Notes under the pieces: model-generated
What the model saw: only the letters and a program-made list of their open reading frames with translations
The model's database searches: none
What the model was told of the DNA's origin: nothing
Part shown: positions 1 through 64,000 of the stretch, one piece after another
How the letters are laid out: the number at the start of each line of letters is the position of its first letter
How positions within the stretch are numbered: position 1 is the first letter of the stretch
Source of the DNA: a virus
Lineage: Duplodnaviria > Caudoviricetes
Reading direction: 5' to 3' (one strand)
IMG/VR virus record: IMGVR_UViG_3300020034_000012
Coordinates: 1,962 to 65,961 of that record
Length of the DNA: 64,000 nt
Made by a program: the position numbers and the translations under genes

Positions 1-499
1 CTGCACCAAGGTTACTCTGCACGCCAGCACTCGGACCGTGCGGGTGACTCGCGTTGAACAGTGACCCACCATCGAAGCACGTAGGACCTGCACCCGTGTT
101 GCTATCAAGCGCGGTAGCGCACGCAGAGTCATACGCAGAGGCAGCGCCCCCTACGAAGTTACTCACCGTGTCACCGATGAGGTTCATGTTGTTATTGTAC
201 TCAAGCAACATGCGCGCGATGGGCAACGTCGCTTCGTACTTTTCAAGCACGTAGCTTTGTTGGTATGCGCGGACATACTTCTGAATGCGGGACCCGAGCC
301 ACTTCCGCATCATCGGGTTGTTGGTGGTCCATCGCAGATCCAGGCTCATCGTGTTGCCACTGATGACCCGGGTGTATTGCGAGTAAACGCCCGGTAGAGT
401 CTGTGAGTACAGCTCCCCGTAAGCTGTCTCAAAAGTGGTGTTAGCCGCAGCTAGCCCCTCTATCAGACTGAAGTTCGTGGCCTGTGTTGCGAATGGCAT
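1..499 (-). CDS. Major capsid protein, Mu gpT-like (N-terminal part, runs off window)
   Basis: Not in ORF track; manual translation from ATG 499: MPFATQATNF...NPMMRKWLGSRIQK...KYEATLPIAR...PTCFDGGSLFNASHP, matching gpT motifs MREWxGxR, FExT, CxDGxxFFxxxHP; follows protease and cement genes. Confidence 0.85.
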   Translation of the reverse strand, partial: MPFATQATNFSLIEGLAAANTTFETAYGELYSQTLPGVYSQYTRVISGNTMSLDLRWTTNNPMMRKWLGSRIQKYVRAYQQSYVLEKYEATLPIARMLLEYNNNMNLIGDTVSNFVGGAASAYDSACATALDSNTGAGPTCFDGGSLFNASHPHGPSAGVQSNLGA

Positions 500-537
500 G
501 GCTTGTTAGCTCTCTGGTTCAATCCAATAGAAGGAAA

Positions 538-963
538 TCAGGTGCCCTTCGCCATGACAGCGCGGCGTAGTTTGACCCAGCCATCATTGGCTGCGATGCG
601 TTCAGTGATGGTTCCGACTTGCGGACCCTGCGTCGCCAGGTTCGTAATGGCGTTGTCGTCTTTGGCGTAGGCGATCGTTCCCACCAGACCAACAGTCACG
701 GTGGTCATCAGGAAGATTCGGATCTCGATGTCATCGACGACTTCAACTCGACGGGTTCCGTTGCCCGTCAGCTGCTCTTCAATCGCCAGACCTGCGAACT
801 TGGCAGTCGTGCTGTCCGCGCATGGCGTGACACTGCCGTTGGCAGTCTGCATCACCAGCGCGTTCGCATAGATCTTGGCGCCAGTCTTCACGATGTAAGA
901 CTGTTTCGACTTCGCAAGATCGTTGCGAATCTCACGTCCCGCGTTTGCACTCAATGCCGTCAT
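538..963 (-). CDS. Capsid cement/decoration protein
   Basis: 141 aa between protease and capsid genes; KIYANALV, FAGLAIE, AYAKDDN, VGTI pattern typical of Mu-like decoration proteins. Confidence 0.6.
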   Translation of the reverse strand: MTALSANAGREIRNDLAKSKQSYIVKTGAKIYANALVMQTANGSVTPCADSTTAKFAGLAIEEQLTGNGTRRVEVVDDIEIRIFLMTTVTVGLVGTIAYAKDDNAITNLATQGPQVGTITERIAANDGWVKLRRAVMAKGT

Positions 964-1002
964 GGTGTCCTGTCCCTTTGATCCTGTTAGGTGGAAACGC
1001 GC

Positions 1003-2505
1003 TCAGCTCTTCAGATCGGTGCGCTTCTTCAGCACGACTGCAACGGCCTGCGCCTGCGTCTTGCGTGCACCCATCAAGCAATCGATCGTCATCAGCTCAG
1101 CGCGGCTGAACTGCGACATATCAATCACCTCATTGCCTGGCGTGTGCTGCGCTCCACCTGCCGCAGCGGGCGTGGTGGTGGACTGACGCTGCCCGATGGG
1201 AACCACCTGCGTGGCGTAGATCTGTTCAGCGCGCGCACGGTTCTGCGTGAATGCCCAGATGGCGTTATCACGCTGGTCTGGCATGACGTGACCGCTTGCG
1301 ATCCGCTCATCCACCAGCTGCGCGATCGCCTGCTTCTTCTCTTCAGCGCGCTCTGCTTCCAGCGCATCAAGGCGCTGCTTCATGCGCTCGATGGTTGCCT
1401 TATCGTTGTCACGCTCAAGCTGGTCCAGCGTCAGACCTGTTGGCGCTGTAGCCACTGGCGCCACCACTGCGGGTGCCGCTGCTGGCGTGGACAATACAAC
1501 TGGCGCTGCTGCTGGTGCCGCTGGCTGCGCCGCTTCGGGTTTCTTCTCAACGGTCATGGTGCGTGTTGCCTCTGCTGGCGTGCCATCACGTTTCACTGTC
1601 TTCTGCAGCGCGTTGACGATCATGTCTTTCATGTCCATCAACGCAGCGATCGTCTGTGACTTGTCTAAACCCGCCGCATCAGCGAACAGGTTTAGGAGCG
1701 CGTTCCCATCCGCTTCACTGCCATCACCCAGCGCTGCATCTGCAACGTTGGGATCTGCCGCAGCTGGTGGCGGCGGACCCGGTGCGGCGGGTGGCGGTGG
1801 TGCTGCCAGCTGCTTGTCTTCTTCCTTCGGAGGGAAGGGCGGCGGGTGCGCTGGTGGGTGCGGCTGCTGTGGCGGACCCTTGGGTTCTGCGCTCTGTTGC
1901 GCATGCTGCGGGTCAGCCGGTGGCTGCTTGTCTTTGTCGCTCTGCGGCGGTGGCGGCGGGAAGTTCAGCGCCTTCCACGTCAGTGCGATCTTGTGCTGCC
2001 CATCCAGGAACGGGTTGTTAGTCAACGCTACAGACAGAAGCTCTGCACCGATGACGTCCCCTGACTTCCGATCGATGGACTCAAAGTCCACCACTGGCGA
2101 GCAATAGGCGTACTCACCATCGCGAATCATCTGCGCTGCGCGGGGTGTCCAATCGACGTAAGCCCACAGCTCAGTGCCATTGTTCCGCAGCTCCATCCGC
2201 TTGACCCAGCCGCTTGCTGGCTTCGGTCCGGACGTCGATGGATTGAAGCTATCGTGTTCGTAATCCCAGGGAATCGGGTTCGATTGCGCGCTGAAGTTCT
2301 TGAGGATCTGCGTGAACGAATCGCGCGTAAACTCAAACTCACCGGAGTGATGGCCGCGCCATTCACCCAGCATCGCAACGTGCGCCCATCCACTGTTGGT
2401 GCCTGCGTCAAGCTGCGCGTCCTTCAATGCGATGAACGTGCGTAGGCATTTGGCCTTACGCCCCGTTACGTCCACCGCATACGCTGGCAACGCACCGTCA
2501 AACAT
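1003..2505 (-). CDS. Mu-like prohead protease with scaffold domain
   Basis: DYEH, PASGW, LWAYVDWT, GEYAYCSPV, SVALTNNPFL motifs; Pro-rich linker and helical C-terminal region. Confidence 0.9.
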   Translation of the reverse strand: MFDGALPAYAVDVTGRKAKCLRTFIALKDAQLDAGTNSGWAHVAMLGEWRGHHSGEFEFTRDSFTQILKNFSAQSNPIPWDYEHDSFNPSTSGPKPASGWVKRMELRNNGTELWAYVDWTPRAAQMIRDGEYAYCSPVVDFESIDRKSGDVIGAELLSVALTNNPFLDGQHKIALTWKALNFPPPPPQSDKDKQPPADPQHAQQSAEPKGPPQQPHPPAHPPPFPPKEEDKQLAAPPPPAAPGPPPPAAADPNVADAALGDGSEADGNALLNLFADAAGLDKSQTIAALMDMKDMIVNALQKTVKRDGTPAEATRTMTVEKKPEAAQPAAPAAAPVVLSTPAAAPAVVAPVATAPTGLTLDQLERDNDKATIERMKQRLDALEAERAEEKKQAIAQLVDERIASGHVMPDQRDNAIWAFTQNRARAEQIYATQVVPIGQRQSTTTPAAAGGAQHTPGNEVIDMSQFSRAELMTIDCLMGARKTQAQAVAVVLKKRTDLKS

Positions 2506-2873
2506 CAGGCGATGTGTCCCTGTGATCGCAACACGCGTTCGATGCGCGTCAGTCGATCTTCGGTGCTCAGCTTCTCATTAGGGTCAGCAGCCTTTACGCC
2601 TGCTGCTTCATTCGCCTTGCGCGCGTTCTCATCTTCCGCAGCCTTCTCTTCAGGCGAAGGCATGAACATCACGCCTTCAGTGTTCGGCTTGATGATGACC
2701 GCGGGATCGTTGGTCGGCGTTTGTTCCGCCGCAGCTTTGGCAGTCGGATCGATCGGAGGACTGTCGAAGTCCTTCAACCGTGCGGCAGGGTCCGCACCTT
2801 CCTGCGTGCCAATGCCAACGATAGGCGCTGGCGAAGCACCCTCTGGTAGATCGGTTTTCTTGCCGAAGGCCAT
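2505..2873 (-). CDS. Hypothetical protein, head operon
   Basis: 122 aa ORF whose stop overlaps the protease start; directly downstream of a repeated promoter-like motif. Confidence 0.7.
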   Translation of the reverse strand: MAFGKKTDLPEGASPAPIVGIGTQEGADPAARLKDFDSPPIDPTAKAAAEQTPTNDPAVIIKPNTEGVMFMPSPEEKAAEDENARKANEAAGVKAADPNEKLSTEDRLTRIERVLRSQGHIA

Positions 2874-2896
2874 AGCGTGCTGAAGCTGACAGCTGC

Positions 2897-2920
2897 GCTA
2901 GTGGGTAGAAGAGTGAAAAA
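2897..2920 (-). promoter_or_regulatory. Putative late promoter/activator site, copy 1
   Basis: TTTTTCACTCTTCTACCCACTAGC on minus strand, 23/24 identical to 5648-5671. Confidence 0.7.
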
Positions 2921-2922
2921 CT

Positions 2923-3867
2923 TCAGCCTGCTTCTTCTTCTTCGCCAGTCCCTGTGTCTGTGTCAGACACATTGAGCACTGCGGTAGGTGGCTGATCAAA
3001 CCCTGGCGTAGGGATGTAACCGTCAGGGATTGCAGTGCTGATGGGTACGCCTACCGCTTGCGCCTTGCTGAGCGTGATCATTGAGCAGCGGCAGTTGAAT
3101 CCGTTCGGTGGTGCGATGCGCTGCCAGACTGGATCGTCCACCGCGTAGGTCTGGCCATCCAGCACCGCATGCTCATCCCGCACGCGCGCATCACCCACCG
3201 TGCGGTATTGAACGTAGGGGCGGCTGCTTGCCACCACTGGGTTATTGATCGCTTTGTAGCGGCCAGCTCCATACGCGCTCTGCACGTTGGTGCGGAAGAC
3301 CATCTCTAAGTAGCTGGGTTTCCCCGGTGCTAAGCCTAGCGATGCAGTCAGCTCATTCACTTTGTCAGCGAACTGCGGCAACGTTTCGCCTGCAGTGATT
3401 GCATCGGTCAGGTGCCGCATCACTTCGGACTGCACCTGGTCAAGCATCAGCTGGCGCGCCACTGCTGACCGCTGCGCGTAGTCACCTAGCAGCGTTTCAA
3501 AGTCCGTGTCTTCCACCAGGCCACGCGCCTTGAACGCCTCGATTGCATCGGACCATGGCAGGTCAAGGAACGGCTTCGGGGATGGCGGCGGGTCAGCCAT
3601 CGCAATCACGCGCAGCTGCACTGCCTCTGCTTCACGTCCCGCTACCATCAGCTGACCGCCCATGTCTGCTAGCGCGGTGGTCACGAATAGCACGTCACCC
3701 AGCCGATCAAAGATCGCTGTGTCCTGCTTCCAGTCTGTCAGCGCAGCGTTGACCGCATCAGGGGATGACGCACCGCGGATGATGTCCGCTAGCTCTTCCC
3801 CCGCTTCAGTCATCAGCGCTGCTGCTTGGTACGTCCCACGCACCACTAGCGTGGACGGCCGTCCCAC
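2923..3867 (-). CDS. Minor head morphogenesis protein (Mu gpF / SPP1 gp7 family)
   Basis: FRTNVQSAYGAGR, YRTVGDARVRDEH, PPNGFNCRC. Confidence 0.93.
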   Translation of the reverse strand: MGRPSTLVVRGTYQAAALMTEAGEELADIIRGASSPDAVNAALTDWKQDTAIFDRLGDVLFVTTALADMGGQLMVAGREAEAVQLRVIAMADPPPSPKPFLDLPWSDAIEAFKARGLVEDTDFETLLGDYAQRSAVARQLMLDQVQSEVMRHLTDAITAGETLPQFADKVNELTASLGLAPGKPSYLEMVFRTNVQSAYGAGRYKAINNPVVASSRPYVQYRTVGDARVRDEHAVLDGQTYAVDDPVWQRIAPPNGFNCRCSMITLSKAQAVGVPISTAIPDGYIPTPGFDQPPTAVLNVSDTDTGTGEEEEAG

Positions 3868-5627
3868 TTGGCGCGCAGCACTGTCTCTAGAGGCCCTGTC
3901 GAGCGCGAGGAAGTCAGCGAAGTCTGCGCTGGTGTCGTCACTGTCTGCCGCACCTGAGTCGTGCGGCTCTGGTCTTTTGGGATGGATGCTGCTGCGGGTG
4001 GTGCATCCCCCGGTGGTGGCGGTGGCGCATCCGCTTGCTGCTTCGGTGGTCCGCCGCCGAACGGTGGCGCAGCTGCTGGTTCAGGGGTGGGCGTGAACGC
4101 CGCAGTACCGATAGTCCCAAGCAACTGCTCAGCCGTTGTAGCATCCAAGTTGTAGGCAACCTGGATGAGCACAGCCGCACTCTCGCGGGGTAGCCCACCG
4201 ATCGCCACTTCCTTGAGCACGTCCACCAGCGATGTGACTTGCGCACCATTGAGTGCGGTCTCTTGCTTCTTCACTTCCGCTGGTGCACTCGGGTCAGCCG
4301 GTGCAGGGGGAGCGTTGGGATCTGCGGGTGGTGCGTTCGGGTCAGCCGGTGCAGGCGCAGGGTTCAGTGCGTCTTCAAGCCCGGGCGATGCGCTGCCGCC
4401 GCGCACTTCGTACGGTGCGCCGCTGGTGGCTGCAGCACCGTTACCCGATGCGCGGTCCTGCGCGTTCTGCTCAGCGAGATCTTGGACGTCGGTCTTCTGC
4501 TCATCGGACGCAGTCTTCATCCGCATCTTTGGAATGGGAGGGAGCTGGTCAAACTTGTGTCGGTTGAAATGAATCAGCCAGTAGAAGAGCGTGCGGTGTA
4601 GCGTGCCGCAGAAGTTGGAGCCATCGGTCACCATACGTGGGTCAGTGGTGGCGCTGATGCGGCCAGACACTGCAGCTTGTGAACCGTTCTCACCAGGCAT
4701 CGACACATCCGATGCACCCAGCCACGTCGAGCCAAGCGAGCGCGCAGCGAAGTCCATATACAACTCATGCTGCGATGCAGTCCCCGTGCCCATCGCTGGT
4801 GGCGTAACGGTGAGCTTGCCACCCGCCTCCATCACTGCAGCGCGGTCAATGCCTAGGTCAACGATCGCTGCTTTGATCTGCTGACGCACCGCCTCGGGTG
4901 TGTTCGGCTGAACTTCAGCGCTGATGAATGGCGCGCCATACTTCTCAAGGTTCTGAATCCAGAACGTGTCTGCCCATCGACGAAAGAGCCAGCGCCAGAT
5001 GGACATGCGCATCAGCCCTGCATCGCACGGGTCACCCGCTAGTTCATTGTGCTGATGAACGATCCAGTTGGGTGGGTACAGAACTTCGCCATACATGTTG
5101 CCCGAACTGATGGCGCGCAAACCGTGGTCGTACAGACGCAGCTTCCACTGGTCATCATAGCGGAACCGGTTCGGGTTGATGTAGTGGATGGCGCGCGCGT
5201 AAGTGGTGCGCGACATCCCGTCCCTGTCCCACTCGATTTCATTCGGTGAGTAACCGAGTGCAATCGCATGCAGCGCATTGCGCACGAACTGATCCCAGTT
5301 CGTGATGCGACCTAGACACTCTTCAATGAATGTGGCTGCTTCACGCGCTAGCCGCTGGTCACCAAACTCATTGGGAACGATCTGGTAATCGGCTTGTGCT
5401 ACACGCGTAATACGAGTGGTATACAAGTGGATGAGTAGATCATCCTTGAGCGCGTGGCTAACCAGCTCTGCCCAGTGCTCTACCTCACCCCGCTGAAGCT
5501 GCAGCAGGATGGACGTCAAACGCTGCGCGGTCAGGTCACCGTATGCACCGGGTAACCGCTGGCGCTCTGATGAACCAAGTAGCGCGCGCCGCTCGATTAT
5601 CGGGAAGGCAGTGAGGGACGCAGCCAC
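3846..5627 (-). CDS. Portal protein, Mu gp29/DUF935-like, with Pro/Ala-rich C-terminal extension
   Basis: AIALGYSPNEIEW, LEKYGAP motifs; immediately upstream of gpF; PADPNAP repeats. Confidence 0.88.
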   Translation of the reverse strand: MAASLTAFPIIERRALLGSSERQRLPGAYGDLTAQRLTSILLQLQRGEVEHWAELVSHALKDDLLIHLYTTRITRVAQADYQIVPNEFGDQRLAREAATFIEECLGRITNWDQFVRNALHAIALGYSPNEIEWDRDGMSRTTYARAIHYINPNRFRYDDQWKLRLYDHGLRAISSGNMYGEVLYPPNWIVHQHNELAGDPCDAGLMRMSIWRWLFRRWADTFWIQNLEKYGAPFISAEVQPNTPEAVRQQIKAAIVDLGIDRAAVMEAGGKLTVTPPAMGTGTASQHELYMDFAARSLGSTWLGASDVSMPGENGSQAAVSGRISATTDPRMVTDGSNFCGTLHRTLFYWLIHFNRHKFDQLPPIPKMRMKTASDEQKTDVQDLAEQNAQDRASGNGAAATSGAPYEVRGGSASPGLEDALNPAPAPADPNAPPADPNAPPAPADPSAPAEVKKQETALNGAQVTSLVDVLKEVAIGGLPRESAAVLIQVAYNLDATTAEQLLGTIGTAAFTPTPEPAAAPPFGGGPPKQQADAPPPPPGDAPPAAASIPKDQSRTTQVRQTVTTPAQTSLTSSRSTGPLETVLRAKWDGRPR

Positions 5628-5647
5628 GTGGCTAGGCTGCGCTGCTG

Positions 5648-5671
5648 GCTAGGGGGTAGAAGAGTGAAAAA
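5648..5671 (-). promoter_or_regulatory. Putative late promoter/activator site, copy 2
   Basis: TTTTTCACTCTTCTACCCCCTAGC, 20 nt upstream of the portal GTG. Confidence 0.7.
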
Positions 5672-5708
5672 GACTACGCCCCGCTAGGAACCATTCCCTA
5701 GCGGGGCG
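5667..5708 (-). terminator. Intrinsic terminator
   Basis: 12-bp stem CGCCCCGCTAGG/CCTAGCGGGGCG (5677-5708) followed on minus strand by TAGTCTTTTT. Confidence 0.8.
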
Positions 5709-5789
5709 CATCCCCGGTGTGCTGAAACAGTAACGGAAGACGAGGTAGCTGCTGTGAACCGCAAGCATGCTGCAGCTATCGGCTGCGGG

Positions 5790-6188
5790 TCAAGCTTCCC
5801 AGTTCAGCAAGTAGCTATTCACCCGGACCTGCACGTAGCGCGCGCGTAATCGTGGGGAGATCTCGCGGTACACGGATTCAATCGCAGCATTGAGCGCGTG
5901 CTGCTTCGGGGTCAGTGCGACCATCGGTGTAGATAGATGCACGTACTCAGTGCATGGGCGGATGCGTGGCCGCTTCATCATCTTGCGTAGTGACCGCACA
6001 GTGGCGACACCTTCGTAGACGCCATCCCGCCCATGCGCGATGACGTCCGCAAACGCTTCGCTGGCTTCTGACCAGCCTAGGTGGATCAGATCGTCCGCGT
6101 GGTAGACGGGCAACTGCAGCGCACGTCCGATGTGCTCAGCCAGCGTGGACTTGCCGCACCGTGTACCACCACCGATCACAAGTTTCAT
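5790..6188 (-). CDS. Small P-loop NTPase / nucleotide kinase-like protein
   Basis: N-terminal Walker A GGTRCGKST, then HADD and VYEG as in adenylate/shikimate kinase-like folds. Confidence 0.75.
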   Translation of the reverse strand: MKLVIGGGTRCGKSTLAEHIGRALQLPVYHADDLIHLGWSEASEAFADVIAHGRDGVYEGVATVRSLRKMMKRPRIRPCTEYVHLSTPMVALTPKQHALNAAIESVYREISPRLRARYVQVRVNSYLLNWEA

Positions 6189-6246
6189 AAAATGAAACAG
6201 CCCCTGCTTCCTAGCGGCTTATTGGCGTGCGCTAGAAAGCAGGGGC
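6189..6246 (-). terminator. Probable intrinsic terminator/attenuator
   Basis: Imperfect stem GCCCCTGCTTCCTAGCG/CGCTAGAAAGCAGGGGC (6200-6246) followed on minus strand by TGTTTCATTTT. Confidence 0.6.
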
Positions 6247-6334
6247 AGTCCACGGACGATTGACGTTGACCCGCCGCCAACTTGCCTACGGCTGCCCACG
6301 TTGTCAAGCAGGGTTGCGCGCATACGGCTGTGGC

Positions 6335-6469
6335 ATGTTCGTAACAATCCTCATCTGCGTAGCTGTGTTGGTCCTGGCTGCCGCACCTTCCCCACCGGGG
6401 AACTGGATTGCAACGGTACTGATTGTGATAGCGCTGCTAGCTACCTGCCTTCGGTGGCAGCCCTTCTAA
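6335..6469 (+). CDS. Small two-TM membrane peptide
   Basis: MFVTILICVAVLVLAAAPSPPGNWIATVLIVIALLATCLRWQPF, two hydrophobic helices. Confidence 0.45.
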   Translation: MFVTILICVAVLVLAAAPSPPGNWIATVLIVIALLATCLRWQPF

Positions 6470-6691
6470 GTCAGCCTGCCACGTAGACACCAACAGTGTA
6501 GACAGTTGGTTACGGCGGCAGTAGCGCTGCACGTCTTGCCACAGCCAGCCGCGCACGTGTTTCAGTATCGGTGCAGCTTCGGTGCAGTAGGGTCCGCGGA
6601 ATACCAGGCCAGCGCAGAACGCGCGCGGTGCGTGCTTCGCAGTCATCACGCGCACTAGGGCCATGGGATAGAGGCGGTCAAGTTCGGTCAT
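6437..6691 (-). CDS. Hypothetical protein
   Basis: GGGGAAG-like RBS before ATG 6691; FCAGLV..EAAPIL. Confidence 0.5.
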   Translation of the reverse strand: MTELDRLYPMALVRVMTAKHAPRAFCAGLVFRGPYCTEAAPILKHVRGWLWQDVQRYCRRNQLSTLLVSTWQADLEGLPPKAGS

Positions 6692-6871
6692 GTCTTCCCC
6701 TTCGGTACTGACCACCACCGCATATACGCTGCGCCGAACCAAGACAGCACCATCAGCGATAGGTGCAGCGGTGCGTGCGATGGGTGCACGATCGCTAGGA
6801 TTGCGTTGGCGCTGCAGCCAAAGCAGTTCAGCCAAAACCCGGACTCGCATAGCCAGCGCTCAAACACGCCT

Positions 6872-8377
6872 TCATCCCATCCGCAGATTGCGTGTGCTTG
6901 CACCCATCAGCTGACGCAGACCCGCAGTGCGCAGCGTGGGCTTGGCCACATCGATCCGAAACTCGCCCTTGTATTCGTTGCTCAGGAAGTTGAACGCGCC
7001 AGACGCTGCATCAATCATGTCGTCGTGCGACACGTACGGATACGCGTGCAGGTATTCAAGCAAGCGGCGTGTCTTCGGTCCGCGCACGATGGACAGCTTG
7101 CGATTGTAGACAGCAGCGGACAGAGGCTTCGCGCGCTCAAGCTTGGTGCCTGTGCTGCGGATGCCATCGACTGAGTAGCCTGGCAAGTGCGTCTGGTATA
7201 CGCGCGTTGCAAGCTTGCCGCTGTGTCCGCCTTCTTCTTCCACCCGCACCGCAGTGCTGCGCCCATCTTCATCCGCCTGCAGCAGCATGCGGCTAGGCAG
7301 CTCACCCACGTCCCACTTGTCTTCCGTTGAATCGAGAATGACGTAGCTCTGATCATTGGCCACGCCCATGCGGCAGCTGGCAGTGAAGTCACCTTTGTCT
7401 TGCTTATCCCCGGTGCGCGTTGGTGCTGGCGTTGCAGCGCAATCCCAGTAGCGCACCCATGCAGTCAAGTTCGGTGGCGCCACATCCAGCAGGATGATGC
7501 GATCGGTCTTGAATACGTCGCCTTCCTGCAGTGCATCCCAGATGCCTTCAAGCAGCTGCGCTTGCTCTACCGGTGACAGCTTCGATAGCGATAGCCGATA
7601 CGCTGCCTGATCTTCATGCGGGTTATCCGCCAGGAACGAAGGCAGGAACACTGCCCCCTGTTCACGTGTCTCTAGGTTGATGAACCGCTGCCACACCCAG
7701 AAGTGACCCACGCCACCGGGGTTACCTGTCGAGCGCATGCGCAGCGGGACCTTGCTAAGCGGTCCTCTCTCTGGCCGTGACAAGCGGCTGAACATGTAGC
7801 GATACATGCTGCCCGTGAAGTGCGTCAGCTCTTCCATCACGATGAGCTGCAGCCGCGCACCCTGGTAGCGGTACTTGCTTTCCTCCCGTTCGATGTGACC
7901 GAAGCTGATAGTGCTGGTTCCGCCCCCGGGGCATTGGAACACAAACCCTGGTAGCTCATGATCCCAGCGCACTCCGGTCCTACCGCGCAGCCATTCGTTC
8001 GCACGCGCAAGCACCGCATCGGGCAGCGTCAGCTGATTGTAGTAGCGCCTGCAAATGAGCGCTGCGTACCCAGGTACATGCACATAGCGTAGTGCACTCT
8101 GCAGAGCGCCATCTGTTTTGCCACCGCGTGCAGCGCCACCGAAGAAGACTTCCAGGATGTGGTCAAGCGCGTGCAGCTCACGTTGCTTGGCCGTAGGCGT
8201 GTGCGGACAGAAGGGGATCGGGTCGTCTGCACCGGGGATGATGCTGCCGTAACCGTTGTCATTGGCAGGTGGTGGAGACGCAGTGAACTGACCGGACTGC
8301 GCGCGCGCCGCTAGCTCTGCGGTCAGTGCCGCAATGCGTGCAGCCGTGCGAGTGGCGCGCGATACGTTCTTACCCAT
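6872..8377 (-). CDS. terL: Terminase large subunit
   Basis: Walker A GGAARGGKT, Walker B IVMEE, STGNPGG, nuclease motifs WDCAA, DFTA, HDDMIDA; TAATG overlap supports start 8377. Confidence 0.95.
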   Translation of the reverse strand: MGKNVSRATRTAARIAALTAELAARAQSGQFTASPPPANDNGYGSIIPGADDPIPFCPHTPTAKQRELHALDHILEVFFGGAARGGKTDGALQSALRYVHVPGYAALICRRYYNQLTLPDAVLARANEWLRGRTGVRWDHELPGFVFQCPGGGTSTISFGHIEREESKYRYQGARLQLIVMEELTHFTGSMYRYMFSRLSRPERGPLSKVPLRMRSTGNPGGVGHFWVWQRFINLETREQGAVFLPSFLADNPHEDQAAYRLSLSKLSPVEQAQLLEGIWDALQEGDVFKTDRIILLDVAPPNLTAWVRYWDCAATPAPTRTGDKQDKGDFTASCRMGVANDQSYVILDSTEDKWDVGELPSRMLLQADEDGRSTAVRVEEEGGHSGKLATRVYQTHLPGYSVDGIRSTGTKLERAKPLSAAVYNRKLSIVRGPKTRRLLEYLHAYPYVSHDDMIDAASGAFNFLSNEYKGEFRIDVAKPTLRTAGLRQLMGASTRNLRMG

Positions 8378-8700
8378 TAGTAATATGGACCTGTGTCGTT
8401 TTCCCAGAATGGAACATGCTTGCGGCAATAGCCACCCGTTGCATTGTCGCAGTCCACGCAGCAGTCAGGGCATGGCCCGTTCTCACACTCCCACAGCTCA
8501 AGCTTATTGAACGATTCACGGATGCGCAGCCCTGCGTTGCCGAACATGACTGCAGCGATGAACGTGTCCAGCTCTGCACGGCTTGCGCCTGCGCGACTGC
8601 TGGCCACGCGCCACATCATCGTGATCATGTCCGTGCTGATGCACGCATCTTCTAGGAGCGCATCCGCAGCTAGCTTCGCTTCTTCCTGGGTGGTGGTCAT
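8377..8700 (-). CDS. Hypothetical protein with Cys-rich C-terminus
   Basis: Coupled to terL; CENGPCPDCCVDC..YCRKH. Confidence 0.6.
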   Translation of the reverse strand: MTTTQEEAKLAADALLEDACISTDMITMMWRVASSRAGASRAELDTFIAAVMFGNAGLRIRESFNKLELWECENGPCPDCCVDCDNATGGYCRKHVPFWENDTGPYY

Positions 8701-8791
8701 CGCCCTAGCTTCTTCCCCGCATCGATCCACATCAAGCGCACGTCATACGCAAGGCAGCATCGATGGCAATGCTTGTAGCCCCGGTTAGGCT

Positions 8792-9070
8792 TCATGAGAA
8801 CGGTCCTCTCTTCATGCGCTGCATCACGGCGGTGGCTTCGATGACTGCACGCTGCGCCTGTGGCGATGCTTCAGCCAAGTCACTGCGGCTGACCTTGCGT
8901 AACGCCAGCTGCTTCTCATCGCCGATCGATACGGTGCTTAGCCGTTCGCACAACATGCAGATATACCAGTCCCCTGACGTAGGCTCGACGCCATCCACGT
9001 CCACGTCCCCGCCGCAGTGAGGACACTTCACCAGCGTGGGTGCGTCAGCCATCAGTGCCATCCGCTTCAA
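8792..9070 (-). CDS. Zn-ribbon protein
   Basis: CPHC...CMLC. Confidence 0.6.
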   Translation of the reverse strand: MKRMALMADAPTLVKCPHCGGDVDVDGVEPTSGDWYICMLCERLSTVSIGDEKQLALRKVSRSDLAEASPQAQRAVIEATAVMQRMKRGPFS

Positions 9071-9290
9071 ACGTCAACACAGCCTGCTTGAACTGCTCTA
9101 CGTCATCAGGGTCCATGTACTTCTGCACTGCCAGCCACGTGTTGTGCACGCTGAACTGGACCCCCTCTGGGAAGCCCCGGTTATAGCCAGACTTGAAGCC
9201 AGCTCTAGCGCCCAGCCAAAAGCCCACTGCGCTGAAGACAACGGCAGTCATGATGATGTCAACCACTTGCGTCAGCCCCCTCTGGTTCAT
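9045..9290 (-). CDS. Small membrane protein
   Basis: N-terminal TM helix then GFKSGYNRG. Confidence 0.55.
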   Translation of the reverse strand: MNQRGLTQVVDIIMTAVVFSAVGFWLGARAGFKSGYNRGFPEGVQFSVHNTWLAVQKYMDPDDVEQFKQAVLTFEADGTDG

Positions 9291-9468
9291 CGGTGAACCG
9301 CTCTACAAGATGCGCGTTCGGTGGAGCGATGACGCACCAGTGGATCGCGTTGTGTCGCAAGATGATGCGTTGGTCTGGCCGCACGTCTTCGATGACAGCC
9401 ACACGCTTGCAGGTAGGGCAGCGCGCGAGCATACCAACGTGTTCGGGTTGTATGCTGGATGTAGTCAC
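9259..9468 (-). CDS. Hypothetical protein
   Basis: Tiles the operon; CPTC. Confidence 0.45.
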   Translation of the reverse strand: MTTSSIQPEHVGMLARCPTCKRVAVIEDVRPDQRIILRHNAIHWCVIAPPNAHLVERFTDEPEGADASG

Positions 9469-9872
9469 CCGGTGATACTCTTTCGTACTATGATCGCCAC
9501 TCCAGCAGCTGCCTCCAATGCCTTGAGTAGCGCATCGCGCTGAGTGCAGATGGTTTCAAAGTCCATCACAGCGCGGGCCATGTCACCACCTGTGCTTGAG
9601 CGCTGCTGCGGCTGTGGATGCAACTCTCGCACGCACCACGCTGTACGCATCGCACGCGCGTGGTCCGGGTCGGTGCGGGTTGTGACACCCAGCCAGCGCC
9701 ATGCGTCTTGCTCGGAATGGAAGACCAGGTTGCACTGGACTGCATCGGGCTTGATTGACTCGCTGTAGTCATGCGGCTGCACGCCAAGGTTAGCCCCGTA
9801 GCCCTGATGCGCTGGGTCATCGACGTTATGCATGATGACGTAGAGCGATGGCGGCAGTTTACTGGTGGTCAT
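9465..9872 (-). CDS. Hypothetical protein
   Basis: Four-base start/stop overlaps at both ends. Confidence 0.55.
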   Translation of the reverse strand: MTTSKLPPSLYVIMHNVDDPAHQGYGANLGVQPHDYSESIKPDAVQCNLVFHSEQDAWRWLGVTTRTDPDHARAMRTAWCVRELHPQPQQRSSTGGDMARAVMDFETICTQRDALLKALEAAAGVAIIVRKSITG

Positions 9873-10231
9873 GGCCGCACCACTTCCTTGCTTGGGTCCC
9901 CGTCCTCTCTGCGCCGTCCACTGGTGGGGTGTCGATGCCATCCGACTGGCGCATCGCCTTCCCCTGTCCACACCTGCGCTGCTGCGATCGCTGCCACGGG
10001 TGTGGGGTAGCAATACGCATCGATGATGCATCGCGAGTGCTGTTCGCTGTAGCACAAGCGCGCCTTGCCGAACGTCATCGGGTAGACGCATACCTCGTAA
10101 CCGTCTGGCAACTCACGCCAGTAGAGTGCGCCTTCTTCCATGCGCTCAGTGGCCGCGCTGGCCTGGTTTGCAACGCGGTGGCCGAATGTCGCGGCCATGA
10201 AATCAATCAGTGCTTTTGCTACCTGGGTCAT
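9869..10231 (-). CDS. Hypothetical phage protein
   Basis: YCY..AIAAAQVW.GEGDAPVGWHRHP.SGRRR; ATGA-coupled to next gene. Confidence 0.65.
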   Translation of the reverse strand: MTQVAKALIDFMAATFGHRVANQASAATERMEEGALYWRELPDGYEVCVYPMTFGKARLCYSEQHSRCIIDAYCYPTPVAAIAAAQVWTGEGDAPVGWHRHPTSGRRREDGDPSKEVVRP

Positions 10232-10514
10232 CGTCTGGGTCCTTTCGTTCTAGCTCATACGCAAGCGAGTCACGCAGCCGCTCTGTCTTGGCGCGGATGG
10301 TCCGCCACACCCAGCTACGCGGCTGCTGCTCATACTCGTCAATCAGCTCCACCATCACCGATGCCTGTTCATGCAGCTCACGCATGGCGTTACGCATCCG
10401 TACGAAGCGCGTGCCTATCCGCTCTAGCGCTGGGTCCGGGTGCTGCACCCACTTGCCTGGTTTTGGTGCTGGCTGGGTGCCGCTCTTCTTCGTTGCCATC
10501 TTGATTTCACGCAT
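10203..10514 (-). CDS. Hypothetical helical protein
   Basis: Tiles the operon; divergent from the 10539 gene. Confidence 0.55.
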   Translation of the reverse strand: MREIKMATKKSGTQPAPKPGKWVQHPDPALERIGTRFVRMRNAMRELHEQASVMVELIDEYEQQPRSWVWRTIRAKTERLRDSLAYELERKDPDDDPGSKSTD

Positions 10515-10538
10515 GTCCCTGTGGGTAGAATCCCCGCC

Positions 10539-11636
10539 ATGGACGATCGGATTGCTGAACTACTGTGTGACAAATGCAGGCCACTTCTGGCTGCAGCTCT
10601 CAAACTCGAACGCGCTGAGCTTCAGCGCAAGCAAGCAAGGGATGAACTGAAGGCGCTGACGCAGGGCAAGATAGCCACTGCGGATGATGATGCCCCGGAC
10701 ATGGTGGCTGCGATGCAGCTGTCCAAGGGGAAGATGAGCGGTAGGACTGCTGCGCCTGCTGCAGTGGTGGATGATGATGACAAGGGGCTGACCCGCCATG
10801 GTGTCCCACGCTTGCGTGCTGCACCGAAGCTTGACCGTCATGAAACCAAGCGACGGATCAACAACGCGCACGATGACATCCTGCGTGTCATCCGCGGGGA
10901 CTTCCCGCTGGCCACGTTGACCCGTCATCTGAGCATTGCACCTGCCAGTCTCTACTTTCGGGTAGAACAGATGATAGGCGCCCACCGCCATGGAGTAGAT
11001 CCACATTGGCAGGCTGGCTATGGCTACAAGCGACACGGCAAACGTGCTTATGACGTACTGAAGAAGAAGGCTGGTAAGGCTTGGAAGGAACCCAGTCAGC
11101 GCACTGCGCCCAGTGGTCCTGCGTTTCCTGAGCGGAGCGGCGCCACGGTCAGCGCTGAACCAAGACGCAAGCCTGGTAGACCACGCAGCGATGCCGCGCC
11201 TAGACCCACGATCACCACTCCAGACCTGCAGGCGCTGAGTAACGGCGAAGTCCATAGGTTCGCCATCAGTAAGAAATATAAAATCGGCTACACCACGGTC
11301 AACCGACAGCTTGAAGCCTTTCGCGCGCGCTTCGGTGCGGACGTCCCGGAGGACGGCACGTCTGCGCAAGCGGATGCCCCGGTGGCTGAAGAAGACCCGG
11401 CCGCACGCATCACGGACACGGACCTGATGAGACTCAGGTTGAAGCGCATAGCCGTGTCCGTGATCGCTGACCGCTATGCGCTGACTGATGATGAAGTCCG
11501 TGCGCAGCTGTCCGAGTGGATGACCGCTAGGGTGGTGGATACCGTGGTTGCAGCGGAAGAGCTGAAGCGGACAAGCAACGGGGATAGCGCACCGCCCACG
11601 CTCGAAAGCATTGCACAGCAGGTGCTGCGGAACTGA
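10539..11636 (+). CDS. Putative multi-HTH/AT-hook DNA-binding protein, antisense to neighbours
   Basis: TAGAAT 7 nt before ATG; RRKPGRPR AT-hook-like motif; three HTH-like segments (LATLTRHLSIAPASLY, AISKKYKIGYTTVNRQL, VIADRYALTDDEVRAQL). Confidence 0.65.
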   Translation: MDDRIAELLCDKCRPLLAAALKLERAELQRKQARDELKALTQGKIATADDDAPDMVAAMQLSKGKMSGRTAAPAAVVDDDDKGLTRHGVPRLRAAPKLDRHETKRRINNAHDDILRVIRGDFPLATLTRHLSIAPASLYFRVEQMIGAHRHGVDPHWQAGYGYKRHGKRAYDVLKKKAGKAWKEPSQRTAPSGPAFPERSGATVSAEPRRKPGRPRSDAAPRPTITTPDLQALSNGEVHRFAISKKYKIGYTTVNRQLEAFRARFGADVPEDGTSAQADAPVAEEDPAARITDTDLMRLRLKRIAVSVIADRYALTDDEVRAQLSEWMTARVVDTVVAAEELKRTSNGDSAPPTLESIAQQVLRN

Positions 11637-11641
11637 GCGCA

Positions 11642-11977
11642 TCAGTTCACCCGGTGGTCCTTCGGTGGCTGCTGCCGGGACGATGACCGCGCGCGCAACA
11701 TCTCTTCAGCGCGTGCGGTCATCTCTTCGTAGGCTTCTATCCTGCCTGCGATGCGTATCATCTGAATGCGTAGCCGCACTATCTGAACGCTGCTGACTAC
11801 GGCGATCACCAGGTTGACCCCTATAAGCCCGTCGCGCGCTAGATGGCGTATCTGTTCTGTGGGTCCGAAAAACCACACTGCACTAAGAGGGATGTTGAAC
11901 AGCGCCCAGCAGCAGACCGATGGCGCGCGATGCCACCAACGGTGCAGCCGTTCCTTCATCCGGGTCAGCGCGCGCAT
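11642..11977 (-). CDS. Two-TM membrane protein
   Basis: Two hydrophobic segments; TGATG overlap. Confidence 0.55.
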   Translation of the reverse strand: MRALTRMKERLHRWWHRAPSVCCWALFNIPLSAVWFFGPTEQIRHLARDGLIGVNLVIAVVSSVQIVRLRIQMIRIAGRIEAYEEMTARAEEMLRARSSSRQQPPKDHRVN

Positions 11978-12288
11978 CAGTCCGCCTTAGCCTTGCGCTC
12001 AGCTGCCCTGATGATGGTGTGCTGCCTGATGATGGCCTGCGCTGTGTCAACGTTCTGAAGCAGCAGGTCTAGCGGTAGGTCCTGGTCAACCGTATTGCAG
12101 CTGTATCGCCACGTGAGTGCAGACGCCAACACCAGTACTGAAGTGGCATCGCTGTAGCCTTGCTCACGTAGAGCGAAGATGATTGCATCTGCATGCTGCA
12201 GCGCGTCATGCATGGGCAGGCTGACAAGCTCATCGTCATCCGCGTCATCCGCGATCGCTTCATCGGTGGGCTGCTCTTCATCAGTCAT
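11977..12288 (-). CDS. Hypothetical protein
   Basis: Acidic N-terminus; coupled overlaps. Confidence 0.6.
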   Translation of the reverse strand: MTDEEQPTDEAIADDADDDELVSLPMHDALQHADAIIFALREQGYSDATSVLVLASALTWRYSCNTVDQDLPLDLLLQNVDTAQAIIRQHTIIRAAERKAKAD

Positions 12289-12512
12289 CAGTCATGCCCT
12301 GGTCCTTGGTGCATCGTGGCCAGCTTGCACTCAGCGGGTGAGTGCGTTGCTTGCACGCATGCCTTGAACGTCTCTGCTTCGATGGTTCTCTTTTTCGTGT
12401 CGCAGTCCGTAACGATGAACATGAACGCTAGGAAGGCTGTGAGCACCAGCGCAGTGATGAGCGCTGGTCCGAGCCACTCACCCACGAAGTTGTCGTCACC
12501 TGGCCTAGTCAT
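12288..12512 (-). CDS. Small membrane protein
   Basis: TM helix, Cys pair; coupled overlaps. Confidence 0.6.
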   Translation of the reverse strand: MTRPGDDNFVGEWLGPALITALVLTAFLAFMFIVTDCDTKKRTIEAETFKACVQATHSPAECKLATMHQGPGHD

Positions 12513-12781
12513 ACCTTCCCCGCACGCGTCGCTTCATTCATGCGTCTGGCGACTTCATCCAAGTTGGGTGCATCCACGATGGCGCCGCCCATCTTCTGGA
12601 TCCACTCAGCGCGGGGTATGCCCATCTTGTCTAGCGTGGTGGCCAGCACCATCACCAGCGCCATCTCAACATCCGCTGCGGGTTGCCGCTGGCACACGTG
12701 GATTAGTGCGAACGCAAGCCGGGTGATTCTGTCCGTAGCTTCATTCAGCTCAGCGTCAGTGAACCTGGGTTTGTCAGTCAT
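12509..12781 (-). CDS. Hypothetical protein
   Basis: ATGA overlaps at both ends. Confidence 0.6.
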   Translation of the reverse strand: MTDKPRFTDAELNEATDRITRLAFALIHVCQRQPAADVEMALVMVLATTLDKMGIPRAEWIQKMGGAIVDAPNLDEVARRMNEATRAGKV

Positions 12782-13020
12782 GGTGCGGCCACCCAGTCAT
12801 CAGCCGGGTCACCCAGCACAAGCACCATCTGCTTCTCTAAGTGCCGCATGCCTTCGATGCTTGCCATCTGCGGGGAGTGCAGCTCACCCCACGGACCATA
12901 CAGGTGGCGCTGCAAGCGTTCGCTCCACTCGACGCTGAGTATCAGCACGTCATCGGGGAACGCCCAGTGTGGTTTGCGTATGCGGCTGATGCCTTGCTCA
13001 ACTGCTTCACTGATGGTCAC
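12778..13020 (-). CDS. Hypothetical protein
   Basis: Overlaps at both ends; RIRKPHWA, YGPW. Confidence 0.6.
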   Translation of the reverse strand: MTISEAVEQGISRIRKPHWAFPDDVLILSVEWSERLQRHLYGPWGELHSPQMASIEGMRHLEKQMVLVLGDPADDWVAAP

Positions 13021-13295
13021 GGCACCCTGCCAATCACTTCACGCAGCTGCTGCGCGCGTTGCCGCAGCTTGTCCACGTCCATCGGTGCAGGCCACGCATC
13101 GGGCGCAGGGATGAGCGCTGCCACTGCTGCAGCTGCGTCCCGCAGTTCGGTCAGCAGTTTGACGCTTGCTATGCAGTCCTGCTGCAGGTCCAACATCTGC
13201 GACCCAGCTGCATCCGCACACGCTTTGGCTAGGGCCAGCTCCATCTTCAATAAGCGACACTCGGGGCAGGTGCCTTCACGTGGTGCTTCGGTCAT
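13017..13295 (-). CDS. Hypothetical protein
   Basis: CPEC; coupled. Confidence 0.55.
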   Translation of the reverse strand: MTEAPREGTCPECRLLKMELALAKACADAAGSQMLDLQQDCIASVKLLTELRDAAAAVAALIPAPDAWPAPMDVDKLRQRAQQLREVIGRVP

Positions 13296-13542
13296 CGCTA
13301 TCCCCCTTGGGTAGTTCGCTTATCAGATCACCGATCCGCTGCAGGTCCCGCATCATGTCAGCCTGCCCATCCATACGCGCGTTCAGCAGGTCACATGCGT
13401 GCGTGAGTTTGACCACCGTGCGCTCTAGCCTTTCGATGCGCTCTGTGAGCAGCCGCTCCCCGCGCCTACTGCAGCCAAGCTTATGCACCTTGCCCATGTG
13501 ACATTCAGGGCAGGTGCGCGTTTCAAGCTTCTTCATCGCCAT
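13276..13542 (-). CDS. Hypothetical protein
   Basis: CPEC..H..GC then coiled coil. Confidence 0.55.
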   Translation of the reverse strand: MAMKKLETRTCPECHMGKVHKLGCSRRGERLLTERIERLERTVVKLTHACDLLNARMDGQADMMRDLQRIGDLISELPKGDSDDRSTT

Positions 13543-13777
13543 CCCCCCGTGGTGCAGCTACCCACTGCGCTTTGCCAATCACCACGTAGCCACCGTGGTC
13601 AACGCGCAGGAACATCTGGCTGGGTGGCTCGCCACGCTTCTCAGCGTGGAGCGCATAGCAAAGCACTCCGCCTACACGCAGCTCATCGACGATACACAGC
13701 AGCGGTCCCCACCCAGCCGAGTGGTCCGGGTCTAGCTGGATGACGTCGCCAGCGGTAACGCTCCATGCGTCAGTCAT
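13523..13777 (-). CDS. Hypothetical beta-rich (SH3-like) protein
   Basis: AGDVIQLDP, CIVDE, GGVLCY. Confidence 0.6.
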   Translation of the reverse strand: MTDAWSVTAGDVIQLDPDHSAGWGPLLCIVDELRVGGVLCYALHAEKRGEPPSQMFLRVDHGGYVVIGKAQWVAAPRGDGDEEA

Positions 13778-14004
13778 GGCTTGGCCTTGACCGTTGGTTC
13801 AGGCAGTGACAGCCCCGAAGCCTTCAGCTCTAGCGCAATCGCTTCTTCAGTCTCACCCCACACGATGACCACTTCGCCAGCGAAGCCGAACGGTTCACCT
13901 GCGAACTTGATGGGCTTGCCTTCCTGCAATCGCTGCAGGTTCAGCGTGGACAGACCCAGCAGCATCAGCTTGCGTCCCCCGATGTCACCACCTGCTTTGA
14001 TCAT
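13774..14004 (-). CDS. Hypothetical phage protein
   Basis: LLGLS..NLQRLQEGKPI, GETE; ATGA overlaps. Confidence 0.65.
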   Translation of the reverse strand: MIKAGGDIGGRKLMLLGLSTLNLQRLQEGKPIKFAGEPFGFAGEVVIVWGETEEAIALELKASGLSLPEPTVKAKP

Positions 14005-14237
14005 GACAGCACCACCCCTGGCTTGCTGACGTCTTCGGGCACAGACATCAGTTCTACCGCCAAGTCTCGGACGTCGATGAGTGCAGCATCGATCGTGCGT
14101 GACTCTGCCTCGCTCACCACGATGAGCGCAGCCAGCACCAGCATCACGTCCGTGGGCAGACCCTGGTCACAGAAGTGTTGTGCTAGCTGCTGATATGTGA
14201 TGTGCGCGTGCGTCAGTAGCGTTATGTCTATCTTCAT
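14001..14237 (-). CDS. Hypothetical protein
   Basis: ATGA overlaps at both ends. Confidence 0.5.
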   Translation of the reverse strand: MKIDITLLTHAHITYQQLAQHFCDQGLPTDVMLVLAALIVVSEAESRTIDAALIDVRDLAVELMSVPEDVSKPGVVLS

Positions 14238-15403
14238 GGTTCGTATCCCGTGCACGCGGTGCAGTCTGCGCATACGCCAGCGATACCGGTGTGCGATGCG
14301 GGTGGGTGGCCGCACGTGCACTCCAAGCGTGCCCTACCAGCCAGCAGCTGCTGATTGCTGAGCATGTCCACCTGACCACGTGACCCCTGGATCAGAGGCG
14401 CTGCATCCATGCGGTTCCCATGCGCCAGCGCATCGAGCACACCACCCACCCATGCATGGTTGGTCCGCAGCTTCCCGACGATGACCATCACGCGGTCAAG
14501 CTCATCGGCCGCAAGCTTCTTCTCTCTGCGCTCAGCGTGCAGCGCATCGAGTGCTTGCAGGTTCCGCTTGCGCAGGTCAGTCAGTAGCGCGTTATGGTCT
14601 TCGGCCAAGATGATGGACGGTGCGCCATTGAGTTGACGCAGTAGCTCAGCGCGCTGAGCATCGGTCACGCTACCAATGGTCACCCCGTTCTGATGACTCC
14701 ACAGTGCGCGCGCGCTCTGCTCATTCTCCCAGATGAGCAGGTCACACTCGGACTCAAGTTCCTTGCAGCGCACACATGGCTTCACCGTATAGGTCATGGC
14801 CACACGGTCCGCCTCTGATGCTGCCAGCTGCTCAGTCAGCTCAGCGTTCGCAGTCTCAAGCTGCTGGATGCGCTGCACGTAGCTGGCTGCTACCCGCAGT
14901 GCTGCACCCACCACGGGGTCAGTGGATTCCAGCTCTAGCAGTTCACGCTGAAGGTCAGCCAGTCCTTCGGTCCTGTCGCGCACCACGGGTGGACCACCCA
15001 GTGCATCGCGCACATCCCAGCACCGGTTATCGCCTTCCACTTTGTTCAGCACAGCCACTGCTTCGCTGACCATCGACATGATGAGCAAGCTTGATATTGG
15101 GTTCTCACGTGCATCCGCTTGCTTAGTCCAGCGTGCGCACAGTGCGCTGACTTCTTCCAATGCACCCCACAGCACATCGATGCGCTGGCCATAGAGGGAC
15201 AGTAGCTGGCCGCGTCTGTTCATCAGTTCATGCTCAGTGCGGAACTGATCATGGTGTGCACGTTGTCTCGCAACGCGCAGCCAGTGCATGCGCTGGGTTG
15301 CTTCAGCGTCATCGGTCTGCAGTGCTTCATCCACCACCGCACCCGCCGCTGCAATCAGCTCTTCAATCGGTCCCATGGTCCCCGTCCTTTGCTGGCTCTT
15401 CAA
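14234..15403 (-). CDS. Coiled-coil protein with C-terminal Cys/His cluster
   Basis: 389 aa; heptads; CTCGH..H..CADCTAC. Confidence 0.7.
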   Translation of the reverse strand: MKSQQRTGTMGPIEELIAAAGAVVDEALQTDDAEATQRMHWLRVARQRAHHDQFRTEHELMNRRGQLLSLYGQRIDVLWGALEEVSALCARWTKQADARENPISSLLIMSMVSEAVAVLNKVEGDNRCWDVRDALGGPPVVRDRTEGLADLQRELLELESTDPVVGAALRVAASYVQRIQQLETANAELTEQLAASEADRVAMTYTVKPCVRCKELESECDLLIWENEQSARALWSHQNGVTIGSVTDAQRAELLRQLNGAPSIILAEDHNALLTDLRKRNLQALDALHAERREKKLAADELDRVMVIVGKLRTNHAWVGGVLDALAHGNRMDAAPLIQGSRGQVDMLSNQQLLAGRARLECTCGHPPASHTGIAGVCADCTACTGYEP

Positions 15404-15854
15404 TCAGCTCTTCAGGTCCAATCAGCTCCACTACACCCACGTCATAGGCAAGCTTGAGCGCTGCATCTGCAAGGTCCACGATGGCGTCCGCACGCAGGCA
15501 TATCAGGCGCGGCATCTGTCCCTGTTGCGCGAGACTCGTACCTTCCCCACTCTCGATGGCCTGCGCGTGGATGCGGACTGCATGCCATGCCAAGTGGTTT
15601 GCCTGGATGACTTCAAGCAGGTTCGCCGCATCCATGTCACGCACGTAGTTCGCCTCCAGTCTGGCGCACTGCTGCTTGACGTCAGCGGTCACCTGCTTCA
15701 GGCGATCCAGCTCTGTGATTGCCAACTCCCGCAGCCGCAGCACTTCATCCCGCAGCACCATGGCGCACTTGGCTGCACGTCCCTTGCCGCTGAAGCCATC
15801 GTTGCGCGCTACCTCTGCAAGCACAGCGTCCACGCTATCGGGGTCATGCGTCAC
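15363..15854 (-). CDS. Hypothetical helical protein
   Basis: Tiles the operon; LRDEVLRLR. Confidence 0.6.
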   Translation of the reverse strand: MTHDPDSVDAVLAEVARNDGFSGKGRAAKCAMVLRDEVLRLRELAITELDRLKQVTADVKQQCARLEANYVRDMDAANLLEVIQANHLAWHAVRIHAQAIESGEGTSLAQQGQMPRLICLRADAIVDLADAALKLAYDVGVVELIGPEELIEEPAKDGDHGTD

Positions 15855-16120
15855 GGCTCATTCTCCATGAAGAAGAGCACGCGTTCAGGGCAGTCACACG
15901 TGCGGTGCTTGCTATCACGCAGGCGCTGGACGTAACCGTGCAGCACCAGCGTGCGCGCGCGCATGCGGGTCACGTCTGCACGCAGCGCGCGCACTTCATC
16001 CACCAACCATTCCGCTTCCTGCAGTGAGTGGCGCATGGGTCCACCCACGTCGGCTGCTTCAGCGTCCACGTACTTGATTGCTTGCTCCACCTTCTCAGGT
16101 GCTGGCCGTGGTCTGGTCAT
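15851..16120 (-). CDS. Hypothetical protein
   Basis: WLVDEVRALR; coupled. Confidence 0.6.
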   Translation of the reverse strand: MTRPRPAPEKVEQAIKYVDAEAADVGGPMRHSLQEAEWLVDEVRALRADVTRMRARTLVLHGYVQRLRDSKHRTCDCPERVLFFMENEP

Positions 16121-16749
16121 CGCGTACCCCGTATGCCAGGGGGTGGGCCAAGCTCAGGCTTGCAGTCCACCAAGCCCGGGTGCATGTCCATCGGCTGACC
16201 GTGCGCTGCATCGACTGTCGCATCGCACCGCTGACACCAGCGTGTGCGATCAGCAGGCAGTGCGACTGCATCCGCATCCATGTCAATCACCGTGTCCACC
16301 GTATCGTTCGGTAGCCACACCATATCAACCAGCAGCACCAGCGAGTGCAGGTCCGGGGGGATGGCCACCAGCCTGCCCTGCGATGGGTTGCCGATGAACT
16401 TATCCACCATCGCGTGCACCTGCAGCTTGATGGCGCGCAGCTGACTCAGCCACTGCTTGGCGGACTTGCCGTAGCTCAGCCGCCCATCATCGATCGCCTT
16501 CTCAAACTCAGCGCGATAGGCGTTGACCTTCAGGTCCGCCATGCGTTCGGTCTGCACGCGTGCGTCATGCTGCTGCATGGCGAACTGGCACCACGCGGTG
16601 GATGCGGCGCGCGCTTCGGCCAGATCAGTCAGCAGCTTCTCACCTTCCTTGCGGTGCAGTGCGATGTCAGCCAGCGCAGCAGCCAGGTCATCGTTCAGTG
16701 CCGTGGCTGCCGCCTGCCAGCGCGCGCACTCAGGGCACGGGTCAGTCAT
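16117..16749 (-). CDS. Hypothetical protein
   Basis: CPEC, coiled coil, CQRC; coupled. Confidence 0.6.
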   Translation of the reverse strand: MTDPCPECARWQAAATALNDDLAAALADIALHRKEGEKLLTDLAEARAASTAWCQFAMQQHDARVQTERMADLKVNAYRAEFEKAIDDGRLSYGKSAKQWLSQLRAIKLQVHAMVDKFIGNPSQGRLVAIPPDLHSLVLLVDMVWLPNDTVDTVIDMDADAVALPADRTRWCQRCDATVDAAHGQPMDMHPGLVDCKPELGPPPGIRGTR

Positions 16750-16878
16750 GGCCGCACCCGCTTGCGCAACACGTCACTGGCTCTAGTGAGCACAAGGCCC
16801 ACCACTTTCCAGAGGCTTGGTGGTAGCAGCCGCTTCACTGCCCGCTGACAATCCGGGTCAAGCAGTTGCGCCCACAGC

Positions 16879-17526
16879 TCAGCCGGTTTGCTCTCGCCTT
16901 GCGTCATCGTCCCCACCATCGGCTGCGCCTAGCCTGCGTAGGTCAGGCGTATGCCCGTTGTCATTCGCGGATGGGGCTGCTTCTACCACGGTGGCTTGCA
17001 CGAAACCAAGGGATTGCAACTCGCTGACCATCTCTGCATTGGTCATCGACGCAGGCGCACGGTCCTCGTGCTCGATGAGCAGCTCAGCACGGCTGCCGTA
17101 GTGCATCGGTCTACGCCGCTCTAGCCACCACGCCGCAGCACGCCAGTCCTTGGCAGCCTGCTGGTGGATGTGCCTGGTGTAGCCCCCTTCAGCGCGCGCA
17201 TACGCCCGCTGCACTTCAGTCACCAGGTGCACAAACTCCAAGCGCACCGGGTCAATCAGCGCCAGTAGGTCCGCCTCATCGGGGTCCGTGTCCGGGTGCT
17301 GCGCGTCCCACGCCGCGCGTGCATCAGCAATGGCGGTGCGCCCCCGTCGCAGCCACGCGTAGAACGTCTGGCTGGTCACCCCTTCCTGTTCAGCCGCGCA
17401 CTCGACGCTGACCCCGTACGCAAGGAACTTGCAGATGTTCGCACGCAGGGTGGGGTTCAACTTGTAGCGCCCGATGCCCACCACGGTGGGTCTGCGTGCG
17501 CGCTTTGCTTTGGACTTCTTCGCCAT
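16879..17526 (-). CDS. terS: Probable terminase small subunit (HTH)
   Basis: HTH VECAAEQEGVTSQTFYAWLRRG and DWRAAAWWLERR motif seen in a TerS family. Confidence 0.75.
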   Translation of the reverse strand: MAKKSKAKRARRPTVVGIGRYKLNPTLRANICKFLAYGVSVECAAEQEGVTSQTFYAWLRRGRTAIADARAAWDAQHPDTDPDEADLLALIDPVRLEFVHLVTEVQRAYARAEGGYTRHIHQQAAKDWRAAAWWLERRRPMHYGSRAELLIEHEDRAPASMTNAEMVSELQSLGFVQATVVEAAPSANDNGHTPDLRRLGAADGGDDDARREQTG

Positions 17527-17566
17527 CGGTGATCGATCTACGTGCGAGGGTTCGGGGCAGGCAGGC

Positions 17567-18082
17567 TCACACCGTCGAGCCCACACGGCAGTTGCGGTGC
17601 GGGTCCTTCACTGCATCGAAGCCGCACCGCTTGCATACGTTGGTCTGCGTCTGCGCTGTGCCATCGCTACCGCTGAAGTCATGGTCCAGTAGCGCAAGCG
17701 TTCTCGCGCCGGCCACCATCGGACATGACAGCCAGTGATCGTTCGGGTTGTCACGTGTGGCTGGGTAGCGATCATCCCGGATGCAGATGCACACGGACCA
17801 CGCCTTCATCCGGATGCGGCCTTGCTCATCCGTGTCCACCTGCTTGAGGCCAAACGCCTCGCCTTCATCGGGGCTGAAGTTGACCCACCATGCCCATGCT
17901 TTCAGCGGGTCACCCCCTTCATCGATGTCCGCTTGATGCGCCTGCTTCCATCCGCCCAGCAGCAATGCGGCATGGACGCGATGCCACGCATACCAGTCAT
18001 GTTCAGTCTGAAAGATGCGCGCGTTAGCCTGCGCCTCATCGCTGGCCAGCACTGCACGCAGGAACGTTTCGCTGTGGTTCAT
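17567..18082 (-). CDS. Hypothetical protein
   Basis: 171 aa, TGATG-coupled. Confidence 0.55.
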   Translation of the reverse strand: MNHSETFLRAVLASDEAQANARIFQTEHDWYAWHRVHAALLLGGWKQAHQADIDEGGDPLKAWAWWVNFSPDEGEAFGLKQVDTDEQGRIRMKAWSVCICIRDDRYPATRDNPNDHWLSCPMVAGARTLALLDHDFSGSDGTAQTQTNVCKRCGFDAVKDPHRNCRVGSTV

Positions 18083-18393
18083 CAGTGCCTGCCTTCCTGG
18101 ATGCGGCGGATGCTATCCCGCGTGTGACTCAGCCACGTCTTCACTGCGTCCTGAACCACGCCCATATTGTAGTCACGCAGCAGCCGGTCAATCGGCAACG
18201 TGCACTCAAGCGTCTCACCACGGACCGGACCACGCAGAACCAGGTTGACGTAGTGCGCGGGAGCTGCGTAGTCATCATCCAGGTAAGCGGGGTCTGCGTG
18301 GTCCACGTAGAACGATAAGCCCATCTCGCCCGCTGCCTGCTGACACAGGTCAAGCACTTCAATAGGGATGACTAGGTCTGGTTGGATGTCCAT
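18082..18393 (-). CDS. Hypothetical protein
   Basis: Tiles the operon. Confidence 0.6.
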   Translation of the reverse strand: MDIQPDLVIPIEVLDLCQQAAGEMGLSFYVDHADPAYLDDDYAAPAHYVNLVLRGPVRGETLECTLPIDRLLRDYNMGVVQDAVKTWLSHTRDSIRRIQEGRH

Positions 18394-18396
18394 GGC

Positions 18397-18642
18397 TCAC
18401 AGTCCTTTCTCAATCGAGCTACACGCAAACACGCTGAGCACCACACCATCATCACAGTACGCAATCAGCTGCAGCTTGCCTTGCTCGCCATCGCCTACGC
18501 GCGGTGACTCGCTAAGTACCTGGTCAAGGAACGCGTCGAGCACACCGTGCGCCGCTTCACGCACGCGCTTGGTTTCCCGCTGCGCCCACGCTTCAGTCTG
18601 CTCATCGTCCGCATCAGCTCTCAGGTTGATTCGCTCTTCCAT
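18397..18642 (-). CDS. Hypothetical protein
   Basis: RBS-like GGGGAAGAG; tiles the operon. Confidence 0.55.
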   Translation of the reverse strand: MEERINLRADADDEQTEAWAQRETKRVREAAHGVLDAFLDQVLSESPRVGDGEQGKLQLIAYCDDGVVLSVFACSSIEKGL

Positions 18643-20125
18643 CTGTCTCTTCCCCTACCGCAACGATGTCTTTGCATGCCTGCCTGATGGCCGCTGCCAT
18701 CCGGTGGCCACGCTCTTCCATGCTCAGATCCAAGCGGCGCATGCGCAGCCGCTCGGGTGCGCTCCACATGCCAAGGATGGGATGGCGCCTTGACCACTCA
18801 ATGATCTCCGCATCGGTGCAGTGCAGCGTGCGCCCGTGCCTCGCCATCCCTTGCAGGTGGCGATACACCTTGCCAGCGTTGCGCCTGAAGTCCCCGGCCT
18901 CTAGCTGCTGTCTGTTAGGGTTCAGCCGGTAGGGCTCGGGTCTGCCACTGTCGATGCAGTCACGCAGCGGGGCATGCTCGATGCCATCGATGATGGCGCC
19001 GCTTGCAGTGCAGTTGGTGATGCGCTTGCGCACGTCTTCAGGCTGGTCTCTAAACCAGTTGGCAAAGCTCAGCATCCCGTGCGTGGTCCATGCCACCCCT
19101 ACTGGCTGGTGGTCTTTAGTCCAGTGACTGTGACCAGGCACTGCGATCACATCCTGCTCAAACTCACCCACCGTGGGCTTCTCTATCAGCGCACGCTTGA
19201 AGATGGGATCGATGGTAACGGTGGTCTCTTCATACGGGCAGCCGCTGGCGTACATGCGTGCGGTCAGTAGCCGGTGGTCAGGCTGCTCAGCCTCTAGCTT
19301 GAAGCTGCAGTCCTGACCCACCAGCAGCACGCGGTCAGCACCAAGCGACAGAGCCATCGACACAGCCGCAGTGGTGCAGCTTGAGCCGTACGCAAGCGGC
19401 AACATGCCCAGCCTCTGCGCATACGGGATGAGATTGGGTTCAGTGTTCACAAAGCACAGCAGCGGGTTCGGTGCGTACAGATTCTCAACGTCAGGCCAGT
19501 TGTCTGGGTGACCGGTCATGTCCATGGCGAAGTGACTAGAGCTATGGTTCATCCGCGCGATGCCTTCCACCACGGGCTTACTCTCAGTGCAGACCACCAC
19601 GTCCGGATGCACGTCCCCTTGAGCGCACGCACCAGCGGACGTGTTGACTGCGATGATGGGTCCGCGGTGCAGGCGCACTAGCGCAGTGCTCTGTTCAAGC
19701 GACACGCCAGCGCCCACGATGATGCAGGTCTGCCCCGTCATGTGCGTCAGCCCTTGACGCAGGTCCCGCATGCGCTCATCCGCAAGCATCACGCGCTTGA
19801 GGTTCCGCACGAAGTTCGTGCCCTGCCGCGCACCAATCGCTTCCACCGTGTGCTGGTTCAGGCGCGCCTGCTTGTAGTGCGCGCTGACCAGTTCCACGAT
19901 CGCCTGCGTCTGCGGCCAGCTCCGATAGTCAGGCTGCACGAACACTGTGCAGGTGGTGGAGTCATACTTGACCGTGTCATTGAGGAACGCCAGCGCCTGC
20001 GCATACCACTGCGCGCGCTCCTCTGGATGCAGATGCAGACGCATCGCGGTGGGTCCGCTCATCGCATCATGGCAGCCAATCAGGATGAACCGCTCTGCAC
20101 TATGCGGGTCCACCTTCATCCGCAA
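18614..20125 (-). CDS. Maf/DUF115 (MptE-like, motility-associated glycosyltransferase-like) protein
   Basis: NFVRNL, CIIVGAGVSL, IIAVNTS, PDVVV, GSSCTTAAVSMALSLGADRVLLVGQDCSF, ITNCTASGAIIDG. Confidence 0.8.
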   Translation of the reverse strand: MRMKVDPHSAERFILIGCHDAMSGPTAMRLHLHPEERAQWYAQALAFLNDTVKYDSTTCTVFVQPDYRSWPQTQAIVELVSAHYKQARLNQHTVEAIGARQGTNFVRNLKRVMLADERMRDLRQGLTHMTGQTCIIVGAGVSLEQSTALVRLHRGPIIAVNTSAGACAQGDVHPDVVVCTESKPVVEGIARMNHSSSHFAMDMTGHPDNWPDVENLYAPNPLLCFVNTEPNLIPYAQRLGMLPLAYGSSCTTAAVSMALSLGADRVLLVGQDCSFKLEAEQPDHRLLTARMYASGCPYEETTVTIDPIFKRALIEKPTVGEFEQDVIAVPGHSHWTKDHQPVGVAWTTHGMLSFANWFRDQPEDVRKRITNCTASGAIIDGIEHAPLRDCIDSGRPEPYRLNPNRQQLEAGDFRRNAGKVYRHLQGMARHGRTLHCTDAEIIEWSRRHPILGMWSAPERLRMRRLDLSMEERGHRMAAAIRQACKDIVAVGEETDGRANQPES

Positions 20126-20352
20126 CGCACCCAGACCCAGTCATATGCATCCAGCTCAAACGCGATATGCCAATCGTGCGGCATGCCGTAGGTGCGTTCA
20201 ATCGTGAACAGTGCGCGGTCCTTATCCCAGACCAGCACATCACGCGCGTTGACTTCCAACTGCCGCGCATCGCTGTCCGTGCTGCTGCTGCGGCGAAAGT
20301 GCGCAGTCTCGCCATCCGTCATCAGCGGCAGCAGCTCAATCAGCTTGCTCAT
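20116..20352 (-). CDS. Hypothetical protein
   Basis: Tiles the operon. Confidence 0.5.
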   Translation of the reverse strand: MSKLIELLPLMTDGETAHFRRSSSTDSDARQLEVNARDVLVWDKDRALFTIERTYGMPHDWHIAFELDAYDWVWVRCG

Positions 20353-20554
20353 CGGTTAGTCCCTACGATGACCTTGCCTGCACGCTCGCCACTCAAGCTG
20401 ACCCCGGTCACTCGGAACTGCACCACGTGCAAACAAGGTCATCGTTTCCACTGGTAGGTCCCTGGTTCCATCAGCAGGTGCGATGGCGGTGCGTGACCCG
20501 GGTCATTGCATGGCGTGGTGCCATACGGCGGAAGGTCCTCTAGCTTGGTGAGTG

Positions 20555-20824
20555 TCATTCGATTTCAATCCCTAGGTTCCTGCAGTTGTCTTGCACGCTC
20601 TTCACTAGCTCTGCTTGCATGTCTTCCACGATGATGCGGTGCGCCTTCGCCAGCACGACACATTGACCGGTTGCCCACGCCTGACGCGTGCGCGCTTGCA
20701 GTTCCTTCCACGTTGGCATGGTCGCACCCGTGTCGCGCAGCGCCTGTGCATACGCTTCGTAGGCATCGCGTGCCACGTCATCGATGCTGTCCCATCGGCG
20801 CACCTTCTTCAGTTGCTTGCTCAT
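20555..20824 (-). CDS. Hypothetical protein
   Basis: AYEAY..MPTWKEL..QAW. Confidence 0.6.
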   Translation of the reverse strand: MSKQLKKVRRWDSIDDVARDAYEAYAQALRDTGATMPTWKELQARTRQAWATGQCVVLAKAHRIIVEDMQAELVKSVQDNCRNLGIEIE

Positions 20825-21233
20825 CCTGCTTACCTATCTCGACTGCGAGTGCTGCCATCACTTGAATGTCTGCAAGCACACCCGCTGCATTGCAATAGGC
20901 TTCGTACTTGCCTTGCGCATAGCCGCGCCAGAAGGCAGCCGTGACGTCAGTCACTGGATGTTCAATGGGCGCCACGTTATCGAACGCTGCGCTTAGGTAC
21001 GTGGCGCAAGCACGGTGCACCGCATCGAGTATCACCCCGCGGTAGCGCTCCATCGCCATCAGCTCAGCGCGGATGGCGCGCCCTAGCTCGACGTCAATCG
21101 GTTCATCTGAACCCATGATGAACTTGGCCAGCAGCGTGGGGTTGATGCGATCTGTGACGGGGTCACGGAACCCGTAGAGATAGAGTGCAGGCTGCGGCTC
21201 TGTGTCCGGGTCCGGGTCAGTGCTTGGTTCCAT
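20778..21233 (-). CDS. Hypothetical protein
   Basis: Tiles the operon. Confidence 0.55.
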   Translation of the reverse strand: MEPSTDPDPDTEPQPALYLYGFRDPVTDRINPTLLAKFIMGSDEPIDVELGRAIRAELMAMERYRGVILDAVHRACATYLSAAFDNVAPIEHPVTDVTAAFWRGYAQGKYEAYCNAAGVLADIQVMAALAVEIGKQDEQATEEGAPMGQHR

Positions 21234-21513
21234 GCGTGGCCCTCATCAAGCGGCCTAGCTCACGTGCTTCAGCATAGGCGCTGGCGTTCTGCGTTCCGTA
21301 CTCTTCAGCCATCGCAGTCACACGCTGGCTGACCACCCCGATATCTTCATCGCAGGCAGCGCTGCGCAGTGCGAGCGTGCGCGCCACGAACGTTTCCATG
21401 TAGAGGTTCGGCAGACCCTTGGCCATCAGCCCCTTCAGGATCTGCTGCATGCATTCGACAAACAGCGCATCAAAGCTCTCTCTGTCCACGTCCGCAATGT
21501 TATCGGCTGCCAT
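21217..21513 (-). CDS. Hypothetical protein
   Basis: Tiles the operon. Confidence 0.55.
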   Translation of the reverse strand: MAADNIADVDRESFDALFVECMQQILKGLMAKGLPNLYMETFVARTLALRSAACDEDIGVVSQRVTAMAEEYGTQNASAYAEARELGRLMRATHGTKH

Positions 21514-21826
21514 CGGGGGGACCCTTGCCGCCTATGCCTTGCTCGATGGGCGCAAGTAGGTGCGCCACAAACTGCTTGGTTTGTGAGTGGCGACTGAGCG
21601 CAATCAAGTCAGCGTAGGTCAGGTGACGTCTGTCATCGTTGACATTGAACGAATCATAGACGTGGGATATCGCGCGCCCAGTCACGTTAGCAATGCGCTC
21701 ATACGTAGTGCCACTCTCACTGCGGCAACGTTGCATGAACCGCTTGGCTTCTAGTTTGGTTTCAGTTCGCTGCGGGATGCGCAGCTGCCCATTCGGACTT
21801 GGCAACCCGTCAGTCAGTCTGCTCAT
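21500..21826 (-). CDS. Putative HTH regulator (CII-like)
   Basis: TYERIANVTGRAISHVYDSFN..HLTYADLIAL. Confidence 0.5.
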   Translation of the reverse strand: MSRLTDGLPSPNGQLRIPQRTETKLEAKRFMQRCRSESGTTYERIANVTGRAISHVYDSFNVNDDRRHLTYADLIALSRHSQTKQFVAHLLAPIEQGIGGKGPPDGSR

Positions 21827-22042
21827 ACGCATTACCTCCATCGAACAGCACCACATCAAACGCGTGTGCCGCTCGAAGTCGTGCACACAGACTATCGCCG
21901 CACCGCTCGAATAGCCCAGACACTGCTGCCTCAAAGTCCCGTTCACGCAGCGCTGAAGGCAGATGCACATCAGGCTCTGAGTCCAGCGCGCCCACCACAT
22001 CCGACGCGGACCACGGGAAGTTGCGTGACCCAGTGCTGCTAC

Positions 22043-22801
22043 TCATCGCTCTTCCCCTGCTGCGGTAAGCAAACTCTGCTGCACTGGCTTCGGTTGCTCA
22101 TCTCCGAATCGCATCACGGGTGTGTAGCCACGCGCAATACGCGCTTGCGCTTTGGCATACGTGACCGGGTCCATCTCCGCTCCGATGGCGCGCCGTCCCT
22201 CGATTGCTGCAGCCAATAGGGTGGTGGCACCCCCCGCACACGGATCGCAGATGAGATCCCCGGGGCGTGAGTAGTCCCGCACCAGGTGCCGCATCAAGGC
22301 CAGTGGCTTGCCACCGATGTGGCTGCCCGGTTCGCGCAGCGCATTGTACCAACACGGCAGAGAACCCCACGAAGCGAAGGCCTTTGATCGTGGCCGCGCT
22401 ACCAGCAAGTACACGGCACCGCTTCCCGGACCATCGCCACCCAGCCGGGGACGATGGGTCAGCACGGGGACAGGTGCGAAGTCAGCGCGTCCAGCTGCCA
22501 CATACGCATCGCGGTACGGGGTAATCAGATCATCACTGGTCATGCAGACCATCCAGCTGCGGGTGCGCTGCGCCCAGTGTGCCACGAACGAAGCGACATC
22601 ATCCGCAGTCCAGCGCGCATAGCTCAGGTCAGTACGCTCAAAGCGCGTATCCATCTCTGCGTTGCCATCGTGCGTGCGCTGCCCATACGGCGGGTCCGTA
22701 ATCAACGCATCGCACTCGACGTCAGCCAGCACGTCTTGCCACTGGCCGCACCGCAGCTCTATCGCACTGCCGTTGTCATTGGCTGCGGTGGTCACGTCCA
22801 C
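22043..22801 (-). CDS. DNA amino-methyltransferase (N6-A/N4-C, beta class)
   Basis: Catalytic TDPPY before H..GKP and SAM-binding DPCAGGATT, AIGAE. Confidence 0.92.
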   Translation of the reverse strand: MDVTTAANDNGSAIELRCGQWQDVLADVECDALITDPPYGQRTHDGNAEMDTRFERTDLSYARWTADDVASFVAHWAQRTRSWMVCMTSDDLITPYRDAYVAAGRADFAPVPVLTHRPRLGGDGPGSGAVYLLVARPRSKAFASWGSLPCWYNALREPGSHIGGKPLALMRHLVRDYSRPGDLICDPCAGGATTLLAAAIEGRRAIGAEMDPVTYAKAQARIARGYTPVMRFGDEQPKPVQQSLLTAAGEER

Positions 22802-23058
22802 CCTTGCAGCTTCTTCAGCGCGTTACGACAAAGGTGGATAGCGCAGCGGATGGCTGCTGCCTTGCCTTCTTCCACCGTGTCCGCCGTCCCGTTCTCCCAA
22901 TCGTCCTGCCAATGGCATTGCCAGAAGACATCACCACCATGCATGTCTGACTTGCCCACGCTCAGGCTGAATGGCGGGACGTCCGCAACCCAACCGTGTT
23001 CATCATCGTCCGGCTTCCACACGATGGGAGTGGACCATCGCAGTTGCGGGTCGGTCAT
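22792..23058 (-). CDS. Hypothetical Trp-rich protein
   Basis: ATGA overlap; ADTVEEGKAAA. Confidence 0.55.
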   Translation of the reverse strand: MTDPQLRWSTPIVWKPDDDEHGWVADVPPFSLSVGKSDMHGGDVFWQCHWQDDWENGTADTVEEGKAAAIRCAIHLCRNALKKLQGWT

Positions 23059-23140
23059 GCGTTCCCCCTTACGAACCCTGCCAGCAGCAGAGCCATCAGC
23101 ATCAGCAGCACGAACATCACAACGTTGCGATCGATGCTGG

Positions 23141-23407
23141 TCATGGCTCGCCTTCCAGTTGCTTGAGCCTTGCGCACGCAGGCTCTGGATCCACTGCGAC
23201 CCAGCGTCCTTCCACATCTTGCATTGCGTGACAGAGCACACCCCACGTCATGCACGACGCATCGCGCAGCGTGTCCCGTGTTGCACCTGCCTCAGTCACC
23301 CTGCCGCACGCGCCGCAGACCCAGCGCTGGTCTGGCCCTGCCTTCTCATTCCAGTTGCTCATGACTTCCCCCGCCACAGCGCGGCTGCACGCTCGATGCC
23401 TGGCCAC
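23141..23407 (-). CDS. Cys-containing hypothetical protein
   Basis: WVCGACG..DASCMTWGVLC. Confidence 0.55.
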   Translation of the reverse strand: MARHRACSRAVAGEVMSNWNEKAGPDQRWVCGACGRVTEAGATRDTLRDASCMTWGVLCHAMQDVEGRWVAVDPEPACARLKQLEGEP

Positions 23408-23661
23408 GGGTCACAGCTCTTAGGCCGATGACTCGCCGCAATGATGCCTGCCACCTGCGTGCGTTTGGTCACCCTGCCCATGCGCTTGGACCTACGAAGC
23501 GCACGGTGCGCTGCATCCACCAGCCGTTCACCCGGCTGCTTGAGCAGTGCATCGCAGCATGTCTCCCAATCATAGAGCTGCTTACCGAACACACCCGGGG
23601 TGGAGCTGTCTTCCCCGCAATCGAGCAAGCGCACTGACCTGCGTTCCAATCGAGTGGACAT
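23359..23661 (-). CDS. Hypothetical protein
   Basis: Coupled at both ends. Confidence 0.5.
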   Translation of the reverse strand: MSTRLERRSVRLLDCGEDSSTPGVFGKQLYDWETCCDALLKQPGERLVDAAHRALRRSKRMGRVTKRTQVAGIIAASHRPKSCDPWPGIERAAALWRGKS

Positions 23662-23993
23662 CAGTAGTCCCCCGATGCACCGCCACCACCGCCATCACCA
23701 CCGCCCCCACTGAAGTCACCACCGCCCCCACTGCCGCCGCTATCGTATGAGCTGCCGCCGCTATCGCTACTGCCCACGCTTGTAACTTCATCGTTGCCAA
23801 TCACCACCGCGCTGAACGCATCTGCTGCAGCGCGTTCCTGCTGGGCGGTGGGCGCTGGCCGCTCGGACTTGATCGGTCCGTAACCGTGGCGGCAGTTGTA
23901 GCAAAGATCACTGCGGTTCAATGACCACTCGGGTCGTGACACCTTGCGCACGCACTTCTTACATACGAAGTCTGTCCAGCCTGGCGTTGTCAT
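23661..23993 (-). CDS. Zn-finger protein with Gly/Ser-rich tail
   Basis: CKKC..CYNC; ends GGGDFSGGGGDGGGGGASGDY. Confidence 0.7.
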   Translation of the reverse strand: MTTPGWTDFVCKKCVRKVSRPEWSLNRSDLCYNCRHGYGPIKSERPAPTAQQERAAADAFSAVVIGNDEVTSVGSSDSGGSSYDSGGSGGGGDFSGGGGDGGGGGASGDY

Positions 23994-24277
23994 GGTTGCA
24001 CCGGGGTCCCTGTTTCTACTGCGTTTAGTTCTGCGTCCGCCTTAGCGCGTTCACGCAGGGTCATGTTGTTGATGTGCAAGCGTGCGCGCCTGCACATGCT
24101 CTCTGCATCGCTGAGCATCGCATCGCATTGCCGCTCTTCACCCACTGCACGCAGCTGATAGGCGGAGTCGCATAGCGCATAGACAACATCGTTCCACACG
24201 CCGAAAGCAACCCGGATGGATTCGTATCCGCTCTGCTCTTCAGTCAGCTCAAGCATGAAGTTCCTGCTTGCGCTCAT
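23990..24277 (-). CDS. Hypothetical protein
   Basis: ATGA overlap. Confidence 0.5.
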   Translation of the reverse strand: MSASRNFMLELTEEQSGYESIRVAFGVWNDVVYALCDSAYQLRAVGEERQCDAMLSDAESMCRRARLHINNMTLRERAKADAELNAVETGTPVQP

Positions 24278-24398
24278 CGTCCACCCCGCATCAGCGCCCA
24301 CAGCTTGTGCGTCATGATGGATAGCGTGGCTGTGGTCATCACCACCGCGATGACTGCAACTGCATGCGCCGCATCGATGTAGTCCTGATGACGTGGCT

Positions 24399-25325
24399 TC
24401 ATGCTGCCACCCGAAGCTTGATGGGTAGTGCTGCGCCCACTTCACCAGAGCGCACAGCCCAGCTGCCAATGCAGATGGCGGTAGCTCTGTCTTGCTCGAT
24501 GGTCTGCGCGTCTGCGTCTTCCACGCCAATCTTCTTCAGCTGGATAACAGCCCAGTCCCGTTCGAAATCTGCGTGAGTCTTGCCCCTGCCCAGTGTCTTC
24601 TTCAGGCCACCACCCCACAGCTGGCCGCGCCAGCGGGATGGGACCACGGACACACGGCGAGTCTTCAAGCCACCCGCTGCACTCCATGCCTCAAGCCATG
24701 CCTGCCGCGCTTGCCCTAGCGCGATGAGCGTGGATGCACCACGCCCCGGATACACGAAGCCTGCCGCACTCTCAGTCACCAGCACCGCGGGACGATCGTA
24801 TGCATGCACCAGCTTGCATACATGGATGAGGCTATCGCGCTGGTCCTTCTTCGCTTCCCCCGATGAGCGCAGCTCACCATCCACCCAGATGGACCAGCCG
24901 CTATTGTTCGCTGTGTCCACCGCAAGCAGCGCGCATCGCCATGGCTGCAGCACTGCATCGGGCTTCGGCTTCTTCGGTCTGCCCATCGGGCGCGATGCTA
25001 GGCGGGTGCGTTGCCGCTCGAGTTGCGCCGCTAGCCGCTCGGCTTTCTTACTGACCGCGGTTGCACGTGGCTCTGCTTGCAAGCGGCCAGCTAGGTACAG
25101 CTCTTCAGCAGTCACACCGTTCAGGTCACGCCGATTGTAGGGACCGATGAGAACGATCACCCCTTCGGTCAGCACGTCATGGACCTTCCAGGTCTGCCCC
25201 TGAAAGAGCCACGTCTGACCTTTGCGGATGAGCGGCTGCCCGTTGTCATTCGCTGGCTGGTTCACGCATGCATCGGTGTGCGGATACTGACCGCACACGC
25301 ACGCGCCCGTTCCCTCTGTGCTCAT
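24399..25325 (-). CDS. RuvC-like Holliday junction resolvase with N-terminal extension
   Basis: LLAVDTANNSGWSIW, VLVTES, VVPSRWR, DRATAICIG: RNase H-fold acidic residues in RuvC order. Confidence 0.75.
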   Translation of the reverse strand: MSTEGTGACVCGQYPHTDACVNQPANDNGQPLIRKGQTWLFQGQTWKVHDVLTEGVIVLIGPYNRRDLNGVTAEELYLAGRLQAEPRATAVSKKAERLAAQLERQRTRLASRPMGRPKKPKPDAVLQPWRCALLAVDTANNSGWSIWVDGELRSSGEAKKDQRDSLIHVCKLVHAYDRPAVLVTESAAGFVYPGRGASTLIALGQARQAWLEAWSAAGGLKTRRVSVVPSRWRGQLWGGGLKKTLGRGKTHADFERDWAVIQLKKIGVEDADAQTIEQDRATAICIGSWAVRSGEVGAALPIKLRVAA

Positions 25326-25762
25326 GAGATCCCCATCAACCGCTTGGCTGCCAGCCGCTCTTCACGCCGCAGCTGTGCGACGCATGCAGTGCAGCCGCGC
25401 ACTCTGACCTTGCTGCTTCCCCAGTCGCTGGACTGGAAGGTCCGGGTGCGGCCACCGCAATAGAGGCCGGTGCACTTGGCCACCACCTGAAACCCACCGT
25501 TAGCCGTAACGTCTGTGATGCGGGTGACTTCGTACAGCCCACGGCGGGGTGCCATGTCCTCTGGCCTATGCCGCGCAACCGGACCCTGCTTGGTGGGCTT
25601 CGGCTTCGCCACCGGGTGCAGCTTGAACTTGCCTTCGGTGGAGCGGCGCATCCCGTCCCGCTGAAACCATGGCTCAAGGATCCAGGTGTCCCGTGAAAAA
25701 CGGTTGGGTCCCAACTCAACTGCGACACTTCGGTAGTGGTACTGCTGCACCCGCTTACCCAT
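25322..25762 (-). CDS. Basic Cys-containing hypothetical protein
   Basis: AKC..CGG..GCTAC; ATGA overlap. Confidence 0.55.
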   Translation of the reverse strand: MGKRVQQYHYRSVAVELGPNRFSRDTWILEPWFQRDGMRRSTEGKFKLHPVAKPKPTKQGPVARHRPEDMAPRRGLYEVTRITDVTANGGFQVVAKCTGLYCGGRTRTFQSSDWGSSKVRVRGCTACVAQLRREERLAAKRLMGIS

Positions 25763-25770
25763 CGCTTGTC

Positions 25771-26286
25771 TCACCCTTCCAGACGCACCCACTGCAGGGT
25801 CACGCCCAGCTGCTTGAAGACTTCCCCGATCGTCCACTGCGCTACGTCATGCGGGTGCGGCGCCACCATCCCGCCTACCGCTTCCGCCCAGTCGAGTGAC
25901 CAGCTGGGTTCGCCCACCTTGCGCGCCCACCACGCATCCAGTTGCGGCGCGTAAGCACGGCCAAGCGCCGCAGCTTGAGCCATGCGCCCTAGCTCCTTGC
26001 CGCTGAACGCAACCGTCCCGCTGACCAGCGCCTGCGCGTAGACAGTGCGGCTGGTGGTGATCACAAACTCAAGGCCACCCGCCACGCAGCCAAGCGTGGT
26101 GGCCAGGTTCATCGTGGCCAGCAGGTAGGCAGGACAGGCCAGCACGTCAGCGCCTTCCACAGGCGCGCCAACTTCCACAGGCTCGGATGCCACGGCCTCT
26201 GGTTCGAGCGGCAGGGGCGCAGGCGCAGGCTCTGCAACGGGGGCTTCAGGTCCCTCTGCTACCAGGCTGCTGGGTCTGCGGGTCAT
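25771..26286 (-). CDS. Hypothetical protein
   Basis: 171 aa after origin-like region. Confidence 0.6.
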   Translation of the reverse strand: MTRRPSSLVAEGPEAPVAEPAPAPLPLEPEAVASEPVEVGAPVEGADVLACPAYLLATMNLATTLGCVAGGLEFVITTSRTVYAQALVSGTVAFSGKELGRMAQAAALGRAYAPQLDAWWARKVGEPSWSLDWAEAVGGMVAPHPHDVAQWTIGEVFKQLGVTLQWVRLEG

Positions 26287-26289
26287 GCC

Positions 26290-26617
26290 ACCCCCCTGTG
26301 AAACACTCTCTGTTTCCCGTGAAACAGTCTCAGGTGTAACGGTGTAAGACCTGTGTAATCTAACGACCTTACTATTGTTGTATGATTACGGATACTTTCA
26401 GTATCGATTACACTCGTACACGGCTTACACGAAAAACAGAGTGACCTAGGAGTCGTTTTTGTTTTTGCTGCTCGGACGATCTGCCGTGCGCAAATACCAA
26501 AACCATTCCTAGGTATCTCCAAAGTCTGTGTAAGTAGTGTAAAGCGTGTAAGGTCCACGGGATCGTTAGACAAACCCGTGTACGGGCTTGTGTAAACCCA
26601 TGTAACAACCGACCTGT
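26290..26617. repeat. Candidate replication origin with GTGTAA iterons
   Basis: AT-richer than flanks; GTGTAA at 26334, 26342, 26353, 26528, 26537, 26546, 26590; inverted TTACAC at 26408 and 26425; directly after the primase gene. Confidence 0.7.
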
Positions 26618-29263
26618 TCACGCGCCCACCGCCTCAGAAACTACGGGCAGGGACAGCAGAACCACCATGCGTTGCGTGCGGCCATGGATGCTGACTGGTT
26701 TCTGCCAGCGTCCATCGTTGCCTGATTCAATCCAGCCGCGTGTGAACCAGTCCCTACATACCTGTTCGTACGCGTAGCCGCTGGCCTCAAGGTACTCGCG
26801 CAGCTGCTTCGGCCAGAAAACGATCGCCCCGTCGCGACGCAGATAGCCGTGAATAATCCCGTGCGGCATGGAGCGCGATGACGCCTCATCTTCCCCGCTG
26901 CTGGCTGTCCGCAGTTCCGGGAAGGCGCGTGGCTCGATGCCTGTCCACTCTTCAACATGCTGGCGTGCGCGTTCGCTGGCTGGGCGCAGTTGATCACCAC
27001 TGCCGCTCAGCCGTTCGAATAACCCTATGACAGTTTTGCCACTCCGTAAACCAACCCCTAGTTGCGCCGCCATACTCTCTGCCTGGCAGAGCAAGGCCCA
27101 GTATGCGGCTGTACGGTTTTGCAGGCTGTTCTTAGCTAGCGCTCGCAGCTGGTCACGATACATAGCCAATGACGTGCGGTAGCTAGTCCAGTCCTCAATC
27201 GAGAGTAGCTCTTCCAGCCACCGCTTCCCGAATGACCCCGCATGCTGGATGCAGGCATCGCGGATTGCGTCTATCTCGCCGCTGTTCAGCTGGCCTATCC
27301 CACTGACGGGCAGCTGCACTACCCGGACCTGCGCGCCGCTGGCCGCGGACTCTTCCGCTAACCCACGCTCACCGGTGGATAGGACAATCGTGCGCCACGC
27401 GAATGTTTCTCGGATGGTCAGGTCCCGCTGACTGCGGGTGCGTCCGGACCCGTTGACCAGCATGTAAATCAGCTTCTCAATCTGGCTGCGGTCACCCTGG
27501 CTGATCTCATCGAAGCACAGGGGCAGGTCACACAGGACCGCAGCTCTCATCTCCGCAGCGGTGGCAGTGGTGTTCCAGTTCGCAACCCAGTGTTCATTAT
27601 TGGGATCGCCATACACGCTGGCCGCTTGCTTCAGCATGGTGGTCTTACCCCGCGATGAATCCCCTGGTAGGTGCACCGCGAAGTTCGGGCAACCCAGCGG
27701 TTCAAGCAGGGGCGCAGCGAGTGCAGCGCAAATCATCACCCCGCTGATGGGATCGGATGCGAACGCTGCAGCAAGCGCGGCAGTGTGTTCCTTCAACTCG
27801 CCCCGTGGCTGCAGCGCAGTGAACATGCGGCGCCTGTCGCCACGCGAATCAAGCGCAAGCGGTGGCGCCTCTTCGGGGTCAGCGAACATGGGTTCATGCG
27901 CCACGAACGTGCGGACCCCGTCAATGGTGTGCCAGCCGCAGCTGCCCACGCATGCGGTGCGCTCAAGCTTGCCCGTGTTGACGTGTTCAAGTTCATCGAA
28001 CCAATCGATGACGCGAGTGGCGTTGTTACTGGTGACCGGCGCGCCGAACGGAACCAGCGATCCAATCATCGTGCGTGAATCGCAGATGGCCTTGCGCTCG
28101 ACGCACACGCTTATCCAGCGGCCGTCCCGAGGGAACGCCACGTCCACCCGGCCCTCGCTGGTGTAGTAGTCATCAAGATAGCGCTGGATGAGAATGGGTC
28201 CGCGCGCCACCACCGCATCTGAGTGGCGCTCATCTTGTGCGGTGCGCCACAGCACCCCGTCCTTCTCAATCGAGTAGCCCATCGGCAAGCGCAGGTCTTC
28301 AGGCACTGGCGCGCGCTCCATCCCCTTGATGCTCTTGATGCGTGCGGTGGGCTGCATCGGATTGATCGGTTCAATCTCGGATGCGCTCGCAAGCAGCTGC
28401 AGTGTGGCGGCGGCTCCGTGCGCGCCTAGATAGTCATCGATCCCCTTGTGCTCGGGAGACGGCGGCATGACAAACCGCACGCTGACCGCACCCGCAGCAA
28501 GCAGCACACCAGCGAGGCGCCCCGCCGCCTGCATCACTTGCGGTTTCTCCTTCGCGTCTGCGTCATAGGCAATGACGCAAGCGCGGCCACTGACCGTGAC
28601 GTGTTCACGGATGGTGCGGTGCAATCGCTCGGGTGCGTCGTTTGCGGGGACGTCCGCACCGGTGGCCGCGTAGTTCCACACGCCAGTCAGACCGATACAC
28701 GGCAGCCGCAGTTGGTCTAGCGCAAGTGACTTCTTCTCACCTTCAGTGAAGTAGAGAACTTGCGTGGTGTCATTGAGCGCACCGGACTCCCGCACCCACG
28801 GCGGCAGATAGACGAGCGTACTCTCGTCACTCGTTTGGTCATACTTGATGGGCTTGCGTTTGCCTGCGCGGTTTGGCTTACCCATCCGCGGGTTGGTAGG
28901 CTTGATGCGAAACGCAAACGGTCGCACCTGCTTTGGCAGGTGGAACGGGAACACCAACGCGGGACCGCACGTGCGTGGGTACGCGCGCCCAATGATCTCA
29001 CTCAGCGCTAGGGGGCGGTCTTCGGTGTACAGACCAGCAGCGCGGATGGTGTCGTCATCCAAGCCTGACTTGCGCAGGTCCGCGATGAAGTAGTCACTGA
29101 CCGAACGCTTATCGATCGGTGGTGGTTCGTGAAGCTTACGAACCTTGCGCGCAGCACGTGGTGGATGCGACCCATCATCGGTGGGTGCGGTCACAGAGTG
29201 CGCCGATTGAACGGCAGAGTAAATGGACTGGCTGCTGTGCAGCTCAGGGGGGGTAGAGCACAC
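26618..29263 (-). CDS. Primase-helicase (DUF3854-like Toprim plus DUF927 P-loop)
   Basis: KYDQ, FTEGEKK, GLTGVWN, IAYDAD, KGIDD; GDSSRGKTT, LCFDE, W....LSTGE. Confidence 0.9.
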   Translation of the reverse strand: MCSTPPELHSSQSIYSAVQSAHSVTAPTDDGSHPPRAARKVRKLHEPPPIDKRSVSDYFIADLRKSGLDDDTIRAAGLYTEDRPLALSEIIGRAYPRTCGPALVFPFHLPKQVRPFAFRIKPTNPRMGKPNRAGKRKPIKYDQTSDESTLVYLPPWVRESGALNDTTQVLYFTEGEKKSLALDQLRLPCIGLTGVWNYAATGADVPANDAPERLHRTIREHVTVSGRACVIAYDADAKEKPQVMQAAGRLAGVLLAAGAVSVRFVMPPSPEHKGIDDYLGAHGAAATLQLLASASEIEPINPMQPTARIKSIKGMERAPVPEDLRLPMGYSIEKDGVLWRTAQDERHSDAVVARGPILIQRYLDDYYTSEGRVDVAFPRDGRWISVCVERKAICDSRTMIGSLVPFGAPVTSNNATRVIDWFDELEHVNTGKLERTACVGSCGWHTIDGVRTFVAHEPMFADPEEAPPLALDSRGDRRRMFTALQPRGELKEHTAALAAAFASDPISGVMICAALAAPLLEPLGCPNFAVHLPGDSSRGKTTMLKQAASVYGDPNNEHWVANWNTTATAAEMRAAVLCDLPLCFDEISQGDRSQIEKLIYMLVNGSGRTRSQRDLTIRETFAWRTIVLSTGERGLAEESAASGAQVRVVQLPVSGIGQLNSGEIDAIRDACIQHAGSFGKRWLEELLSIEDWTSYRTSLAMYRDQLRALAKNSLQNRTAAYWALLCQAESMAAQLGVGLRSGKTVIGLFERLSGSGDQLRPASERARQHVEEWTGIEPRAFPELRTASSGEDEASSRSMPHGIIHGYLRRDGAIVFWPKQLREYLEASGYAYEQVCRDWFTRGWIESGNDGRWQKPVSIHGRTQRMVVLLSLPVVSEAVGA

Positions 29264-29325
29264 ACCAGCCAGTCAACACGGCTTGTCATACGTTCCACCA
29301 TCCCTGTCAAGATTGCGTCGAGCGT

Positions 29326-29562
29326 TCACGCAGCGCTGGCGTTGTCTTCACTGTCTGCCAGTGGGACTAGACGCAGCACCGTGTTCGCATCAGAGCTGAG
29401 CACACGCATCAAAGCTGCGAAGCGCGGCAGGTGCGGGAACGTTTCACCGTTCTCCCACCGACCCACTACGGACACGTTGCAGCGCACGTAACGGGCAAGG
29501 TCCGCGCGATCCCATCCACGCGCTTCACGTTCCTTGATGAGCCAGTCAGCAAATGCGTTCAT
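29326..29562 (-). CDS. Cro-like XRE HTH regulator
   Basis: EREARGWDRADLARYVRCNVSVVGRWENGETFP; first gene of the leftward arm. Confidence 0.8.
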   Translation of the reverse strand: MNAFADWLIKEREARGWDRADLARYVRCNVSVVGRWENGETFPHLPRFAALMRVLSSDANTVLRLVPLADSEDNASAA

Positions 29563-29666
29563 CGACGTCCCGCAAACTAGTGCGAAAACGCGCAACGCAT
29601 CAAGCATCAACGTTGAAATAAAATGGCAGATGTGCGCAAGTCCAAGCTGTATAGCTCAGACGTCTA
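29563..29666. promoter_or_regulatory. Divergent lysis/lysogeny switch region
   Basis: Intergenic gap between two divergent XRE HTH genes; GCGAAAACGCGC at 29582-29593 recurs at 30409-30420. Confidence 0.65.
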
Positions 29667-30071
29667 GTGACCACGATAGAAGAGCGATTCGGCCGTAGGC
29701 TGCGGCGGATTCGCAAGTTGGTTGGCGACTCAAGCCAGCGCCTTGCGGATGTCTGCGGCGTGGACGTGTCTCAAGTGCCGCGCTGGGAGAAGGGTGAAGC
29801 ATCGCCCCGGGGGAGCGCGATGCTGCTTCTGCTGCAGCACTACAGGGAACATCAGCACTACCTCATCCACGGTGAACCGGGTGAGGAGCCTGCTCCAAGC
29901 GAACACGTGGAAGTGCTGCGCGCGTTCCTGCGAACGGCCATCGGACAGCTGGCAGCCAGCGCAGGGATCGTACCCGCACTGTCAAGCATACAGTTCACGA
30001 ACACGCCAAGCGTACAGCTGTACTCTGTCATCGCACTTGAGCTAATGCGCGATTCCGAGCATGACAGCTAG
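29667..30071 (+). CDS. CI-like XRE repressor without peptidase domain
   Basis: FGRRLRRIR..QRLADVCGVDVSQVPRWEKGEASP. Confidence 0.8.
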   Translation: MTTIEERFGRRLRRIRKLVGDSSQRLADVCGVDVSQVPRWEKGEASPRGSAMLLLLQHYREHQHYLIHGEPGEEPAPSEHVEVLRAFLRTAIGQLAASAGIVPALSSIQFTNTPSVQLYSVIALELMRDSEHDS

Positions 30072-30212
30072 CTAAAGACTACAGTTTGTCCTGTTGTAGG
30101 GTGCACGCTTCAGACTGTAGCAGCCTTGCCGACATTCCCGCATATATGGAATTTCATGGTGTCCGCGAAATCCTTGTAGATCGTTTGTGATTACGATCGT
30201 AGGTTCCGCCGC

Positions 30213-30401
30213 ATGCATCCGGTCGAGCTTGGTTCGGAAACGCACCCCGCGAATGACAACGCGGTGGCATCGTACCTTGAAACGCCGCAAGCCGAACGCG
30301 CACAGCTTGGGACCACCCTGAGTGTGTTGCGTCTGGCGAAGTGCGCCCCACTGACTGCCCGTCAGCTGCTGCGTCTTCAGTCCGCAATCGAGTCAGCCTA
30401 G
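30213..30401 (+). CDS. Small hypothetical protein containing ANDN
   Basis: 62 aa ORF in gap after repressor. Confidence 0.45.
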   Translation: MHPVELGSETHPANDNAVASYLETPQAERAQLGTTLSVLRLAKCAPLTARQLLRLQSAIESA

Positions 30402-30520
30402 GTCATCCGCGAAAACGCGCGTTCTGCATTGCGCGTTATTGCATTCCGAACAGAGCTGAAGTAACACGCGTATTCGCGCAGTGGGAAACCGCCCCCCTGT
30501 GCGAAGCGAAAGGACTCGCT

Positions 30521-30889
30521 ATGCCTGCTGCCGCCGATACCACCCGGCACGGTCAGCTGTTTGACGTGCTGATGGACCACGCACCGGACGTGCGTGCGTC
30601 AATGCCATGCGAAGCGCAGCGTGCGCGCCGTGACATCGCACGCGCGCTCGCTCTATCCGAGGACATCATCCAGCCGCGCATGCGGATGGCTGTGCAGCGC
30701 GCTCTGTTCACCGTCGCAGCAGACCTAGGCTGCGCGGTGTGCGGCAAGACGATTGCTGTAGCTGAGCTTGAGTCTTGCTCGATGACACGGCAGTCGCTTG
30801 TGCACCTGTGGGGTAGCTGCAGTGACCAGTTCGCTACGTGGCTCGGGACCACTGTGGATGAAGCACTCGAGGGAAACGCGTGGCTGTGA
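30521..30889 (+). CDS. Hypothetical protein
   Basis: AAAGGA RBS before ATG 30521; CAVC. Confidence 0.6.
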   Translation: MPAAADTTRHGQLFDVLMDHAPDVRASMPCEAQRARRDIARALALSEDIIQPRMRMAVQRALFTVAADLGCAVCGKTIAVAELESCSMTRQSLVHLWGSCSDQFATWLGTTVDEALEGNAWL

Positions 30890-30917
30890 CGTGGACCAAC
30901 ACGAAAGGGACGGGACG

Positions 30918-31172
30918 ATGAGCAAGCATGAAGTGCAGCACTACGTTTCGGTAGCACCCGATGAGCAAGTTATCACACGCGCGCGCGTGGTGACTGGTGA
31001 CCGCACCGATGATGTCAGCCTGTTCATCGGTGACAACATCTGCGGGACGCTGTGCGTACCAGCTGGTAGGGGGCGCGCGTTCTGCGAACAGCTCCACCTG
31101 GTGGATCGCAACGTGTGTTCGCTCGCAACGATTCAGCGTGAGTTCAAGCGGATGTTATCCGCACAGGAGTAA
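30918..31172 (+). CDS. Hypothetical protein
   Basis: Purine-rich RBS; tiles the operon. Confidence 0.5.
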   Translation: MSKHEVQHYVSVAPDEQVITRARVVTGDRTDDVSLFIGDNICGTLCVPAGRGRAFCEQLHLVDRNVCSLATIQREFKRMLSAQE

Positions 31173-31177
31173 GCAGT

Positions 31178-32353
31178 ATGGCGTGGGACTATAAGCGGTG
31201 GGCAACGATTGACGATCCAAGTCACAAGTCAGACTTGAACGCGATCGCAGGGGACTACGGTTGTCTGCGCGCGTTCAAGTACGGGAAGGACGCCACCGCT
31301 GAAGGCAAGTCCCGCGAGAGTGAAACCGAATGCAACGGCCGCATGATGAGCGGCACTGCCACCCACGAAACTGTTGCGCGCGCACTCGGCAACCCAAAGG
31401 TGCAGCCGAAGATGCTGAGTCACAGTGACACGTGGTCAGTGGACGTTGCCAGCTGCCAGCGCGTCTACGATCTTGAGATGGCGCAAGCAGTCGGTGGACG
31501 GCGGGTCCATTGGTACGATGCGGACGATGAGAAGATCACTGTGCAGCGGGCAGAGATGATCGCTGGCGTGCTGAACGACATGAAGCACCACGTGATGAGC
31601 GTGCGCCTGCTAGAGGCTGGCTTCATCGTGAAGATCGGGGACTACTGGTGCAGCGGCCACACCGATCTGATTTACGAACCAATGCGTCATCCGGGAACGA
31701 TTGCGCTGGCAGACTGGAAGACGGGCCAGACCAAACCGAATCAGATAGCGCTGGACCATTCGTGGGAGTCCGGGGTCTACAGCGCGGCCATGAAGTCTGG
31801 CCTGTGGATCGCACGTGAACACGTCGAGCTTCCCATCAACACGGTGGGTCGCTACATGAAAGAGCGCGAAGCATTGGAAACGGAACTGATCCGTGTTGCC
31901 AAAGCGTACACCGAACACGGCGAGTTACCGGACCACGTGCAGGTGCTGGGTCAGTTCCCATCCGAGATCCATTACGTCCACCTGGCAGACTATGTCCCGT
32001 ATCAGAAGGCTGGCAAGAAAGAGGCAAAGCGTCCTGAAGAGCTTCGGTTCTACGGACTCGATGAACCGGGTGACGTCAAGTATGCGAAGGGCCAGCAGCG
32101 CGGACCTGCCTGGTACGAAGTGCGGCGGACTGAGCAGGACATCCCGCGTCTTGAATCGCTGCTGCGCAACGTAGTCGGAACGATCCGCATGGGTCGATTC
32201 TTCGAATCAGTTGGCGAGAAGTGCACGCGCTGTCCGCACAAACAGCCCTGCCTCAATAGTGGATATGAGCTACGCGGCGATCCCAAGCAGGTCATGGACC
32301 GCATGCTGAAACAGCTGGCCATCGAAGATGACGGCTTGGGGGAAGTCGGTTGA
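31178..32353 (+). CDS. PD-(D/E)XK exonuclease (RecB/Cas4-like)
   Basis: GTATH, LEAGF, GHTDLI, DWKTG, C-terminal CTRCPHKQPC with an N-terminal Cys; AGGAG RBS. Confidence 0.88.
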   Translation: MAWDYKRWATIDDPSHKSDLNAIAGDYGCLRAFKYGKDATAEGKSRESETECNGRMMSGTATHETVARALGNPKVQPKMLSHSDTWSVDVASCQRVYDLEMAQAVGGRRVHWYDADDEKITVQRAEMIAGVLNDMKHHVMSVRLLEAGFIVKIGDYWCSGHTDLIYEPMRHPGTIALADWKTGQTKPNQIALDHSWESGVYSAAMKSGLWIAREHVELPINTVGRYMKEREALETELIRVAKAYTEHGELPDHVQVLGQFPSEIHYVHLADYVPYQKAGKKEAKRPEELRFYGLDEPGDVKYAKGQQRGPAWYEVRRTEQDIPRLESLLRNVVGTIRMGRFFESVGEKCTRCPHKQPCLNSGYELRGDPKQVMDRMLKQLAIEDDGLGEVG

Positions 32354-32409
32354 CCGGTGTAGAGTCTGTGCAGAAGTGCAGCGAATGGGCTGCGCTACGC
32401 ACAAGGACG

Positions 32410-32787
32410 ATGACCATGGGTAATACGAACGTAGTCAAGCTGAAGACCAGCAGGGATACATTCGGTCAGCGCGCAGTAGTGGCTGGCAAGTATGCGGCGA
32501 TGGACTTTCCGCCCATCACCGATGTGGAAGAAGAGTTTCTGAAGCGGCTGATGCACGACTGGGGATCCACTCGAGTAGCCAAGTGGATGAAGGTGTCCGA
32601 GGCAACCGCGTTGCGCGTGGCGGCGGGGCTCGGGTTCAAGTGCAGGCCGGACACGATGGCAAGCATCAGAGAGTTTTTCGCTGTGGCGGATCTGAAGTCG
32701 GCCAAGCGCGGGATAGGTCCGGATGGACGTGACAGTCCAAAACAACGAGGCATCAATCGTAATGGCAAAAGAGAAGGCAAACGGTAA
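32410..32787 (+). CDS. Possible HTH protein
   Basis: GSTRVAKWMKVSEATALRVAAG. Confidence 0.55.
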   Translation: MTMGNTNVVKLKTSRDTFGQRAVVAGKYAAMDFPPITDVEEEFLKRLMHDWGSTRVAKWMKVSEATALRVAAGLGFKCRPDTMASIREFFAVADLKSAKRGIGPDGRDSPKQRGINRNGKREGKR

Positions 32788-33736
32788 CGCACCCGCAAAC
32801 ACCACGCTTGCACTGGCCGATAGTTCGGCCAGTGCAGTTGTACTAAATGGACCTGCGTCAGCACTCGCACTCGCTGACGGTGACCAACTCGCTGCGCTGG
32901 AGGGCTTTGACGCAATCGAGATTGAAGATGATGGCCTAACCGAGATTGGCCAAGAGGACATCAAGCTTGCAACGAAGGTCTTCAACTTCAAGGGAACGCA
33001 GAGTAACGGCGATCCCATTCAAGCGAACATGTTCTATGACACGTTGACTGAGAGCCTTGACCGCGATCTGGATCTGGTCCTCATCAAGACGCACAAAACG
33101 AATGAGTGGCGCGAGTATGATGAAGCCGCCAAGAAATCGAACGTGCGTTGTAGAAGCTTTGACCGCATCAAGGGTGTGATGGATGACGGGACGATCCGTC
33201 CCTGTCAGGGCTGCCCTGATGCGGAGTGGAAGACCGGACCCGATCCCAAGACCGGACGCATGAAGCGGTCACGTCGCTGCGGTCCCGTTCACAACGTGTT
33301 CGCAGTAGAGCTGCCGTCCCTGCAACCGTGCGTCATCCGGTTCCGGAGGACATCGCTCAAAGTCGCTCAGGATTATTTCAGCCGCTACCACATGGGTAAG
33401 CGCCGAACGCGTGACCCGAAGACGGGAACGATCGCGCTATCGAACTACCCGCTGTTTAGCTTCTACTGCAAGGCATCGCTCAAGATGAGTGAGGACCGTC
33501 AGCCCTACGCTATCCCCGTGCTGACGTGTGGTGCGGTGGTCTCCCCGGAACTGTTTCGCATGGCGAATGAAACCGTCAAGTATGTGAACACGGTGCTGCT
33601 GGGTGAGCTGACTAAGATCATCGATGCACCAGAGCCGTCCACCGATGACGGTGACGCAAGCTTTGACACCAGCACGATGAGCAACGGTGCGGATACCGGT
33701 GGCGGCGAGGGACAGGACTTCGTAGCCGGTAGCTGA
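32762..33736 (+). CDS. Putative ssDNA-binding/annealing protein, Zn-binding
   Basis: CRSFD..CQGCP..W..C motif, acidic flexible C-terminus, between exonuclease and helicase. Confidence 0.55.
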   Translation: MAKEKANGNAPANTTLALADSSASAVVLNGPASALALADGDQLAALEGFDAIEIEDDGLTEIGQEDIKLATKVFNFKGTQSNGDPIQANMFYDTLTESLDRDLDLVLIKTHKTNEWREYDEAAKKSNVRCRSFDRIKGVMDDGTIRPCQGCPDAEWKTGPDPKTGRMKRSRRCGPVHNVFAVELPSLQPCVIRFRRTSLKVAQDYFSRYHMGKRRTRDPKTGTIALSNYPLFSFYCKASLKMSEDRQPYAIPVLTCGAVVSPELFRMANETVKYVNTVLLGELTKIIDAPEPSTDDGDASFDTSTMSNGADTGGGEGQDFVAGS

Positions 33737-33890
33737 GACTCCAGCACGCGCGCGCGCCGCAGCCCTAGCCGGGTGGTGGCGATGCGCTGCACATGGCGCG
33801 CGTGCTTGCAGTGAGACCCGATGAAGCTGGGCAGGCCAGCGGCTTCTAGTACGGGTGTTCGCGGTACTGGCCTGACTTTACGGGTGCACC

Positions 33891-34796
33891 ATGCCTGCCG
33901 TTGAACACACCACCCAGAAGCTACGCGGGACCCTGCGATCGCACAAAGTACTTGCGGCCGATGGGTGGGGACGGGGTGAACTGGAAGTGGGTGGGCTGTG
34001 CGTTACGCTGGTGGGCAAGCTTCTGAACGTGCGACCGGGTGACACGGTTGAAGTCATCGGGGAGCACAGCCGCCACGATAAATACGGTGAGCAGTTCACG
34101 GTGAAGAGCTGCACGCCAGTGCAACCGGACACAGCTGATGGCGTAGTCCTGTGGATGGCATCGCGGCTGCCTGACGTGGGCGCATCCCGCGCGCGCGCAT
34201 TGGTGGAAGCGTTCGGAGAATCGCTCTGGTCCATCATCGAGCGTGAACCGCTCAAGCTGATGGAAGTCAGTGGCATCACTGAAGCGCGCGCACTTGCTAT
34301 CGCCACCGCCTACGCTGAAGTCAGCCACGAACGTGAGCACATGTCTCAGCTGCGTGGGTGGGGGCTGACTGAAAGCCAGGTGGCCAAGTGCCTTGCTACG
34401 TGGGGATCGCTCGCCAGTGTGGTGGAGCACGTGCGCGCGGACCCGTTTGAGCTGGCATCGATCGTCGACGGGTTCGGCTTCAAGCGCGCGGACCAGGTGG
34501 CGCGCAAGATGGGTATTGCGCTCGACGCACCCGGACGCATCCGCGCAGCGATCCTGTACACGCTAGAACTGAGCGCGCAGGACGGGCATTGCTTCATGTG
34601 GGGTGGACGGTTGCGTGAAGTTGCAGCGGACCTGCTGAGCGTATCGCCAGACCTGGTCATCAATCAGATCTTCGCCGTGTTGGAAATGCAGCGGTGCGTC
34701 AAGCGTGGCGCGCGCATCTACAGCGTGAAGCTGGACAGGGCAGAAGAAGCGTGCGCGGTCAGCATCGCGCGCATGCTGGAAAGGCAAGCGTCGTGA
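33891..34796 (+). CDS. RecD2 N-terminal part (OB fold plus HhH repeats)
   Basis: HDKYGEQF, LPDVG, VSGI, DPFEL..VDGFGFKRADQVA, RIRAAILYTL..DGHCF. Confidence 0.88.
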   Translation: MPAVEHTTQKLRGTLRSHKVLAADGWGRGELEVGGLCVTLVGKLLNVRPGDTVEVIGEHSRHDKYGEQFTVKSCTPVQPDTADGVVLWMASRLPDVGASRARALVEAFGESLWSIIEREPLKLMEVSGITEARALAIATAYAEVSHEREHMSQLRGWGLTESQVAKCLATWGSLASVVEHVRADPFELASIVDGFGFKRADQVARKMGIALDAPGRIRAAILYTLELSAQDGHCFMWGGRLREVAADLLSVSPDLVINQIFAVLEMQRCVKRGARIYSVKLDRAEEACAVSIARMLERQAS

Positions 34797-35002
34797 AGCC
34801 ACCCGCAGAACCTCCGTCGACACTATGCCGCTGCGTGTCCAGTCCTAGCTGGGGGTGGACGCGCAGCCACAGCGCTGACTGTTCATCGGATGAGCGCGCA
34901 GGGTTCGGACCCGCATGCAAGCACTGCGGACACAGCTACTGCAAGTGTTCGTGGTGGAAGCGGTGGCGCACGGGCAACACGCATAAGCGGGATGGGTGGT
35001 AG
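34793..35002 (+). CDS. Small Cys/Trp-rich ORF between the RecD2 halves
   Basis: GTGA overlap with upstream stop; ends 2 nt before next ATG; CRC, CKHCGH.YCKC. Confidence 0.5.
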   Translation: MKPPAEPPSTLCRCVSSPSWGWTRSHSADCSSDERAGFGPACKHCGHSYCKCSWWKRWRTGNTHKRDGW

Positions 35003-35004
35003 CG

Positions 35005-36198
35005 ATGACCATCGAGCTAGACCCGTCGCAGCTGATGGCTGTTCGGTTGATGGTGGAGTCACGCTTCGCCTGCGTGACCGGTGGCGCTGGCGTGGGTAAG
35101 ACCACGTCCCTACGCTTTGCCATCCAAGAGATTGACGCCAAGGGGTTGCCGTTCGAACTGGCAGCGCCGACTGGCAAAGCGGCCAAGCGCATGACTGAAG
35201 CGACGGGCCAGCCAGCGCAGACGATCCACCGCTTGCTGCAGTGGCGTAATGGTCCGCAGCTAAACCATCACTTCCCGATAGACACCAGCGTGGTCATCAT
35301 AGATGAGGCGTCGATGCTGGACATCGTCCTACTGCAGTTCCTGCTGGACGCGATTGACCCGACGCAGACGCGGCTGATTCTGATTGGCGATGCGAACCAG
35401 CTTCCCCCGGTGGGACCTGGCTGCCCGTTCGGTGAGCTGTGCGAGTCAGGCTTAGTCCCCGTCGCACGCTTGACCAAACTCCACCGCGCAGCAGAGCTGA
35501 GCTGGATCAATCAGGCCAGTCAGGCCGTGCTGCAGCGCAAGCTTCCTGACCTGCACACTGAGCGCGATGATTTCCGCTTCATCCCAGTGGCCACGTCCGC
35601 TGACATCGCACCCGCCATCACCGAACTGTTCACGCGTGCGACGTCCGAAGATCTGCAGGTGCTCATCCCGCAGAACCCGCGCACTGGTGGCGTGACCGAA
35701 GCGAACCTGGCGCTACAGGCGCGCATCAATCCACCGCGTGAAGGCGAAACGCATTACCGCAGACGGGACAAGACTGAGCTGCGCATCCATGACCGGGTCA
35801 TCCAAACGAAAAACGATTACCAGCTGCAGATTTTCAACGGTGAAGTGGGGACGGTAGTGGACGTGGCCACAGACAAAGTCACGGTCAACTTCATGGACCG
35901 TGGGGATGTGGGCTACACGCCGCAGCAGGCAGGCGCACTGCAGCTGGCGTATGCATTGACCGTGCACAAGATGCAGGGTTCGGAGTTTCCGTGGATCTGT
36001 TTTGTGTGCCACTCGACACACACGCATCTGCTTTCGCCGCAACTGATCTACACTGCGATCACCCGGGGCAAGAAAGGCGTAATCATCGTGGGTGATGAGA
36101 AGGGAATGCAGCAGGGTTTGCGAATGAAAAACCCACCACGCCGCAACTCAGGACTCATTCAACGGCTGACCAAACACGTGGACTTCATCGCAGCATGA
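35005..36198 (+). CDS. RecD2-like SF1B helicase core
   Basis: GGAGVGKTT, APTGKAAKR, DEASM, GDANQLPPVG, AYALTVHKMQGSEF, YTAITR. Confidence 0.93.
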   Translation: MTIELDPSQLMAVRLMVESRFACVTGGAGVGKTTSLRFAIQEIDAKGLPFELAAPTGKAAKRMTEATGQPAQTIHRLLQWRNGPQLNHHFPIDTSVVIIDEASMLDIVLLQFLLDAIDPTQTRLILIGDANQLPPVGPGCPFGELCESGLVPVARLTKLHRAAELSWINQASQAVLQRKLPDLHTERDDFRFIPVATSADIAPAITELFTRATSEDLQVLIPQNPRTGGVTEANLALQARINPPREGETHYRRRDKTELRIHDRVIQTKNDYQLQIFNGEVGTVVDVATDKVTVNFMDRGDVGYTPQQAGALQLAYALTVHKMQGSEFPWICFVCHSTHTHLLSPQLIYTAITRGKKGVIIVGDEKGMQQGLRMKNPPRRNSGLIQRLTKHVDFIAA

Positions 36199-36539
36199 CT
36201 GGACTGCCAGAGTTGTGGTGCAGGTTTTGTAAAGAGCTAACCAAGCAGGTGGTTAGCGAAGTGAACCCGCACCATCGAACATGCATCACCTGCTGGCGCA
36301 GACAGAAGGACGGGGTACGCATTGAGATTACGGACGGGGAACGCTTCAGCGAGCAAGCACCCCGCAGAGATACGCGGCCACCCACGCTGCCGCCGCCGCC
36401 AATGATTCCCGCGGTGGACTACGTAGAGCGGCTAGAGTTCAACGATGTCCTGCGCCGCATCGAGACGATTGAGCGTGTGCTAGCCGCGCAAAGTAACCAG
36501 TTGTCAGGAGTAGCTGCACTAACCACGCTGTATAAATAG
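36195..36539 (+). CDS. Zn-ribbon hypothetical protein
   Basis: CRFC..CITC; ATGA overlap. Confidence 0.55.
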   Translation: MTGLPELWCRFCKELTKQVVSEVNPHHRTCITCWRRQKDGVRIEITDGERFSEQAPRRDTRPPTLPPPPMIPAVDYVERLEFNDVLRRIETIERVLAAQSNQLSGVAALTTLYK

Positions 36540-36547
36540 AGGGACCG

Positions 36548-36973
36548 ATGTCCAAAGATGCAACGGCAGTAAGCGACGATGAGGGGGCGCGTTCGGCCAC
36601 GCGCTTCATCGAACATGTAGCCGATGGCCAATGCGCTGCGGATCTGTCGCACGCAATCCATAAGCTGGGCTTGCGCCTGCTTGCTGAAACCAAGCAGCGC
36701 GCGGACAAGTGCACGGGCGAAGTTACGCTCAGGCTGAAGTTCATTTCAGAGCCTAGTGGGATCGTCGGCGTGGGCTACGAAGTCAACAGTAAGGAACCGA
36801 AGTCCAAGACCAGCGGTTCAGTCTTCTGGCTGACCAAAGGTGGCAACTTCAGCACGGACAATCCGCGGCAGCAGTCATTGCCAGGCATCCGCGAAGTGAA
36901 ACGTAACGATGAAGTCCGTGACCTGGGTGCAGTCGACCCAGCCAATGACAACGCTGAACCTAGGAGCGTGTGA
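36548..36973 (+). CDS. YfdP-like protein (partner of DUF2303)
   Basis: GEVTLRL, FWLTKGGNFSTDNPRQ; directly upstream of the DUF2303 gene. Confidence 0.6.
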   Translation: MSKDATAVSDDEGARSATRFIEHVADGQCAADLSHAIHKLGLRLLAETKQRADKCTGEVTLRLKFISEPSGIVGVGYEVNSKEPKSKTSGSVFWLTKGGNFSTDNPRQQSLPGIREVKRNDEVRDLGAVDPANDNAEPRSV

Positions 36974-36974
36974 C

Positions 36975-37838
36975 ATGGCCAGCTACTCAGAGGCAACCAC
37001 GGATGCAGCTGCCATCATCCAAGCCACGCTAGACAACTCAGCGGTGGATGTAATTGATCTGGACCGCACGAAGATCGTATCGGTCCCCGATGGTCAAGAG
37101 CTGAAGTCACTCAAGCCATTTCTGGATGAGTACCTTGAACGCCCAGAGCGCATCAAAGGTTGCGCGCACCTGTCCACGCTGGCCAGCTTCATCGATCACA
37201 TCAAGCGGTTCAAGAAACCCAGCTCTGCAGTCTTCGTGGGTGAGAAGAGTCTGCAGGCCATCTATGACTATCACGATGATGTGCCTGCGTTCTGCGTGCA
37301 CCGCGCTAGGTACATGTTCCCCTGGTCACCCGAGTGGCTGGCGTGGGAAGGCATCGACGGGGATCCACGTGGACAGCTGGGGTTCGCACAGTTCCTTGAG
37401 GACCACATCAGTGACATCACCACTGCGGAAGACGAGGACAGCAAACGTCTGTTCGGGGAGCTGGGCTTCAAGCTTGCAACGCCCGCGCAGATGCTGGCCA
37501 TGTCGCGTGGCTTGACCGTGCGTGTGGATTCAGAAGCCACAGCCAAAGCCAACCTGAGCACCGGCGAGATTGAAGTAGCGTACAAGGAATCGCACACGGA
37601 CACGGCGGGTCAGCCGCTCAAGGTCCCCGGTGGGTTCCTGCTTCTCATCCCTGCGTTCAAGCGTGGGGTGCTCTACCGCATCCCCGTGCGCCTGCGCTAC
37701 CGCGTGCAACACGGCAAAGTGCTGTGGACCACGCTGATGCTGCGTAAGGATGCAGTGGTGCAGGATGCCATCAAGGATGCGTGCGAGCGCGTCATTGAAG
37801 AGACTCAGGCGCCGCTCTTCCACGGTGACCCGGAATAA
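36975..37838 (+). CDS. DUF2303 / YfdQ family protein
   Basis: AIYDYH, HRA, SPEWLAW, FAQFLED, IPAFKRG, RLRYR. Confidence 0.82.
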   Translation: MASYSEATTDAAAIIQATLDNSAVDVIDLDRTKIVSVPDGQELKSLKPFLDEYLERPERIKGCAHLSTLASFIDHIKRFKKPSSAVFVGEKSLQAIYDYHDDVPAFCVHRARYMFPWSPEWLAWEGIDGDPRGQLGFAQFLEDHISDITTAEDEDSKRLFGELGFKLATPAQMLAMSRGLTVRVDSEATAKANLSTGEIEVAYKESHTDTAGQPLKVPGGFLLLIPAFKRGVLYRIPVRLRYRVQHGKVLWTTLMLRKDAVVQDAIKDACERVIEETQAPLFHGDPE

Positions 37839-37927
37839 CCTTGCGCGCGTACCACGGGACTTGATATCACGCAAGGTCGGACCCTTGAAAGGACGCAAGG
37901 ATATGACCCACCACCAAAGCAGCAGCA

Positions 37928-38239
37928 GTGTCCCCCGATGAGGCGGATGCACGGATTCAGAAGGCGCTAGCAGAAGCGCGCTACGTACAAGAGTTTGTCA
38001 GCAAGCACTACGCAGAGGTCGTGCTTGCTGGCGAAGTCGTGCGGCTGACCAACGTGCAGGCGCGCATCCACGTCATGATCAAATCGTGGCGAGAGATTGC
38101 CGCAGAACAGCGCGCGCTCGCACTCGAGTGGCGCACGCAGGGCGAGACACTTGCGTGGCATGCCATTCGCTTGGATAGCCGCGCTGAGATTCTGGAAGTG
38201 CAGGCGTTGTTACTCGAATCGATATTGACCACCCGCTGA
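37928..38239 (+). CDS. Hypothetical helical protein
   Basis: LAGEVVRL; fills gap. Confidence 0.5.
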   Translation: MSPDEADARIQKALAEARYVQEFVSKHYAEVVLAGEVVRLTNVQARIHVMIKSWREIAAEQRALALEWRTQGETLAWHAIRLDSRAEILEVQALLLESILTTR

Positions 38240-38252
38240 GAGGACAAGACCG

Positions 38253-38537
38253 ATGACCACCGAGAACGATACGGAACTAGGGGACGCAACCTTCAGCAGC
38301 ATCCCGGACCACCTGGGTGCGATGGCTGTGATGGACAAGACCGGTGATAGCAAGGTGACGTGGGACCCGAACCAACCCGCTGAAGTGGAAGCAGCGCGCG
38401 CGCAGTTCGATGTGTTGAAGAAGAAAGGTTACAGCGCGTTCCGCATGGGCGCGGATGACCAGCAGGGTGCACGCATGCAGGACTTCGATCCCGCTGCGCG
38501 CCGCATCATCTTCGTTCCGCAGATGCAAGGCGGGTGA
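38253..38537 (+). CDS. Small protein ending in diglycine (ubiquitin-like candidate)
   Basis: GAGGA RBS; 94 aa; ends RIIFVPQMQGG-stop. Confidence 0.75.
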   Translation: MTTENDTELGDATFSSIPDHLGAMAVMDKTGDSKVTWDPNQPAEVEAARAQFDVLKKKGYSAFRMGADDQQGARMQDFDPAARRIIFVPQMQGG

Positions 38538-38541
38538 TGCG

Positions 38542-39237
38542 ATGCCAATGGCTATGTGGAAGCAGCACCTGACGTGGACCAACGCCAGCAATGCAACTAC
38601 CGCCACCACTGTCACACCCATCATCGTTTGGGATGCAGCGGCAAACGTGACCAGCGGATCGTCAGCGTGGACATCTGTCACATGGAACACGGACGGGACT
38701 GCTGCATACGATATCACTGCCGCAGCGCTAGCAGCTGCGCGCAAGTGGTTGGTGCAATGGCCGCCCCCGAACTTCGTACAACCATTGCCGCAGCCAGCGG
38801 ACATCAGACAAGAGACACCTGAAGAGCGCAATGCACGGTGGGCCATGCGGGATCGCTACGCACAAGAGCAGGCAGGCCATGACCATGCAGCGCGCTTGGC
38901 ATCGCGTGGCAGGTTCTTAGAACACGAACGTGCGAACGCGCGCGCTGAGAAGCTGCTGGTGGAAATGCTGTCACCACACCAAGCAGAAGAGCTGCGCGCA
39001 AGCGGACACTTCCACGTGCGGCTGATGAACGGCAGGCGCTACCGCATCAGCCGCGGTCAGCATGGCAACGTGGTTGAAGTCGATGGTGCGGGACGTGGTC
39101 TGCGTTCGCTGTGCGTGCAACCGGTGGGTCACCTGCCTGATGCAGACGCGATGCTGGCGCAGAAGCTGTGGCTTGAAACGGATGAGGCTACGTTACTGAG
39201 AACTGCGAACATCACCCCGATGCGCGCGCGCGCGTAG
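38542..39237 (+). CDS. Partner of the diglycine protein, Cys-containing C-terminal domain
   Basis: W/T/S/N-rich N-terminus, charged helix, then AEKLL..GRRYRI..GNV..LCVQP..LP.AD.MLAQKLWLETDE..AN. Confidence 0.75.
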   Translation: MPMAMWKQHLTWTNASNATTATTVTPIIVWDAAANVTSGSSAWTSVTWNTDGTAAYDITAAALAAARKWLVQWPPPNFVQPLPQPADIRQETPEERNARWAMRDRYAQEQAGHDHAARLASRGRFLEHERANARAEKLLVEMLSPHQAEELRASGHFHVRLMNGRRYRISRGQHGNVVEVDGAGRGLRSLCVQPVGHLPDADAMLAQKLWLETDEATLLRTANITPMRARA

Positions 39238-39246
39238 GTGAAACCC

Positions 39247-39399
39247 ATGATCCCCTGGCCGCTATGTGCCCTAGTTTGCCTGGCCTGTTTCTTCTCTGGG
39301 CTGTGGCTCGGATACGGCCAGGGGATCAGTCACCGTCGATGGTTTGACCAGACGAAACACCGGATAGACAACGGTGATGACGGGGAAGAAACCAAGTAG
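39247..39399 (+). CDS. Small membrane peptide
   Basis: Manual translation MIPWPLCALVCLACFFSGLWLGYG..., 50 aa. Confidence 0.4.
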   Translation: MIPWPLCALVCLACFFSGLWLGYGQGISHRRWFDQTKHRIDNGDDGEETK

Positions 39400-39465
39400 C
39401 TGCCTAGCCTTGCAAGAATGCAAGGCGTGAATCAACTGGCATGGTATGACACAGGGGTAGAGCCG

Positions 39466-39684
39466 ATGACGCCAGCCAACGATAATGACGATCCCATTGT
39501 GGCTGAGCTGCGCTCGCTTCAAGCGGATTGCGAGGCGTTCGCTAAGCGGATGAACGAACGGCTGGCCAAGCTTCAGGCGCGCGTGGCAGGGAAGCCTACG
39601 CGCGCGAAAGCTGGCGCACCTACGCCAGAGGACTGGGATATTGTTTACCGCGCCAAGGCTCGCAAGCAGCGGCGCATGGGGTAG
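39466..39684 (+). CDS. Small basic protein upstream of integrase (possible directionality factor)
   Basis: Ends 3 nt before int; basic C-terminus; function inferred from position only. Confidence 0.55.
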   Translation: MTPANDNDDPIVAELRSLQADCEAFAKRMNERLAKLQARVAGKPTRAKAGAPTPEDWDIVYRAKARKQRRMG

Positions 39685-39687
39685 TTC

Positions 39688-40965
39688 ATGGGACGCAAGC
39701 TAAAGGGATACACGCGCAGCCACAATGGCGTCATCGAAGTCTGGGTCGGTGGTGACTACATCAGTTCAGTCACAGACCCTGACCAGGCTGAGCGCGTAAA
39801 GAATGCTGCAGTCCAGGACCGCACAGGCACTGCGCCGTCCATCTTCTCTGTTTACGCGAAGGCGTGGTGGATAGCGCGTGAAGAGCTGGCGCAGAAGCTT
39901 GGCCGTGTGCGTGCATTCGAAAAAGAGAAAAGCGTGTGGGACTTCCACGTTACCGGTGCGAAGTTCTTTCACGCACCGCTGAAGAGCCTCAAGCCGAAGA
40001 TGATTCAGCAGTGGATCGGTGTGATGGGAAAGAAGCACGCGATGCACGCCATCACCTGCAAGGGTAAGGACGGCAAGCCGAAGACGATTCTGCGTGACAC
40101 GGGACGTCCGCTCGCAAGGCGCGTAATCGAACAGGCTTTGAAATACGTCAAGCAAGTTCTGGATGCGGCGATCGTCGATGGCAAGATGAGCGGCAACGTC
40201 AACCCTGCGCGGCTGGTACGCTTACCGCGTGAAGGGGTGCCGCAGACCGATGGCCAGCTCATCGTGCACTTGTTAGTGGAAGAGATTGAGCAACTGCTAG
40301 CGATGGACTTGCCGCCACTGCAGCGCGCTGTGTTCACCGTCGCCATCTATACGGGGCTGCGTGATGATGAGCTGTGGGGATTGCGCTGGGTGGATGTCAT
40401 CCTAGATGGAGCGCAGCCAGAGATTCGCGTGCGTCGCAGCTACGCTGGTCCGTGCAAGACAAAACACTCCATCCGGGATGTGCCGCTATTCGATGAAGCG
40501 ATCGATGCGCTCAGAGAGTGGCGCGCTGTTCGGTCTGCGTTAGCAGCGCCTGTCATCGGGGACGCGCTGGTCTTCCCGGCTGAGTCCGGTGGATGCCACC
40601 ACGAAAGCTTCACGGCTGGATGGCGAGACAAGTACCGCAAAGTAAATGGCAAGGTGGTGCGGTCCCCTGGCTGGCGCGCGCGCGCTGGCATCCGTGAAGA
40701 AGTGGACTTCAAAGACATGCGCCACACATGCGGCTGCCACCTGGTGCAGGGGACGTGGACCGATGGGGAATCTATGCCCCTGGGTGCAGTGAAGACGTGG
40801 CTAGGCCACAGCTCTGAAGCCACCACAGAGAAGCACTACGCGGCGTTCACATCGGACAATCTGCATTCGCGTTTGCGGGGACGTCGCAACCAGAAACCAC
40901 GTGCGGATAAAGCGGGAATAAAGCGGGAGGGTAAAACGACCATACGTGCTAAGTCTGCGGATTGA
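39688..40965 (+). CDS. int: Tyrosine integrase
   Basis: YTGLRDDEL (R), KTK (K), KDMRHT, LGHSS, KHYA (Y). Confidence 0.93.
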   Translation: MGRKLKGYTRSHNGVIEVWVGGDYISSVTDPDQAERVKNAAVQDRTGTAPSIFSVYAKAWWIAREELAQKLGRVRAFEKEKSVWDFHVTGAKFFHAPLKSLKPKMIQQWIGVMGKKHAMHAITCKGKDGKPKTILRDTGRPLARRVIEQALKYVKQVLDAAIVDGKMSGNVNPARLVRLPREGVPQTDGQLIVHLLVEEIEQLLAMDLPPLQRAVFTVAIYTGLRDDELWGLRWVDVILDGAQPEIRVRRSYAGPCKTKHSIRDVPLFDEAIDALREWRAVRSALAAPVIGDALVFPAESGGCHHESFTAGWRDKYRKVNGKVVRSPGWRARAGIREEVDFKDMRHTCGCHLVQGTWTDGESMPLGAVKTWLGHSSEATTEKHYAAFTSDNLHSRLRGRRNQKPRADKAGIKREGKTTIRAKSAD

Positions 40966-41073
40966 TTGAAGTTGCACCCATAGCTCAGCCGGAAGAGCAG
41001 CGGCCTTCTAAGCAGCCGCTACGCTGAATGATTTCATAGACTTAGATGAGCATCCCGCTCTATTCCGCTTTAT
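40907..41073. other. attP: arm-type repeats flanking a tRNA-derived core
   Basis: ATAAAGCGGGA twice (40907-40928); inverted variants at 41053-41073; CTAAGTCT/AGACTTAG inverted pair; AGCGGC/GCCGCT symmetry around CTTCTAAGCA. Confidence 0.8.
40974..41013 (+). tRNA. 5-prime fragment of tRNA-Arg(UCU); att core, not a full tRNA
   Basis: GCACCCA TA GCTC AGCCGGAA GAGC A GCGGC CT-TCT-AA GC; no T-arm or 3-prime acceptor strand follows. Confidence 0.82.
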
Positions 41074-41103
41074 AAAACCGCAGCACCCGGACAGGGGGTC
41101 CGC

Positions 41104-41448
41104 ATGGACTCGCGAGACAACGCACCGCCTAGGCCAGCCATCTGCTTGCACGCAATCGGGGACGATGACGCGCCCCGTCCCCTGATGCTGGTCATCACCC
41201 CGGACTCATTCGCCGTGTACGAAACGCTGCCCCTGAACTGCGTGGCGAATGGGACCGCAGCTTGGGAAGTCCATGGCCCACTTGGATCGGTGGTGCTGCG
41301 TGGTAGCGGGGACTTCCCGCTGACCCGTGAACTTGAACGCGAGATTGTGCAGTGTTGGTATGAGCACTACGTCAGTAGCGATGGCGCAGACCCCGTGCAC
41401 ACGTTCAGCAAGTACACGCGCAGCACTCCACCGGATGGGATGCACTGA
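41104..41448 (+). CDS. Hypothetical protein
   Basis: TGATG-coupled to next gene. Confidence 0.55.
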   Translation: MDSRDNAPPRPAICLHAIGDDDAPRPLMLVITPDSFAVYETLPLNCVANGTAAWEVHGPLGSVVLRGSGDFPLTRELEREIVQCWYEHYVSSDGADPVHTFSKYTRSTPPDGMH

Positions 41449-41828
41449 TGAGCAACTCGCCACCGAAGTTCAGTCCTGAAGAAGCGGTTGCGTGGGAAGC
41501 GTTCTGCGCTGGTGTGCCTGACTACGTGGCTGCAGTGGCTCGCAAGTATCCGTGTGATCGGTGCTACCGCTCGACGGAAAACCCGGGCTTCCACTACTGG
41601 ATCTATTCGTACGAAGAAAACGCAGACTGGGTCTGCACGCTCAAGCTCATCCACGGTTTGGACAGCACGCTCCCCGGGACCTACACGTTCGGTCAGCCCC
41701 CGGACCAGCTGCTTCCATGCGACTGCGGCAAGTGGGAAATGCCTAGCAAAGAAATCTGCGATGCGGTGGCGGCAAGCGCGCGTGCAGAAGGCGATCGCAT
41801 GCGTGCGAAAAACAAGCGGCGGAACTGA
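41448..41828 (+). CDS. Hypothetical protein
   Basis: HYWIYSYEE, PCDCGKW. Confidence 0.6.
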   Translation: MSNSPPKFSPEEAVAWEAFCAGVPDYVAAVARKYPCDRCYRSTENPGFHYWIYSYEENADWVCTLKLIHGLDSTLPGTYTFGQPPDQLLPCDCGKWEMPSKEICDAVAASARAEGDRMRAKNKRRN

Positions 41829-41830
41829 CC

Positions 41831-42061
41831 ATGGAAAAGACCATCGTTCCCCGCTGGCTGCTGCTCAAGGTGATGGAGCAAAACATGAAGCGGCCACCGG
41901 ACGTCTGCACGTTCTGCGGCAATGGCGGCAAGCTGGAAGCGCACACGGTTACGTTCACGCGTGACAACCACAGCGAGATAGATGGCAAGTATGACGTGCG
42001 CGTGTGCGAGCGGTGCGAAGCCATCATGTGGAACCACCCTAGCTTCATGCTTGAGCAATGA
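41831..42061 (+). CDS. Zn-ribbon protein
   Basis: CTFC..VCERC. Confidence 0.55.
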   Translation: MEKTIVPRWLLLKVMEQNMKRPPDVCTFCGNGGKLEAHTVTFTRDNHSEIDGKYDVRVCERCEAIMWNHPSFMLEQ

Positions 42062-42438
42062 AGCTGTGCGTGACCGGTGGCCGCAAGTACAGCGATCGCT
42101 CCACAGCGTTTGAAGTTCTAGACTCGACGCACGAACTACTGAGCATCGATGCGCTGGCGCATGGCGATGCACCCGGTGCGGATGCGCTGGCCGATGAGTG
42201 GTGTCTGCTGCGTGGCGTCCCGTGCGAACGCTTCGCCGCTGAGTGGACGCGCTACCGCAAGCCCGGACGTAAGAACCCAGCTGGCGCCATCCGCAACCGG
42301 CTGATGCTGAGCACGTTCAGACCGGACGTGCTCATCGCGTTCCCCGGTGGCAGCGGCACTGCGGACTGCGTAGCTACAGCGCGCACACTTGGCATCACCG
42401 TGCTTGACCTGCGCGAAAGGCTTAGGGATTCAGGCTGA
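42058..42438 (+). CDS. SLOG superfamily (YspA-like/DUF2493) protein
   Basis: VTGGRKY, HGDAPGAD, AGAIRN..ML, AFPGGSGTAD. Confidence 0.88.
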   Translation: MKLCVTGGRKYSDRSTAFEVLDSTHELLSIDALAHGDAPGADALADEWCLLRGVPCERFAAEWTRYRKPGRKNPAGAIRNRLMLSTFRPDVLIAFPGGSGTADCVATARTLGITVLDLRERLRDSG

Positions 42439-42480
42439 CTTGATTGTCGCCTTGCACGCAATCAAGTTGCATCCTAGAAT
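42438..42480 (+). promoter_or_regulatory. Sigma70-type promoter with overlapping inverted-repeat operator, copy 1
   Basis: ACTTGATTG-N12-CAATCAAGT; TTGCAC-17-TAGAAT. Confidence 0.85.
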
Positions 42481-42489
42481 AGTAGTCCA

Positions 42490-43017
42490 ATGACTACTGC
42501 AACTAACCGAGTGCACCCGTTCGAGCAAGCTGGCCTAGGCATCGCACCGTTCAAGCTGGTGGGTACGTTCGTATCCAAGTACCAGGCGATCCCGGGTGAC
42601 CCGAACTGCCCGATCCAACCGGGGTCATCGTGTGACTACTGCGCGCAGGGCATCATGCTGGTGTGCGTCATCCGCGGTGCGGACGGTCGTGACTTCAAGG
42701 TGGGCTATGACTGTGCGGCGAAGACCACGCGCGATGCGGCCACCACCGCGGACCAGAAGCTAGCCGCTGCCATCGACGGTGCGCGCCGCAAGCTGAACCG
42801 AAAGAAGGCGCACGTGCGCGCAGCGGATAAGGCCGCTGAGCTTGCGATGCTTTTGGATTCAGAGTTTGCGCGTGTGCGCCTCGCTAGCCTGCCGCACCCA
42901 AACAAGTGGCGCGCCAGCGAAGGTGACACCTTGCTGCAGTGGGCAATGTGGATGCTGAACAAAGCGGGCGCAGCTGGCCAAGCGCGCGCGCTCAAGGCGG
43001 TCAAGGCTGCGCTGTGA
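42490..43017 (+). CDS. Zn-binding hypothetical protein
   Basis: CDYC..FKVGYDC; directly after the promoter. Confidence 0.75.
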   Translation: MTTATNRVHPFEQAGLGIAPFKLVGTFVSKYQAIPGDPNCPIQPGSSCDYCAQGIMLVCVIRGADGRDFKVGYDCAAKTTRDAATTADQKLAAAIDGARRKLNRKKAHVRAADKAAELAMLLDSEFARVRLASLPHPNKWRASEGDTLLQWAMWMLNKAGAAGQARALKAVKAAL

Positions 43018-43721
43018 ACCACTCAATCAGAACCTGGCAGCGCACAGCGAATGAGGCGCGCGCTGCCTACGTGCAGCTGCGGCGGGAAGCGTTGACCGCT
43101 GGCAGCCAGCACCGTGCGCACCGCACCGGGGTCAACCGGCTGGCGCTGGAAGATGCGATCGGTGGAGCCATCATGGCGCGCCATCGAGTGCTTCAGGTGC
43201 AGGCGCAGCTGGCCCGTGCACACGCGCAACACACCTTGAAAACGCGCAAGCCAGCCGCAAGTTCAGGACCTATGGAACACACACCAGAATCGCAACCCCC
43301 CGCAGCTGCACCCACCGAAGCGTCCCCCTACGCAACGATGGCTAGTGACCTTGCCCGTAAGCTGGCTGGCCTGGCTGCGCTGGCGAGTGACGCAGACCCA
43401 TACGGCAACGCTGGCCATGACACAGCCCTATGCGATTGCAGCGCGTGCACTAACTGGCGCCACGCAGTGGCGTCCCACGCAGCTCCAGCCCCGGAGTCGC
43501 CAGCAGAACCCGAGCCTACCCCAGGGCAGAAGAAGCACGGCGGCTACCGTCCTGGCAGCGGCAGCAAGCGCAGACCGGTGCAGAAGAAGAAGCAGAGCAA
43601 GCCCGCGTATGTGCACCTGACCCCAAAAGAAAAGCGGGAAGTGGAAGCGAAGGCCTACAAAGCAGACCTGAGCATCAGCGCCTACATCCGGAAACGATTA
43701 GGGTTTCCCACGGCCAGCTGA
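43014..43721 (+). CDS. Protein with C-terminal ribbon-helix-helix domain
   Basis: HGGYRPGSG motif then YVHLTPKEKREVEAKAYKADLSISAYIR; start uncertain (43014 or 43272). Confidence 0.7.
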   Translation: MNHSIRTWQRTANEARAAYVQLRREALTAGSQHRAHRTGVNRLALEDAIGGAIMARHRVLQVQAQLARAHAQHTLKTRKPAASSGPMEHTPESQPPAAAPTEASPYATMASDLARKLAGLAALASDADPYGNAGHDTALCDCSACTNWRHAVASHAAPAPESPAEPEPTPGQKKHGGYRPGSGSKRRPVQKKKQSKPAYVHLTPKEKREVEAKAYKADLSISAYIRKRLGFPTAS

Positions 43722-43724
43722 ATA

Positions 43725-43767
43725 ACTTGATTGTCGCCTTGCACGCAATCAAGTTCTCTCCCAGAGT
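43725..43767 (+). promoter_or_regulatory. Promoter/operator, copy 2
   Basis: 31 bp identical to 42438-42468; TTGCAC-17-CAGAGT. Confidence 0.8.
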
Positions 43768-43807
43768 GAACGTTGTTGGTTGAGTGGTTGGAAGGAAGAA
43801 GGCGAAG

Positions 43808-44023
43808 ATGAAATCAGGTTGGCAAGTTTTGAAGGCATCGGTCAGCGCGCGTAACGGCGGGCTCTACGTGGAAGGCATCAACCACGAATCGACTGACCCC
43901 CTCTTTCGCACCTTCTGCTGGCATATCGGGAAAGACAGTCTGAAAGATACGCGGTTTGATTTCAGTAGCTGCCAGTTTGCGTCTGGCGCGCTGACTGTTG
44001 CCGCTCGACTTTTGGAACGCTGA
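43808..44023 (+). CDS. Hypothetical protein
   Basis: Purine-rich RBS after operator 2. Confidence 0.5.
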   Translation: MKSGWQVLKASVSARNGGLYVEGINHESTDPLFRTFCWHIGKDSLKDTRFDFSSCQFASGALTVAARLLER

Positions 44024-44107
44024 TTAGACTGACGCTGCTGCCGCAGCCACCGCACTGCGGCACATGCGTAAGCGAATCAACGCTGAAACGAAAGTAGTAC
44101 CACCACC

Positions 44108-44353
44108 GTGACTCTGAGTATTCGTGATGACGGGCAGATCCATAACACCGCGATCAACCTTGAGGGCTGCACCCCTGAAGAGCTGAAGGAAGTGTCCAAG
44201 CATCCCGCGATCCACAGGGACGTGCGGCAAGCTGCGCTGCTGAGCATGAACGCGCGCGCGCTCAGGCTGGACGGTCAGATCGCGCAGGCGCTCATCATGG
44301 AAGGCGCGATTGAGCGCATCTACAACTTGCTGCCCAGCCATCTGCGTTGGTGA
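44108..44353 (+). CDS. Hypothetical protein
   Basis: ARALRLDGQI..IYNLLPSHLRW. Confidence 0.55.
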   Translation: MTLSIRDDGQIHNTAINLEGCTPEELKEVSKHPAIHRDVRQAALLSMNARALRLDGQIAQALIMEGAIERIYNLLPSHLRW

Positions 44354-44370
44354 TGAAGGGACTGAAGACG

Positions 44371-44808
44371 ATGACCAGAATATTCACGCTCATCACTGCC
44401 GCGCTGCTCATCGCGTGCGGCAGTGATGACGCGGCTGACCCCGTCTGTGACTCGGACGTGTGCGCGCTCATCGACACACGCGAAACGCTGACCTGCTTCT
44501 CACACACGTACAGCTACGAAGTGCAGCGCACGGGCTTGCAGCTTGCGGTCAAGTGCAGCGCTGCGGGTGACTTGGATGGCAAGACCATCAAAGTTCCTGA
44601 CACCACGCAGGTCCTCATCAGTCTGGGTGAAGAGCCTGGCGCATGGCCCACCGCTACGTGTGGTGTGCGGTTCATGCTGCAAGGCGGACCGTTCGTGTAC
44701 GCGGAGATGGAAGCGAACGACCTAGGGACTGCAGACGTTGCGGCGGACTACACCGCTGCGAACTTCAGGTTTGACCGGTGCGATTACTCGGGAGTGCTGC
44801 CGCTATGA
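44371..44808 (+). CDS. Putative lipoprotein
   Basis: Signal MTRIFTLITAALLIA-C lipobox; Cys-rich. Confidence 0.7.
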   Translation: MTRIFTLITAALLIACGSDDAADPVCDSDVCALIDTRETLTCFSHTYSYEVQRTGLQLAVKCSAAGDLDGKTIKVPDTTQVLISLGEEPGAWPTATCGVRFMLQGGPFVYAEMEANDLGTADVAADYTAANFRFDRCDYSGVLPL

Positions 44809-45053
44809 CCATCACCAAGTACCCAGGTTTGTTGACCGAACTGCAGCGGCTGGAGTCCGAAGCGGGAAAGGTCTGGACCCAGACAGAAGGCCCGCGGTTT
44901 GAGTTTGATGACGCTGGGTGGACAGCTGTGCTGCGCGTTCGCAGGGACAAGCGTGGGCGCTGGATGACCATCAGTGCGACAGACAAAACACCACGCGCTG
45001 CAGCGGACAAGCTGATTACAGACTTCGCTTTGTGGGCGCAAGTACAGCCGTGA
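44805..45053 (+). CDS. Hypothetical protein
   Basis: Coupled overlaps. Confidence 0.55.
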   Translation: MTITKYPGLLTELQRLESEAGKVWTQTEGPRFEFDDAGWTAVLRVRRDKRGRWMTISATDKTPRAAADKLITDFALWAQVQP

Positions 45054-45271
45054 ACAGCTACCGCGTAACACTGGCAGTGCAGGGGATCGCTGCCAGCGGA
45101 ACCGCAGCGTACGTGGTCCGTGCGGCGGATGAAGATGAAGCCATCTTGAAAGCACGCAAGGCAGCGCGTAGGGATTTCCTTCACGTCACGCGCGTTGTAG
45201 CGTGCACGTCCCCGGACGTGACCCCGTGGAAGGACCTGGCCAATGCGGATGAGGGAGTGGGCAAAGCGTGA
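45050..45271 (+). CDS. Hypothetical protein
   Basis: YRVTL..VRAADEDEAILKAR. Confidence 0.55.
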   Translation: MNSYRVTLAVQGIAASGTAAYVVRAADEDEAILKARKAARRDFLHVTRVVACTSPDVTPWKDLANADEGVGKA

Positions 45272-45275
45272 ATCA

Positions 45276-45842
45276 ATGTACCTGCCAGACACGACTGCGC
45301 GCACCAGGCGCGCGCGCCGCAACGATGAAGTGATCCGTAACCGGATGCGCAGACAGCTGTGGTTATCCACATCGCAGATGGTGCGACGCTTGGAACGCAT
45401 GGAGCCCTCGCTTGCGAACTTTCCTCTCTACCTCAATCGACAGGGCTTTCCGATCGGTCTGAAGTGGTTCACGCGGTACAAGCAGGATGCGCGCTATCAA
45501 CGCGTGGCGCGGACGCGAATCAACGCAGACCTGATTGTCAGCACCATCTGGGATGGCATGAACGTCAACCCGTTCGGTGCACCGCCACTATTCGAGACTG
45601 CGATCCTGCAAGGTGATGACGTCACCCCGGTGGCTCGATGGATGACAGAGGCTGAAGCGTTCGCAGGTCACGCGTTGGTGGTGAAGCTGGCGAAGGCCGG
45701 GAAGCTGGATGAGATCTATGGACTCGACGATGAACGATGCAGTGATGGCGATGGTGCAGAAGAAGATGCGCGCGCTGAACCGCCACAGGGAACGCTTCAT
45801 GAAGGCGTGGATGCTGAAGACCGGGGTGATGGATCCACGTGA
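45276..45842 (+). CDS. Hypothetical phage protein
   Basis: VSTIWDG..PPLFETAI..RW.TE.EA..GH. Confidence 0.6.
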   Translation: MYLPDTTARTRRARRNDEVIRNRMRRQLWLSTSQMVRRLERMEPSLANFPLYLNRQGFPIGLKWFTRYKQDARYQRVARTRINADLIVSTIWDGMNVNPFGAPPLFETAILQGDDVTPVARWMTEAEAFAGHALVVKLAKAGKLDEIYGLDDERCSDGDGAEEDARAEPPQGTLHEGVDAEDRGDGST

Positions 45843-46089
45843 AGCAGTGATGTGTTCGCAGGACACGGTCAACTACAGCAGCGATCAATCGGTCCGCTTC
45901 GATAACGATGGCGGACCTGCGATCGTTACGCGCATCTGGTTTGAACACAAACCTGAGCTGCGTGCGGAAGTGCAGGCTGTGGTGGACCACATGCGTGCAG
46001 AGATAGCGGGTGGATCGCTCGACGGCGGCTGCTGTCATCCGATGCTTGTGAAGTACGTGGCCAAGCTAGAGGCTGCGCTCAAGCCATGA
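45730..46089 (+). CDS. Hypothetical protein
   Basis: ATGA-coupled to next gene. Confidence 0.5.
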   Translation: MNDAVMAMVQKKMRALNRHRERFMKAWMLKTGVMDPREAVMCSQDTVNYSSDQSVRFDNDGGPAIVTRIWFEHKPELRAEVQAVVDHMRAEIAGGSLDGGCCHPMLVKYVAKLEAALKP

Positions 46090-46328
46090 CCATCCCCACG
46101 CATAACTTCGTTATCACGCGAGCCGTGATGCAGTACGCGACAGATGCTGCAGAGCACGCGCTCAAGAAAGCGCGCGCAGCTGGTGTACAAACGCCCAGCT
46201 TGCTGGTGGTGGCAGCGATCTTGGTGGGCACCTACGCGCGTGCGAAGAAGGTTCCCACCGCTGCAGCACTCGAGTCCGTGGGTGAAGTCCTCAAGTACGT
46301 GGAAGAGCTTGCAGTGAAAAGCCAGTGA
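46086..46328 (+). CDS. Hypothetical protein, last of the rightward arm
   Basis: Stop abuts the endolysin stop. Confidence 0.55.
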   Translation: MTIPTHNFVITRAVMQYATDAAEHALKKARAAGVQTPSLLVVAAILVGTYARAKKVPTAAALESVGEVLKYVEELAVKSQ

Positions 46329-46910
46329 CTAAGGCTTGACCAGCTCCCAGTGCATCGCATCCGGGTTACCGAAGTCACCACCCCACGCCCAGCCCAGTTC
46401 ATTCGCGATCGGCACAAGCAGCACTAGCGAACCCGGTGCGCCTTGCACTGCGGGTCTCTGACCTAGCCGGTTCCACTGCGCGTTGATATCGAACGCAGTT
46501 CCCCACGAATGGTTGCTTAGGTCCATCGGACCGCCACCCGCTTTGCCCCGCTTGTAGCGGCTGACGTGGCTGCCGTTCCACGTGCGGATGAGAAGGGTCA
46601 ACCGTGCGGTGCGCCAAGCATCGAACAGCTGCAGCAGCTTCGGAGCTACCAGCTTGTGCACGCGCGCCTTCACTGGCGTCCCCCCGTTGACGTGGCTCAA
46701 ATGCGGCAGGGGGACCACTACGATATTGGCCGCAAGCCAAGACGTGTTGATCTCGACCTTCTCTGGCGCGGTATCGGTGGGCGTAGCTCTGTAAGCGAAC
46801 GTCCCGAAGATGGCGCAGCGCTGAGAGTGGCTGAGCGGACGCAGCGCTATGCGCACGGGTGTAGCGGCGGATGGCAGCGGCGGTGGCTTCGGCTTGTCTT
46901 CAGTTGTCAT
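46329..46910 (-). CDS. Endolysin, peptidase M15 family
   Basis: SNHSWGTAFDIN, WGGDF, DAMHWE. Confidence 0.9.
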   Translation of the reverse strand: MTTEDKPKPPPLPSAATPVRIALRPLSHSQRCAIFGTFAYRATPTDTAPEKVEINTSWLAANIVVVPLPHLSHVNGGTPVKARVHKLVAPKLLQLFDAWRTARLTLLIRTWNGSHVSRYKRGKAGGGPMDLSNHSWGTAFDINAQWNRLGQRPAVQGAPGSLVLLVPIANELGWAWGGDFGNPDAMHWELVKP

Positions 46911-47226
46911 CGGGCAGCTTCCCGTCAATGCGGCCACACATCCCGCACGCTTCACCAAGCTTGAGCGGATACGCGTTCGGACACTCCCCGCACAGCCGCT
47001 CATCGGCCAGCAGCACAGTGCGCCTGGCTTGCAACTCCAGCAGCGTGCGCCTGGCTTGCAGCTCTGCACGCCTCTGCTCTTCCAACCTGAGAGCGCGCGC
47101 CGCTTCACTCTCACCCAGCGGCGGGTCAAGGGTCCGCTTGCCACTCGACGCAGCGCCACGCACCGCATCGATGATGCGCGGGACTGCGGTCAGCGCTGCA
47201 ACAAACAAGCGACCCACCACGCTCAT
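46900..47226 (-). CDS. Lysis-module hypothetical protein
   Basis: Amphipathic N-terminus, coiled coil, CGEC..CGMC. Confidence 0.55.
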   Translation of the reverse strand: MSVVGRLFVAALTAVPRIIDAVRGAASSGKRTLDPPLGESEAARALRLEEQRRAELQARRTLLELQARRTVLLADERLCGECPNAYPLKLGEACGMCGRIDGKLPDDN

Positions 47227-47729
47227 GATGCCCCCACTGCTACTGCGGACAGAGTTGTCGCTTTGACCTTGCGCACGCACGTAGCCCCGGGCTTGCTCAG
47301 CGCGATCAAACTGATCTCGATGATGTTCAGCGCCTGCGTCAGCTGCGGTGGCGCGTTCGCTTCGTGTCCCCGCAGTAGCGCTCTGATCAGTTGCAGGTCC
47401 TGAACCACGCACGGGACTATCTCTGTGAACATGTGGCCACCATCCGCTTGCGCGTCCCATGTTTGTACCGCCAAGTTCAGCAGCTGCGTTGCACGCCTCG
47501 CTTCTTCAATCGCTTCATTGACCACCACGAACGCAGCCATGTGCTGCTTGTAGCCTTCATCGTCCATGCCGCGCGCCTTCGCAATCTCGTCTTGCACAAG
47601 CGGCGCCCAGACGTCATCCACTGCAGTCAGCACGGACTGCGCTGTGTTGGTGGCGAGCGTTGCGTTATCACGCAGCGAACCCGCGCACGCTGCGGCCATT
47701 ACGGTTAGTGCGATCACTAGCAGCCTCAT
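47223..47729 (-). CDS. Lipoprotein (spanin-like by position)
   Basis: MRLLVIALTVMAAA-C lipobox, helical. Confidence 0.65.
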   Translation of the reverse strand: MRLLVIALTVMAAACAGSLRDNATLATNTAQSVLTAVDDVWAPLVQDEIAKARGMDDEGYKQHMAAFVVVNEAIEEARRATQLLNLAVQTWDAQADGGHMFTEIVPCVVQDLQLIRALLRGHEANAPPQLTQALNIIEISLIALSKPGATCVRKVKATTLSAVAVGAS

Positions 47730-48022
47730 GATTGACCACCCGCTGCCGGGGGCTGCATGCTGTCAACCTTTGCCACTGCTTCACGCATCTTCGCTGCATC
47801 ATCTTTGCTGGGCGCGTGCACACTCACCAGTCCCTTGGCTTTACGCACCGCCTTCAGCGGCGTATTGAAGCTGACGCCACCGTAGCCCGCACCTGCCATG
47901 CCGCTTACGATCGCAAGGATCGCAGGTTGGTTTGGTAGCAGTAGCGCGCAGGCGATGATCAGACCGGCTGTGACCACGAAGCCCAGATACTTCACGAGTG
48001 CGTCTTGCGTTTCAGCTGTCAT
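47726..48022 (-). CDS. Holin-like two-TM protein
   Basis: Two TM helices, charged tail, in the lysis module. Confidence 0.6.
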   Translation of the reverse strand: MTAETQDALVKYLGFVVTAGLIIACALLLPNQPAILAIVSGMAGAGYGGVSFNTPLKAVRKAKGLVSVHAPSKDDAAKMREAVAKVDSMQPPAAGGQS

Positions 48023-48363
48023 GCGGGATTGCTCTTTCTGCGGCGGGAACCGGGGGACGTGTCTTCCTTCTCAGTCTCATCAAACGGTCCACGGTTGTAG
48101 TCACCGTCTCCCGTGAATCCGTAGGTGCCTGTGCTGGCTTCACGCGCGATGGTGTCTGCTGCACTCAGGCGGCAGCACGCCAGGCCAAACGCTTCAATCA
48201 CTTCACGCTCATCTGCGGGGAATGAGCGTGGCGTCATCCCGTCGCCACGTAGGTAAGCCAGCTTTTGAATGAGTGACGTCAGCTCTAGTTCAATCAGTTC
48301 CCTGTGTCTGGCTGCGCGTCTGGGCACTGAGCATGCTCCTAAGTTCAACGGTCTGGGCGCCAC
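48019..48363 (-). CDS. Hypothetical protein
   Basis: Tiles the operon. Confidence 0.5.
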   Translation of the reverse strand: MAPRPLNLGACSVPRRAARHRELIELELTSLIQKLAYLRGDGMTPRSFPADEREVIEAFGLACCRLSAADTIAREASTGTYGFTGDGDYNRGPFDETEKEDTSPGSRRRKSNPA

Positions 48364-48821
48364 GTTTCTAGCAGCGCCAAACGCGCAGCTTCAGCGGGAT
48401 CGTTCGCATGCGTCTTGAGCTGCGCTTCAAACTGCAGCTCATAAAAACCCTGCGCTTGCTCGATGTACTTGGAACGCGTTGGCGCATCCTGCCGTCCGTA
48501 CTCTCGCAACACTCTAAGCTCAGCACGCATCGCTACGATGTGCCACCACATGGAATGCAGTTCAGTGGTGTGGCCATCCGCAATGCTGGCTGCGTGGTGC
48601 GCGTCAGTCTGTGCAGCCTTCGCATCAATCGACACCACCGCTACCGCAGTGCCCACGTCATCAATCGATGCGCGCGAGCCAAACCACCGATACGTGAAGA
48701 GCACCGCGGCTAGAACCGCTCCACTCGATGGCGCGAGCCACGCCGCCATGCGCCAGATCCTCTGAATGGTGGACGCTGGTACATGCAAGCTTTGCATGGT
48801 GGCTGCGGCTGCGTACATCAC
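48345..48821 (-). CDS. Single-TM protein in lysis module
   Basis: TM helix then helical domain. Confidence 0.6.
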   Translation of the reverse strand: MMYAAAATMQSLHVPASTIQRIWRMAAWLAPSSGAVLAAVLFTYRWFGSRASIDDVGTAVAVVSIDAKAAQTDAHHAASIADGHTTELHSMWWHIVAMRAELRVLREYGRQDAPTRSKYIEQAQGFYELQFEAQLKTHANDPAEAARLALLETWRPDR

Positions 48822-49321
48822 AGGCTTGCTTCAATCTCACCTTCAACGATGAAGCTTGGTAGGACGTACCCTGTATCAAGTGTGGCCGTGAACTGCGCTG
48901 AAAACAAGCAAGCCGTGGCCATCTGCCCAGCACTCGGCCGATAGGCGAGCACGCCATCCACCACGGTCTGGCATGGCTGCGCGTCTATAAGAGTTGTGTC
49001 ATTGGCCACGTTGACCAACGTGAACCTTGCATAGGCGATGTCCGTGCGTGGCGTCCCGTCTTGGTGGCGCACGGTAATGCTAAACGGTGTGGCCGTTTCG
49101 CCTGTGTGCCATGGCTTGGTGAAGGCTTTACGTAGAGCCACAGGGCTACCGTCCTCTCTGGTTACGAACGTGACCGGTGCAGTGACCACTACGCGCGTGA
49201 TGACTTCCCCGTCTGCATCTTCCACAAATAGTGGGTCATCGACGTGGGTTAGCTCGGATCCCTCAAACATCAGGAAGGACCCGAGCCACGTACGCACTGC
49301 TGAAGGCGTGATGAAGTTCAT
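48818..49321 (-). CDS. Virion accessory protein, BppU N-terminal-like Ig fold
   Basis: GET..FSITV..DGTP, DGVLAY, AQFTAT. Confidence 0.5.
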   Translation of the reverse strand: MNFITPSAVRTWLGSFLMFEGSELTHVDDPLFVEDADGEVITRVVVTAPVTFVTREDGSPVALRKAFTKPWHTGETATPFSITVRHQDGTPRTDIAYARFTLVNVANDTTLIDAQPCQTVVDGVLAYRPSAGQMATACLFSAQFTATLDTGYVLPSFIVEGEIEASL

Positions 49322-49322
49322 C

Positions 49323-51299
49323 CTAGAAGTTCCACACGTCCCGATCGACTTCAAGCAGCGCTGCTCTGAGCGCTGCGCTTGGCACCGTGGTGCAGACGCG
49401 TACTCGCGCAACTGCAAGGTTCGAGAACCACGAAGCAGTAACGTAGGCGCCAATCATGATGCGCTCCACGATGACAGCTGTGGTGTTGCCACCCAGTCCA
49501 TCGCCAACATCGACGCCATCGATCGCGTAGTAACGTTTCCCCGTGCCGTCGAGAAAGATCTCAAATAGGTGTTGCGCGGTGTCAGGGGTTGAACCGCCTG
49601 AGTGCGCAAACCCTCCAAGCTGATACGAGTTCCAGACTGACGTATCGGTTCTGCTGAACTGCATTCCGATCGTGGTGTTCGCATTGTCGAGCATGTTGAC
49701 GTAGCCCTGGTGGGTGCCTGTCGTGGTCCCACTGGTCTGACGCGCAACGAAGCTGATGTAGTAAGCGCCCACCCCCGCAGAGAAGATCGTGGCGCCGCTG
49801 GCGCCCGTGTCCATGGACTGACTCGACGCGGCCACGAACTTCCAGACGTTGCGGCCACCGAACTTGCCAGCGTCTACGCCGAACGTTGGCGAGCCTGTGC
49901 CTGTGAGCACGCGCCCCGTGACACTGTCAGTCCAGATGTTTGAGCCAACACCGATGCGCGCATCCCACTCAGCCAGCAGCGTTGCGCCCAGAAGGTCGGC
50001 GGGGTTTGGCTCGCGATATGAGCGCCACTTCGTACCGGTGTAATACTGCGGGACCTTCGCAACGTTGTTATAGACGTGGTCGTTTTCAACAACGTTCGAA
50101 AGTGCTGCGCGCTGTGCAGGGGTGAAGCTTGCAAGCTGGATCGGTAGACCGAAGTTTGCAGACTTGTGCGTGATGTCCGGGTGCGTGGGGGCTGCGGTCC
50201 CGACCGAAAGGTTGCCCGGGTTGAAGAAGACCGTGCGCGTCTGCGTGTCCGCATCGAGATCGAACATCGCAGGATCGGGCGTTAGATTGATTCCGATCAG
50301 GCTTGCATCGATCGCCTTCAGCACGGGGATAGTAACGGCGCCGCCGATGTCTTCAAGGTGGACGTCATAACTGTCCACGTCCATAAACATGTGAGTGCCA
50401 TTGTTCGTGCAGTCACACACCTTGATGAAACCACCGAAGCCAAAGCCAGTCGTGGCGGCGTACGCCTTGAACGTGTTCGCAGGACCGGTCACTTCGCAAT
50501 ATAGACCGTACGCACGGAAGTTGACTGAGCTCACAGCAGTAGGACGAAACTCAAAGACGGCGCCGCCACCCTGAAGCAGGCCACCGAACCACGCGAGCGT
50601 TCCGCCACGGAAGATACCGTTGATTAGATTCTGGTTCAGCTTCAGCTCATACGCAGACATAGCCTGCACAGCGTCCACGTCCAGACCCACGTCAAGGCCC
50701 TGGATCATCACGTTGTTTAGAACGACGTGCTGTGCTGTGACACCACCATTATCAATGAGTATGCCCGTCCCGCCCGATGAGCCGTAACCGAATATGGCCA
50801 CATCATTGAAGCGCGTCATGTAGCCATCGGTCACGTGAAACACGGGGCCCGTCGCACTCGGACTCATGCACTTGACTAGCAGCCGTTCGGCACCACCGCC
50901 TGCGTAGTAATCGCCGCTCGTGAACCAGCGCACTAGATAGTCAGCGTCATCCAGTGGATCCCAGATGATGATGCTTTCGTTTTGCCCCGCACCCACGAGC
51001 ATCACCGAGTGCAAGCCAGCGACGTGCGTGCTTGTACTAAAGACCTTGCCCTGTCTGATGCGCACGGGTTTGTTCTCAGGGAACACAACGCGCGCGCATC
51101 CGCCCGCCGTGACCGCTGCCGCACACGCAGCGAGGTACGCAGCAGTGTCGTCGGTAGTGCCATCGGCAACTGCGCCGTAGTTCATGACGTGGAACTGATT
51201 GTTCGTGTTGGCGTAGCGAAGTTGCAACGCTGCAGCCACGTCCATCTTGTGGTTCGCCAACTCGAGCGATGGTCCGAGAATCTCAGCTAGTTCAGTCAT
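49323..51299 (-). CDS. Tail spike/fibre: pectate-lyase-like beta-helix plus LamG/ConA-like domain
   Basis: VMNYGAVADGTTDDTAA; beta-helix-like repeats; C-terminal WDA..WTD beta-sandwich. Confidence 0.8.
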   Translation of the reverse strand: MTELAEILGPSLELANHKMDVAAALQLRYANTNNQFHVMNYGAVADGTTDDTAAYLAACAAAVTAGGCARVVFPENKPVRIRQGKVFSTSTHVAGLHSVMLVGAGQNESIIIWDPLDDADYLVRWFTSGDYYAGGGAERLLVKCMSPSATGPVFHVTDGYMTRFNDVAIFGYGSSGGTGILIDNGGVTAQHVVLNNVMIQGLDVGLDVDAVQAMSAYELKLNQNLINGIFRGGTLAWFGGLLQGGGAVFEFRPTAVSSVNFRAYGLYCEVTGPANTFKAYAATTGFGFGGFIKVCDCTNNGTHMFMDVDSYDVHLEDIGGAVTIPVLKAIDASLIGINLTPDPAMFDLDADTQTRTVFFNPGNLSVGTAAPTHPDITHKSANFGLPIQLASFTPAQRAALSNVVENDHVYNNVAKVPQYYTGTKWRSYREPNPADLLGATLLAEWDARIGVGSNIWTDSVTGRVLTGTGSPTFGVDAGKFGGRNVWKFVAASSQSMDTGASGATIFSAGVGAYYISFVARQTSGTTTGTHQGYVNMLDNANTTIGMQFSRTDTSVWNSYQLGGFAHSGGSTPDTAQHLFEIFLDGTGKRYYAIDGVDVGDGLGGNTTAVIVERIMIGAYVTASWFSNLAVARVRVCTTVPSAALRAALLEVDRDVWNF

Positions 51300-52060
51300 A
51301 GCGTTCCCCAGATGGATGAATCATAAGCGCGCAGCTGCGCGCGTTGAAGTCCGGTAGGTGCAGGCGTGATGATGCGAAGGCTCGCAACGTTGATGCCTGC
51401 CGATCCAGAGGCTGCGTTGCGCGGTAGCTGCACGCGAGTAAGGTCACGCGCAAGGCTTGTACCGAACGTTGCGCCACTGGCGCGCAACGATCCATCGATG
51501 AACATCATGGAACGGCCGCCTATAATCCCGTATTCGTAACGGTGGACGTTTGTGTCTGGCACAAACGGTGCCGTGATTGTGGATGCTGTAACGTTGCCAC
51601 TGCCTGATGCAGTTTGAAGCAAGTTTATGGTTGGGTTATTGCCGTTGTCAGTGAGGTACACGAGTGGTTGTGACAACTGCGGGGCTAACAGCCTGCAGAT
51701 GAACGTGACCCAGATATCATTGTTTCCTGTGGTAGCGATCGCCGTGAACATAGGGGAACCCATGCCTGCGCCTGCGCCCATCAACCAAACAGACTGGCCG
51801 TTGAAAAACGACCCGTCCGCGCCAAACGTGGTGGTGCCTGAGAAGTTAGTCAGCACACGTGAACCGATCTGATCAGTCCACGTGGCCGCAACTCCAGCGC
51901 GCGAATCCCAGTCCGCCTTGAGCGTTGCACCAAGCAGCGTTCCCGGGTCAACGATGTCTAGCTGCGTGCCATCGACGAGGGTTGCGTCCGCTCCGATCGA
52001 TGGTGAGATCGATGGTGCAACGCTTTGGTCCCCGATGTTTGGGACTGAGAAGGTGGCCAT
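51296..52060 (-). CDS. LamG/ConA-like tail protein
   Basis: Paralogous to tail spike C-terminus (LLGATL.A.WD.R.GV..WTD). Confidence 0.7.
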   Translation of the reverse strand: MATFSVPNIGDQSVAPSISPSIGADATLVDGTQLDIVDPGTLLGATLKADWDSRAGVAATWTDQIGSRVLTNFSGTTTFGADGSFFNGQSVWLMGAGAGMGSPMFTAIATTGNNDIWVTFICRLLAPQLSQPLVYLTDNGNNPTINLLQTASGSGNVTASTITAPFVPDTNVHRYEYGIIGGRSMMFIDGSLRASGATFGTSLARDLTRVQLPRNAASGSAGINVASLRIITPAPTGLQRAQLRAYDSSIWGTL

Positions 52061-52063
52061 GGC

Positions 52064-52537
52064 TTAGCGCCTACTCGTGGACGTCTGGTAACACGTGGCA
52101 GTGTTGGGTGATGCGCCTGACCCGCTAGCGAAGACGTAGTTGCAGCGGATGACGCCCGCGGGAATACGGCCTAGGTTGATTTCCAACCGACCGGTCACCA
52201 CAGCGGTCAGCGTTACCTCTGGAGATGGGCTAGGCGCTGCAGCAAGTGTTACTTGCGTCATCGACGTGTGCAGACTGCCAAGCGGCAGCATGATACGTGA
52301 CCCGTTCGTGGGTGGCGTTCCCGTTAGCTGCGCGGTGTGCTCCACCACAATCGTTCCAGTTACGTTGCCTGCGCCCAACGCGAAGACCCACTCAAAGCAG
52401 ATGCCATCAAGGCCATCGCTTGCATAGATCCAATCACCCGTCTTCGATGCGAGCGCGCTAACTGCGTTGATGTACGGTTGACCTTGCGGAGATATAGACA
52501 CGGGGCCTTTCAGTTTCAGCCGCCACCGGAATCCCAC
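52064..52537 (-). CDS. Virion structural protein
   Basis: Beta-rich, in tail module. Confidence 0.55.
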   Translation of the reverse strand: MGFRWRLKLKGPVSISPQGQPYINAVSALASKTGDWIYASDGLDGICFEWVFALGAGNVTGTIVVEHTAQLTGTPPTNGSRIMLPLGSLHTSMTQVTLAAAPSPSPEVTLTAVVTGRLEINLGRIPAGVIRCNYVFASGSGASPNTATCYQTSTSRR

Positions 52538-53538
52538 ATCGATATGCCAAGCAGGTAGAGAGTCTGACCACCGCTTGCAACCTTCACTTCCACCTTCAAC
52601 TCATCACGCGTTCCACCGCGAATGCCGCCGTCAGTTTCCCAACGTGTTGGGTCATCCACTTCCACGGTCAGCGTCTGCGTGGTGTGCCACGTAGCGGACG
52701 TGCTGGTCACGGTGAACGTGCACGTAGCACCGTTGGTCATGGTCATCAGGATGGTCCCTGTCGCACCGCTACTGACCTTTGCGTAGACGTTGACCTTGAC
52801 GTCCCGCGTAGTCTCACCGTTGTACATCAAACGGTTTTGAATCGCAGGATTGATCGGATAGTTCTGAAAGAGCAGCTGGTAAACGAAGTGCAAGACGGTG
52901 GTGAAGCCATCGCCGCCATGCGCCCAGTTGAAAACTGTCCCGCGCCTGAAGTATGTGGAACGTAGATCATCGACTGCACGCGCCAGTCCAGCGATGGACT
53001 GGCGTGCGTCGTGGCCATCGAATACTTGCGAGCGCGCTTTGATTGGGTCCACGCCCACGTCAGCAGTCAGCTGCGCCATCGGGCAGTGATAGACGTTCAG
53101 CTGGTGCAGCTGTACCCAGTCAGTCTGCTCAGCAAACCAACTGAACGTAGGTGAATACGCAACCTCTGCGTTACCATCATCATTGCGAACCGCAGTGTGG
53201 ATGACCGTGGGTAGACTGTTCCCCACTTGATAGGTCTCACCGTCAATGGTTACGCCAGCTGTGCGCTCTGAGCTGATGACAAACGTTCTACCCACCATCG
53301 GATGCGCGTCATCCACTTCATACCGATAGTGAAGAGTCTTACTCACTGGTCCTGATGGACCCCCACCCCACATATGACCGCCGTCAATGACTAGGGGGAT
53401 TGCTCTACCCAGTAGCCAGTTCACCGTTTTGCTAGTGGCTGTGATGACGTCCGCAGCCACAGGCCATGCGGCGCGGATGCTTCCTTTCGTCATGCCTTCC
53501 ACGTCCGGGTGAAGGCCTACTGTTCGGCTGACACTCAT
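52516..53538 (-). CDS. Tail protein
   Basis: Beta-rich, coupled, in tail module. Confidence 0.6.
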   Translation of the reverse strand: MSVSRTVGLHPDVEGMTKGSIRAAWPVAADVITATSKTVNWLLGRAIPLVIDGGHMWGGGPSGPVSKTLHYRYEVDDAHPMVGRTFVISSERTAGVTIDGETYQVGNSLPTVIHTAVRNDDGNAEVAYSPTFSWFAEQTDWVQLHQLNVYHCPMAQLTADVGVDPIKARSQVFDGHDARQSIAGLARAVDDLRSTYFRRGTVFNWAHGGDGFTTVLHFVYQLLFQNYPINPAIQNRLMYNGETTRDVKVNVYAKVSSGATGTILMTMTNGATCTFTVTSTSATWHTTQTLTVEVDDPTRWETDGGIRGGTRDELKVEVKVASGGQTLYLLGISMWDSGGG

Positions 53539-54200
53539 CGCAGGTATTCCCTGACCTGAAGCGAAACGATGTGAACAGCTGGATCTTCTTCAAGGTTGAA
53601 TGGCTCGGACTCCACCATCAACTTGAGCCAAGCCATGTCACCCACGGCAACCGGATCCGTTTCCGTAGTGGGCGCGTGAATCAGATGCAGCGGCGCATCC
53701 ACGATCTTGCGTGATGGGATGGTGGCTTGCGCGTACGCAAACGTATTGAAGTTGGTAACCCCTGAAAACGTACCAAGCACACCACGCGCAAGGCCTCGCA
53801 CCGGTGGTTGCACGTCCGGTGTGCACAGAGTCACTTGGAAGGTGTGACTGGGAAACTTATTCCAGCTCACGCAGATGCGAATATCAAAGCGCGGATACTG
53901 CGAATCCAAGACCAGCTGCGTTGGAAACCACGTCCACCAAAGTATCGGACCCGTGTCCCCGTCTGAGTCTGCGTCGTTCGCGATCATGAACGCGCCGTCT
54001 GCATCCGATCCCTGGTTGCACCAGTTGATGCGGTAGAAGCCAGACTCATCCACCATGTGCTGAACGTTATCCACCAGCTTCCACACGAAGCCCGCATCCA
54101 TCGGCCGACCTTCACGCAAGACGTCATTGGCTACGCGTTCGTAATAGCCCTTTACACTAAGCCGTGTAGTGGGATGCAGCGGGGTGATTGGGATGGGCAT
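53535..54200 (-). CDS. Tail protein
   Basis: Coupled, in tail module. Confidence 0.6.
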   Translation of the reverse strand: MPIPITPLHPTTRLSVKGYYERVANDVLREGRPMDAGFVWKLVDNVQHMVDESGFYRINWCNQGSDADGAFMIANDADSDGDTGPILWWTWFPTQLVLDSQYPRFDIRICVSWNKFPSHTFQVTLCTPDVQPPVRGLARGVLGTFSGVTNFNTFAYAQATIPSRKIVDAPLHLIHAPTTETDPVAVGDMAWLKLMVESEPFNLEEDPAVHIVSLQVREYLR

Positions 54201-57010
54201 TAGACAAACTCCCGCGCGGCAGGGAAGTTCAGAGGGTAGAAGTCAAACATGTATTCACCGTCTTCCCCTGCAATCCAGCAGTAAGCAGCTTGACGTTCGG
54301 TCGCCATGATGTGCAGGTCTTCGCCGATCCCAATCAGGAAGCGCAGATCCCAGACCGCGAAGCCACGGTCCCATGGATCATCAAACTGAATCGTGACGTG
54401 CGTAACGTCAGGCTTCGCTGTGATTGTTCCCTGGGCAGTTGTAGGGGAATCCGTATCTGCCTGCACTAGCTGAACCGCATCACCCACTGCAAAGTGCTTG
54501 GCCACGTCATCGCCTGACTCGGACCACGCAACGTTGTCTCCGATGACAGGGTTGAGGTTGAGCGTGAACAAATCGCCACCATGGTCCACGCTTGCTCCAA
54601 TGCGCGCAGTGGGCGCGTACCCAGCCACGCGCCCACTGTCGCGTGCAAACCAGAGCGTTAGCGTGCCCATGCCTTCAGCCGCTGGGTCTAGGTTCCAAGT
54701 GCGACCCACACAGATGGCTTTCTTACCGGTCACCCCGCGGCCACCCAGCCCATCGGGGATGAAGCGGCTGGTGACTTCAACGATGTCACCCACCAGCACG
54801 CCAAACAAAGTGAACGGAACTGCGACCGTTACGATCGCATAATCCTGCGCTAGCGTGCGCAGATACGGTAGCGCCATCTCAACCACCAGGTCCGCTGAGA
54901 TACCGTAGCGTCGCGTCTGCTTGAGGGTGAATCCTCCAACACGGATCTCAGTCGTTCCCACTGTCGCAGGCTGCGATCGGATCTCGATTTCCTGCAGCGC
55001 ACGGTTGCCACTCTTGTGCTCTGCGATGCTCTGCGTCATGCGAACGGTGTAGTCCTGCGCTTCATCAAAGCTGTCATCGTTCGGGTCATACCCGAGACGC
55101 AACTTGGCAATGTTCACCAAGCCGTCTGCTTGCGCTTCCCACGTGGGCCAAGTGCCACTCTGCTCTTCTGCGGGCAGCAGGATCTCATCATCGGTCAGCG
55201 CCCAGTCTGCACTGCGTTGACTCGCAATGAATGGCATGGGCGCCACGTCTAGCCGTCCATCGAGCGCTAGCCGCGCCATCCATCCAGTTGCCATCAGCTC
55301 AGGTGCGAACACGTCCCGGATGCGAACCTGCTTACTGAACTGGTAAGTGCGATGGCGCCAGTAGTTCTGAAAGGAATACGTGCGCCAGTAACCCAGCCAG
55401 TTGGTTGTATCCACGTCACGGTCAGTCAACCATGGTGTCTTGCCTAGGTTGGCTTTCGGTGACTGCTCCACCAGCGCGTTGATAAAGTCAGCCCAGTTCC
55501 CATCATCGCTGTACGTGCGCACGGGAATGATGCTTGACTCGCTCGTGATATAGAGCACGTCAGTATTGCCGATGAACTCGACGTATATCCACCGCTCAGC
55601 CTCAAGTGCGTTGATGCCAGTGATGCGCAGGTAGCGCCCCGCATCATCGCCATTCCGAACTAGCAACACATCATCAACCTGTAACCCGTCCACCTTCTCT
55701 AAGTAGACGCGGTTATTTGGCCAAGTGATCTCATCGTCCACGCCATAGGGGCGGAACAGTTTGTAATCACGCGGTGCGTCACGATCGATCCGAAGCGTAG
55801 GCTTGCCCACCAGCGTGCGCGCTGCAGGCAACGGATAACCCATCGGGGTGGATTGCGGGCGAAAGTCGCAATACCATTTGCCGCTGACGTCGCCCGCGTA
55901 GAAACTCATGCGGCCTTCACGAGGTGATGAACCATTCGCGTCTGGGCTGCCCTGACATCCCCGGTTAGTACAACCATCGAGCGCATCCATCACGCCCACG
56001 GTCACGTCATAGTCATCACTGCCGCCACCGGAAAACCCGAGATAGACCGTGTAACGTCCCGGGCTCGGATCGATTCGGCTGGGTCCGTTATAAGCAAAGT
56101 CCGGAGTGTTTATATCTAACAGGCCACCCGTAGCCTGGGCTGCTATCGCAGCGATCATCTCAGTAGTAACGGCGCTCGCAAACGCATCTTCTGTTTCATA
56201 GAAACCATACATGGGATTTAGGATGACAAGTCCCACGTTACTGAAGTCGACATCAAAGCTTTCGATGCCCATGCGCAGTGGACACGCAGCGGAGTGATAC
56301 ACGCCGCGGACTTTGTATTCAAACTCCTCGGATGCTCCAACGTTCTGATCAAACTGCGTAGTGATAGGGCCAAGCTCGATCTGCCATGACAGCCCATCTG
56401 AGTTCATGCGCGGTGGACGCAGCACCACACCACGCCAGACGATCTGGCCGTCACTCTCCGGATGATCTGAGGGACCGTACGCATACAGAAACGCGTGACG
56501 TCCCTCCATCGTGGGCGGCCAGTTGTAGATGCTGACCGGGTTCTCTGACGTGAAGTCAGTGACCGCGTGTTCCTGTGGAACGCTATCCCAGTAGCCGCGC
56601 ACGATGGTCGATTCGTTCGCTAGCACGCACTCACTGCCCAGATGGTAAACGCCTAACCCTAGTTCCCTGCGCGTGGTCCACGTGCTGGCCGTTGCATCCA
56701 GATCCTGCGTGAGCACGGCTACAACTTTGGGGTCACGCGTGAACCCGTTTACCGTGTCTTCATTCGCGTCAGACGGAACGATCGTAACGGTGATGCCATC
56801 GACTTCGGGCCACGCCTCGCGCAACACCACGCGTTCACTGATGCGCAGCCCATCGTATTGCAAACCCGGATAGACCTTGCGTGTACCTAGGCCAATCTGA
56901 TGCGTGATGCGGGGGTCTGTGACCCACTGGTGTGGCCACCCCTCAATCATCAAGCGGTAGGCTAAGAAGCCTGACCCACCGGTAAGCAGCTGTTCATTCC
57001 ATTCGGTCAT
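54200..57010 (-). CDS. Large tail tip/hub protein
   Basis: 936 aa downstream of tape measure and the paralog pair. Confidence 0.65.
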   Translation of the reverse strand: MTEWNEQLLTGGSGFLAYRLMIEGWPHQWVTDPRITHQIGLGTRKVYPGLQYDGLRISERVVLREAWPEVDGITVTIVPSDANEDTVNGFTRDPKVVAVLTQDLDATASTWTTRRELGLGVYHLGSECVLANESTIVRGYWDSVPQEHAVTDFTSENPVSIYNWPPTMEGRHAFLYAYGPSDHPESDGQIVWRGVVLRPPRMNSDGLSWQIELGPITTQFDQNVGASEEFEYKVRGVYHSAACPLRMGIESFDVDFSNVGLVILNPMYGFYETEDAFASAVTTEMIAAIAAQATGGLLDINTPDFAYNGPSRIDPSPGRYTVYLGFSGGGSDDYDVTVGVMDALDGCTNRGCQGSPDANGSSPREGRMSFYAGDVSGKWYCDFRPQSTPMGYPLPAARTLVGKPTLRIDRDAPRDYKLFRPYGVDDEITWPNNRVYLEKVDGLQVDDVLLVRNGDDAGRYLRITGINALEAERWIYVEFIGNTDVLYITSESSIIPVRTYSDDGNWADFINALVEQSPKANLGKTPWLTDRDVDTTNWLGYWRTYSFQNYWRHRTYQFSKQVRIRDVFAPELMATGWMARLALDGRLDVAPMPFIASQRSADWALTDDEILLPAEEQSGTWPTWEAQADGLVNIAKLRLGYDPNDDSFDEAQDYTVRMTQSIAEHKSGNRALQEIEIRSQPATVGTTEIRVGGFTLKQTRRYGISADLVVEMALPYLRTLAQDYAIVTVAVPFTLFGVLVGDIVEVTSRFIPDGLGGRGVTGKKAICVGRTWNLDPAAEGMGTLTLWFARDSGRVAGYAPTARIGASVDHGGDLFTLNLNPVIGDNVAWSESGDDVAKHFAVGDAVQLVQADTDSPTTAQGTITAKPDVTHVTIQFDDPWDRGFAVWDLRFLIGIGEDLHIMATERQAAYCWIAGEDGEYMFDFYPLNFPAAREFV

Positions 57011-57013
57011 GGT

Positions 57014-57886
57014 TCACGCACTGAAAGTAGCCAGCTGCTGCACGCGGTAGCCCACGTCAAACAAAGCGTGGTCGATTTCTCCGCCCGCACGCTTGCAGTT
57101 GGTGAGATCCCACAGGCACCCATCCGGCCGAAGCTTGAACAGGTAGTTGAACCCGTCATCAAACCCATCGAGCACAGCGAACGGCAGCACCGATCGGCAG
57201 GACTCGAATAGCAACTGGTGCGTAAACGGGTGCGTCGGGACCGCGTCATCGCGCAGCGTCTTCTCACGCGTTTCACTTTGCTGCACGAAGTCCCGGTAGA
57301 GTGGCGTAGCTGACCGCGTCAGACCGAACTGCACACCACCTGCGCTCATCGCGGCCGCACTGATCTTCGTGGGTTCGTAGACGTAGCCCTTCGTGTCCTC
57401 CATCGTGATGGAGGACAGCACAGGCTCAATGATGAAGTTCGGTAGACGCGTCCCTGTGACGACTTCAGCAGACCCCGTGAAGTCATCCGCGAAGCCGAAC
57501 AGTCTGCGCGTATGGATGTTTGAAAAACGGATGGCCGTGAACGCATCGCTGAAGTAGCTGAAGCTGTACGTGCTGCCGTTGAACTCGCAGTAGAGCTGGC
57601 TGACGTCAGGCCAGCTTGCGTCATCACGCATGCGCGCGGTCATCGCTTCACCTAGGCCAGCGGCTGCAAGGTTACGGCCAGCGTACGGAACCGCTTCACC
57701 GTCTTCCCCTACGAACGTGTTCATTAGGTAGTGGTTGAACACGGACACGTCCCGTGACCCGTCGAGCGTGACGTACCTAAGCGATGTGATGTCAATCGTG
57801 AAGTCGGTTGAACCAGAGCGGCTGAACGTGACGCTGCCAAGGACATGGCGCGCATCCATCACATTGAAGAAGGCTGCGTATTGCAT
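57014..57886 (-). CDS. Tail protein, paralog B (distal-tail position)
   Basis: Shares RRLFGFA, IIEP, VQQ.ETR.KT, CRS.LPFAV.DGF with neighbour. Confidence 0.7.
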   Translation of the reverse strand: MQYAAFFNVMDARHVLGSVTFSRSGSTDFTIDITSLRYVTLDGSRDVSVFNHYLMNTFVGEDGEAVPYAGRNLAAAGLGEAMTARMRDDASWPDVSQLYCEFNGSTYSFSYFSDAFTAIRFSNIHTRRLFGFADDFTGSAEVVTGTRLPNFIIEPVLSSITMEDTKGYVYEPTKISAAAMSAGGVQFGLTRSATPLYRDFVQQSETREKTLRDDAVPTHPFTHQLLFESCRSVLPFAVLDGFDDGFNYLFKLRPDGCLWDLTNCKRAGGEIDHALFDVGYRVQQLATFSA

Positions 57887-58797
57887 CAGACGATGAGCCC
57901 CTCACCCTCAAACGTCAGGCTGTCCCCGTCGATGGTCACGCCTTCCACTCGGCCGACTGCCACCGTTTCGAACGGGACGTGAAACTGATCACGGCTGCCA
58001 GCCACAGCGGTCATTGCGTGGAAGTTTTCCGAACCGTTCTCAAAGCAGTAGGCGGTCAGCGCCCCGTCAAGGAAACCATCCATCACTGCAAACGGCAGGC
58101 TGCTTCGACAGTCCTTGTACAAGTCTTCAAACGTGTACTCAGCTGGCTCTGCGCCTGCGTAGCGTCGAAACGTTTTGGCGCGCGTTTCATATTGCTGCAC
58201 CCACTTGCGGCGAAGGGGCGCCTGCGTGCGTGCGATGCTGTAGCTGCGCCCCGTCGCACTGAAGGCGACTGTGCTAATCGCGTCAGTCTCATACACTGTG
58301 CTGGCCGATGACGCGCCATCGATCGTGGGTTCGATGATGTGCGAAGGGATCTGAGTTCCCGCGATGCTGTCATCGCTGCCGCTGAAGTTTGCTGCGAAGC
58401 CGAACAGTCTGCGGATGGTTGCGTTACTGAACGTGATCGCCGTGATGCCCGTGGGATATTCGAGCGTGACCCTGCGTGTCACTGAGTTGAACCCCACGTT
58501 GATGCTGTCTGGGTCTGACCAGCCTGCGACGTCCGCAGCTGCGCGCAGCGTTACCGCTATGGCTTGGTAGAAGGTGTATTGACTGAAGGTCTTCAGCTGA
58601 TTGGAGTGGCCATAGTCCATGCCACTCCAGTTGTTGGTCACGATGTAGTTGTAATAGAACGCAACGTTCCCGTACGCATTGATGAATGCCAGCGCGCTAG
58701 GTGAAACCGCGATCGTTCCACCGCCACTCTTGGTAACGCTGATGTTACCGGTGGGCAGCAGTCGCCGATCAAAGCTTGCGAAATAGGCCATGGTCAT
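57886..58797 (-). CDS. Tail protein, paralog A (distal-tail position)
   Basis: Directly after tape measure; paralog of 57014-57886. Confidence 0.7.
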   Translation of the reverse strand: MTMAYFASFDRRLLPTGNISVTKSGGGTIAVSPSALAFINAYGNVAFYYNYIVTNNWSGMDYGHSNQLKTFSQYTFYQAIAVTLRAAADVAGWSDPDSINVGFNSVTRRVTLEYPTGITAITFSNATIRRLFGFAANFSGSDDSIAGTQIPSHIIEPTIDGASSASTVYETDAISTVAFSATGRSYSIARTQAPLRRKWVQQYETRAKTFRRYAGAEPAEYTFEDLYKDCRSSLPFAVMDGFLDGALTAYCFENGSENFHAMTAVAGSRDQFHVPFETVAVGRVEGVTIDGDSLTFEGEGLIV

Positions 58798-58800
58798 CAG

Positions 58801-60732
58801 TCATCCGTAAACACGCATGGCCTGGCGCGTCGCTTGCTGGATGCGTGCGCCATCGACAGCTGATGGCGACAGCATCGTGGGGAAGTTGATGTTGATGATC
58901 ATCGGTCCGGTGGCCGTGCTGCCGTAACGCGCTGTGTCACCGAAGGGGTCTGCGTAGTTCGTGCGCGCTGGTTCGCCACCGCCACCGCCGCCACTCGCGC
59001 CTGCGCTTGAACCACCGGACGCGCGCGCGCCTGCCGCACCTAGCGCTAAGCCCGCGGCGATCTCCGCTGCACCTACGCCAGCAAGCCCGGCCGCAAACGG
59101 TGCAGTGGGTGGAAAGAACGCCATGGCTGCTGCTTGGAAAAGCACGCGCGTCCCCTCTGCAACCATCTGATCACCGATGCCTTCGATGACTGAACCCAGC
59201 GCAATCTCGTGACCCTTCGCCATTTCGCTGAACAGCTTGACCGAAGTGCTTGCGCCAATCTGCGCAACATTGGTGACTGCGTCCGTATACGCTTTGTGTT
59301 TTGTCTGCAGTGCAGCGTAGTACTTATCTAGACGTTCCTTCTCTGCTTCGGCTGCGCGCTTCCTGGTGACTTCATCTTCTTCTGCAAAGTACTCGTTTAG
59401 ATCGTGGATGGCCTTCATCCGAATCATCTTGATATCGGACTCTTTAGCTTCGGCTTCTGATTCCTTGTCTGTCACCTTCTTCTTCGATGCTGCTATCAGC
59501 GCATCGATCTGCTTCATCTTCCCCTGAGTAGTCTCGAGACTTTCAGGGGTGCTCCACTTGTGCGCCTTCGTGTAGTCTTCGATGCCAGCAAGGCGTGCAG
59601 CTTCATCGGCTTCTGCTTGCCCGATGTCACCTTGCGCGTCCTTGGTTTTCTTATCCCCCTCCAACTTCGCCGCAGCGTCTTGTGCGCGCCTAGACATCAC
59701 GCGGCTGTACGCGGACTCCGTCTCATCGAGAACTTTTGTTAGGCGCGCGTACTCTGCAAGCGCCGCCTGCACGCCAGTCTCACCACCGCCTGCACTCTCA
59801 GGACGATTGCGGATCCTGTTGAGTTGTGGCGCAGTAAACCGCTCTGCCAAACGATGGCGGCGTGCAGCTAGGTCCGCGTTGAACTCCTGGTCTGTCGCGG
59901 TCCCGTTCGCTAACCGTGTACCAAGATCACCCTCACTCTGAAGCGCGCCCACCTTGCCAGATGCTTGGCTGCGCAAGTTGGCGATGGCGCCCACGTAATC
60001 CGCTAGAGCGCCCGTGTTTTTCTTGGTGGCTTCGGCGAGTGCATCCGCTTCTTCTTTCGCGGATGCCATGTAACTGCCTAAGCCACTGACGGCTGCAACC
60101 AAGCCAGCGCCGATCAACATCCCAGCAGGTCCACCCGCTGACCCTGCTGCCGCACCGCCTGCCGCACCACCTGCACTGGCGCCACTCAAAGCTGCACCGC
60201 CTGCTGTGCCAAGGATGCCAAGCATCTGCGACATGGCAGACCCTGCGCCACGTAGCGCAGTGGTAACGCCCGATGTGCTTGGAGCAAGCTGGCTTAGGCT
60301 CTGACTCAGGTTACCCACCAGCGCAGCGGTCTGGCCGCTTGCTGCTTTGAGCTTATCCGTGCTGGTGAATAGCGCTGTGCTGGAGGACGAAACTTTTTCC
60401 CACGCAGATTTATTTTTGACCAGTGCATCAGTCTCTGCGTTGACCGCAGCAGCTTCCTTCTTCAGCTGCTCAATCACATTGCTTCGCTGTATCTGCGCAG
60501 ACGTTTGGGCCAGCATCTTCTGCGTGCTGTCCAAGCGTGCCCATGCGTCCGCTTCCTTCTGAATCTCCCCGATGACTTGCGCGCGTTTCAGATCCTTGCT
60601 GGTGTCAGCAATCAGCTTCTGCGTCTTGAGCTGCCGCTCCATCGAAGCGGCAACCTTGTCAAACGCCTGCGCTACTTCCGCAGTGCCATCGGCTGCAACT
60701 TCAAACTGGATCTTCTTATCTGCCTCTGACAT
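58801..60732 (-). CDS. Tape measure protein
   Basis: Ala/Gly-rich helical, hydrophobic segments, C-terminal IININFP; follows chaperone pair. Confidence 0.8.
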   Translation of the reverse strand: MSEADKKIQFEVAADGTAEVAQAFDKVAASMERQLKTQKLIADTSKDLKRAQVIGEIQKEADAWARLDSTQKMLAQTSAQIQRSNVIEQLKKEAAAVNAETDALVKNKSAWEKVSSSSTALFTSTDKLKAASGQTAALVGNLSQSLSQLAPSTSGVTTALRGAGSAMSQMLGILGTAGGAALSGASAGGAAGGAAAGSAGGPAGMLIGAGLVAAVSGLGSYMASAKEEADALAEATKKNTGALADYVGAIANLRSQASGKVGALQSEGDLGTRLANGTATDQEFNADLAARRHRLAERFTAPQLNRIRNRPESAGGGETGVQAALAEYARLTKVLDETESAYSRVMSRRAQDAAAKLEGDKKTKDAQGDIGQAEADEAARLAGIEDYTKAHKWSTPESLETTQGKMKQIDALIAASKKKVTDKESEAEAKESDIKMIRMKAIHDLNEYFAEEDEVTRKRAAEAEKERLDKYYAALQTKHKAYTDAVTNVAQIGASTSVKLFSEMAKGHEIALGSVIEGIGDQMVAEGTRVLFQAAAMAFFPPTAPFAAGLAGVGAAEIAAGLALGAAGARASGGSSAGASGGGGGGEPARTNYADPFGDTARYGSTATGPMIININFPTMLSPSAVDGARIQQATRQAMRVYG

Positions 60733-61015
60733 GACCGCCCCTCATAGGCAGCGGACGCACGCGCGCGCGTTCCTGCTTCTCCAGCTCCATCTGCTTGGAC
60801 CACACGCGGTTAGTGACGTGGTGGTAGTGGCGGATGCCTGCGACTAGGCGCGCGCTTGGCTGCGGCAATGCAAACGCAAGCTGACCGGATTCGAAAAATG
60901 GCATGGCGTAGATCACACGCTGCACAAACGGATCACGCAGTGCACGCCACGGGCAACCGGATACGAACTGCGTACCGGTTAGTTCCTGGATGCTTGCGAA
61001 GATCCGATCGGTCAT
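60716..61015 (-). CDS. Tail assembly chaperone, T part (likely reached by -1 frameshift)
   Basis: Frame is open back to the slippery site at 61264-61270. Confidence 0.7.
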   Translation of the reverse strand: MTDRIFASIQELTGTQFVSGCPWRALRDPFVQRVIYAMPFFESGQLAFALPQPSARLVAGIRHYHHVTNRVWSKQMELEKQERARVRPLPMRGGHVRGR

Positions 61016-61032
61016 GCCTGGGTTCCAACGTC

Positions 61033-61668
61033 CTATGGGTTGATCACCGTTGCAGTCACAGCCATACGATCGTCTGAGCGTTCTGCGGCGGTTGAGCTGG
61101 TCTTGTCTGTTCCTGCCTGGCTGGGTATAGAGGGCACCGATGGCTTCCCTTTGCTGCGCCCCGCCGCACTTTTCTGGCTCGACTCCGCAAGGCGCAGCTC
61201 CAATGCCGTCATGGGTGCGTGTAACGAAGGCAGCAGCAGATAGGTTGCTGCAATCCGTCGTGGCAAAAAAGAGTGTGTATAGATCACCGCACCAATCTCA
61301 GCGCGTTCCGCTGGTGAGAACAGGCGCAGGTCATCATCATCCAAGATGATGGCGCTGGTGCGCGTGTTAATTGTGGTGGGCGCCCACGTCCCGAGTGTGA
61401 CCCCGTCTAGCTGCGGCAGGTTCTCAACCTTCTCAATCCCGCAGATGAATGCGCGTCTGTATTTTTCAGACGCTGCATCGGGCGCATCGACGTACTCATC
61501 GAACAGCCCATGAGGCACTTCGCGCACGTGGTAGACGACGGGCTTACCTGCAGGCTTGACCTTGACCAGATCGTAATCACGCGTCTTGCCGTAACGGATG
61601 CGCACATCGATGTCCATGTCTAGATCTTCATCCAGCATCGACACACACTTGAAGCGTTCTGCTCTCAT
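61033..61668 (-). CDS. Tail assembly chaperone, G part
   Basis: Between tube and tape measure; contains T TTT TTG heptamer. Confidence 0.75.
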   Translation of the reverse strand: MRAERFKCVSMLDEDLDMDIDVRIRYGKTRDYDLVKVKPAGKPVVYHVREVPHGLFDEYVDAPDAASEKYRRAFICGIEKVENLPQLDGVTLGTWAPTTINTRTSAIILDDDDLRLFSPAERAEIGAVIYTHSFLPRRIAATYLLLPSLHAPMTALELRLAESSQKSAAGRSKGKPSVPSIPSQAGTDKTSSTAAERSDDRMAVTATVINP

Positions 61669-61680
61669 CGCTAACCCCGA

Positions 61681-62958
61681 TCAAAAGAGATGGATGCGCA
61701 GCGCTGACTTTTGAAGCGCGCTGGTGTTCGTGTTGGTTTGCGAGTCCAGCCGCGCGTACCAGGTCACGCGCTGGCCTGCGATGCCTCCCACCGTTTCGCG
61801 CTGGAAGCCGTCCACTACCGCATGCGGAACACTGATCATGAATCCGCCACCGGCTAGGCTTGAACCCACCTGATAAGCGAGCGCGTATGCAGTCTCGCTA
61901 TCGCGGGCAGTGCGCCACACGACAGACTCATAGGGCAGCGCGAAGTTACCCGTGACTGCAGGGCCGGACGCACGCGTCCGCACCCACTGCTTGATATTGT
62001 TCACCCCGCCTGGCGTGATGTGCGGTTCGTAAACGATGTTTGGTTCGATGTTGATTTCGGATGCATCAATGAGTGTACCGGTCAGCGTAGACGCGCCATG
62101 CGTCACTATCCGCAGCTCTGAATCCATCACAGCGTTGATGGATGTGTCCGCGTAGTTCTGGTCAGCAAGCGCGCTCGATGACGGATTCATGGACGTTTCA
62201 GTTCCGTCCGCTCGCTTGTGGTCAGCGAACAGCCAAGCCCAATCAACGGTAGGAATCGTCCCTGGCTGCAGGCTGAACTTTGGCGGCGCAGAGATCTGAC
62301 CGCCTTTGAGCAGCCAGCGATCGAGCGCATCAAGTCCTTCCACCAGCAGCTGCAGTGACGTAACCGTGGACCCGTCCAAGTTACCCAGCGAGATGGTGGC
62401 GCAGGCGTAGACAATGCTAGTGGCGCCCGTAGTGGCAGGCGCATTGCTCAGCGGGTACTTCAGCGTGACCGCGTTGGTTGCGATCGTTTTGATCTCTCTG
62501 CACTCGAGTGCGCCACCCGCACCGGTGGCCAGCACGACTGCGCCCCCTTCGGTGAGTCCCGCTGCACTGGTCACGTTCAACACGGTGGCTGTGCTGGACA
62601 GAGCAATCGTGGTGCCTGTCCCGTACGTGGCTGCGCCAAGCGCAATCTTCAACATGTGGTGACCAGCGGGGATGATGCTTGCGCTGGTCAACGCACCCGT
62701 CCCGCGGACCGTGGTCCCGCGCAGGTTTAGTTGCGTGCTGAAGGTTCCACGCCGCGGCATGAAAACCTTGGACGGGTAACCGTCGATGTGCTGCTGCAGT
62801 AGCTTCGGGGATTCCTCTGGCCGATCCATCGAAGCCTTCGCTGTACCTTCAATGCATGGAACATCTTCCATGTCATTGAGCGTTGCCTCTGCGCAGAAAG
62901 AGCCATTAGCTTCTTCATCCGCTCGCACGCGTCCAATGTTCTGAATGCTGAGTGTCAT
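61681..62958 (-). CDS. Major tail (tube) protein
   Basis: Position upstream of chaperone and tape measure; Thr/Gly-rich beta protein. Confidence 0.7.
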   Translation of the reverse strand: MTLSIQNIGRVRADEEANGSFCAEATLNDMEDVPCIEGTAKASMDRPEESPKLLQQHIDGYPSKVFMPRRGTFSTQLNLRGTTVRGTGALTSASIIPAGHHMLKIALGAATYGTGTTIALSSTATVLNVTSAAGLTEGGAVVLATGAGGALECREIKTIATNAVTLKYPLSNAPATTGATSIVYACATISLGNLDGSTVTSLQLLVEGLDALDRWLLKGGQISAPPKFSLQPGTIPTVDWAWLFADHKRADGTETSMNPSSSALADQNYADTSINAVMDSELRIVTHGASTLTGTLIDASEINIEPNIVYEPHITPGGVNNIKQWVRTRASGPAVTGNFALPYESVVWRTARDSETAYALAYQVGSSLAGGGFMISVPHAVVDGFQRETVGGIAGQRVTWYARLDSQTNTNTSALQKSALRIHLF

Positions 62959-62963
62959 AGCTC

Positions 62964-63518
62964 TTAGGTCCCCACGGCTTGCGGTACATTGACGATCGCC
63001 ACACCAGTGATGCGGCTGATGTGCAACTGCTTCTTCCAGTCTTCGTTGACCAGTTCGTAACGCGGCACGCCTGACCCATCTTCGGCGCCGCACAGCAAGC
63101 CACTCGCAATGCGCGTGGCTTGGCCGCTTACCGTGAACAGCAAGTTACCCGGGTAGCTCAGTGCACTGATGGCATCGCTGCACGCTTGCTCTACGCGTTC
63201 ACGTTGCTCAAGGCGCGCCATCTCATCGGACGTCACGCTTAGCGATGTGACCACGCGCAAGGTGATGACGCGTGCATCAATCCGGTAGTTCGCTTTATTG
63301 CTGAACGGGGTGGCCTTGTGCGGCCGAGTGCTGCTCAGCTGCACATCGAACTGGTGGCGGTAGCGACTGTCCATCGCACGCGCTTGCTGCGCTGCGTTCG
63401 GCTGCCCATCGAAGACGCCATAGCCGAACAGCATCGGCGGCAGCTTGCGTACGCTGCCTAGCGAACCCTGCATCAGTTCGATGATGGCGCGCGTGATAAG
63501 CCCTGTTTGGCTGCTCAT
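62964..63518 (-). CDS. Tail terminator/completion protein
   Basis: Position upstream of the tube gene. Confidence 0.55.
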   Translation of the reverse strand: MSSQTGLITRAIIELMQGSLGSVRKLPPMLFGYGVFDGQPNAAQQARAMDSRYRHQFDVQLSSTRPHKATPFSNKANYRIDARVITLRVVTSLSVTSDEMARLEQRERVEQACSDAISALSYPGNLLFTVSGQATRIASGLLCGAEDGSGVPRYELVNEDWKKQLHISRITGVAIVNVPQAVGT

Positions 63519-64000
63519 ACCGCACCCTTGTCAGGCTCACCGTGTTTGACGTAGTTGACGATCGCAGAATCAAGGCTCTGCATCGCGTCATCAGCCAGGC
63601 GCCATCCGCTGCCATCGTGAACGAATGGCGTGGGGTTACGCGCTGGCATCTTGCGCGTACCGCTCATGTGGTAACCGAGATAGCCAACGGCAGACCAGAC
63701 AACGCTGGTCTGGCCTGGTGGATCGATGTGATTGGAGTTGCGTGCGCGCGCAGTGTCGATGAGCGGCACGATCCCAGCGGGAGCTAGCAACTCAGCGCGC
63801 TTGGCGGCAGCGCGTTTGGTCAGCTGCTTGGTGACTCTGGAGTAGCGTCCGCTATCGTCTACTTCGTGCGCGTGTGCGAAGTTGACGATCGCATTGGCTT
63901 GCTTTCCACTCCAGCCTTCAGCAATCAACTTCGCACGCATCGCTGACTTGTCTGCGCTGCTGGCGCTTCGCACTGCAGCGCGCGCAGCGTTGACCTTCTT
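63515..64000 (-). CDS. Virion morphogenesis protein (Mu gpG-like), 5-prime truncated
   Basis: PLIDT, YLGYHMSGTRKMPAR; frame open to the window edge. Confidence 0.6.
   Translation of the reverse strand, partial: KKVNAARAAVRSASSADKSAMRAKLIAEGWSGKQANAIVNFAHAHEVDDSGRYSRVTKQLTKRAAAKRAELLAPAGIVPLIDTARARNSNHIDPPGQTSVVWSAVGYLGYHMSGTRKMPARNPTPFVHDGSGWRLADDAMQSLDSAIVNYVKHGEPDKGAV

What the first reader, a model, noticed from the sequence alone, without database searches (positions are those of the whole stretch)
8255..39486. tmRNA-tag-like ANDN motif in seven unrelated phage proteins
Seen: ANDN occurs in TerL (8255-8266), TerS (16957-16968), DNA methyltransferase (22772-22783), RuvC-like nuclease (25242-25253), ORF 30213 (30249-30260), YfdP-like protein (36941-36952) and the pre-integrase ORF (39475-39486). 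It is always in frame, near a terminus or in a low-complexity linker, and preceded by P, A or S. Six copies share the DNA GCSAATGACAACG; the seventh uses synonymous codons (GCC AAC GAT AAT). Established: SsrA tags begin this way (E. coli AANDENYALAA, Caulobacter AANDNFAEEFAVAA); the N-terminal part binds adaptor SspB and the terminal AA binds ClpX. The RuvC-like protein also ends in VAA, and Cro and the helicase end in AA. Inference: the phage may use a portable SspB-docking motif to time turnover of DNA-acting proteins or to titrate SspB/ClpXP. The conserved codons leave open an RNA/DNA-level role.
Basis: partly seen in the sequence, partly recalled or inferred. Interest (0 to 1): 0.8.

Follow-up and report, generated by a model that had tools for sequence, protein, structure and literature searches.

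The report
Phage proteins carrying tmRNA-tag-head motif
Seven unrelated proteins of this soil phage carry the same four-residue peptide (Ala-Asn-Asp-Asn) in their floppy ends, a selected motif that copies the start of the bacterial "destroy-me" tag and probably plugs them into a host factor that reads that tag, though nothing has been measured.

Summary
ANDN occurs exactly seven times in the window, at the stated coordinates, always in the sense frame. A shuffled proteome gives 0.11.

It is a peptide-level motif under selection, not a DNA signal:
- Relatives keep ANDN in TerL (11 of 13) and in an N-terminal extension of the methyltransferase (5 of 120, all on contigs of sizes also listed for this clade's TerL or 308-aa homologues).
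- It sits at three different places in 3 of 7 homologues of the 308-aa protein.
- Unrelated phages are also ANDN-rich, with varying codons: 16-3 has 18 copies; IMG/VR records have 7, 5 and 19.

Six copies share AAT-GAC-AAC (p about 1e-4 under the phage's codon-pair usage). This is only partly explained.

This phage has a head-only flavour, P-ANDN-G/A/D, without the Ala-Ala endings seen in 16-3-type phages. The host is unknown, and SspB docking is plausible but untested.

The scan noted ANDN motifs before on other DNA (84 notes). Three full-text searches found no paper on it.

The parts
8254..8266 (-). ANDN copy 1 (GCCAATGACAACG), in the linker between the N-terminal helix and the ATPase domain of TerL (gene 6872-8377)
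   Evidence: TerL assignment. The linker is a coil with pLDDT 30-37. ANDN is kept in 11 of the 13 closest TerL sequences.
16956..16968 (-). ANDN copy 2 (GCGAATGACAACG), in the C-terminal tail of the small-terminase-like protein (16879-17526/17586), 25 residues before the stop
   Evidence: The PHROG terminase-small match ends at residue 162-168 of 215, before the motif. A 48%-identical representative has PAPANENA in its tail.
22771..22783 (-). ANDN copy 3 (GCCAATGACAACG), in an N-terminal extension of the N6/N4 DNA methyltransferase (22043-22801)
   Evidence: The extension with ANDN occurs in 5 of 120 homologues, on contigs whose lengths match those listed for clade TerL or 308-aa homologues.
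25241..25253 (-). ANDN copy 4 (GCGAATGACAACG), near the N-terminus (residues 25-28) of a 308-aa protein of unknown family (24399-25325)
   Evidence: A 7-residue indel (NDNGQPL) is absent from the 68-85%-identical homologues. Two other homologues carry ANDN elsewhere.
30249..30261 (+). ANDN copy 5 (GCGAATGACAACG), residues 13-16 of a 62-aa ORF (30213-30401)
   Evidence: No family match, so that the ORF is a gene is not shown.
36941..36953 (+). ANDN copy 6 (GCCAATGACAACG), 6 residues before the stop of a 141-aa phrog_204 protein (36548-36973)
   Evidence: The PHROG match covers residues 7-119; the motif is at 132-135.
39475..39486 (+). ANDN copy 7, written GCC AAC GAT AAT, residues 20-23 of an 88-aa ORF just upstream of the integrase gene (39418-39684)
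   Evidence: It differs from the other six at all three synonymous sites.

Best explanation
ANDN is a short linear peptide motif, here P/A/S-A-N-D-N-G/A/D. Selection has installed it in disordered ends and linkers of unrelated phage proteins, and it copies the first residues of the tmRNA (ssrA) tag.

Shown:
- The motif is far above chance.
- It is conserved or re-created in relatives, through small in-frame indels and terminal extensions.
- It lies outside conserved domains.
- It also abounds, with varying codons, in phages that share almost no genes with this one.

Inferred:
- The only factor known to read A-A-N-D at the head of a tag is the SspB adaptor, which tethers cargo to ClpX.
- So the motif most likely docks these proteins (TerL, TerS, a methyltransferase, a 308-aa protein and three small proteins) onto an SspB-type adaptor.
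- This phage's copies lack the Ala-Ala end that ClpX needs. The likely effect is therefore tethering, which would help ClpXP act on weak degrons, or competition for the adaptor. Autonomous tag-like degradation is less likely.
- The identical codons of six copies probably reflect avoidance of ACGAC plus shared descent of copies, not a nucleic-acid function.
For: - Enrichment: 7 copies against 0.11 expected. Background in 1.45 million residues of TerL-anchored phage and prophage ORFs is 3 ANDN, no more than other permutations.
- Conservation in relatives:
  - TerL: 11 of the 13 closest sequences keep ANDN while the flanks and spacing change. One has GNDN and one has none.
  - Methyltransferase: ANDN in 5 of 120 homologues, as an N-terminal add-on. 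All five lie on contigs whose lengths match those listed for clade TerL or 308-aa homologues.
  - 308-aa protein: 3 of 7 homologues carry ANDN, at three different alignment positions.
- Peptide level, not DNA level:
  - The seventh copy differs at all three synonymous sites.
  - The 52%-identical TerL relative reads GGC AAC GAC AAC.
  - Phage 16-3 has 18 ANDN, against 0-2 for the other permutations counted in its first 50 kb, with mixed codons.
  - IMG/VR records G001, G003 and G005 have 7, 5 and 19 copies with mixed codons.
- Host reader: tblastn of this phage's 94 ORFs against seven ANDN-rich records finds the methyltransferase in three and two weak hits in one, nothing else. The phage encodes no SspB.
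- Tag likeness:
  - The alphaproteobacterial MAG G008 has the tag ANDNFESISAIAA beside sspB.
  - In 16-3, G005, L107, L134, L058 and G003, 17 of 18 ANDN copies within 11 residues of a C-terminus end in Ala, and 16 end in AA, VA or CA.
- Disorder: the TerL motif lies in a coil with pLDDT 30-37. The motif is outside the family-matched region in 4 of 4 proteins with a family.
Against: - No binding, tethering or turnover was measured.
- The host is unknown, so neither its tag nor the presence of sspB is known. The tRNA-like half at attP was not found in 401 Pseudomonadota (up to 2 mismatches), 151 Acidobacteriota or 151 Alphaproteobacteria (up to 3 mismatches).
- SspB is reported only from some proteobacteria (review PMC8138137, passages). 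Its Pfam family rang in 2 of 14 control genomes.
- This phage's flavour differs from the tag-like one:
  - None of the 4 C-terminus-proximal copies in this phage, G001 and G002 ends in Ala.
  - AA termini are not enriched (2 of 94).
  - The residue after ANDN is G, A or D in 16 of 16 copies, whereas the one alpha-type tag read here has F.
- Only 1 of the 4 tags read here starts ANDN. The others start ANDD, ANDE and ANNT.
- Six identical codon triplets (p about 7.5e-5) are not fully explained by peptide selection.
Confidence: 0.38

Rival explanations
1. ANDN is a selected peptide motif, but its reader is not SspB. It could be another host protein, or an enzyme that cuts or modifies at Asn-Asp-Asn. 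The likeness to the tmRNA tag head is then convergent or irrelevant for this head-only flavour.
For: - The P-ANDN-G/A/D flavour (this phage 7 of 7, G001 7 of 7, G002 2 of 2) has no Ala endings, so it does not look like a whole tag.
- The host was not placed in any SspB-bearing group.
- An earlier scan note reports ANDN in a Pseudomonas phage (unchecked). The one gammaproteobacterial tag read here is ANDDNYALAA.
Against: - No other reader of this sequence is known to me (recalled).
- The same four residues with the same P/A preference occur in phages whose C-terminal copies are plainly tag-shaped. That argues for one reader for both flavours.
Confidence: 0.33
2. The 13-nt word GCSAATGACAACG is the functional unit. 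It would be a DNA or RNA signal, such as a repressor 'stoperator', an uptake-type word or an sRNA target, and ANDN is only its translation.
For: - Six exact copies with no halo of near-copies: 3 copies with 1-2 mismatches against 4.65 expected.
- All copies lie on the sense strand.
- All use the minority Asn codon AAT (23% of Asn). P(6 or more of 7) is 7.5e-5 under the phage's own codon-pair usage.
- Copies 2 and 4 share 17 nt.
Against: - The seventh copy keeps the peptide with all three synonymous sites changed.
- The 52%-identical TerL relative keeps NDN with AAC.
- G001, with the same peptide flavour, uses AAC-GAC-AAC in 5 copies and AAT-GAC-AAC in 2.
- 16-3 and G005 use mixed codons.
- The word has no copy between genes or on the antisense strand.
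- It occurs 0-1 times in five bacterial genomes searched.
- xAC-GAC codon pairs are avoided genome-wide (16 observed against 63 expected). That removes the commonest alternative spelling.
Confidence: 0.1
3. The copies are neutral by-products of a copy-and-paste process, such as template switching or short-patch conversion, that spreads a 13-17-nt patch. They have no function of their own.
For: - The codons are identical in six copies.
- Copies 2 and 4 share a 17-nt identity.
- Copy 4 is a recent 7-residue insertion, absent from an 85%-identical homologue.
Against: - The TerL and methyltransferase copies persist across relatives of 51-83% identity while their flanks change.
- Independent phages show the same peptide with other codons.
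- A neutral patch would also be expected out of frame or between genes, and none is.
Confidence: 0.05

Closest known systems
Native tmRNA (ssrA) tag, read by the SspB adaptor and ClpXP (E. coli AANDENYALAA; alphaproteobacterial tags starting ANDN)
   Same: - The same first residues, A-N-D-N, preceded by A or P.
- Location in an exposed, unstructured stretch.
- The alphaproteobacterial MAG read here has the tag ANDNFESISAIAA.
- The E. coli tag and SspB as its adaptor are listed in review PMC8138137 (passages).
- The Caulobacter tag string occurs in three papers (search listing only).
   Different: - The motif is encoded in the gene, not added by trans-translation.
- It is mostly N-terminal or internal.
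- It has no Ala-Ala end in this phage.
- The residue after ANDN is G, A or D rather than an aromatic.
- That SspB reads residues 1-4 and 7 of the tag is recalled, not checked here.
C-terminal ssrA-like tags on the integrase and repressor of mycobacteriophages with integration-dependent immunity (Broussard et al. 2013)
   Same: A phage writes a tmRNA-tag-like degradation signal into its own genes, to tie protein life-time to ClpXP. I read this as described in the introduction of PMC9635641 (passages). I did not see the 2013 paper itself.
   Different: - That case involves two regulatory proteins and the C-terminal tail of the tag only.
- Here seven unrelated proteins carry the head of the tag only, and neither the integrase nor a repressor is among them.
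ANDN-rich temperate phages such as Rhizobium phage 16-3
   Same: The same tetrapeptide, with the same A/P before it, sits in the tails of many unrelated proteins. There are 18 copies in 16-3, against 0-2 for the other permutations in its first 50 kb.
   Different: - In 16-3 the C-terminal copies look like whole tags. All 5 copies within 11 residues of a C-terminus end in Ala.
- The residue after ANDN is variable in 16-3.
- This phage shares no detectable protein with 16-3 at E 1e-3.
- I found no paper describing the motif.
Internal SspB-binding site of RseA, and phage-encoded SspB (Pseudomonas phage pf16)
   Same: - SspB can deliver a substrate through a site away from the ClpX degron. RseA(1-108) is listed as an SspB-delivered ClpXP substrate in PMC8138137 (passage).
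- A phage meddling with the SspB pathway has a precedent: pf16 encodes an SspB homologue (PMC5587285, passages).
   Different: - The RseA site does not resemble ANDN (recalled).
- This phage encodes no SspB.
Dispersed DNA words: stoperators of mycobacteriophage L5, DNA uptake sequences
   Same: A 13-nt asymmetric word, repeated exactly and co-oriented with transcription. The properties of stoperators and uptake sequences are recalled.
   Different: - The word is never found between genes.
- The peptide, not the DNA, is what relatives and other phages keep.

Membership tests
ssrA-tag mimic (SspB/ClpXP-read degron) | Sequence matches the adaptor-binding head of a tmRNA tag (A-A-N-D...) | tested here: met
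   - Seven copies of [P/S/A]-A-N-D-N.
- An alpha-type tag read here starts ANDN.
- The other three tags read start ANDD, ANDE and ANNT.
ssrA-tag mimic (SspB/ClpXP-read degron) | C-terminal position, with a terminal Ala-Ala (ClpX degron) about 7-10 residues after the head | tested here: not met
   - Only 1 of 7 copies is within 11 residues of a C-terminus, and that protein ends in SV.
- Only the 308-aa protein ends in AA, and its motif is N-terminal.
- AA ends: 2 of 94 ORFs against 1.3 expected.
ssrA-tag mimic (SspB/ClpXP-read degron) | Host has SspB and a tag beginning ANDN | tested here: inconclusive
   The host was not identified.
ssrA-tag mimic (SspB/ClpXP-read degron) | Binding to SspB and SspB/ClpXP-dependent turnover | not testable with these tools
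   This needs bench work. The one in-silico complex job gave no verdict (see Tried and rejected).
Short linear peptide motif under selection | Enriched over composition, located in disordered regions, kept or re-created in relatives with synonymous variation | tested here: met
   enrichment; disorder, outside domains; relatives; codon variation.
Dispersed DNA signal (stoperator-like or uptake-sequence-like word) | The DNA word is conserved regardless of frame and strand, also between genes, and is kept letter for letter in relatives | tested here: not met
   - All 6 copies are in one frame inside ORFs.
- The 52%-identical relative and other ANDN phages vary the codons.
- DNA of the close relatives could not be obtained.
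Dispersed DNA signal (stoperator-like or uptake-sequence-like word) | High copy number in the host genome | tested here: inconclusive
   The host is unknown. The word occurs 0-1 times in each of five soil-type bacterial genomes.

The most novel reading that the evidence does not exclude
A lineage of soil phages uses a head-only copy of the tmRNA tag, P-ANDN-G/A/D without the ClpX-binding Ala-Ala. The purpose would not be to have its proteins destroyed. It would be to occupy or borrow the host's tag-reading adaptor: abundant phage proteins would jam SspB-type delivery, blunting the host's tmRNA quality-control and stress proteolysis, or would use the adaptor as a scaffold at ClpX. New copies would be installed by a templated copy-and-paste of a 13-17-nt patch, which would explain the letter-identical codons.
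Probability: 0.15. Interest if true: 0.85.

Novelty: new variant of a known kind. Interest (0 to 1): 0.6.

Why it matters
If the motif docks on the host's tag-reading adaptor, phages would have a portable four-residue handle for wiring any protein into, or against, the host's ClpXP proteolysis. That would be a general layer of phage-host control not described in the papers I could search.

It is directly testable with peptides, with ANDN-to-AAAA mutants and with sspB/clpX hosts. Phage 16-3 and its Sinorhizobium host offer a genetic system.

This window adds three things:
- a second, head-only flavour of the motif;
- evidence of how copies are gained and moved, through small in-frame indels and terminal extensions;
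- a clear separation of peptide-level from DNA-level conservation.

Tried and rejected
- **DNA of close relatives.** This was the decisive test of DNA against peptide, and I could not get it.
  - IMG/VR and GTDB hold no close relative of TerL, TerS or the 308-aa protein.
  - The JGI scan gave only the phage's own contig and two contigs with a 52%-identical TerL.
  - Logan runs X3, X4, X6 and X7 were laid on 7001-27000. The table of differing letters was cut to 40 of about 1100 rows, so the motif positions could not be read. I draw nothing from that call, except that an X7 contig breaks homology at 25256/25322, next to copy 4.
- **SspB docking in silico.** I sent the SspB substrate-binding domain of the alphaproteobacterial MAG G008 with the 50-residue TerS tail. 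The verdict was 'no answer' (score 0.01, mark 0.34). This is no evidence either way.
- **Host search.**
  - The 40-nt tRNA-like half at attP was not found in 401 Pseudomonadota (up to 2 mismatches), 151 Acidobacteriota or 151 Alphaproteobacteria (up to 3 mismatches).
  - The Atlas look-up of the integrase gave mixed phyla.
  - Cluster look-ups gave no names.
- **tmRNA gene at a genomic copy of the word.** The single genomic copy of the 13-mer in G010 is not in a tmRNA gene.
- **Target-site duplication.** Copy 4 is flanked by CAGCC repeats, but the other five copies are not. I rejected this idea.
- **Translational-enhancer or 5'-leader reading.** Rejected, because the TerL copy follows a conserved 37-residue helix and two copies are C-terminal.
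- **Structure of the 308-aa protein.** The AlphaFold model is too poor (mean pLDDT 48) to name a fold, so I ran no fold search.
- **Literature.** Lessner 2007, Chien 2007 and Chowdhury 2010 are not held. What SspB-alpha reads in the tag is therefore recalled only. No supplementary files were consulted.

Full report
**What the window is.** The window is 64,000 bp of a 65,961-bp IMG/VR virus record rated complete. All of it is phage.
- On the - strand lie a Mu-type portal and protease, TerL (6872-8377), a small-terminase-like gene (16879-17526), an N6/N4 DNA methyltransferase (22043-22801), a DUF927 primase-helicase (26618-29263), and tail and lysis genes at 46-64 kb.
- On the + strand lie recombination genes and a tyrosine integrase (39688-40965).
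- All public runs that hold it are soil metagenomes: 7 runs from 5 studies, two of them possibly the source.

**The observation.** A six-frame scan finds ANDN exactly seven times, at the coordinates given, each in the sense frame of an ORF.
- Six copies are the exact 13-mer GCSAATGACAACG. That is 6 matches against 0.00 expected in 100 shuffles, and the 10-mer AATGACAACG occurs nowhere else in the record.
- There is no halo of near-copies: 3 copies with 1-2 mismatches against 4.65 expected.
- The seventh copy is GCC AAC GAT AAT.
- Residue shuffles of a crude 94-ORF proteome (my own ORF picking, not a gene caller) give 0.113 ANDN on average and at most 2 in 2000 shuffles. Six copies are in that set, and the seventh is in an ORF the set dropped.
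- The other 11 permutations of A,N,D,N occur 0-1 times, and every NDN is an ANDN.
- In 1.45 million residues of ORFs from TerL-anchored phage and prophage loci, which were not chosen for the motif, ANDN occurs 3 times. That is no more than its permutations.
- 'Always in frame' means little by itself. The four codons are all RNY, and 100 of 116 IMG/VR stretches that hold the word also read it as ANDN in an open frame of at least 50 aa.

**Where the motif sits.** In the four proteins with a family match, the motif lies outside the matched domain:
- TerL: the match starts at residue 59 and the motif is at 38-41.
- TerS: the match ends at 162-168 of 215 and the motif is at 187-190.
- Methyltransferase: the match starts at 27 and the motif is at 7-10.
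- phrog_204 protein: the match covers 7-119 and the motif is at 132-135.

An AlphaFold model of TerL (mean pLDDT 60) puts the motif in a coil of pLDDT 30-37, between an N-terminal helix and the ATPase domain. The model of the 308-aa protein is poor (mean pLDDT 48). Neither Pfam nor PHROGs supports the name 'RuvC-like' for that protein.

**Relatives (protein level).** The relatives exist only in Logan/ENA assemblies.
- TerL: 11 of the 13 closest sequences (51-100% identity, own included) have ANDN just upstream of the conserved IP(Y/F)CPH. The flanks and the spacing differ. One sequence has GNDN and one has nothing there. None of the other 107 listed homologues has [AG]ND[NE] anywhere.
- Methyltransferase: 5 of 120 homologues carry ANDN, always in a short N-terminal add-on before IELRxG. 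Their contig lengths (66,526; 64,603; 67,506; 65,256; 41,333 bp) are those listed for clade TerL or 308-aa homologues. The other 115 lack ANDN, and those whose N-termini I printed mostly start directly at the domain.
- 308-aa protein: the 85%, 68% and 69%-identical homologues lack the seven residues NDNGQPL at our site. One of them has PANDNA near its C-terminus instead. A 49%-identical homologue has AANDND in a different N-terminal extension. That makes 3 of 7 with ANDN, at three different positions.
- TerS: at 50% clustering, 1 of 150 representatives (our own) has ANDN. A 48%-identical one has PAPANENA in its tail.

So the motif is kept where it is old and re-created elsewhere by small in-frame changes. 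This is how short linear motifs in disordered regions behave.

**DNA or peptide?** The evidence favours the peptide.
- The seventh copy keeps the peptide with all three synonymous sites changed.
- The only relative whose DNA I could read, a JGI contig with a 52%-identical TerL, has CCG GGC AAC GAC AAC GGG at the homologous place.
- Rhizobium phage 16-3 has 18 ANDN, against 0-2 for any permutation in its first 50 kb. Its codons are mixed and the next residue varies.
- Four IMG/VR records, caught only because they hold one copy of the word, have 7, 2, 5 and 19 ANDN with mixed codons.
- Over all 116 such stretches there are 35 extra ANDN, against 2-7 for each of ten other permutations (NDNA, 33, is inflated by overlap with ANDNA). 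The extra copies are concentrated in 14 stretches.

The word is therefore not the conserved entity. Yet this phage's six copies are identical at all three synonymous sites although AAT is only 23% of Asn codons.
- Under the phage's own codon-pair usage, P(AAT GAC AAC) is 0.15, and six or more of seven has p = 7.5e-5.
- Part of the explanation is a strong genome-wide avoidance of xAC-GAC pairs (16 observed against 63 expected). That removes AAC-GAC.
- The rest may be shared descent. Copy 4 is a recent insertion and shares 17 nt with copy 2.
- This point stays open until the relatives' DNA is read.

**Who reads it?**
- tblastn of this phage's 94 ORFs against seven other ANDN-rich records finds only the methyltransferase (in three) and two weak hits in G001. 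None hits 16-3.
- There is no shared phage-encoded candidate reader, and the phage has no SspB. That points to a host factor.
- The motif equals the head of alphaproteobacterial tmRNA tags. In the alphaproteobacterial MAG G008 the tag is ANDNFESISAIAA, and its gene lies directly upstream of sspB. A Variovorax, a Steroidobacteraceae and a Planctomycetota genome have ANDERFALAA, ANDDNYALAA and ANNTYALAA.
- In 16-3, G005, L107, L134, L058 and G003, 18 ANDN copies lie within 11 residues of a C-terminus. Seventeen of these proteins end in Ala and 16 end in AA, VA or CA, which makes them whole-tag look-alikes. About 14-18% of their six-frame ORFs end in Ala.

**Two flavours.** This phage, G001 and G002 differ from the tag-like group.
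- The residue before ANDN is P in 12 of 16 copies.
- The residue after it is G, A or D in 16 of 16.
- None of their 4 C-terminus-proximal copies ends in Ala.
- In this phage AA termini are at chance (2 of 94 against 1.3 expected), and only the 308-aa protein has both ANDN and AA.

So this phage has the head of the tag without the ClpX-binding tail. If an SspB-type adaptor reads it, the expected effect is tethering or competition, not autonomous tag-like degradation. A different reader cannot be excluded.

**Host.** It remains unknown.
- No close prophage exists in 185,579 species genomes.
- The attP tRNA-like half was not found in the samples searched.
- SspB is reported only from some proteobacteria (PMC8138137, passages).

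**What is in print.**
- Full-text searches for ANDN with phage, for SspB with phage, ssrA tag and mimic, and for ssrA-like with bacteriophage and ClpXP gave no paper on this motif.
- The nearest precedents are the C-terminal ssrA-like tags on Int and Rep of mycobacteriophages (as told in PMC9635641, passages) and an SspB homologue in Pseudomonas phage pf16 (PMC5587285, passages).
- The scan itself has 84 earlier notes in at least 71 genomes on ANDN and SspB. I checked that lead only for phage 16-3 and for the IMG/VR records above.

**Verdict.**
- ANDN is a peptide motif under selection. A DNA role is unlikely, though the identical codons are not fully explained.
- The tag-head reading is the best available but untested, and it is weaker here than in 16-3-type phages because the tail of the tag is missing and the host is unknown.

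Noticed in passing
whole record (window 1-64000): The phage almost lacks several short palindromes. TTAA-containing 5-mers occur 0-1 times and AATT-containing ones 1-2 times, against 44-65 expected. GGCC- and CCGG-containing 5-mers are about tenfold depleted, and AGGAG/CTCCT are also low. This looks like restriction-site avoidance.
   Followed up: no
coding regions of the window: There is a strong codon-pair bias. N/H/D/Y codons ending in C are rarely followed by GAC (16 observed against 63 expected). The phage uses xAT-GAC or xAC-GAT instead, so the word ACGAC is avoided.
   Followed up: partly
window 22043-22801 (methyltransferase): Near-identical strains carry different methyltransferase bodies behind the same ANDN N-terminus. 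A 62%-identical variant (P0135) is listed on a 67,506-bp contig, the length of the phage's own JGI contig. Run X4's contig replaces 22276-22685 by 462 other letters.
   Followed up: no
L332/L329 (G008:C5:91245-92100): In an alphaproteobacterial MAG, the two-piece tmRNA gene (tag ANDNFESISAIAA) lies directly upstream of sspB.
   Followed up: no
G005, phage 16-3 (L327) and L134: ORF tails ending in the SSB-type DD(D/E)(I/V)PF carry one or two ANDN copies in the tail just before it.
   Followed up: no
ARAGORN calls no tRNA in the window.
   Followed up: partly
window 25256-25322: A contig of run X7 (a relative at about 90% identity) joins 25256 to 25322 with 5 other letters between. The relative's 308-aa protein therefore lacks the Cys-rich first 22 residues, and homology resumes right at the P-ANDN codons.
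   Followed up: no

What the first reader, a model, noticed from the sequence alone, without database searches (positions are those of the whole stretch)
38253..39237. Small C-terminal diglycine protein plus Cys-containing partner: candidate minimal conjugation system
Seen: a 94-aa protein with a beta-beta-alpha-beta-like pattern ends in FVPQMQGG-stop. Four nt later starts a protein with a W/T/S/N-rich N-terminus, a charged helix and a compact C-terminal domain whose only Cys lies in LCVQP, followed by LPxADxMLAQKLWLETDE. Established: a free C-terminal GG marks ubiquitin-like and ThiS/MoaD modifiers that are transferred through Cys thioesters. I see no E1, canonical E2 or JAB gene in the window. 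Inference: a two-gene phage modifier/ligase module, possibly using a host ThiF/MoeB-type E1, or a decoy against bacterial ubiquitin-like antiphage systems.
Basis: partly seen in the sequence, partly recalled or inferred. Interest (0 to 1): 0.75.

Follow-up and report, generated by a model that had tools for sequence, protein, structure and literature searches.

The report
Phage Gly-Gly ubiquitin-like protein with cysteine partner
This soil phage carries a tightly linked gene pair, seen in many uncultured phages and named in no database searched: a small ubiquitin-shaped protein ending in Gly-Gly and a partner with one invariant cysteine predicted to sit beside that tail, which looks like a protein-tagging kit with no activating enzyme of its own.

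Summary
Gene A (38253-38537, 94 aa) ends FVPQMQGG-stop. Gene B (38542-39237, 231 aa) starts 4 nt later, and its only Cys is C191.

- **Gene A family:** it is large and unnamed, with 1815 clusters at E<=1e-3. Of the best 150 members, 137 end in GG.
- **Gene B architecture:** a Trp/Thr-rich, poorly modelled N-terminus, a 50-residue helix, then a compact Cys domain modelled with high confidence.
- **Linkage:** two motif-picked samples gave 63 viral loci from 61 contigs. The partner lies downstream on the same strand in 62. The one miss is cut by its contig end.
- **Conservation:** no other gene is conserved nearby. C191 is invariant in every partner examined.
- **Predicted complex:** ipSAE is 0.73, against 0.02 for the best control. 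The tail (residues 88-94) lies along partner residues 191-199.
- **Missing enzymes:** this complete 66-kb phage has no ThiF-type E1, Prok-JAB, UQ_con or ThiS match. None of 28 related phage records has an E1 above cut-off.
- **E2 question:** an E2 fold was not shown, and no His is invariant.

My reading, at 0.4: a ubiquitin-type acyl-transfer pair that depends on a host E1-like enzyme. The decoy, sulfur-carrier and purely non-covalent readings remain open.

This scan had already found the same module on other DNA, in at least 8 earlier findings. I found no paper that describes it.

The parts
38253..38537 (+). Gene A: 94-aa Gly-Gly-terminated beta-grasp-like protein (P0001), stop codon included
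38529..38534 (+). Codons for G93-G94, the free C-terminal Gly-Gly (GGC GGG), followed by TGA
   Evidence: Sequence. G94 is invariant and G93 at least 90% conserved in 109 members. Residues 88-94 lie in the predicted interface.
38542..39237 (+). Gene B: 231-aa partner (P0002), stop codon included, starting 4 nt after the stop of gene A
   Evidence: It has 78 homologues at E<=1e-3. A homologue lies downstream of the GG gene in 29 of 29 and 34 of 35 related loci.
38542..38817 (+). Partner residues 1-92: Trp/Thr-rich, variable, poorly modelled N-terminal region
   Evidence: In this protein W is 7.6% and T 15.2%. Pooled over partner N-termini, W is 5.8% and T 14.9%, against 1.6% and 5.0% in background ORFs. 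pLDDT blocks are 41-67.
38818..38967 (+). Partner residues 93-142: single long charged helix
   Evidence: AF2 H93-142 with pLDDT 95-98. Its C-terminal part (127-142) is in the predicted interface.
38968..39219 (+). Partner residues 143-226: compact alpha/beta Cys domain
   Evidence: AF2 gives H145-154, E156-160, E166-170, E177-180, E186-191, H200-213, H215-221, E223-226. C191 and D202 are invariant in 51 of 51 and 35 of 35 rows, and N223 in 49 of 51 and 35 of 35.
39112..39114 (+). Codon TGC for C191, the only Cys of the partner
   Evidence: Sequence. It is invariant in 31 of 31, 51 of 51 and 35 of 35 aligned partners. It lies within interface residues 191-199.

Best explanation
Genes A and B form a self-contained phage accessory module whose two products bind each other.

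- Gene A makes a small beta-grasp, ubiquitin-like protein whose free C-terminal Gly-Gly is the working end.
- Gene B makes a three-part protein. A variable Trp/Thr-rich N-terminus probably selects a target. A long helix follows. A compact domain then lays the Gly-Gly tail along the loop after its invariant Cys.

Most likely the tail carboxylate is first adenylated by an E1-like enzyme that the phage does not encode. Candidates are the host's MoeB/ThiF-type enzyme or the E1 of a host ubiquitin-like defence system. The activated tail is then taken as a thioester on C191 and passed to a protein amine, so the partner acts as a minimal E2/E3-like carrier.

**Shown here:** the two families, strict GG and Cys conservation, strict linkage and co-divergence, absence of a phage E1, and a predicted complex with the tail at the Cys.

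**Inferred:** activation by a host enzyme, thioester formation, transfer to a target, and the nature of that target.
For: 1. **GG end.** 137 of the best 150 family members end in GG, and G94 is invariant in 109 of 109. 27 of 29 and 33 of 35 related loci end in GG. One search pattern of the second sample contained GG, so that second count is biased.

3. **Linkage.** The partner lies downstream on the same strand in 29 of 29 loci of sample 1 (28 viral, 1 MAG) and in 34 of 35 of sample 2. The miss, L058, has 189 nt after the GG gene. In sample 1 the gap is at most 4 nt, or the ORFs overlap, in 22 of 29 loci. In +-6 kb only these two families recur in all 30 loci, and the next real cluster is in 7 of 30. 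The two families co-diverge: Mantel r = 0.744, reached by 0 of 5000 permutations.

4. **Cys.** It is invariant in 31 of 31, 51 of 51 and 35 of 35 partners.

5. **No invariant His.** His at Cys+2 occurs in only 25 of 51 and 26 of 35 rows, and it is Gln here. That fits a thioester carrier better than a Cys-His protease.

6. **Predicted complex.** The score is 0.73, with 0.02 for the best of 3 controls. That mark was reached by 58 of 80 solved complexes and 2 of 110 mismatched pairs; these counts hold only roughly because my own alignments were used. The runs agree in at least 92% of contacts, and the partner chain has pLDDT of at least 84. GG-protein residues 88-94 touch partner residues 191-199. 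Tail residue 92 pairs with 192-193 and residue 89 with 194-195, so the strand runs antiparallel and places G93-G94 next to C191. That placement is my extrapolation.

7. **No E1 in cis.** ThiF is absent from this complete record and is above cut-off in 0 of 28 related viral records, 10 of which are at least 90% complete.

8. **Known parallel.** In Type I Bub operons the Ubl is encoded directly upstream of, and fused to, its E2 (PMC11601596, section 5). One fused GG-domain-plus-partner protein exists here too: P0233, 359 aa.
Against: - **No known Ubl family.** No Pfam, NCBIfam or PHROG family covers the GG protein, and PF02597 ThiS does not match the record.
- **No precedent found.** I found no published case of a host MoeB/ThiF serving a foreign Ubl.
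- **HPN-like Asn is not universal.** N176 is kept in 47 of 51 and 29 of 35 rows.
- **GG is not universal.** A few members lack it: L001 ends ..AAPG, L046 ..QAG, Rctr197k ..IPG.
- **No data on expression or chemistry.**
Confidence: 0.4

Rival explanations
1. Counter-defence decoy or trap. The GG protein mimics the Ubl, or the Gly-ended substrate, of a bacterial ubiquitin-like defence such as Bil, Bub or type II CBASS Cap2. Together with its partner it soaks up or blocks the defence E1/E2. The partner Cys captures the activated tail in a dead end.
For: - The module is almost confined to phages. Atlas look-alike clusters for the GG protein are 82-96% Viruses. A single motif found 28 viral loci but only 1 locus among 185,579 species genomes. 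In a sample of one bacterial phylum, 1 of 401 genomes had a match.
- It sits among early accessory genes next to the integrase.
- Its neighbours differ from phage to phage, as is usual for accessory or anti-defence genes.
- Bil and Bub are described as antiphage Ubl pathways (PMC10557695 abstract; PMC11601596 abstract and section 5).
Against: - A pure decoy would not need an invariant Cys in a second protein. It would also not need co-divergence over about 50-60% sequence distance.
- Neither protein hits PADLOC defence models.
- The GG family has no detectable similarity to known Ubl families.
- The defences named are patchy in bacteria, whereas the module is very common in soil phages.
Confidence: 0.2
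2. Non-covalent heterodimer. The GG tail is small only so that it can thread into a narrow groove of the partner, and the Cys is structural or a redox sensor. The complex acts by binding a host factor through the Trp/Thr-rich region.
For: - A confident interface is predicted, and it covers much more than the tail: residues 25-32, 61-65 and 71-74 of protein A, and helix residues 127-142 and 202-223 of the partner.
- No enzyme family is recognisable.
- The invariant D202 and N223 lie in the interface.
Against: Strict conservation of GG at the very C-terminus of a beta-grasp protein is, in known biology, tied to chemistry at the carboxylate. Examples are ubiquitin and other Ubls, ThiS, MoaD, Urm1 and SAMPs (established knowledge). 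A single invariant Cys next to that end would be an unlikely coincidence.
Confidence: 0.15
3. Sulfur-carrier pair of the ThiS/MoaD type. A host E1-like enzyme adenylates the GG end, which is then thiocarboxylated. The partner Cys acts as persulfide donor or acceptor for a phage-directed thiolation.
For: - MoeB/ThiF-type enzymes are near-universal in bacteria: PF00899 was found in 14 of 14 control genomes.
Against: - PF02597 ThiS does not match.
- No sulfurtransferase, MoaE, ThiG or other thiolation enzyme is conserved nearby.
- A hypervariable, low-complexity N-terminus on the partner fits target recognition better than metabolism.
Confidence: 0.12
4. The partner is a Cys peptidase or transpeptidase that acts at the Gly-Gly end. 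It is either DUB-like or processes fused or extended precursors.
For: - A fused GG-domain-plus-partner protein exists: P0233, with 5 member sequences.
- A few members carry residues after the GG: L003 GG+5, L069, and several.
- About half of the partners have His at Cys+2.
Against: - No His is invariant. This window's protein has Gln at Cys+2, and the Bradyrhizobium-type homologues have Ala or Met there.
- Most GG proteins are made already ending in GG, so nothing needs cleaving.
- No peptidase family or fold matched.
Confidence: 0.08

Closest known systems
Bacterial ubiquitination-like operons Bil (BilABCD) and Bub (PMC10557695, abstract read; PMC11601596, abstract and sections 5-6 read)
   Same: [quoted passage not shown]
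- The Ubl gene lies directly before the gene of its Cys- or Ser-bearing carrier. In Type I Bub the two are even fused (BubAB). Here the order is the same, and one fused form, P0233, exists.
- Both belong to the phage-bacterium conflict.
- No E3 is present, and the E2 is proposed to pick targets itself.
   Different: - Bil and Bub are bacterial defence operons of three to four genes that always include an E1, usually with a peptidase. This module is phage-borne, has two genes, and has no E1 or JAB.
- Neither protein shows sequence similarity to the Bil/Bub families or to any Pfam E2 or Ubl family.
ThiS/MoaD/TtuB/Urm1 sulfur carriers and their MoeB/ThiF-type E1-like activators (Pfam PF02597, PF00899)
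   Different: PF02597 does not match. No E1, MoaE, ThiG or sulfurtransferase is linked. The fixed neighbour is instead an unrelated Cys protein with a variable N-terminus.
Eukaryotic-type E2 (UBC fold, Pfam PF00179) and prokaryotic E2-like families
   Same: The secondary-structure order is helix, four-strand meander, then helices, with one invariant Cys beside the docked Ubl tail. A near-invariant Asn lies 15 residues before the Cys.
   Different: - There is no UQ_con match, and no E2 chain appeared in any fold search.
- The Cys ends strand 4 rather than lying in the loop after an HPN motif.
- The domain is only about 85 residues.
Hypothetical proteins Rctr197k_113 and Rctr197k_112 of Virus Rctr197k (GenBank KX853510.1), and Bradyrhizobium plasmid pairs (e.g. 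CP126019.1 QIH92_53600/53595)
   Same: These are true homologues of the pair in public, named records. The pairs are adjacent and on the same strand. hhalign probability is 96.9% for Rctr197k_112 against the partner profile.
   Different: - All are annotated only as hypothetical proteins.
- The Rctr197k protein ends ..IPG.
- The Bradyrhizobium partners lack the Trp/Thr-rich N-terminus.
- In one plasmid (L030) the gene order is inverted and the small protein ends ..VVG.

Membership tests
Ubiquitin-like beta-grasp modifiers (Ubl in the broad sense) | Beta-grasp fold | tested here: inconclusive
Ubiquitin-like beta-grasp modifiers (Ubl in the broad sense) | Exposed C-terminal Gly(-Gly) on a short flexible tail | tested here: met
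   The protein ends QMQGG-stop. 137 of 150 members end in GG, and G94 is invariant in 109 of 109.
Ubiquitin-like beta-grasp modifiers (Ubl in the broad sense) | Covalent attachment through the terminal carboxylate (thioester, then isopeptide) | not testable with these tools
   This needs biochemistry. Only a predicted complex with the tail beside C191 is available.
ThiS/MoaD family (Pfam PF02597) | Match to the family profile | tested here: not met
   PF02597 gave no match in the whole record at E<=1, while the control found it in 13 of 14 genomes. P0001 had no Pfam hit at E<=1, and none of the families that matched the 109 members is PF02597.
ThiS/MoaD family (Pfam PF02597) | Linked E1-like (ThiF/MoeB) or sulfur-insertion partner genes | tested here: not met
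   ThiF is absent from the own record and above cut-off in 0 of 28 related viral records. No third gene is conserved.
E2 / UBC-like conjugating enzymes | Match to UQ_con or another E2 profile | tested here: not met
   P0002 had no Pfam hit at E<=1. PF00179 gave no match in the record. Across 51 partner members, no family matched more than 2, and none of the 25 listed (of 38) is an E2. The Prok-E2 families were tested only through these hmmscan runs.
E2 / UBC-like conjugating enzymes | UBC fold | tested here: inconclusive
E2 / UBC-like conjugating enzymes | Invariant catalytic Cys next to the Ubl tail | tested here: met
   C191 is invariant in 31 of 31, 51 of 51 and 35 of 35. Residues 191-199 touch tail residues 88-94 in the predicted complex. 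This is prediction only.
Bil / Bub operons | Operon holding E1 + E2 + Ubl (+ JAB or DUF6527 peptidase) | tested here: not met
   Only two genes are conserved. There is no ThiF or Prok-JAB in the record, and no PADLOC hit. The operon definition is taken from PMC11601596, section 5.
Papain-like or other Cys-His peptidases / DUBs | Invariant Cys-His pair | tested here: not met
   His at Cys+2 occurs in 25 of 51 and 26 of 35 rows, and it is Gln in this window. H174 is kept in only 13 of 51. No His column is invariant.

The most novel reading that the evidence does not exclude
A very common, so far undescribed, virus-encoded minimal ubiquitin-like tagging system. The phage brings only the tag and a combined carrier/target-selector. 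It borrows the cell's sulfur-carrier E1 (MoeB/ThiF), or an immune E1, to activate the tag. It then covalently marks host or rival-phage proteins chosen by the fast-evolving Trp/Thr-rich arm. This would be the first protein-conjugation pathway split between a virus and its bacterial host.
Probability: 0.3. Interest if true: 0.9.

Novelty: new variant of a known kind. Interest (0 to 1): 0.72.

Why it matters
Ubiquitin-like conjugation in bacteria has so far been described as a host defence that always carries its own E1. The examples are Bil, Bub and type II CBASS (PMC10557695 and PMC11601596, as read).

Here the phage side holds a two-gene unit with the chemical hallmarks of such a system but no activating enzyme. 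The unit is abundant: 1815 clusters at 50% identity in a profile search, and 61 distinct viral contigs from just two short motifs.

If the pair conjugates, three things follow:
- Viruses of bacteria would be shown to use ubiquitin-type tagging offensively.
- It would reveal how a Ubl can be activated in trans.
- It would supply a very small tagging pair, of 94 and about 140 residues, for study and possibly for tools.

If it is a decoy, it would be a new class of anti-defence against Ubl-based immunity. Either outcome gives a name and a testable function to two large families of 'hypothetical' phage proteins.

Tried and rejected
- **Close-relative scans with A1 found nothing.** In genome contigs, none of 60 stretches was confirmed. 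In viral contigs, none of 45 was. The window's own clade is rare: 3 homologues.
- **blastn of 36000-40000 against GenBank phages:** no match.
- **tblastn of P0002 against GenBank phages:** no match.
- **PDB profile searches found nothing credible.** The best E was 0.39 for the GG family and 0.079 for the partner, both to unrelated proteins.
- **E2 fold.** No E2/UBC/RWD chain appeared in any list for the partner model. The absence is therefore not evidence.
- **ESM Atlas** returned only unnamed clusters. The partner hits score below 0.9 and are leads only.
- **PADLOC:** no hit for the pair or its six neighbours.
- **Read-through or frameshift fusion of A and B in this window was rejected.** B is in the +1 frame relative to A, and the spacing varies among loci between -1 and +4 nt.
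- **Recent foreign insertion was rejected.** GC is 60.7% and 60.8% for the two genes against 59.7% for the window.
- **Own promoter or terminator:** none was seen on the + strand in 36000-41200. This is a weak consensus scan.
- **Expression:** no RNA holder is listed. The 7 runs listed are soil-metagenome DNA runs from 5 studies, and one may be the source.
- **Literature.** Six searches turned up no paper describing a phage-encoded GG protein plus Cys partner. Only listings and abstracts were seen for those hits. Supplementary tables of the Bil and Bub papers, which were closed, could list related operons that I could not check.
- **Recalled, not read.** The operon classes of Iyer, Burroughs and Aravind (2006) and the Bil phage-assembly paper are recalled, or cited only through PMC11601596.
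- **Near-duplicate loci.** Several of the 63 viral loci are near-duplicates: L005/L006, L020/L021, L024/L025 and L027/L028. L038 and L052 repeat the contigs of L002 and L026. The independent count is therefore lower than the raw count.
Full report
**What is there.**
The window is all but the first 1,961 bases of a 65,961-base IMG/VR virus record that CheckV rates 100% complete.

The record is a temperate tailed phage:
- Mu-like head protease and portal, and a large terminase, on the minus strand;
- a DUF927/DUF3854 primase-helicase-like protein;
- a plus-strand early block with a PD-(D/E)XK nuclease, a RecD2-like helicase, DUF2303 and a tyrosine integrase.

No tRNA gene was found.

Inside the early block, gene A (38253-38537) encodes 94 aa ending FVPQMQGG-stop. 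Gene B (38542-39237) starts 4 nt later and encodes 231 aa with a single Cys, C191.

The plus strand between 36000 and 41200 shows no promoter-like or terminator-like site. The GC content of both genes equals that of the phage. Each gene is present once in the record.

**The Gly-Gly protein.**
Neither Pfam nor PHROGs recognises it, and the word-indexed search found only three close homologues.

The exhaustive profile search changed the picture. It found 1815 clusters at E<=1e-3 and 558 at E<=1e-10. Of the 150 listed, 137 end in exactly GG. Most of the others carry GG followed by a few residues.

In an alignment of 109 members, G94 is invariant. G93, G31, W37, E44, V45, A48, A62, F78 and D79 are at least 90% conserved.

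None of the 109 is covered by a real Pfam, NCBIfam or PHROG family. The most frequent Pfam hit matched 3 of 109 members, the most frequent NCBIfam hit 2 of 109, and PHROGs 0 of 109. A profile search of all PDB sequences found nothing better than E 0.39.

AlphaFold2 gives strands 22-28 and 31-37, helix 42-57, then strands 60-65, 71-75 and 84-89, followed by a five-residue tail. Mean pLDDT is 76.3 from only four sequences.

The fold class is therefore likely but not proven. Membership of any known Ubl family is not supported.

**The partner.**
It has 78 homologues at E<=1e-3.

The AlphaFold2 model has three parts:
- residues 1-90, low confidence;
- one long helix, residues 93-142;
- a compact domain at pLDDT 94-98: helix 145-154, four strands (156-160, 166-170, 177-180, 186-191), helices 200-213 and 215-221, and strand 223-226. 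C191 is the last residue of strand 4.

C191 and D202 are invariant in 51 of 51 aligned partners. Q147, L138, L143 and A222 are invariant there too.

In a second, independent set of 34 partners plus P0002, C191, D202 and N223 are kept in 35 of 35. Q147 falls to 27 of 35, R168 to 17 of 35 and N176 to 29 of 35.

The residue two after the Cys is His in only 25 of 51 and 26 of 35 rows. It is Gln in this window. No His is invariant, which argues against a Cys-His peptidase.

No Pfam family matches more than 2 of 51 members, and no E2 family is among those listed. The PDB sequence search is empty.

In the viral structure library the best match is A0A1P8DIP4 (E 3.9e-7, 268 aa). Its length equals that of Rctr197k_112, and I showed separately that Rctr197k_112 is a partner homologue.

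**The N-terminal arm.**
Partner N-termini share almost no sequence but do share composition. Pooled W is 5.8% and T 14.9%, against 1.6% and 5.0% in background ORFs. WxxW or WxxxW spacings are frequent. The Bradyrhizobium-type homologues lack this arm.

A variable, low-complexity arm on a conserved catalytic-looking core is what one expects of a target-selecting part. This is inference.

**Linkage.**
A motif from one subfamily (FDPxAER[IV]I) retrieved 28 viral loci and 1 MAG locus. A motif set from another subfamily retrieved 35 viral loci, two of them on contigs already seen. The loci were chosen through the GG protein only.

A partner homologue lies downstream on the same strand in 29 of 29 and 34 of 35 loci. 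The exception, L058, ends 189 nt after the GG gene.

In the first set the two ORFs are at most 4 nt apart, or overlap, in 22 of 29 loci. Seven have gaps of 81-625 nt, and five of those hold an extra 132-163-aa ORF.

Clustering all ORFs within +-6 kb shows that only these two families are shared by all 30 loci. The next real family is in 7 of 30.

Pairwise distances of the two families correlate: Mantel r = 0.744, reached by 0 of 5000 permutations. Mean p-distances are 0.52 and 0.61. This shows long co-inheritance as a unit. By itself it does not show physical co-evolution.

The GG end is kept in 27 of 29 and 33 of 35 loci (the second count is biased, because one search pattern contained GG).

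**Where else the pair occurs.**
- **GenBank phages:** only two uncultured records match. In Virus Rctr197k, genes 113 and 112 are adjacent; the small protein ends ..IPG, and hhalign gives 96.9% for the partner. The second record is a 595-kb uncultured phage.
- **Plasmids:** 13 Bradyrhizobium records match. One has the pair in the same order with the small protein ending ..LVGG. Another has the order inverted, and there it ends ..VVG.
- **Cellular genomes:** 1 of 401 Acidobacteriota genomes sampled has the GG family, and that one is the MAG used as centre.
- **Sequencing runs:** the window's DNA is held only by soil-metagenome runs.

**Missing enzymes.**
PF00899 (ThiF), PF14464 (Prok-JAB), PF00179 (UQ_con) and PF02597 (ThiS) have no match at E<=1 in the complete record. 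The control genomes gave the expected hits.

Among the 28 related viral records, none has a ThiF match above the cut-off. One has a 14.4-bit fragment with three internal stops. Ten of the 28 are at least 90% complete.

The one bacterial genome carrying a degenerate pair has two ordinary ThiF-family genes elsewhere. This shows only that such enzymes are at hand in hosts.

**Predicted complex.**
Partner residues 90-231 (50-row alignment) and GG-protein residues 15-94 (109 rows) gave a score of 0.73 in three runs, against 0.02 for the best of three controls.
- The mark was reached by 58 of 80 solved complexes and 2 of 110 mismatched pairs. These counts hold only roughly, because my own alignments were used.
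- The runs agree in at least 92% of contacts, and the partner chain has pLDDT of at least 84.
- The lowest-error contacts pair tail residues 88-92 with partner residues 192-195, and with helix residues 205-210 and 218-221.
- Residue 92 meets 192-193 and residue 89 meets 194-195. The tail therefore runs antiparallel to the segment after the Cys, and G93-G94 fall next to C191. Both are in the listed interface; the exact placement is my extrapolation.

The model supports binding. It does not show binding, and it says nothing about chemistry.

**Reading.**
These facts point to chemistry at the terminal carboxylate:
- a strictly terminal GG on a beta-grasp-like protein;
- a single invariant Cys beside it in a fixed partner;
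- the same gene order as the Ubl-E2 pairs of Bub operons, where the two are even fused (PMC11601596, sections 5-6), with one fused form here (P0233);
- no invariant His.

A free carboxylate cannot form a thioester without activation, and the phages carry no E1. The simplest completion is that a cellular E1-like enzyme adenylates the tail.

I put 0.4 on this 'split' ubiquitin-type transfer model. The rest is divided among a decoy against Ubl-based immunity (0.2), a purely non-covalent complex (0.15), a sulfur-carrier role (0.12) and a peptidase or transpeptidase role (0.08).

**Novelty.**
Six literature searches found no description. Pfam, NCBIfam, PHROGs, PADLOC, PDB and the ESM Atlas hold no named family.

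The same module was already reported by this scan on other DNA, in at least eight earlier findings. Their main claims are strict GG, invariant Cys, strict pairing, no E1, Bradyrhizobium plasmids and rare fusions. I re-derived these here from independent searches.

- two independent locus samples with explicit counts;
- the co-divergence test;
- the residue-level result that only Cys, Asp and Asn survive across subfamilies while His does not;
- the compositional signature of the N-terminal arm;
- the explicit failure to show an E2 fold.

Noticed in passing
window 38542-38817, and partner N-termini in L002-L029: The partner's N-terminal 60-130 residues are Trp- and Thr-rich in nearly all phage copies. 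Pooled W is 5.8% and T 14.9%, against 1.6% and 5.0% in background, with frequent WxxW/WxxxW spacings. The sequence itself is barely conserved and poorly modelled. The Bradyrhizobium-type homologues lack this region. It may be a target-binding arm.
   Followed up: partly
L008:6213-6611, L018:6224-6667, L020:6368-6859, L021:4192-4608, L023:6260-6685: In 5 of 30 loci an extra 132-163-aa ORF sits between the GG gene and the partner. Most copies begin MCL(S/T), and they share the motifs GWKEF, DKW, GFH.Y and EM(F/Y)VPS. The L008 copy has no Pfam hit. An N-terminal Cys right after Met recalls N-terminal-nucleophile hydrolases; that is recalled, not tested.
   Followed up: partly
L017:6340-6774 and L017:6776-8131: One phage has two partner paralogues in tandem after its GG gene. 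The second is fused to a calcineurin-like phosphoesterase domain (PF00149, E 5.8e-8).
   Followed up: no
P0233 (359 aa, database protein, 5 member sequences): This is a single ORF. The GG domain (...FVPAMQGG) runs straight into a partner with a Trp/Thr-rich arm, a helix and the Cys domain. It parallels the Ubl-E2 fusion BubAB. A sequencing or assembly error was not excluded.
   Followed up: partly
window 39238-39399 (+): A 53-aa ORF starts at a GTG directly after the partner's stop (TAGGTG). It has a hydrophobic stretch (IPWPLCALVCLACFFSGLWLGY), so it may be a small membrane protein. It has no PADLOC hit.
   Followed up: no
window 33891-34796 and 34996-36198 (+): The RecD2-like helicase appears as two ORFs about 200 nt apart. 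The first has OB_YrrC, HHH_5 and HHH_RecD2 domains. The second has AAA_30, AAA_19, SH3_13 and UvrD_C_2. This is either a split gene or a frameshift.
   Followed up: no
window 18617-20125 (-): A 503-aa protein carries an MptE-like domain (PF01973, E 8.9e-19; 6-hydroxymethylpterin diphosphokinase-like). This is unusual in a phage.
   Followed up: no
L030 (NZ_CP121651.1) and L031 (CP126019.1), Bradyrhizobium plasmids: The pair also occurs on Bradyrhizobium plasmids, among IS elements and integrases. In one plasmid the order is GG protein then partner. In the other the order is inverted and the small protein ends ..VVG.
   Followed up: partly
L032 (KX853510.1, Virus Rctr197k) 2381-2635: A CRISPR repeat region is annotated about 1.2 kb upstream of the pair in this 197-kb uncultured virus. 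A transposase-like gene lies next to it.
   Followed up: no

Follow-up and report, generated by a model that had tools for sequence, protein, structure and literature searches.

Introduction

Integrative elements lying in bacterial tRNA genes in the reverse orientation, with a 5' fragment of the gene on the element, were reportedly described by Zhao and Williams in 2002 (J Bacteriol 184:859), and the anticodon-loop sublocation class of tRNA-targeting integrases is also said to go back to Williams in 2002. Table 1 of Islander assigns 159 of 3919 islands to the '5' tDNA fragment' class, and the remaining 3760 carry the 3' part of the gene (PMC4383910); 5'-distal recombination has been called 'considerably less frequent' (PMC6563490). 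In a review (PMC8371274), most tRNA-targeting elements are stated to carry the 3' part and a crossover at the anticodon loop is described as the norm for the anticodon-loop class. The same review reports that the pTN3-like integrases of plasmids and viruses of Thermococcales (archaea) use the 5' half of a tRNA gene as attB and that an uninterrupted tRNA is restored, its expression being ascribed to the promoter of the integrase. A different solution is the tRNA-dependent lysogeny of Guerrero-Bustamante & Hatfull (2024), in which, according to their paper (PMC10865867), the core is about 10 bp long, the phage has a tRNA gene of the same isotype and the host tRNA is not rebuilt.

Here we analysed a 64,000-nt stretch (the window) of a 65,961-bp phage record. 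Its region 40907-41073 very probably represents the attP with which a temperate phage integrates, in a reversed, 5'-type configuration, into the tRNA-Arg(UCU) gene of its host, probably a member of the Polyangiales (Myxococcota). The anatomy of the site, an exact host match, a geometry conserved in relatives and an attR-like junction in one relative were observed directly, and from them we infer the integration of the window phage itself.

The int Gene and the attP Site

The features of the region are the following:

39688..40965, + strand: tyrosine integrase gene int, 425 aa (list of open reading frames, Pfam, PHROG)
40907..40928, + strand: two tandem arm-type repeats of the P arm, ATAAAGCGGGA twice (40907-40917 and 40918-40928; repeat family D5, motif enrichment)
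40949..40956, + strand: left copy of a second inverted pair, CTAAGTCT (inverted 8-mer found by script; part of I1)
40974..41013, + strand: positions 1-40 of tRNA-Arg(UCU), the block of attP/attB identity (exact match to L003, 10001-10040; 40974 and 41013 are the precise branch points of the Logan unitigs)
41005..41011, + strand: anticodon loop CTTCTAA, proposed overlap (strand-exchange) region (from intersecting identity blocks and arm-site spacing)
41038..41045, + strand: right copy of the second inverted pair, AGACTTAG (inverted 8-mer found by script)
41053..41073, - strand: two inverted arm-type repeats of the P' arm, TCCCGCTCTAT and TTCCGCTTTAT (41053-41063 and 41063-41073; inverted repeats I3, I9, I12 and I13)

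The product of int, whose stop codon is the TGA at 40963-40965, matched the Pfam family Phage_integrase (PF00589) at residues 198-386 with 54.3 bits (1.9e-14), above the curated cut-off of 27.1, and is therefore a tyrosine recombinase of the phage integrase family. It also matched the PHROG family phrog_1 'integrase' (1.4e-36), the match beginning at residue 51. An N-terminal arm-binding domain was sought and no Pfam domain was called in residues 1-197. Alignment of three integrases revealed that R225, R345, H374 and Y384 are invariant; these residues may occupy the catalytic positions (Arg...Arg and the C-terminal Tyr nucleophile).

The int stop codon and the tRNA half are separated by 8 nt (TTGAAGTT). 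The half consists, in this order, of the 5' strand of the acceptor, the D arm, the 5' strand of the anticodon stem, the loop CTTCTAA with the anticodon TCT, and then G39 and C40. GCGGC and GCAGC flank the loop and form four of five pairs, a longer dyad (I14) being also found, and the 3' strand of the anticodon stem is imperfect in the phage copy. A complete tRNA gene, which the initial annotation had proposed to look for, was identified by ARAGORN neither in the 64,000-nt window nor in the 1961 nt that precede it in the record, and an Rfam scan at E<=10 gave no tRNA match at the att region of the window.

The last ~60 nt of int hold both left arm-type sites, which end 77 nt before the anticodon loop, and the inverted copies of the P' arm begin 42 nt past it, each agreeing with ATAAAGCGGGA at 10 of 11 positions when read by eye. 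The exact 9-mer ATAAAGCGG occurs three times in 64 kb, every one of them at the att site. When one mismatch was allowed 15 matches were counted, compared with 6.6 ± 2.7 in shuffled sequences, and none of 100 shuffles reached 15. The core is flanked on each side by repeated arm-type sites whose sequence differs from its own, which makes this a lambda-type attP. The pair CTAAGTCT/AGACTTAG, to which TAAGT/ACTTAG pairs visible in L045 and L080 have some resemblance, may be a site for an accessory protein or an additional Int site. The conserved TAAGT motif was also considered as a −10 box and rejected in favour of a putative protein-binding site, because it has an inverted partner beyond the core and is present in L005, a relative with the 3' half of the tRNA.

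All these data agree with the initial annotation, which had placed a tRNA 5' half at 40974-41013, 8 nt after the int stop, and had recognised the inverted arm-type repeats that bracket it (40907-40928 and 41053-41073), two of them inside the 3' end of int. Its general statement that most elements carry the 3' part is also in accordance with the 3760 of 3919 islands of Islander (PMC4383910) and with the review (PMC8371274).

The Matching Host Gene

The 40-mer had been suggested as a handle for finding the host and worked as such. In a genome collection with one genome for each of 185,579 species its sole exact match was in a Polyangiales MAG, at a gene called by ARAGORN as tRNA-Arg(tct) (L003, 10001-10074), with 40/40 identity to positions 1-40. 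This also confirmed the proposed identity of the block as the 5' half of a tRNA-Arg(UCU). Identity begins at the +1 of the tRNA, with none upstream of it between phage and MAG, and ends at position 40, the flanks being different on both sides. The end of the block at the anticodon stem-loop places the phage with the anticodon-loop sublocation class. A single tRNA-Arg(tct) gene was found in this MAG. Its anticodon loop is already the junction of a conventional element, and a 3' fragment of the same gene (positions 32-75, 100% identical) is present on another contig of the MAG.

Relatives of the Integrase and Position of the Crossover

The five closest full-length relatives of int, 46-51% identical, have the same att layout. 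Four of them show a co-oriented 5' half right after int, belonging to tRNA-Lys(TTT) in L004 and L038, tRNA-Thr(CGT) in L042 and tRNA-Arg(TCT) in L045, and in the fifth, L005, the P' arm bears the 3' half of tRNA-Arg(UCU). In L045, L038, L043 (the contig of L004) and L044 (the contig of L005) the left arm sites were ~76-79 nt from the loop and the right ones 40-42 nt from it; in L042 the right repeats were present and no clear left pair was seen. In a tree that was only a quick one (SH-aLRT), six integrases with the co-oriented layout formed a subclade, five of which carry a 5' half, with three tRNA identities. The shared geometry and the presence of 5' halves of three different tRNAs in the closest relatives support the attP reading of the initial annotation, and they document a small subclade of integrases whose members as a rule have the otherwise uncommon 5' type of arrangement.

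The sister phage of the L005 type, found on an IMG/VR contig and with an integrase 51-53% identical, resembles the window phage in its Arg-UCU target, in the orientation of the loop with respect to int and in its 77/42-nt arm spacing. However, it has the 3' half on the P' arm, whereas the window phage has the 5' half on the P arm, and therefore the restored gene of the L005 type keeps the host promoter. Judging from these sequences, the segment that restores the tRNA is found on either arm within one close integrase group. With the same tRNA and core orientation and the opposite half, the two phages may serve as a series for following changes of target, orientation and restoring segment in tRNA-targeting integrases.

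A metagenome contig of another relative, L041, encodes the C-terminal part of an integrase with 49% identity and has tandem arm sites, as well as a spacer of 46 nt and a complete tRNA-Arg(tct) in the same orientation as int, which was called by ARAGORN, scored 66.5 bits with Rfam and has the window 40-mer as its first 40 nt. No inverted arm sites were found after this tRNA in L041. The contig thus has the appearance of an attR-like junction of a relative, as predicted for 5'-type integration. L041 is 1168 nt long with a coverage of 1, its int part needs a frameshift to be read through, and its right flank, an XRE-type HTH gene, might conceivably belong to a phage. A search of 401 order-level genomes did not reveal the host of L041, and the highest tRNA identity was 91%; G397 and G123, two unpublished genomes of this sample, underlie none of the claims made here. 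In Rfam global alignment the tRNA halves scored 21-32 bits, and two tRNA-Lys(TTT) halves were marginally above the gathering score of 29 with no ARAGORN gene there. As a caller of halves, Rfam is useful only in showing that the L041 tRNA is a true tRNA.

At greater distance, int homologues at E<=1e-30 were present in 46 of the 301 genomes of the Polyangiales order sample. The conventional family members in this order have integrases 33-46% identical, arm-type tandem repeats and a junction at the anticodon loop, and their tRNA targets include Arg-TCT (L029, L020). A complete tRNA converges on int in 21 of 30 Polyangiales loci, with its 3' end abutting the 3' end of int; the 3' part therefore comes from the element, and the gene retains its host promoter. 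In contrast, the tRNA half of the window phage points in the same direction as int, and it is the 5' part that comes from the element. In the search for lysogens suggested in the initial annotation, none of the 30 order-level loci showed the 5'-type arrangement or a co-oriented complete tRNA after int, none of the 401 sampled genomes of the phylum had a close int homologue (E<=1e-65), and the exact 40-mer had no match in the viral contig collection. The attR-like junction of L041 was the one junction of this kind recovered; neither an attL nor a junction of the window phage itself was seen.

The crossover within or next to the anticodon loop that had been proposed for this site received support, its position being deduced. 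The identity blocks cover tRNA positions 1-40 in the phage, about 28 to the 3' end in the L005-type attP and from 32 onward in the conventional element in the tRNA gene of the matching MAG (G001). The overlap would be in the loop because the blocks of the 5'-type attPs, of the 3'-type L005 and of the G001 element intersect only at the anticodon stem-loop, and because the arm sites keep a constant distance from it. The end of the identity at position 40 and the complete tRNA of L041, without right arm sites, are in accordance with this location. A crossover elsewhere in the 40 nt, for instance in the D arm, would give the same products, as would any crossover within the identical block, and sequence alone cannot place it; nevertheless, the intersection of the blocks, the constant spacing and the norm given for the class in the review (PMC8371274) make such a position improbable.

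Co-occurrence in Soil Metagenomes and Other Origins of the 40-mer

Logan contigs of four soil runs, with unitigs of k = 31, were compared with 39600-42400. In the unitig graphs of soil metagenome runs X1-X3 the node shared by phage and host is exactly 40974-41013, and the second branch entering it has 30 nt equal to the upstream flank of the MAG. Two branches enter this node and at least two leave it. The depths in X2 were 7.64 for the phage-left branch, 4.11 for the host-left branch, 10.9 for the shared node, 5.7 for the P' arm and 4.81 for another right branch, values within the noise of a pure attP plus attB mixture. Unitigs break at both ends of the 40-mer, a 40-nt repeat cannot be phased with k = 31, and in these graphs attP/attB is indistinguishable from attL/attR. 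The co-occurrence of phage and host is not independent evidence, because the MAG may come from the soils of the phage and its tRNA gene is already occupied. The loose ends behind 41013 mix tRNAs of several organisms (agreement 0.75).

These branches, with a graph that gives no phasing, would also fit a sample containing only lysogens (attL and attR), in which the 40-nt repeat was wrongly bridged and the attP join is an assembly artefact. We consider this very improbable: inverted arm sites on both sides at the conserved spacing of the family are those expected of an attP, four relatives assembled independently have the same layout, and, if it were true, the artefact would prove 5'-type integration and not refute it.

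It is harder still to believe that the 40-mer has no present role and is what is left of a decayed phage tRNA gene or of a past imprecise excision, the functional attP core being elsewhere. Complete tRNA-Arg(tct) genes are indeed common in phage records (44 of 47 viral loci with a 20-mer of this tRNA carry the complete gene). However, the fragment is at a fixed distance between arm-type repeats, and within the window the exact 9-mer of these repeats is confined to this site. The corresponding position in relatives is occupied by 5' halves of different tRNAs, and identity with the host runs from precisely +1 to just beyond the loop. In a gene undergoing decay, 40/40 matches would not survive the loss of everything after position 40. 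Finally, a tRNA-dependent lysogeny with a gene that is not rebuilt, a compensating phage-encoded tRNA and an incidental 40-mer, which does exist in actinobacteriophages (PMC10865867) and could account for the imperfect 3' strand of the anticodon stem, has an almost negligible probability here, as the shared block is 40 nt from the tRNA +1 instead of a core of ~10 bp, the whole 65,961-bp record is free of ARAGORN tRNA genes and the tRNA at the L041 junction is complete.

Integration Model and Transcription of the Restored tRNA

Under the preferred 5'-type reading, the lambda-style tyrosine integrase would bind the arm-type repeats on either side and exchange strands in or next to the anticodon loop, and tRNA positions 1-40 would come from the phage, on the arm next to int (the P arm) and in the same orientation as that gene. 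The attR expected from this exchange consists of int, 8 nt, the phage 5' half and the host 3' half, and for the matching host it would be a sequence-perfect tRNA gene. At the predicted attL, the host promoter and the host 5' half would be followed by the P' arm of the phage with the + strand genes that begin at 41104. The restored tRNA gene would then lose its native promoter and its transcription would have to come from phage DNA. Dependence on prophage transcription is a logical consequence predicted by the model. The tRNA would most simply arise by read-through from int or from a phage promoter further upstream, its 5' end being trimmed by RNase P. The transcription of tRNA-Arg(UCU) in a lysogen is a real question because the host MAG has only one detectable gene for it.

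A consensus scan found no sigma-70-like promoter in 40600-41300. Visual inspection showed TTGACA-N17-TAAATG ahead of the tRNA half in L004, and a comparable element is not common to the other 5'-type sites. The comparison of AGA usage across phage modules proposed in the initial annotation was uninformative, with no module enrichment in a crude ORF set; AGA makes up 58 of 15,860 codons of the window phage (4.9% of its Arg codons) and 6 of 2868 codons in a 10-kb host sample.

A wider scenario can be drawn, which we regard as speculative and rather unlikely. In it, the only tRNA-Arg(UCU) gene of the host is cut from its promoter and made dependent on the prophage, through the int operon or an unrecognised phage promoter, tying AGA decoding and host fitness to prophage retention. 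The host tRNA promoter, in turn, is redirected via the displaced 5' half into the co-oriented genes of the P' arm, which start at 41104 (+) and include a SLOG/YspA-like protein. If this were true, a strong host tRNA promoter would give integration-dependent expression of these prophage genes, and a restoring segment on either arm would let the clade switch between host-driven and phage-driven tRNA expression.

Through its tRNA-Arg(UCU) sequence, the att site names a concrete probable host, a Polyangiales bacterium, for an uncultured 66-kb soil phage. In addition, the 40-nt attB and the compact attP-int cassette may be a potential integration tool for myxobacteria of this Polyangiales group.

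Comparison with Known Systems

The window phage resembles tRNA-dependent lysogeny in that it has a tyrosine integrase and arm sites, its attB would lie in a single-copy tRNA gene and lysogen viability would be tied to a tRNA function supplied by the phage. Nevertheless, it differs in its 40-nt identity, in the predicted rebuilding of the gene and in having no phage tRNA gene, and neither the core of ~10 bp nor the complete phage tRNA of the same isotype that define that system was found.

The similarity to pTN3-like elements is that the 5' half of a tRNA gene would serve as attB, a likeness of arrangement. The pTN3-like integrases are suicidal, their gene being split by integration, as the int(N)/int(C) passage of the review also implies. 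In contrast, the core of the window phage is 8 nt beyond the int stop codon and therefore int stays intact; the probable host is, moreover, bacterial and not archaeal.

As in the 5'-fragment class of Islander, the 5' part of the tRNA is on the element, the host 5' end would be displaced and the restored gene would stand on upstream DNA derived from the element. Unlike those islands, the element analysed here is a phage genome in its free form, and its attP is intact. With the tRNA 5' part from +1 to the proposed crossover on the element, the window phage can be assigned, by its sequence, to the 5' type, an arrangement that is uncommon but already described, and not new.

Organization of the attP region

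The int gene is followed by the 5' part of a tRNA-Arg(UCU) gene within what we judged, in agreement with the initial annotation, to be the phage attachment site. The features of the region are:

34996-36198: RecD-like SF1 helicase gene
36909-37838: DUF2303 gene
39418-39684, + strand: 88-aa ORF ending 3 nt before the int start, candidate excisionase by position
39688-40965, + strand: int, tyrosine integrase of 425 aa (Pfam PF00589 at 1.9e-14; phrog_1 at 1.4e-36)
40907-40928: arm-type repeat ATAAAGCGGGA, two tandem copies inside int
40949-40956 and 41038-41045: second inverted pair, CTAAGTCT / AGACTTAG, flanking the core between the arm sites and the tRNA segment
40974-41013, + strand: tRNA 5' part, starting 8 bases after the int TGA
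41053-41073: two inverted copies of the arm-type repeat
42058-42438: YspA/SLOG-family protein gene
42939-43721: gene of a protein with a NikA-like ribbon-helix-helix C-terminus

The tRNA segment consists, in order, of the acceptor strand GCACCCA, TA, the D arm, A26, the anticodon-stem strand GCGGC, the loop CTTCTAA and GC; past 41013 the resemblance to a tRNA ends. Its position 8 nt behind int, its extent through the anticodon loop and the bracketing by inverted arm-type repeats, two of them in the 3' end of int, had all been described from the sequence, and each particular proved correct. All three occurrences of the exact 9-mer ATAAAGCGG in the 64 kb are at the att site. A complete tRNA gene, which had been named as an argument against this reading, was detected by ARAGORN neither in the window nor in bases 1-2100 of the record (no tRNA genes in either). 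The inverted pair CTAAGTCT / AGACTTAG may possibly be a site for an accessory factor or an extra Int site. Pairs like TAAGT/ACTTAG are also present in two contigs with related integrases, L045 and L080.

The window spans bases 1962-65961 of an IMG/VR virus record of 65,961 bp, which has a linear classification and is complete by CheckV estimate. int belongs to a co-directional block on the + strand, with the RecD-like helicase and DUF2303 genes upstream, and small ORFs without known function, the YspA/SLOG-family protein and the NikA-like protein on its 3' side. The block is of early or replication type, and int is inside it rather than at the edge of a module. For the 88-aa ORF, PHROG gave no match and Pfam one below threshold only. 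A 66-kb contig of a relative phage in soil metagenome run X4 is 95-99% alike to the window from 41103 rightward (compared over 41103-42398) and gave no alignment at ≥90% over int and attP, which suggests cassette-like exchange of the integration module, one boundary lying immediately to the right of attP.

The host tRNA gene

The initial annotation had proposed the 40-mer as a handle for finding the host through a bacterial tRNA-Arg. A scan of one genome per species (185,579 species) gave a single exact match, in contig L003 of a Polyangiales metagenome-assembled genome (MAG); the first matched base there is also the first base of a 74-nt tRNA-Arg(tct) called by ARAGORN. On either side of tRNA positions 1-40 phage and host differ entirely, so the phage carries exactly this segment. 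This fragmented 10.4-Mb MAG yielded a single tRNA-Arg(tct) gene, the remaining similar matches being Arg(cct). Logan unitigs were examined for three soil runs (two samples, one of them possibly the source of the record). Their graph has a node that spans exactly 40974-41013, and a second branch entering it carries 30 nt identical to the flank upstream of the tRNA gene in the MAG. This host-flank branch at the shared node indicates that the phage and the MAG host allele co-occur; at k = 31 the pairing of left arm with right arm is not readable from the graph.

In L003 the complete tRNA-Arg(TCT) gene is followed, at 10075-10163, by tandem CCGCACCAACT (two copies) and the contig end. Another contig of the MAG (L068; G001:C1057, reverse strand 1500-1545) holds tRNA-Arg(TCT) positions 32-75, 100% identical, with unrelated DNA on both sides. 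Because of these repeats, the contig end and the fragment, the gene looks as if it were already occupied by a conventional (3'-type) element, with the junction at C32 in the anticodon loop. A second element of the MAG (L006; G001:C401, 1-360) shows the conventional layout of this integrase family cleanly: tRNA-Arg(CCG), about 45 nt, tandem GTGGAAGGTT and then an integrase of 35% identity in convergent orientation.

Site geometry in close relatives

Scans of viral and metagenome contigs with int yielded 16 distinct contigs with relatives, the weak hits L055 and L056 being left out. The DNA after each int was read and ARAGORN was run on each, with the following results:

L004 (Lys-TTT), L038 (Lys-TTT), L042 (Thr-CGT), L045 (Arg-TCT): co-oriented 5' half directly after int; 46-51% identical
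L054 (Arg-ACG): probable co-oriented 5' half; 38% identical
L005 (Arg-TCT): co-oriented 3' half on the P' arm; 51% identical
L040: reverse-complemented 5' half beyond the core; 43% identical, partial int
L046, L049: conventional reverse-complemented 3' part adjoining int; 37-39% identical
L041: probable integrated form, with a complete tRNA after int
L047, L048, L050-L053: no tRNA part recognised within 240 nt after int (L047 has a weak partial Rfam hit beyond them)

The half in L045 extends to about position 42. At 2459-2541 of L054, immediately behind int, ARAGORN reports an odd tRNA-Arg(acg) of 83 nt. Its Rfam score is 24.4 bits against a gathering score of 29, and it is a 5' part whose acceptor strand pairs by chance or else a complete gene of unusual form.

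When aligned on the anticodon loop, the window, L045, L038, L043 (the contig of L004) and L044 (that of L005) have tandem left arm sites ending ~76-79 nt before the loop and inverted right arm sites starting ~40-42 nt after it. L042 has the right-side repeats and no clear left pair. This shared layout shows the site to be designed rather than accidental.

A 20-mer of tRNA-Arg(TCT) was found at 47 loci of viral contigs, 44 of them with a complete tRNA gene; of the other three, one is cut by the contig end and two are 5' halves, L106 (the contig of L045) and L080. In L080 the half lies between GAAAAACCCACG arm repeats (1500-1700), and the 36%-identical integrase is on the opposite strand, at the other side of the core (1666-2892, - strand). 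L080 represents another 5'-type geometry within this integrase family.

An attR-like junction

L041 is a metagenome contig of 1168 nt and coverage 1. It contains the C-terminal part of an int 49% identical to that of the window (one frameshift is required for read-through), tandem arm sites AAAGCGGA (two copies), a 46-nt spacer and a complete co-oriented tRNA-Arg(tct), called by ARAGORN and scoring 66.5 bits with Rfam, whose first 40 nt are the 40-mer of the window. The arm motif is absent throughout the DNA right of the tRNA, even with one mismatch allowed, and an XRE-type HTH gene lies there on the other strand. Although this is a single low-coverage contig of a relative and not of the window phage, it looks as the attR of a 5'-type element should: P arm, phage 5' half and host 3' half. 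The acceptor stem of this tRNA (391-466) is topped by a G1-T72 wobble pair, which might reflect a chimera of phage 5' and host 3' halves or else a sequence error, the contig having coverage 1.

The wider integrase family

Homologues of int (E≤1e-30; 33-46% identity) are present in 46 of 301 sampled genomes of the order of the MAG, and 30 of these loci were fetched and classified. In 21, the 3' end of int is directly adjoined by a complete tRNA in convergent orientation (Gly-CCC, Arg-CCT/ACG/TCG/TCT/CCG, Val, Thr-CGT). The convergent tRNA lies ~400 nt from int in L025, the tRNA is upstream of int in L023, and L020 is attP-like, with a reverse-complemented 3' part of Arg-TCT only. Six loci gave no tRNA (L009, L016, L017, L030, L032, L036), the contig ending less than ~125 nt from int in L016, L030 and L032. 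None of the 30 has a complete co-oriented tRNA after int. The wider family in this order is conventional.

A quick maximum-likelihood tree was built from 44 integrase segments, with SH-aLRT support only; L040 and L041 (too short), L053 (duplicate of L052 in the region) and the weak hits L055 and L056 were left out. The window, L045, L005, L004, L038 and L042 form one group (support 87), to which the conventional L046 is sister (clade of seven, support 100), and L054 falls outside that clade. The co-oriented layout thus marks one subclade, in which the restoring segment is a 5' half on the P arm in five members and a 3' half on the P' arm in L005.

Strand exchange and predicted products

The 5'-type sites match their own tRNAs over positions 1 to 40-42, L005 matches from position ~28 through the 3' end, and L068 from position 32. 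The three identity blocks overlap at the anticodon loop and the first two 3' stem bases, and from this we infer strand exchange at the loop. This fits the norm described in PMC8371274, in which the 7-bp overlap coincides with the anticodon loop.

Integration would give an attR with int, 8 nt and a complete tRNA gene, sequence-identical to the native gene in a matching host, and an attL with the host promoter, host tRNA positions 1-40 and the window from 41014 onward. The DNA upstream of the restored gene would be all phage, and the host tRNA promoter would face the P'-arm genes. A consensus scan of 40600-41300 gave no sigma-70-like promoter, and no + strand terminator was found from the core up to the following ORF at 41104. 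The most economical reading of expression would be co-transcription of the tRNA with int, RNase P processing its 5' end.

Comparison with known systems

Among 3919 islands of the Islander database, 3760 carry a 3' fragment versus 159 with a 5' fragment (PMC4383910, Table 1), so carriage of the 3' part is the norm, as the initial annotation had held for tRNA-targeting elements. Recombination at the 5'-distal part is "considerably less frequent" (PMC6563490, citing Zhao & Williams 2002 among others). According to PMC8371274, archaeal pTN3-like integrases use the 5' half and the integrase promoter then drives the tRNA, which is "seldomly encountered in bacteria". tRNA-dependent lysogeny was also considered and excluded: it is defined by a core that is short and by a tRNA gene on the phage (PMC10865867), and the window phage has neither.

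Integration of the 5' type at tRNA genes is already known, though uncommon, and the window phage is another case. What it adds is a host assignment, an attR-like junction from a relative, a six-member integrase subclade with the tRNA co-oriented with int and the 5' half in five members, and a sister phage (L005) whose site shares this geometry and holds the opposite half of tRNA-Arg(UCU).
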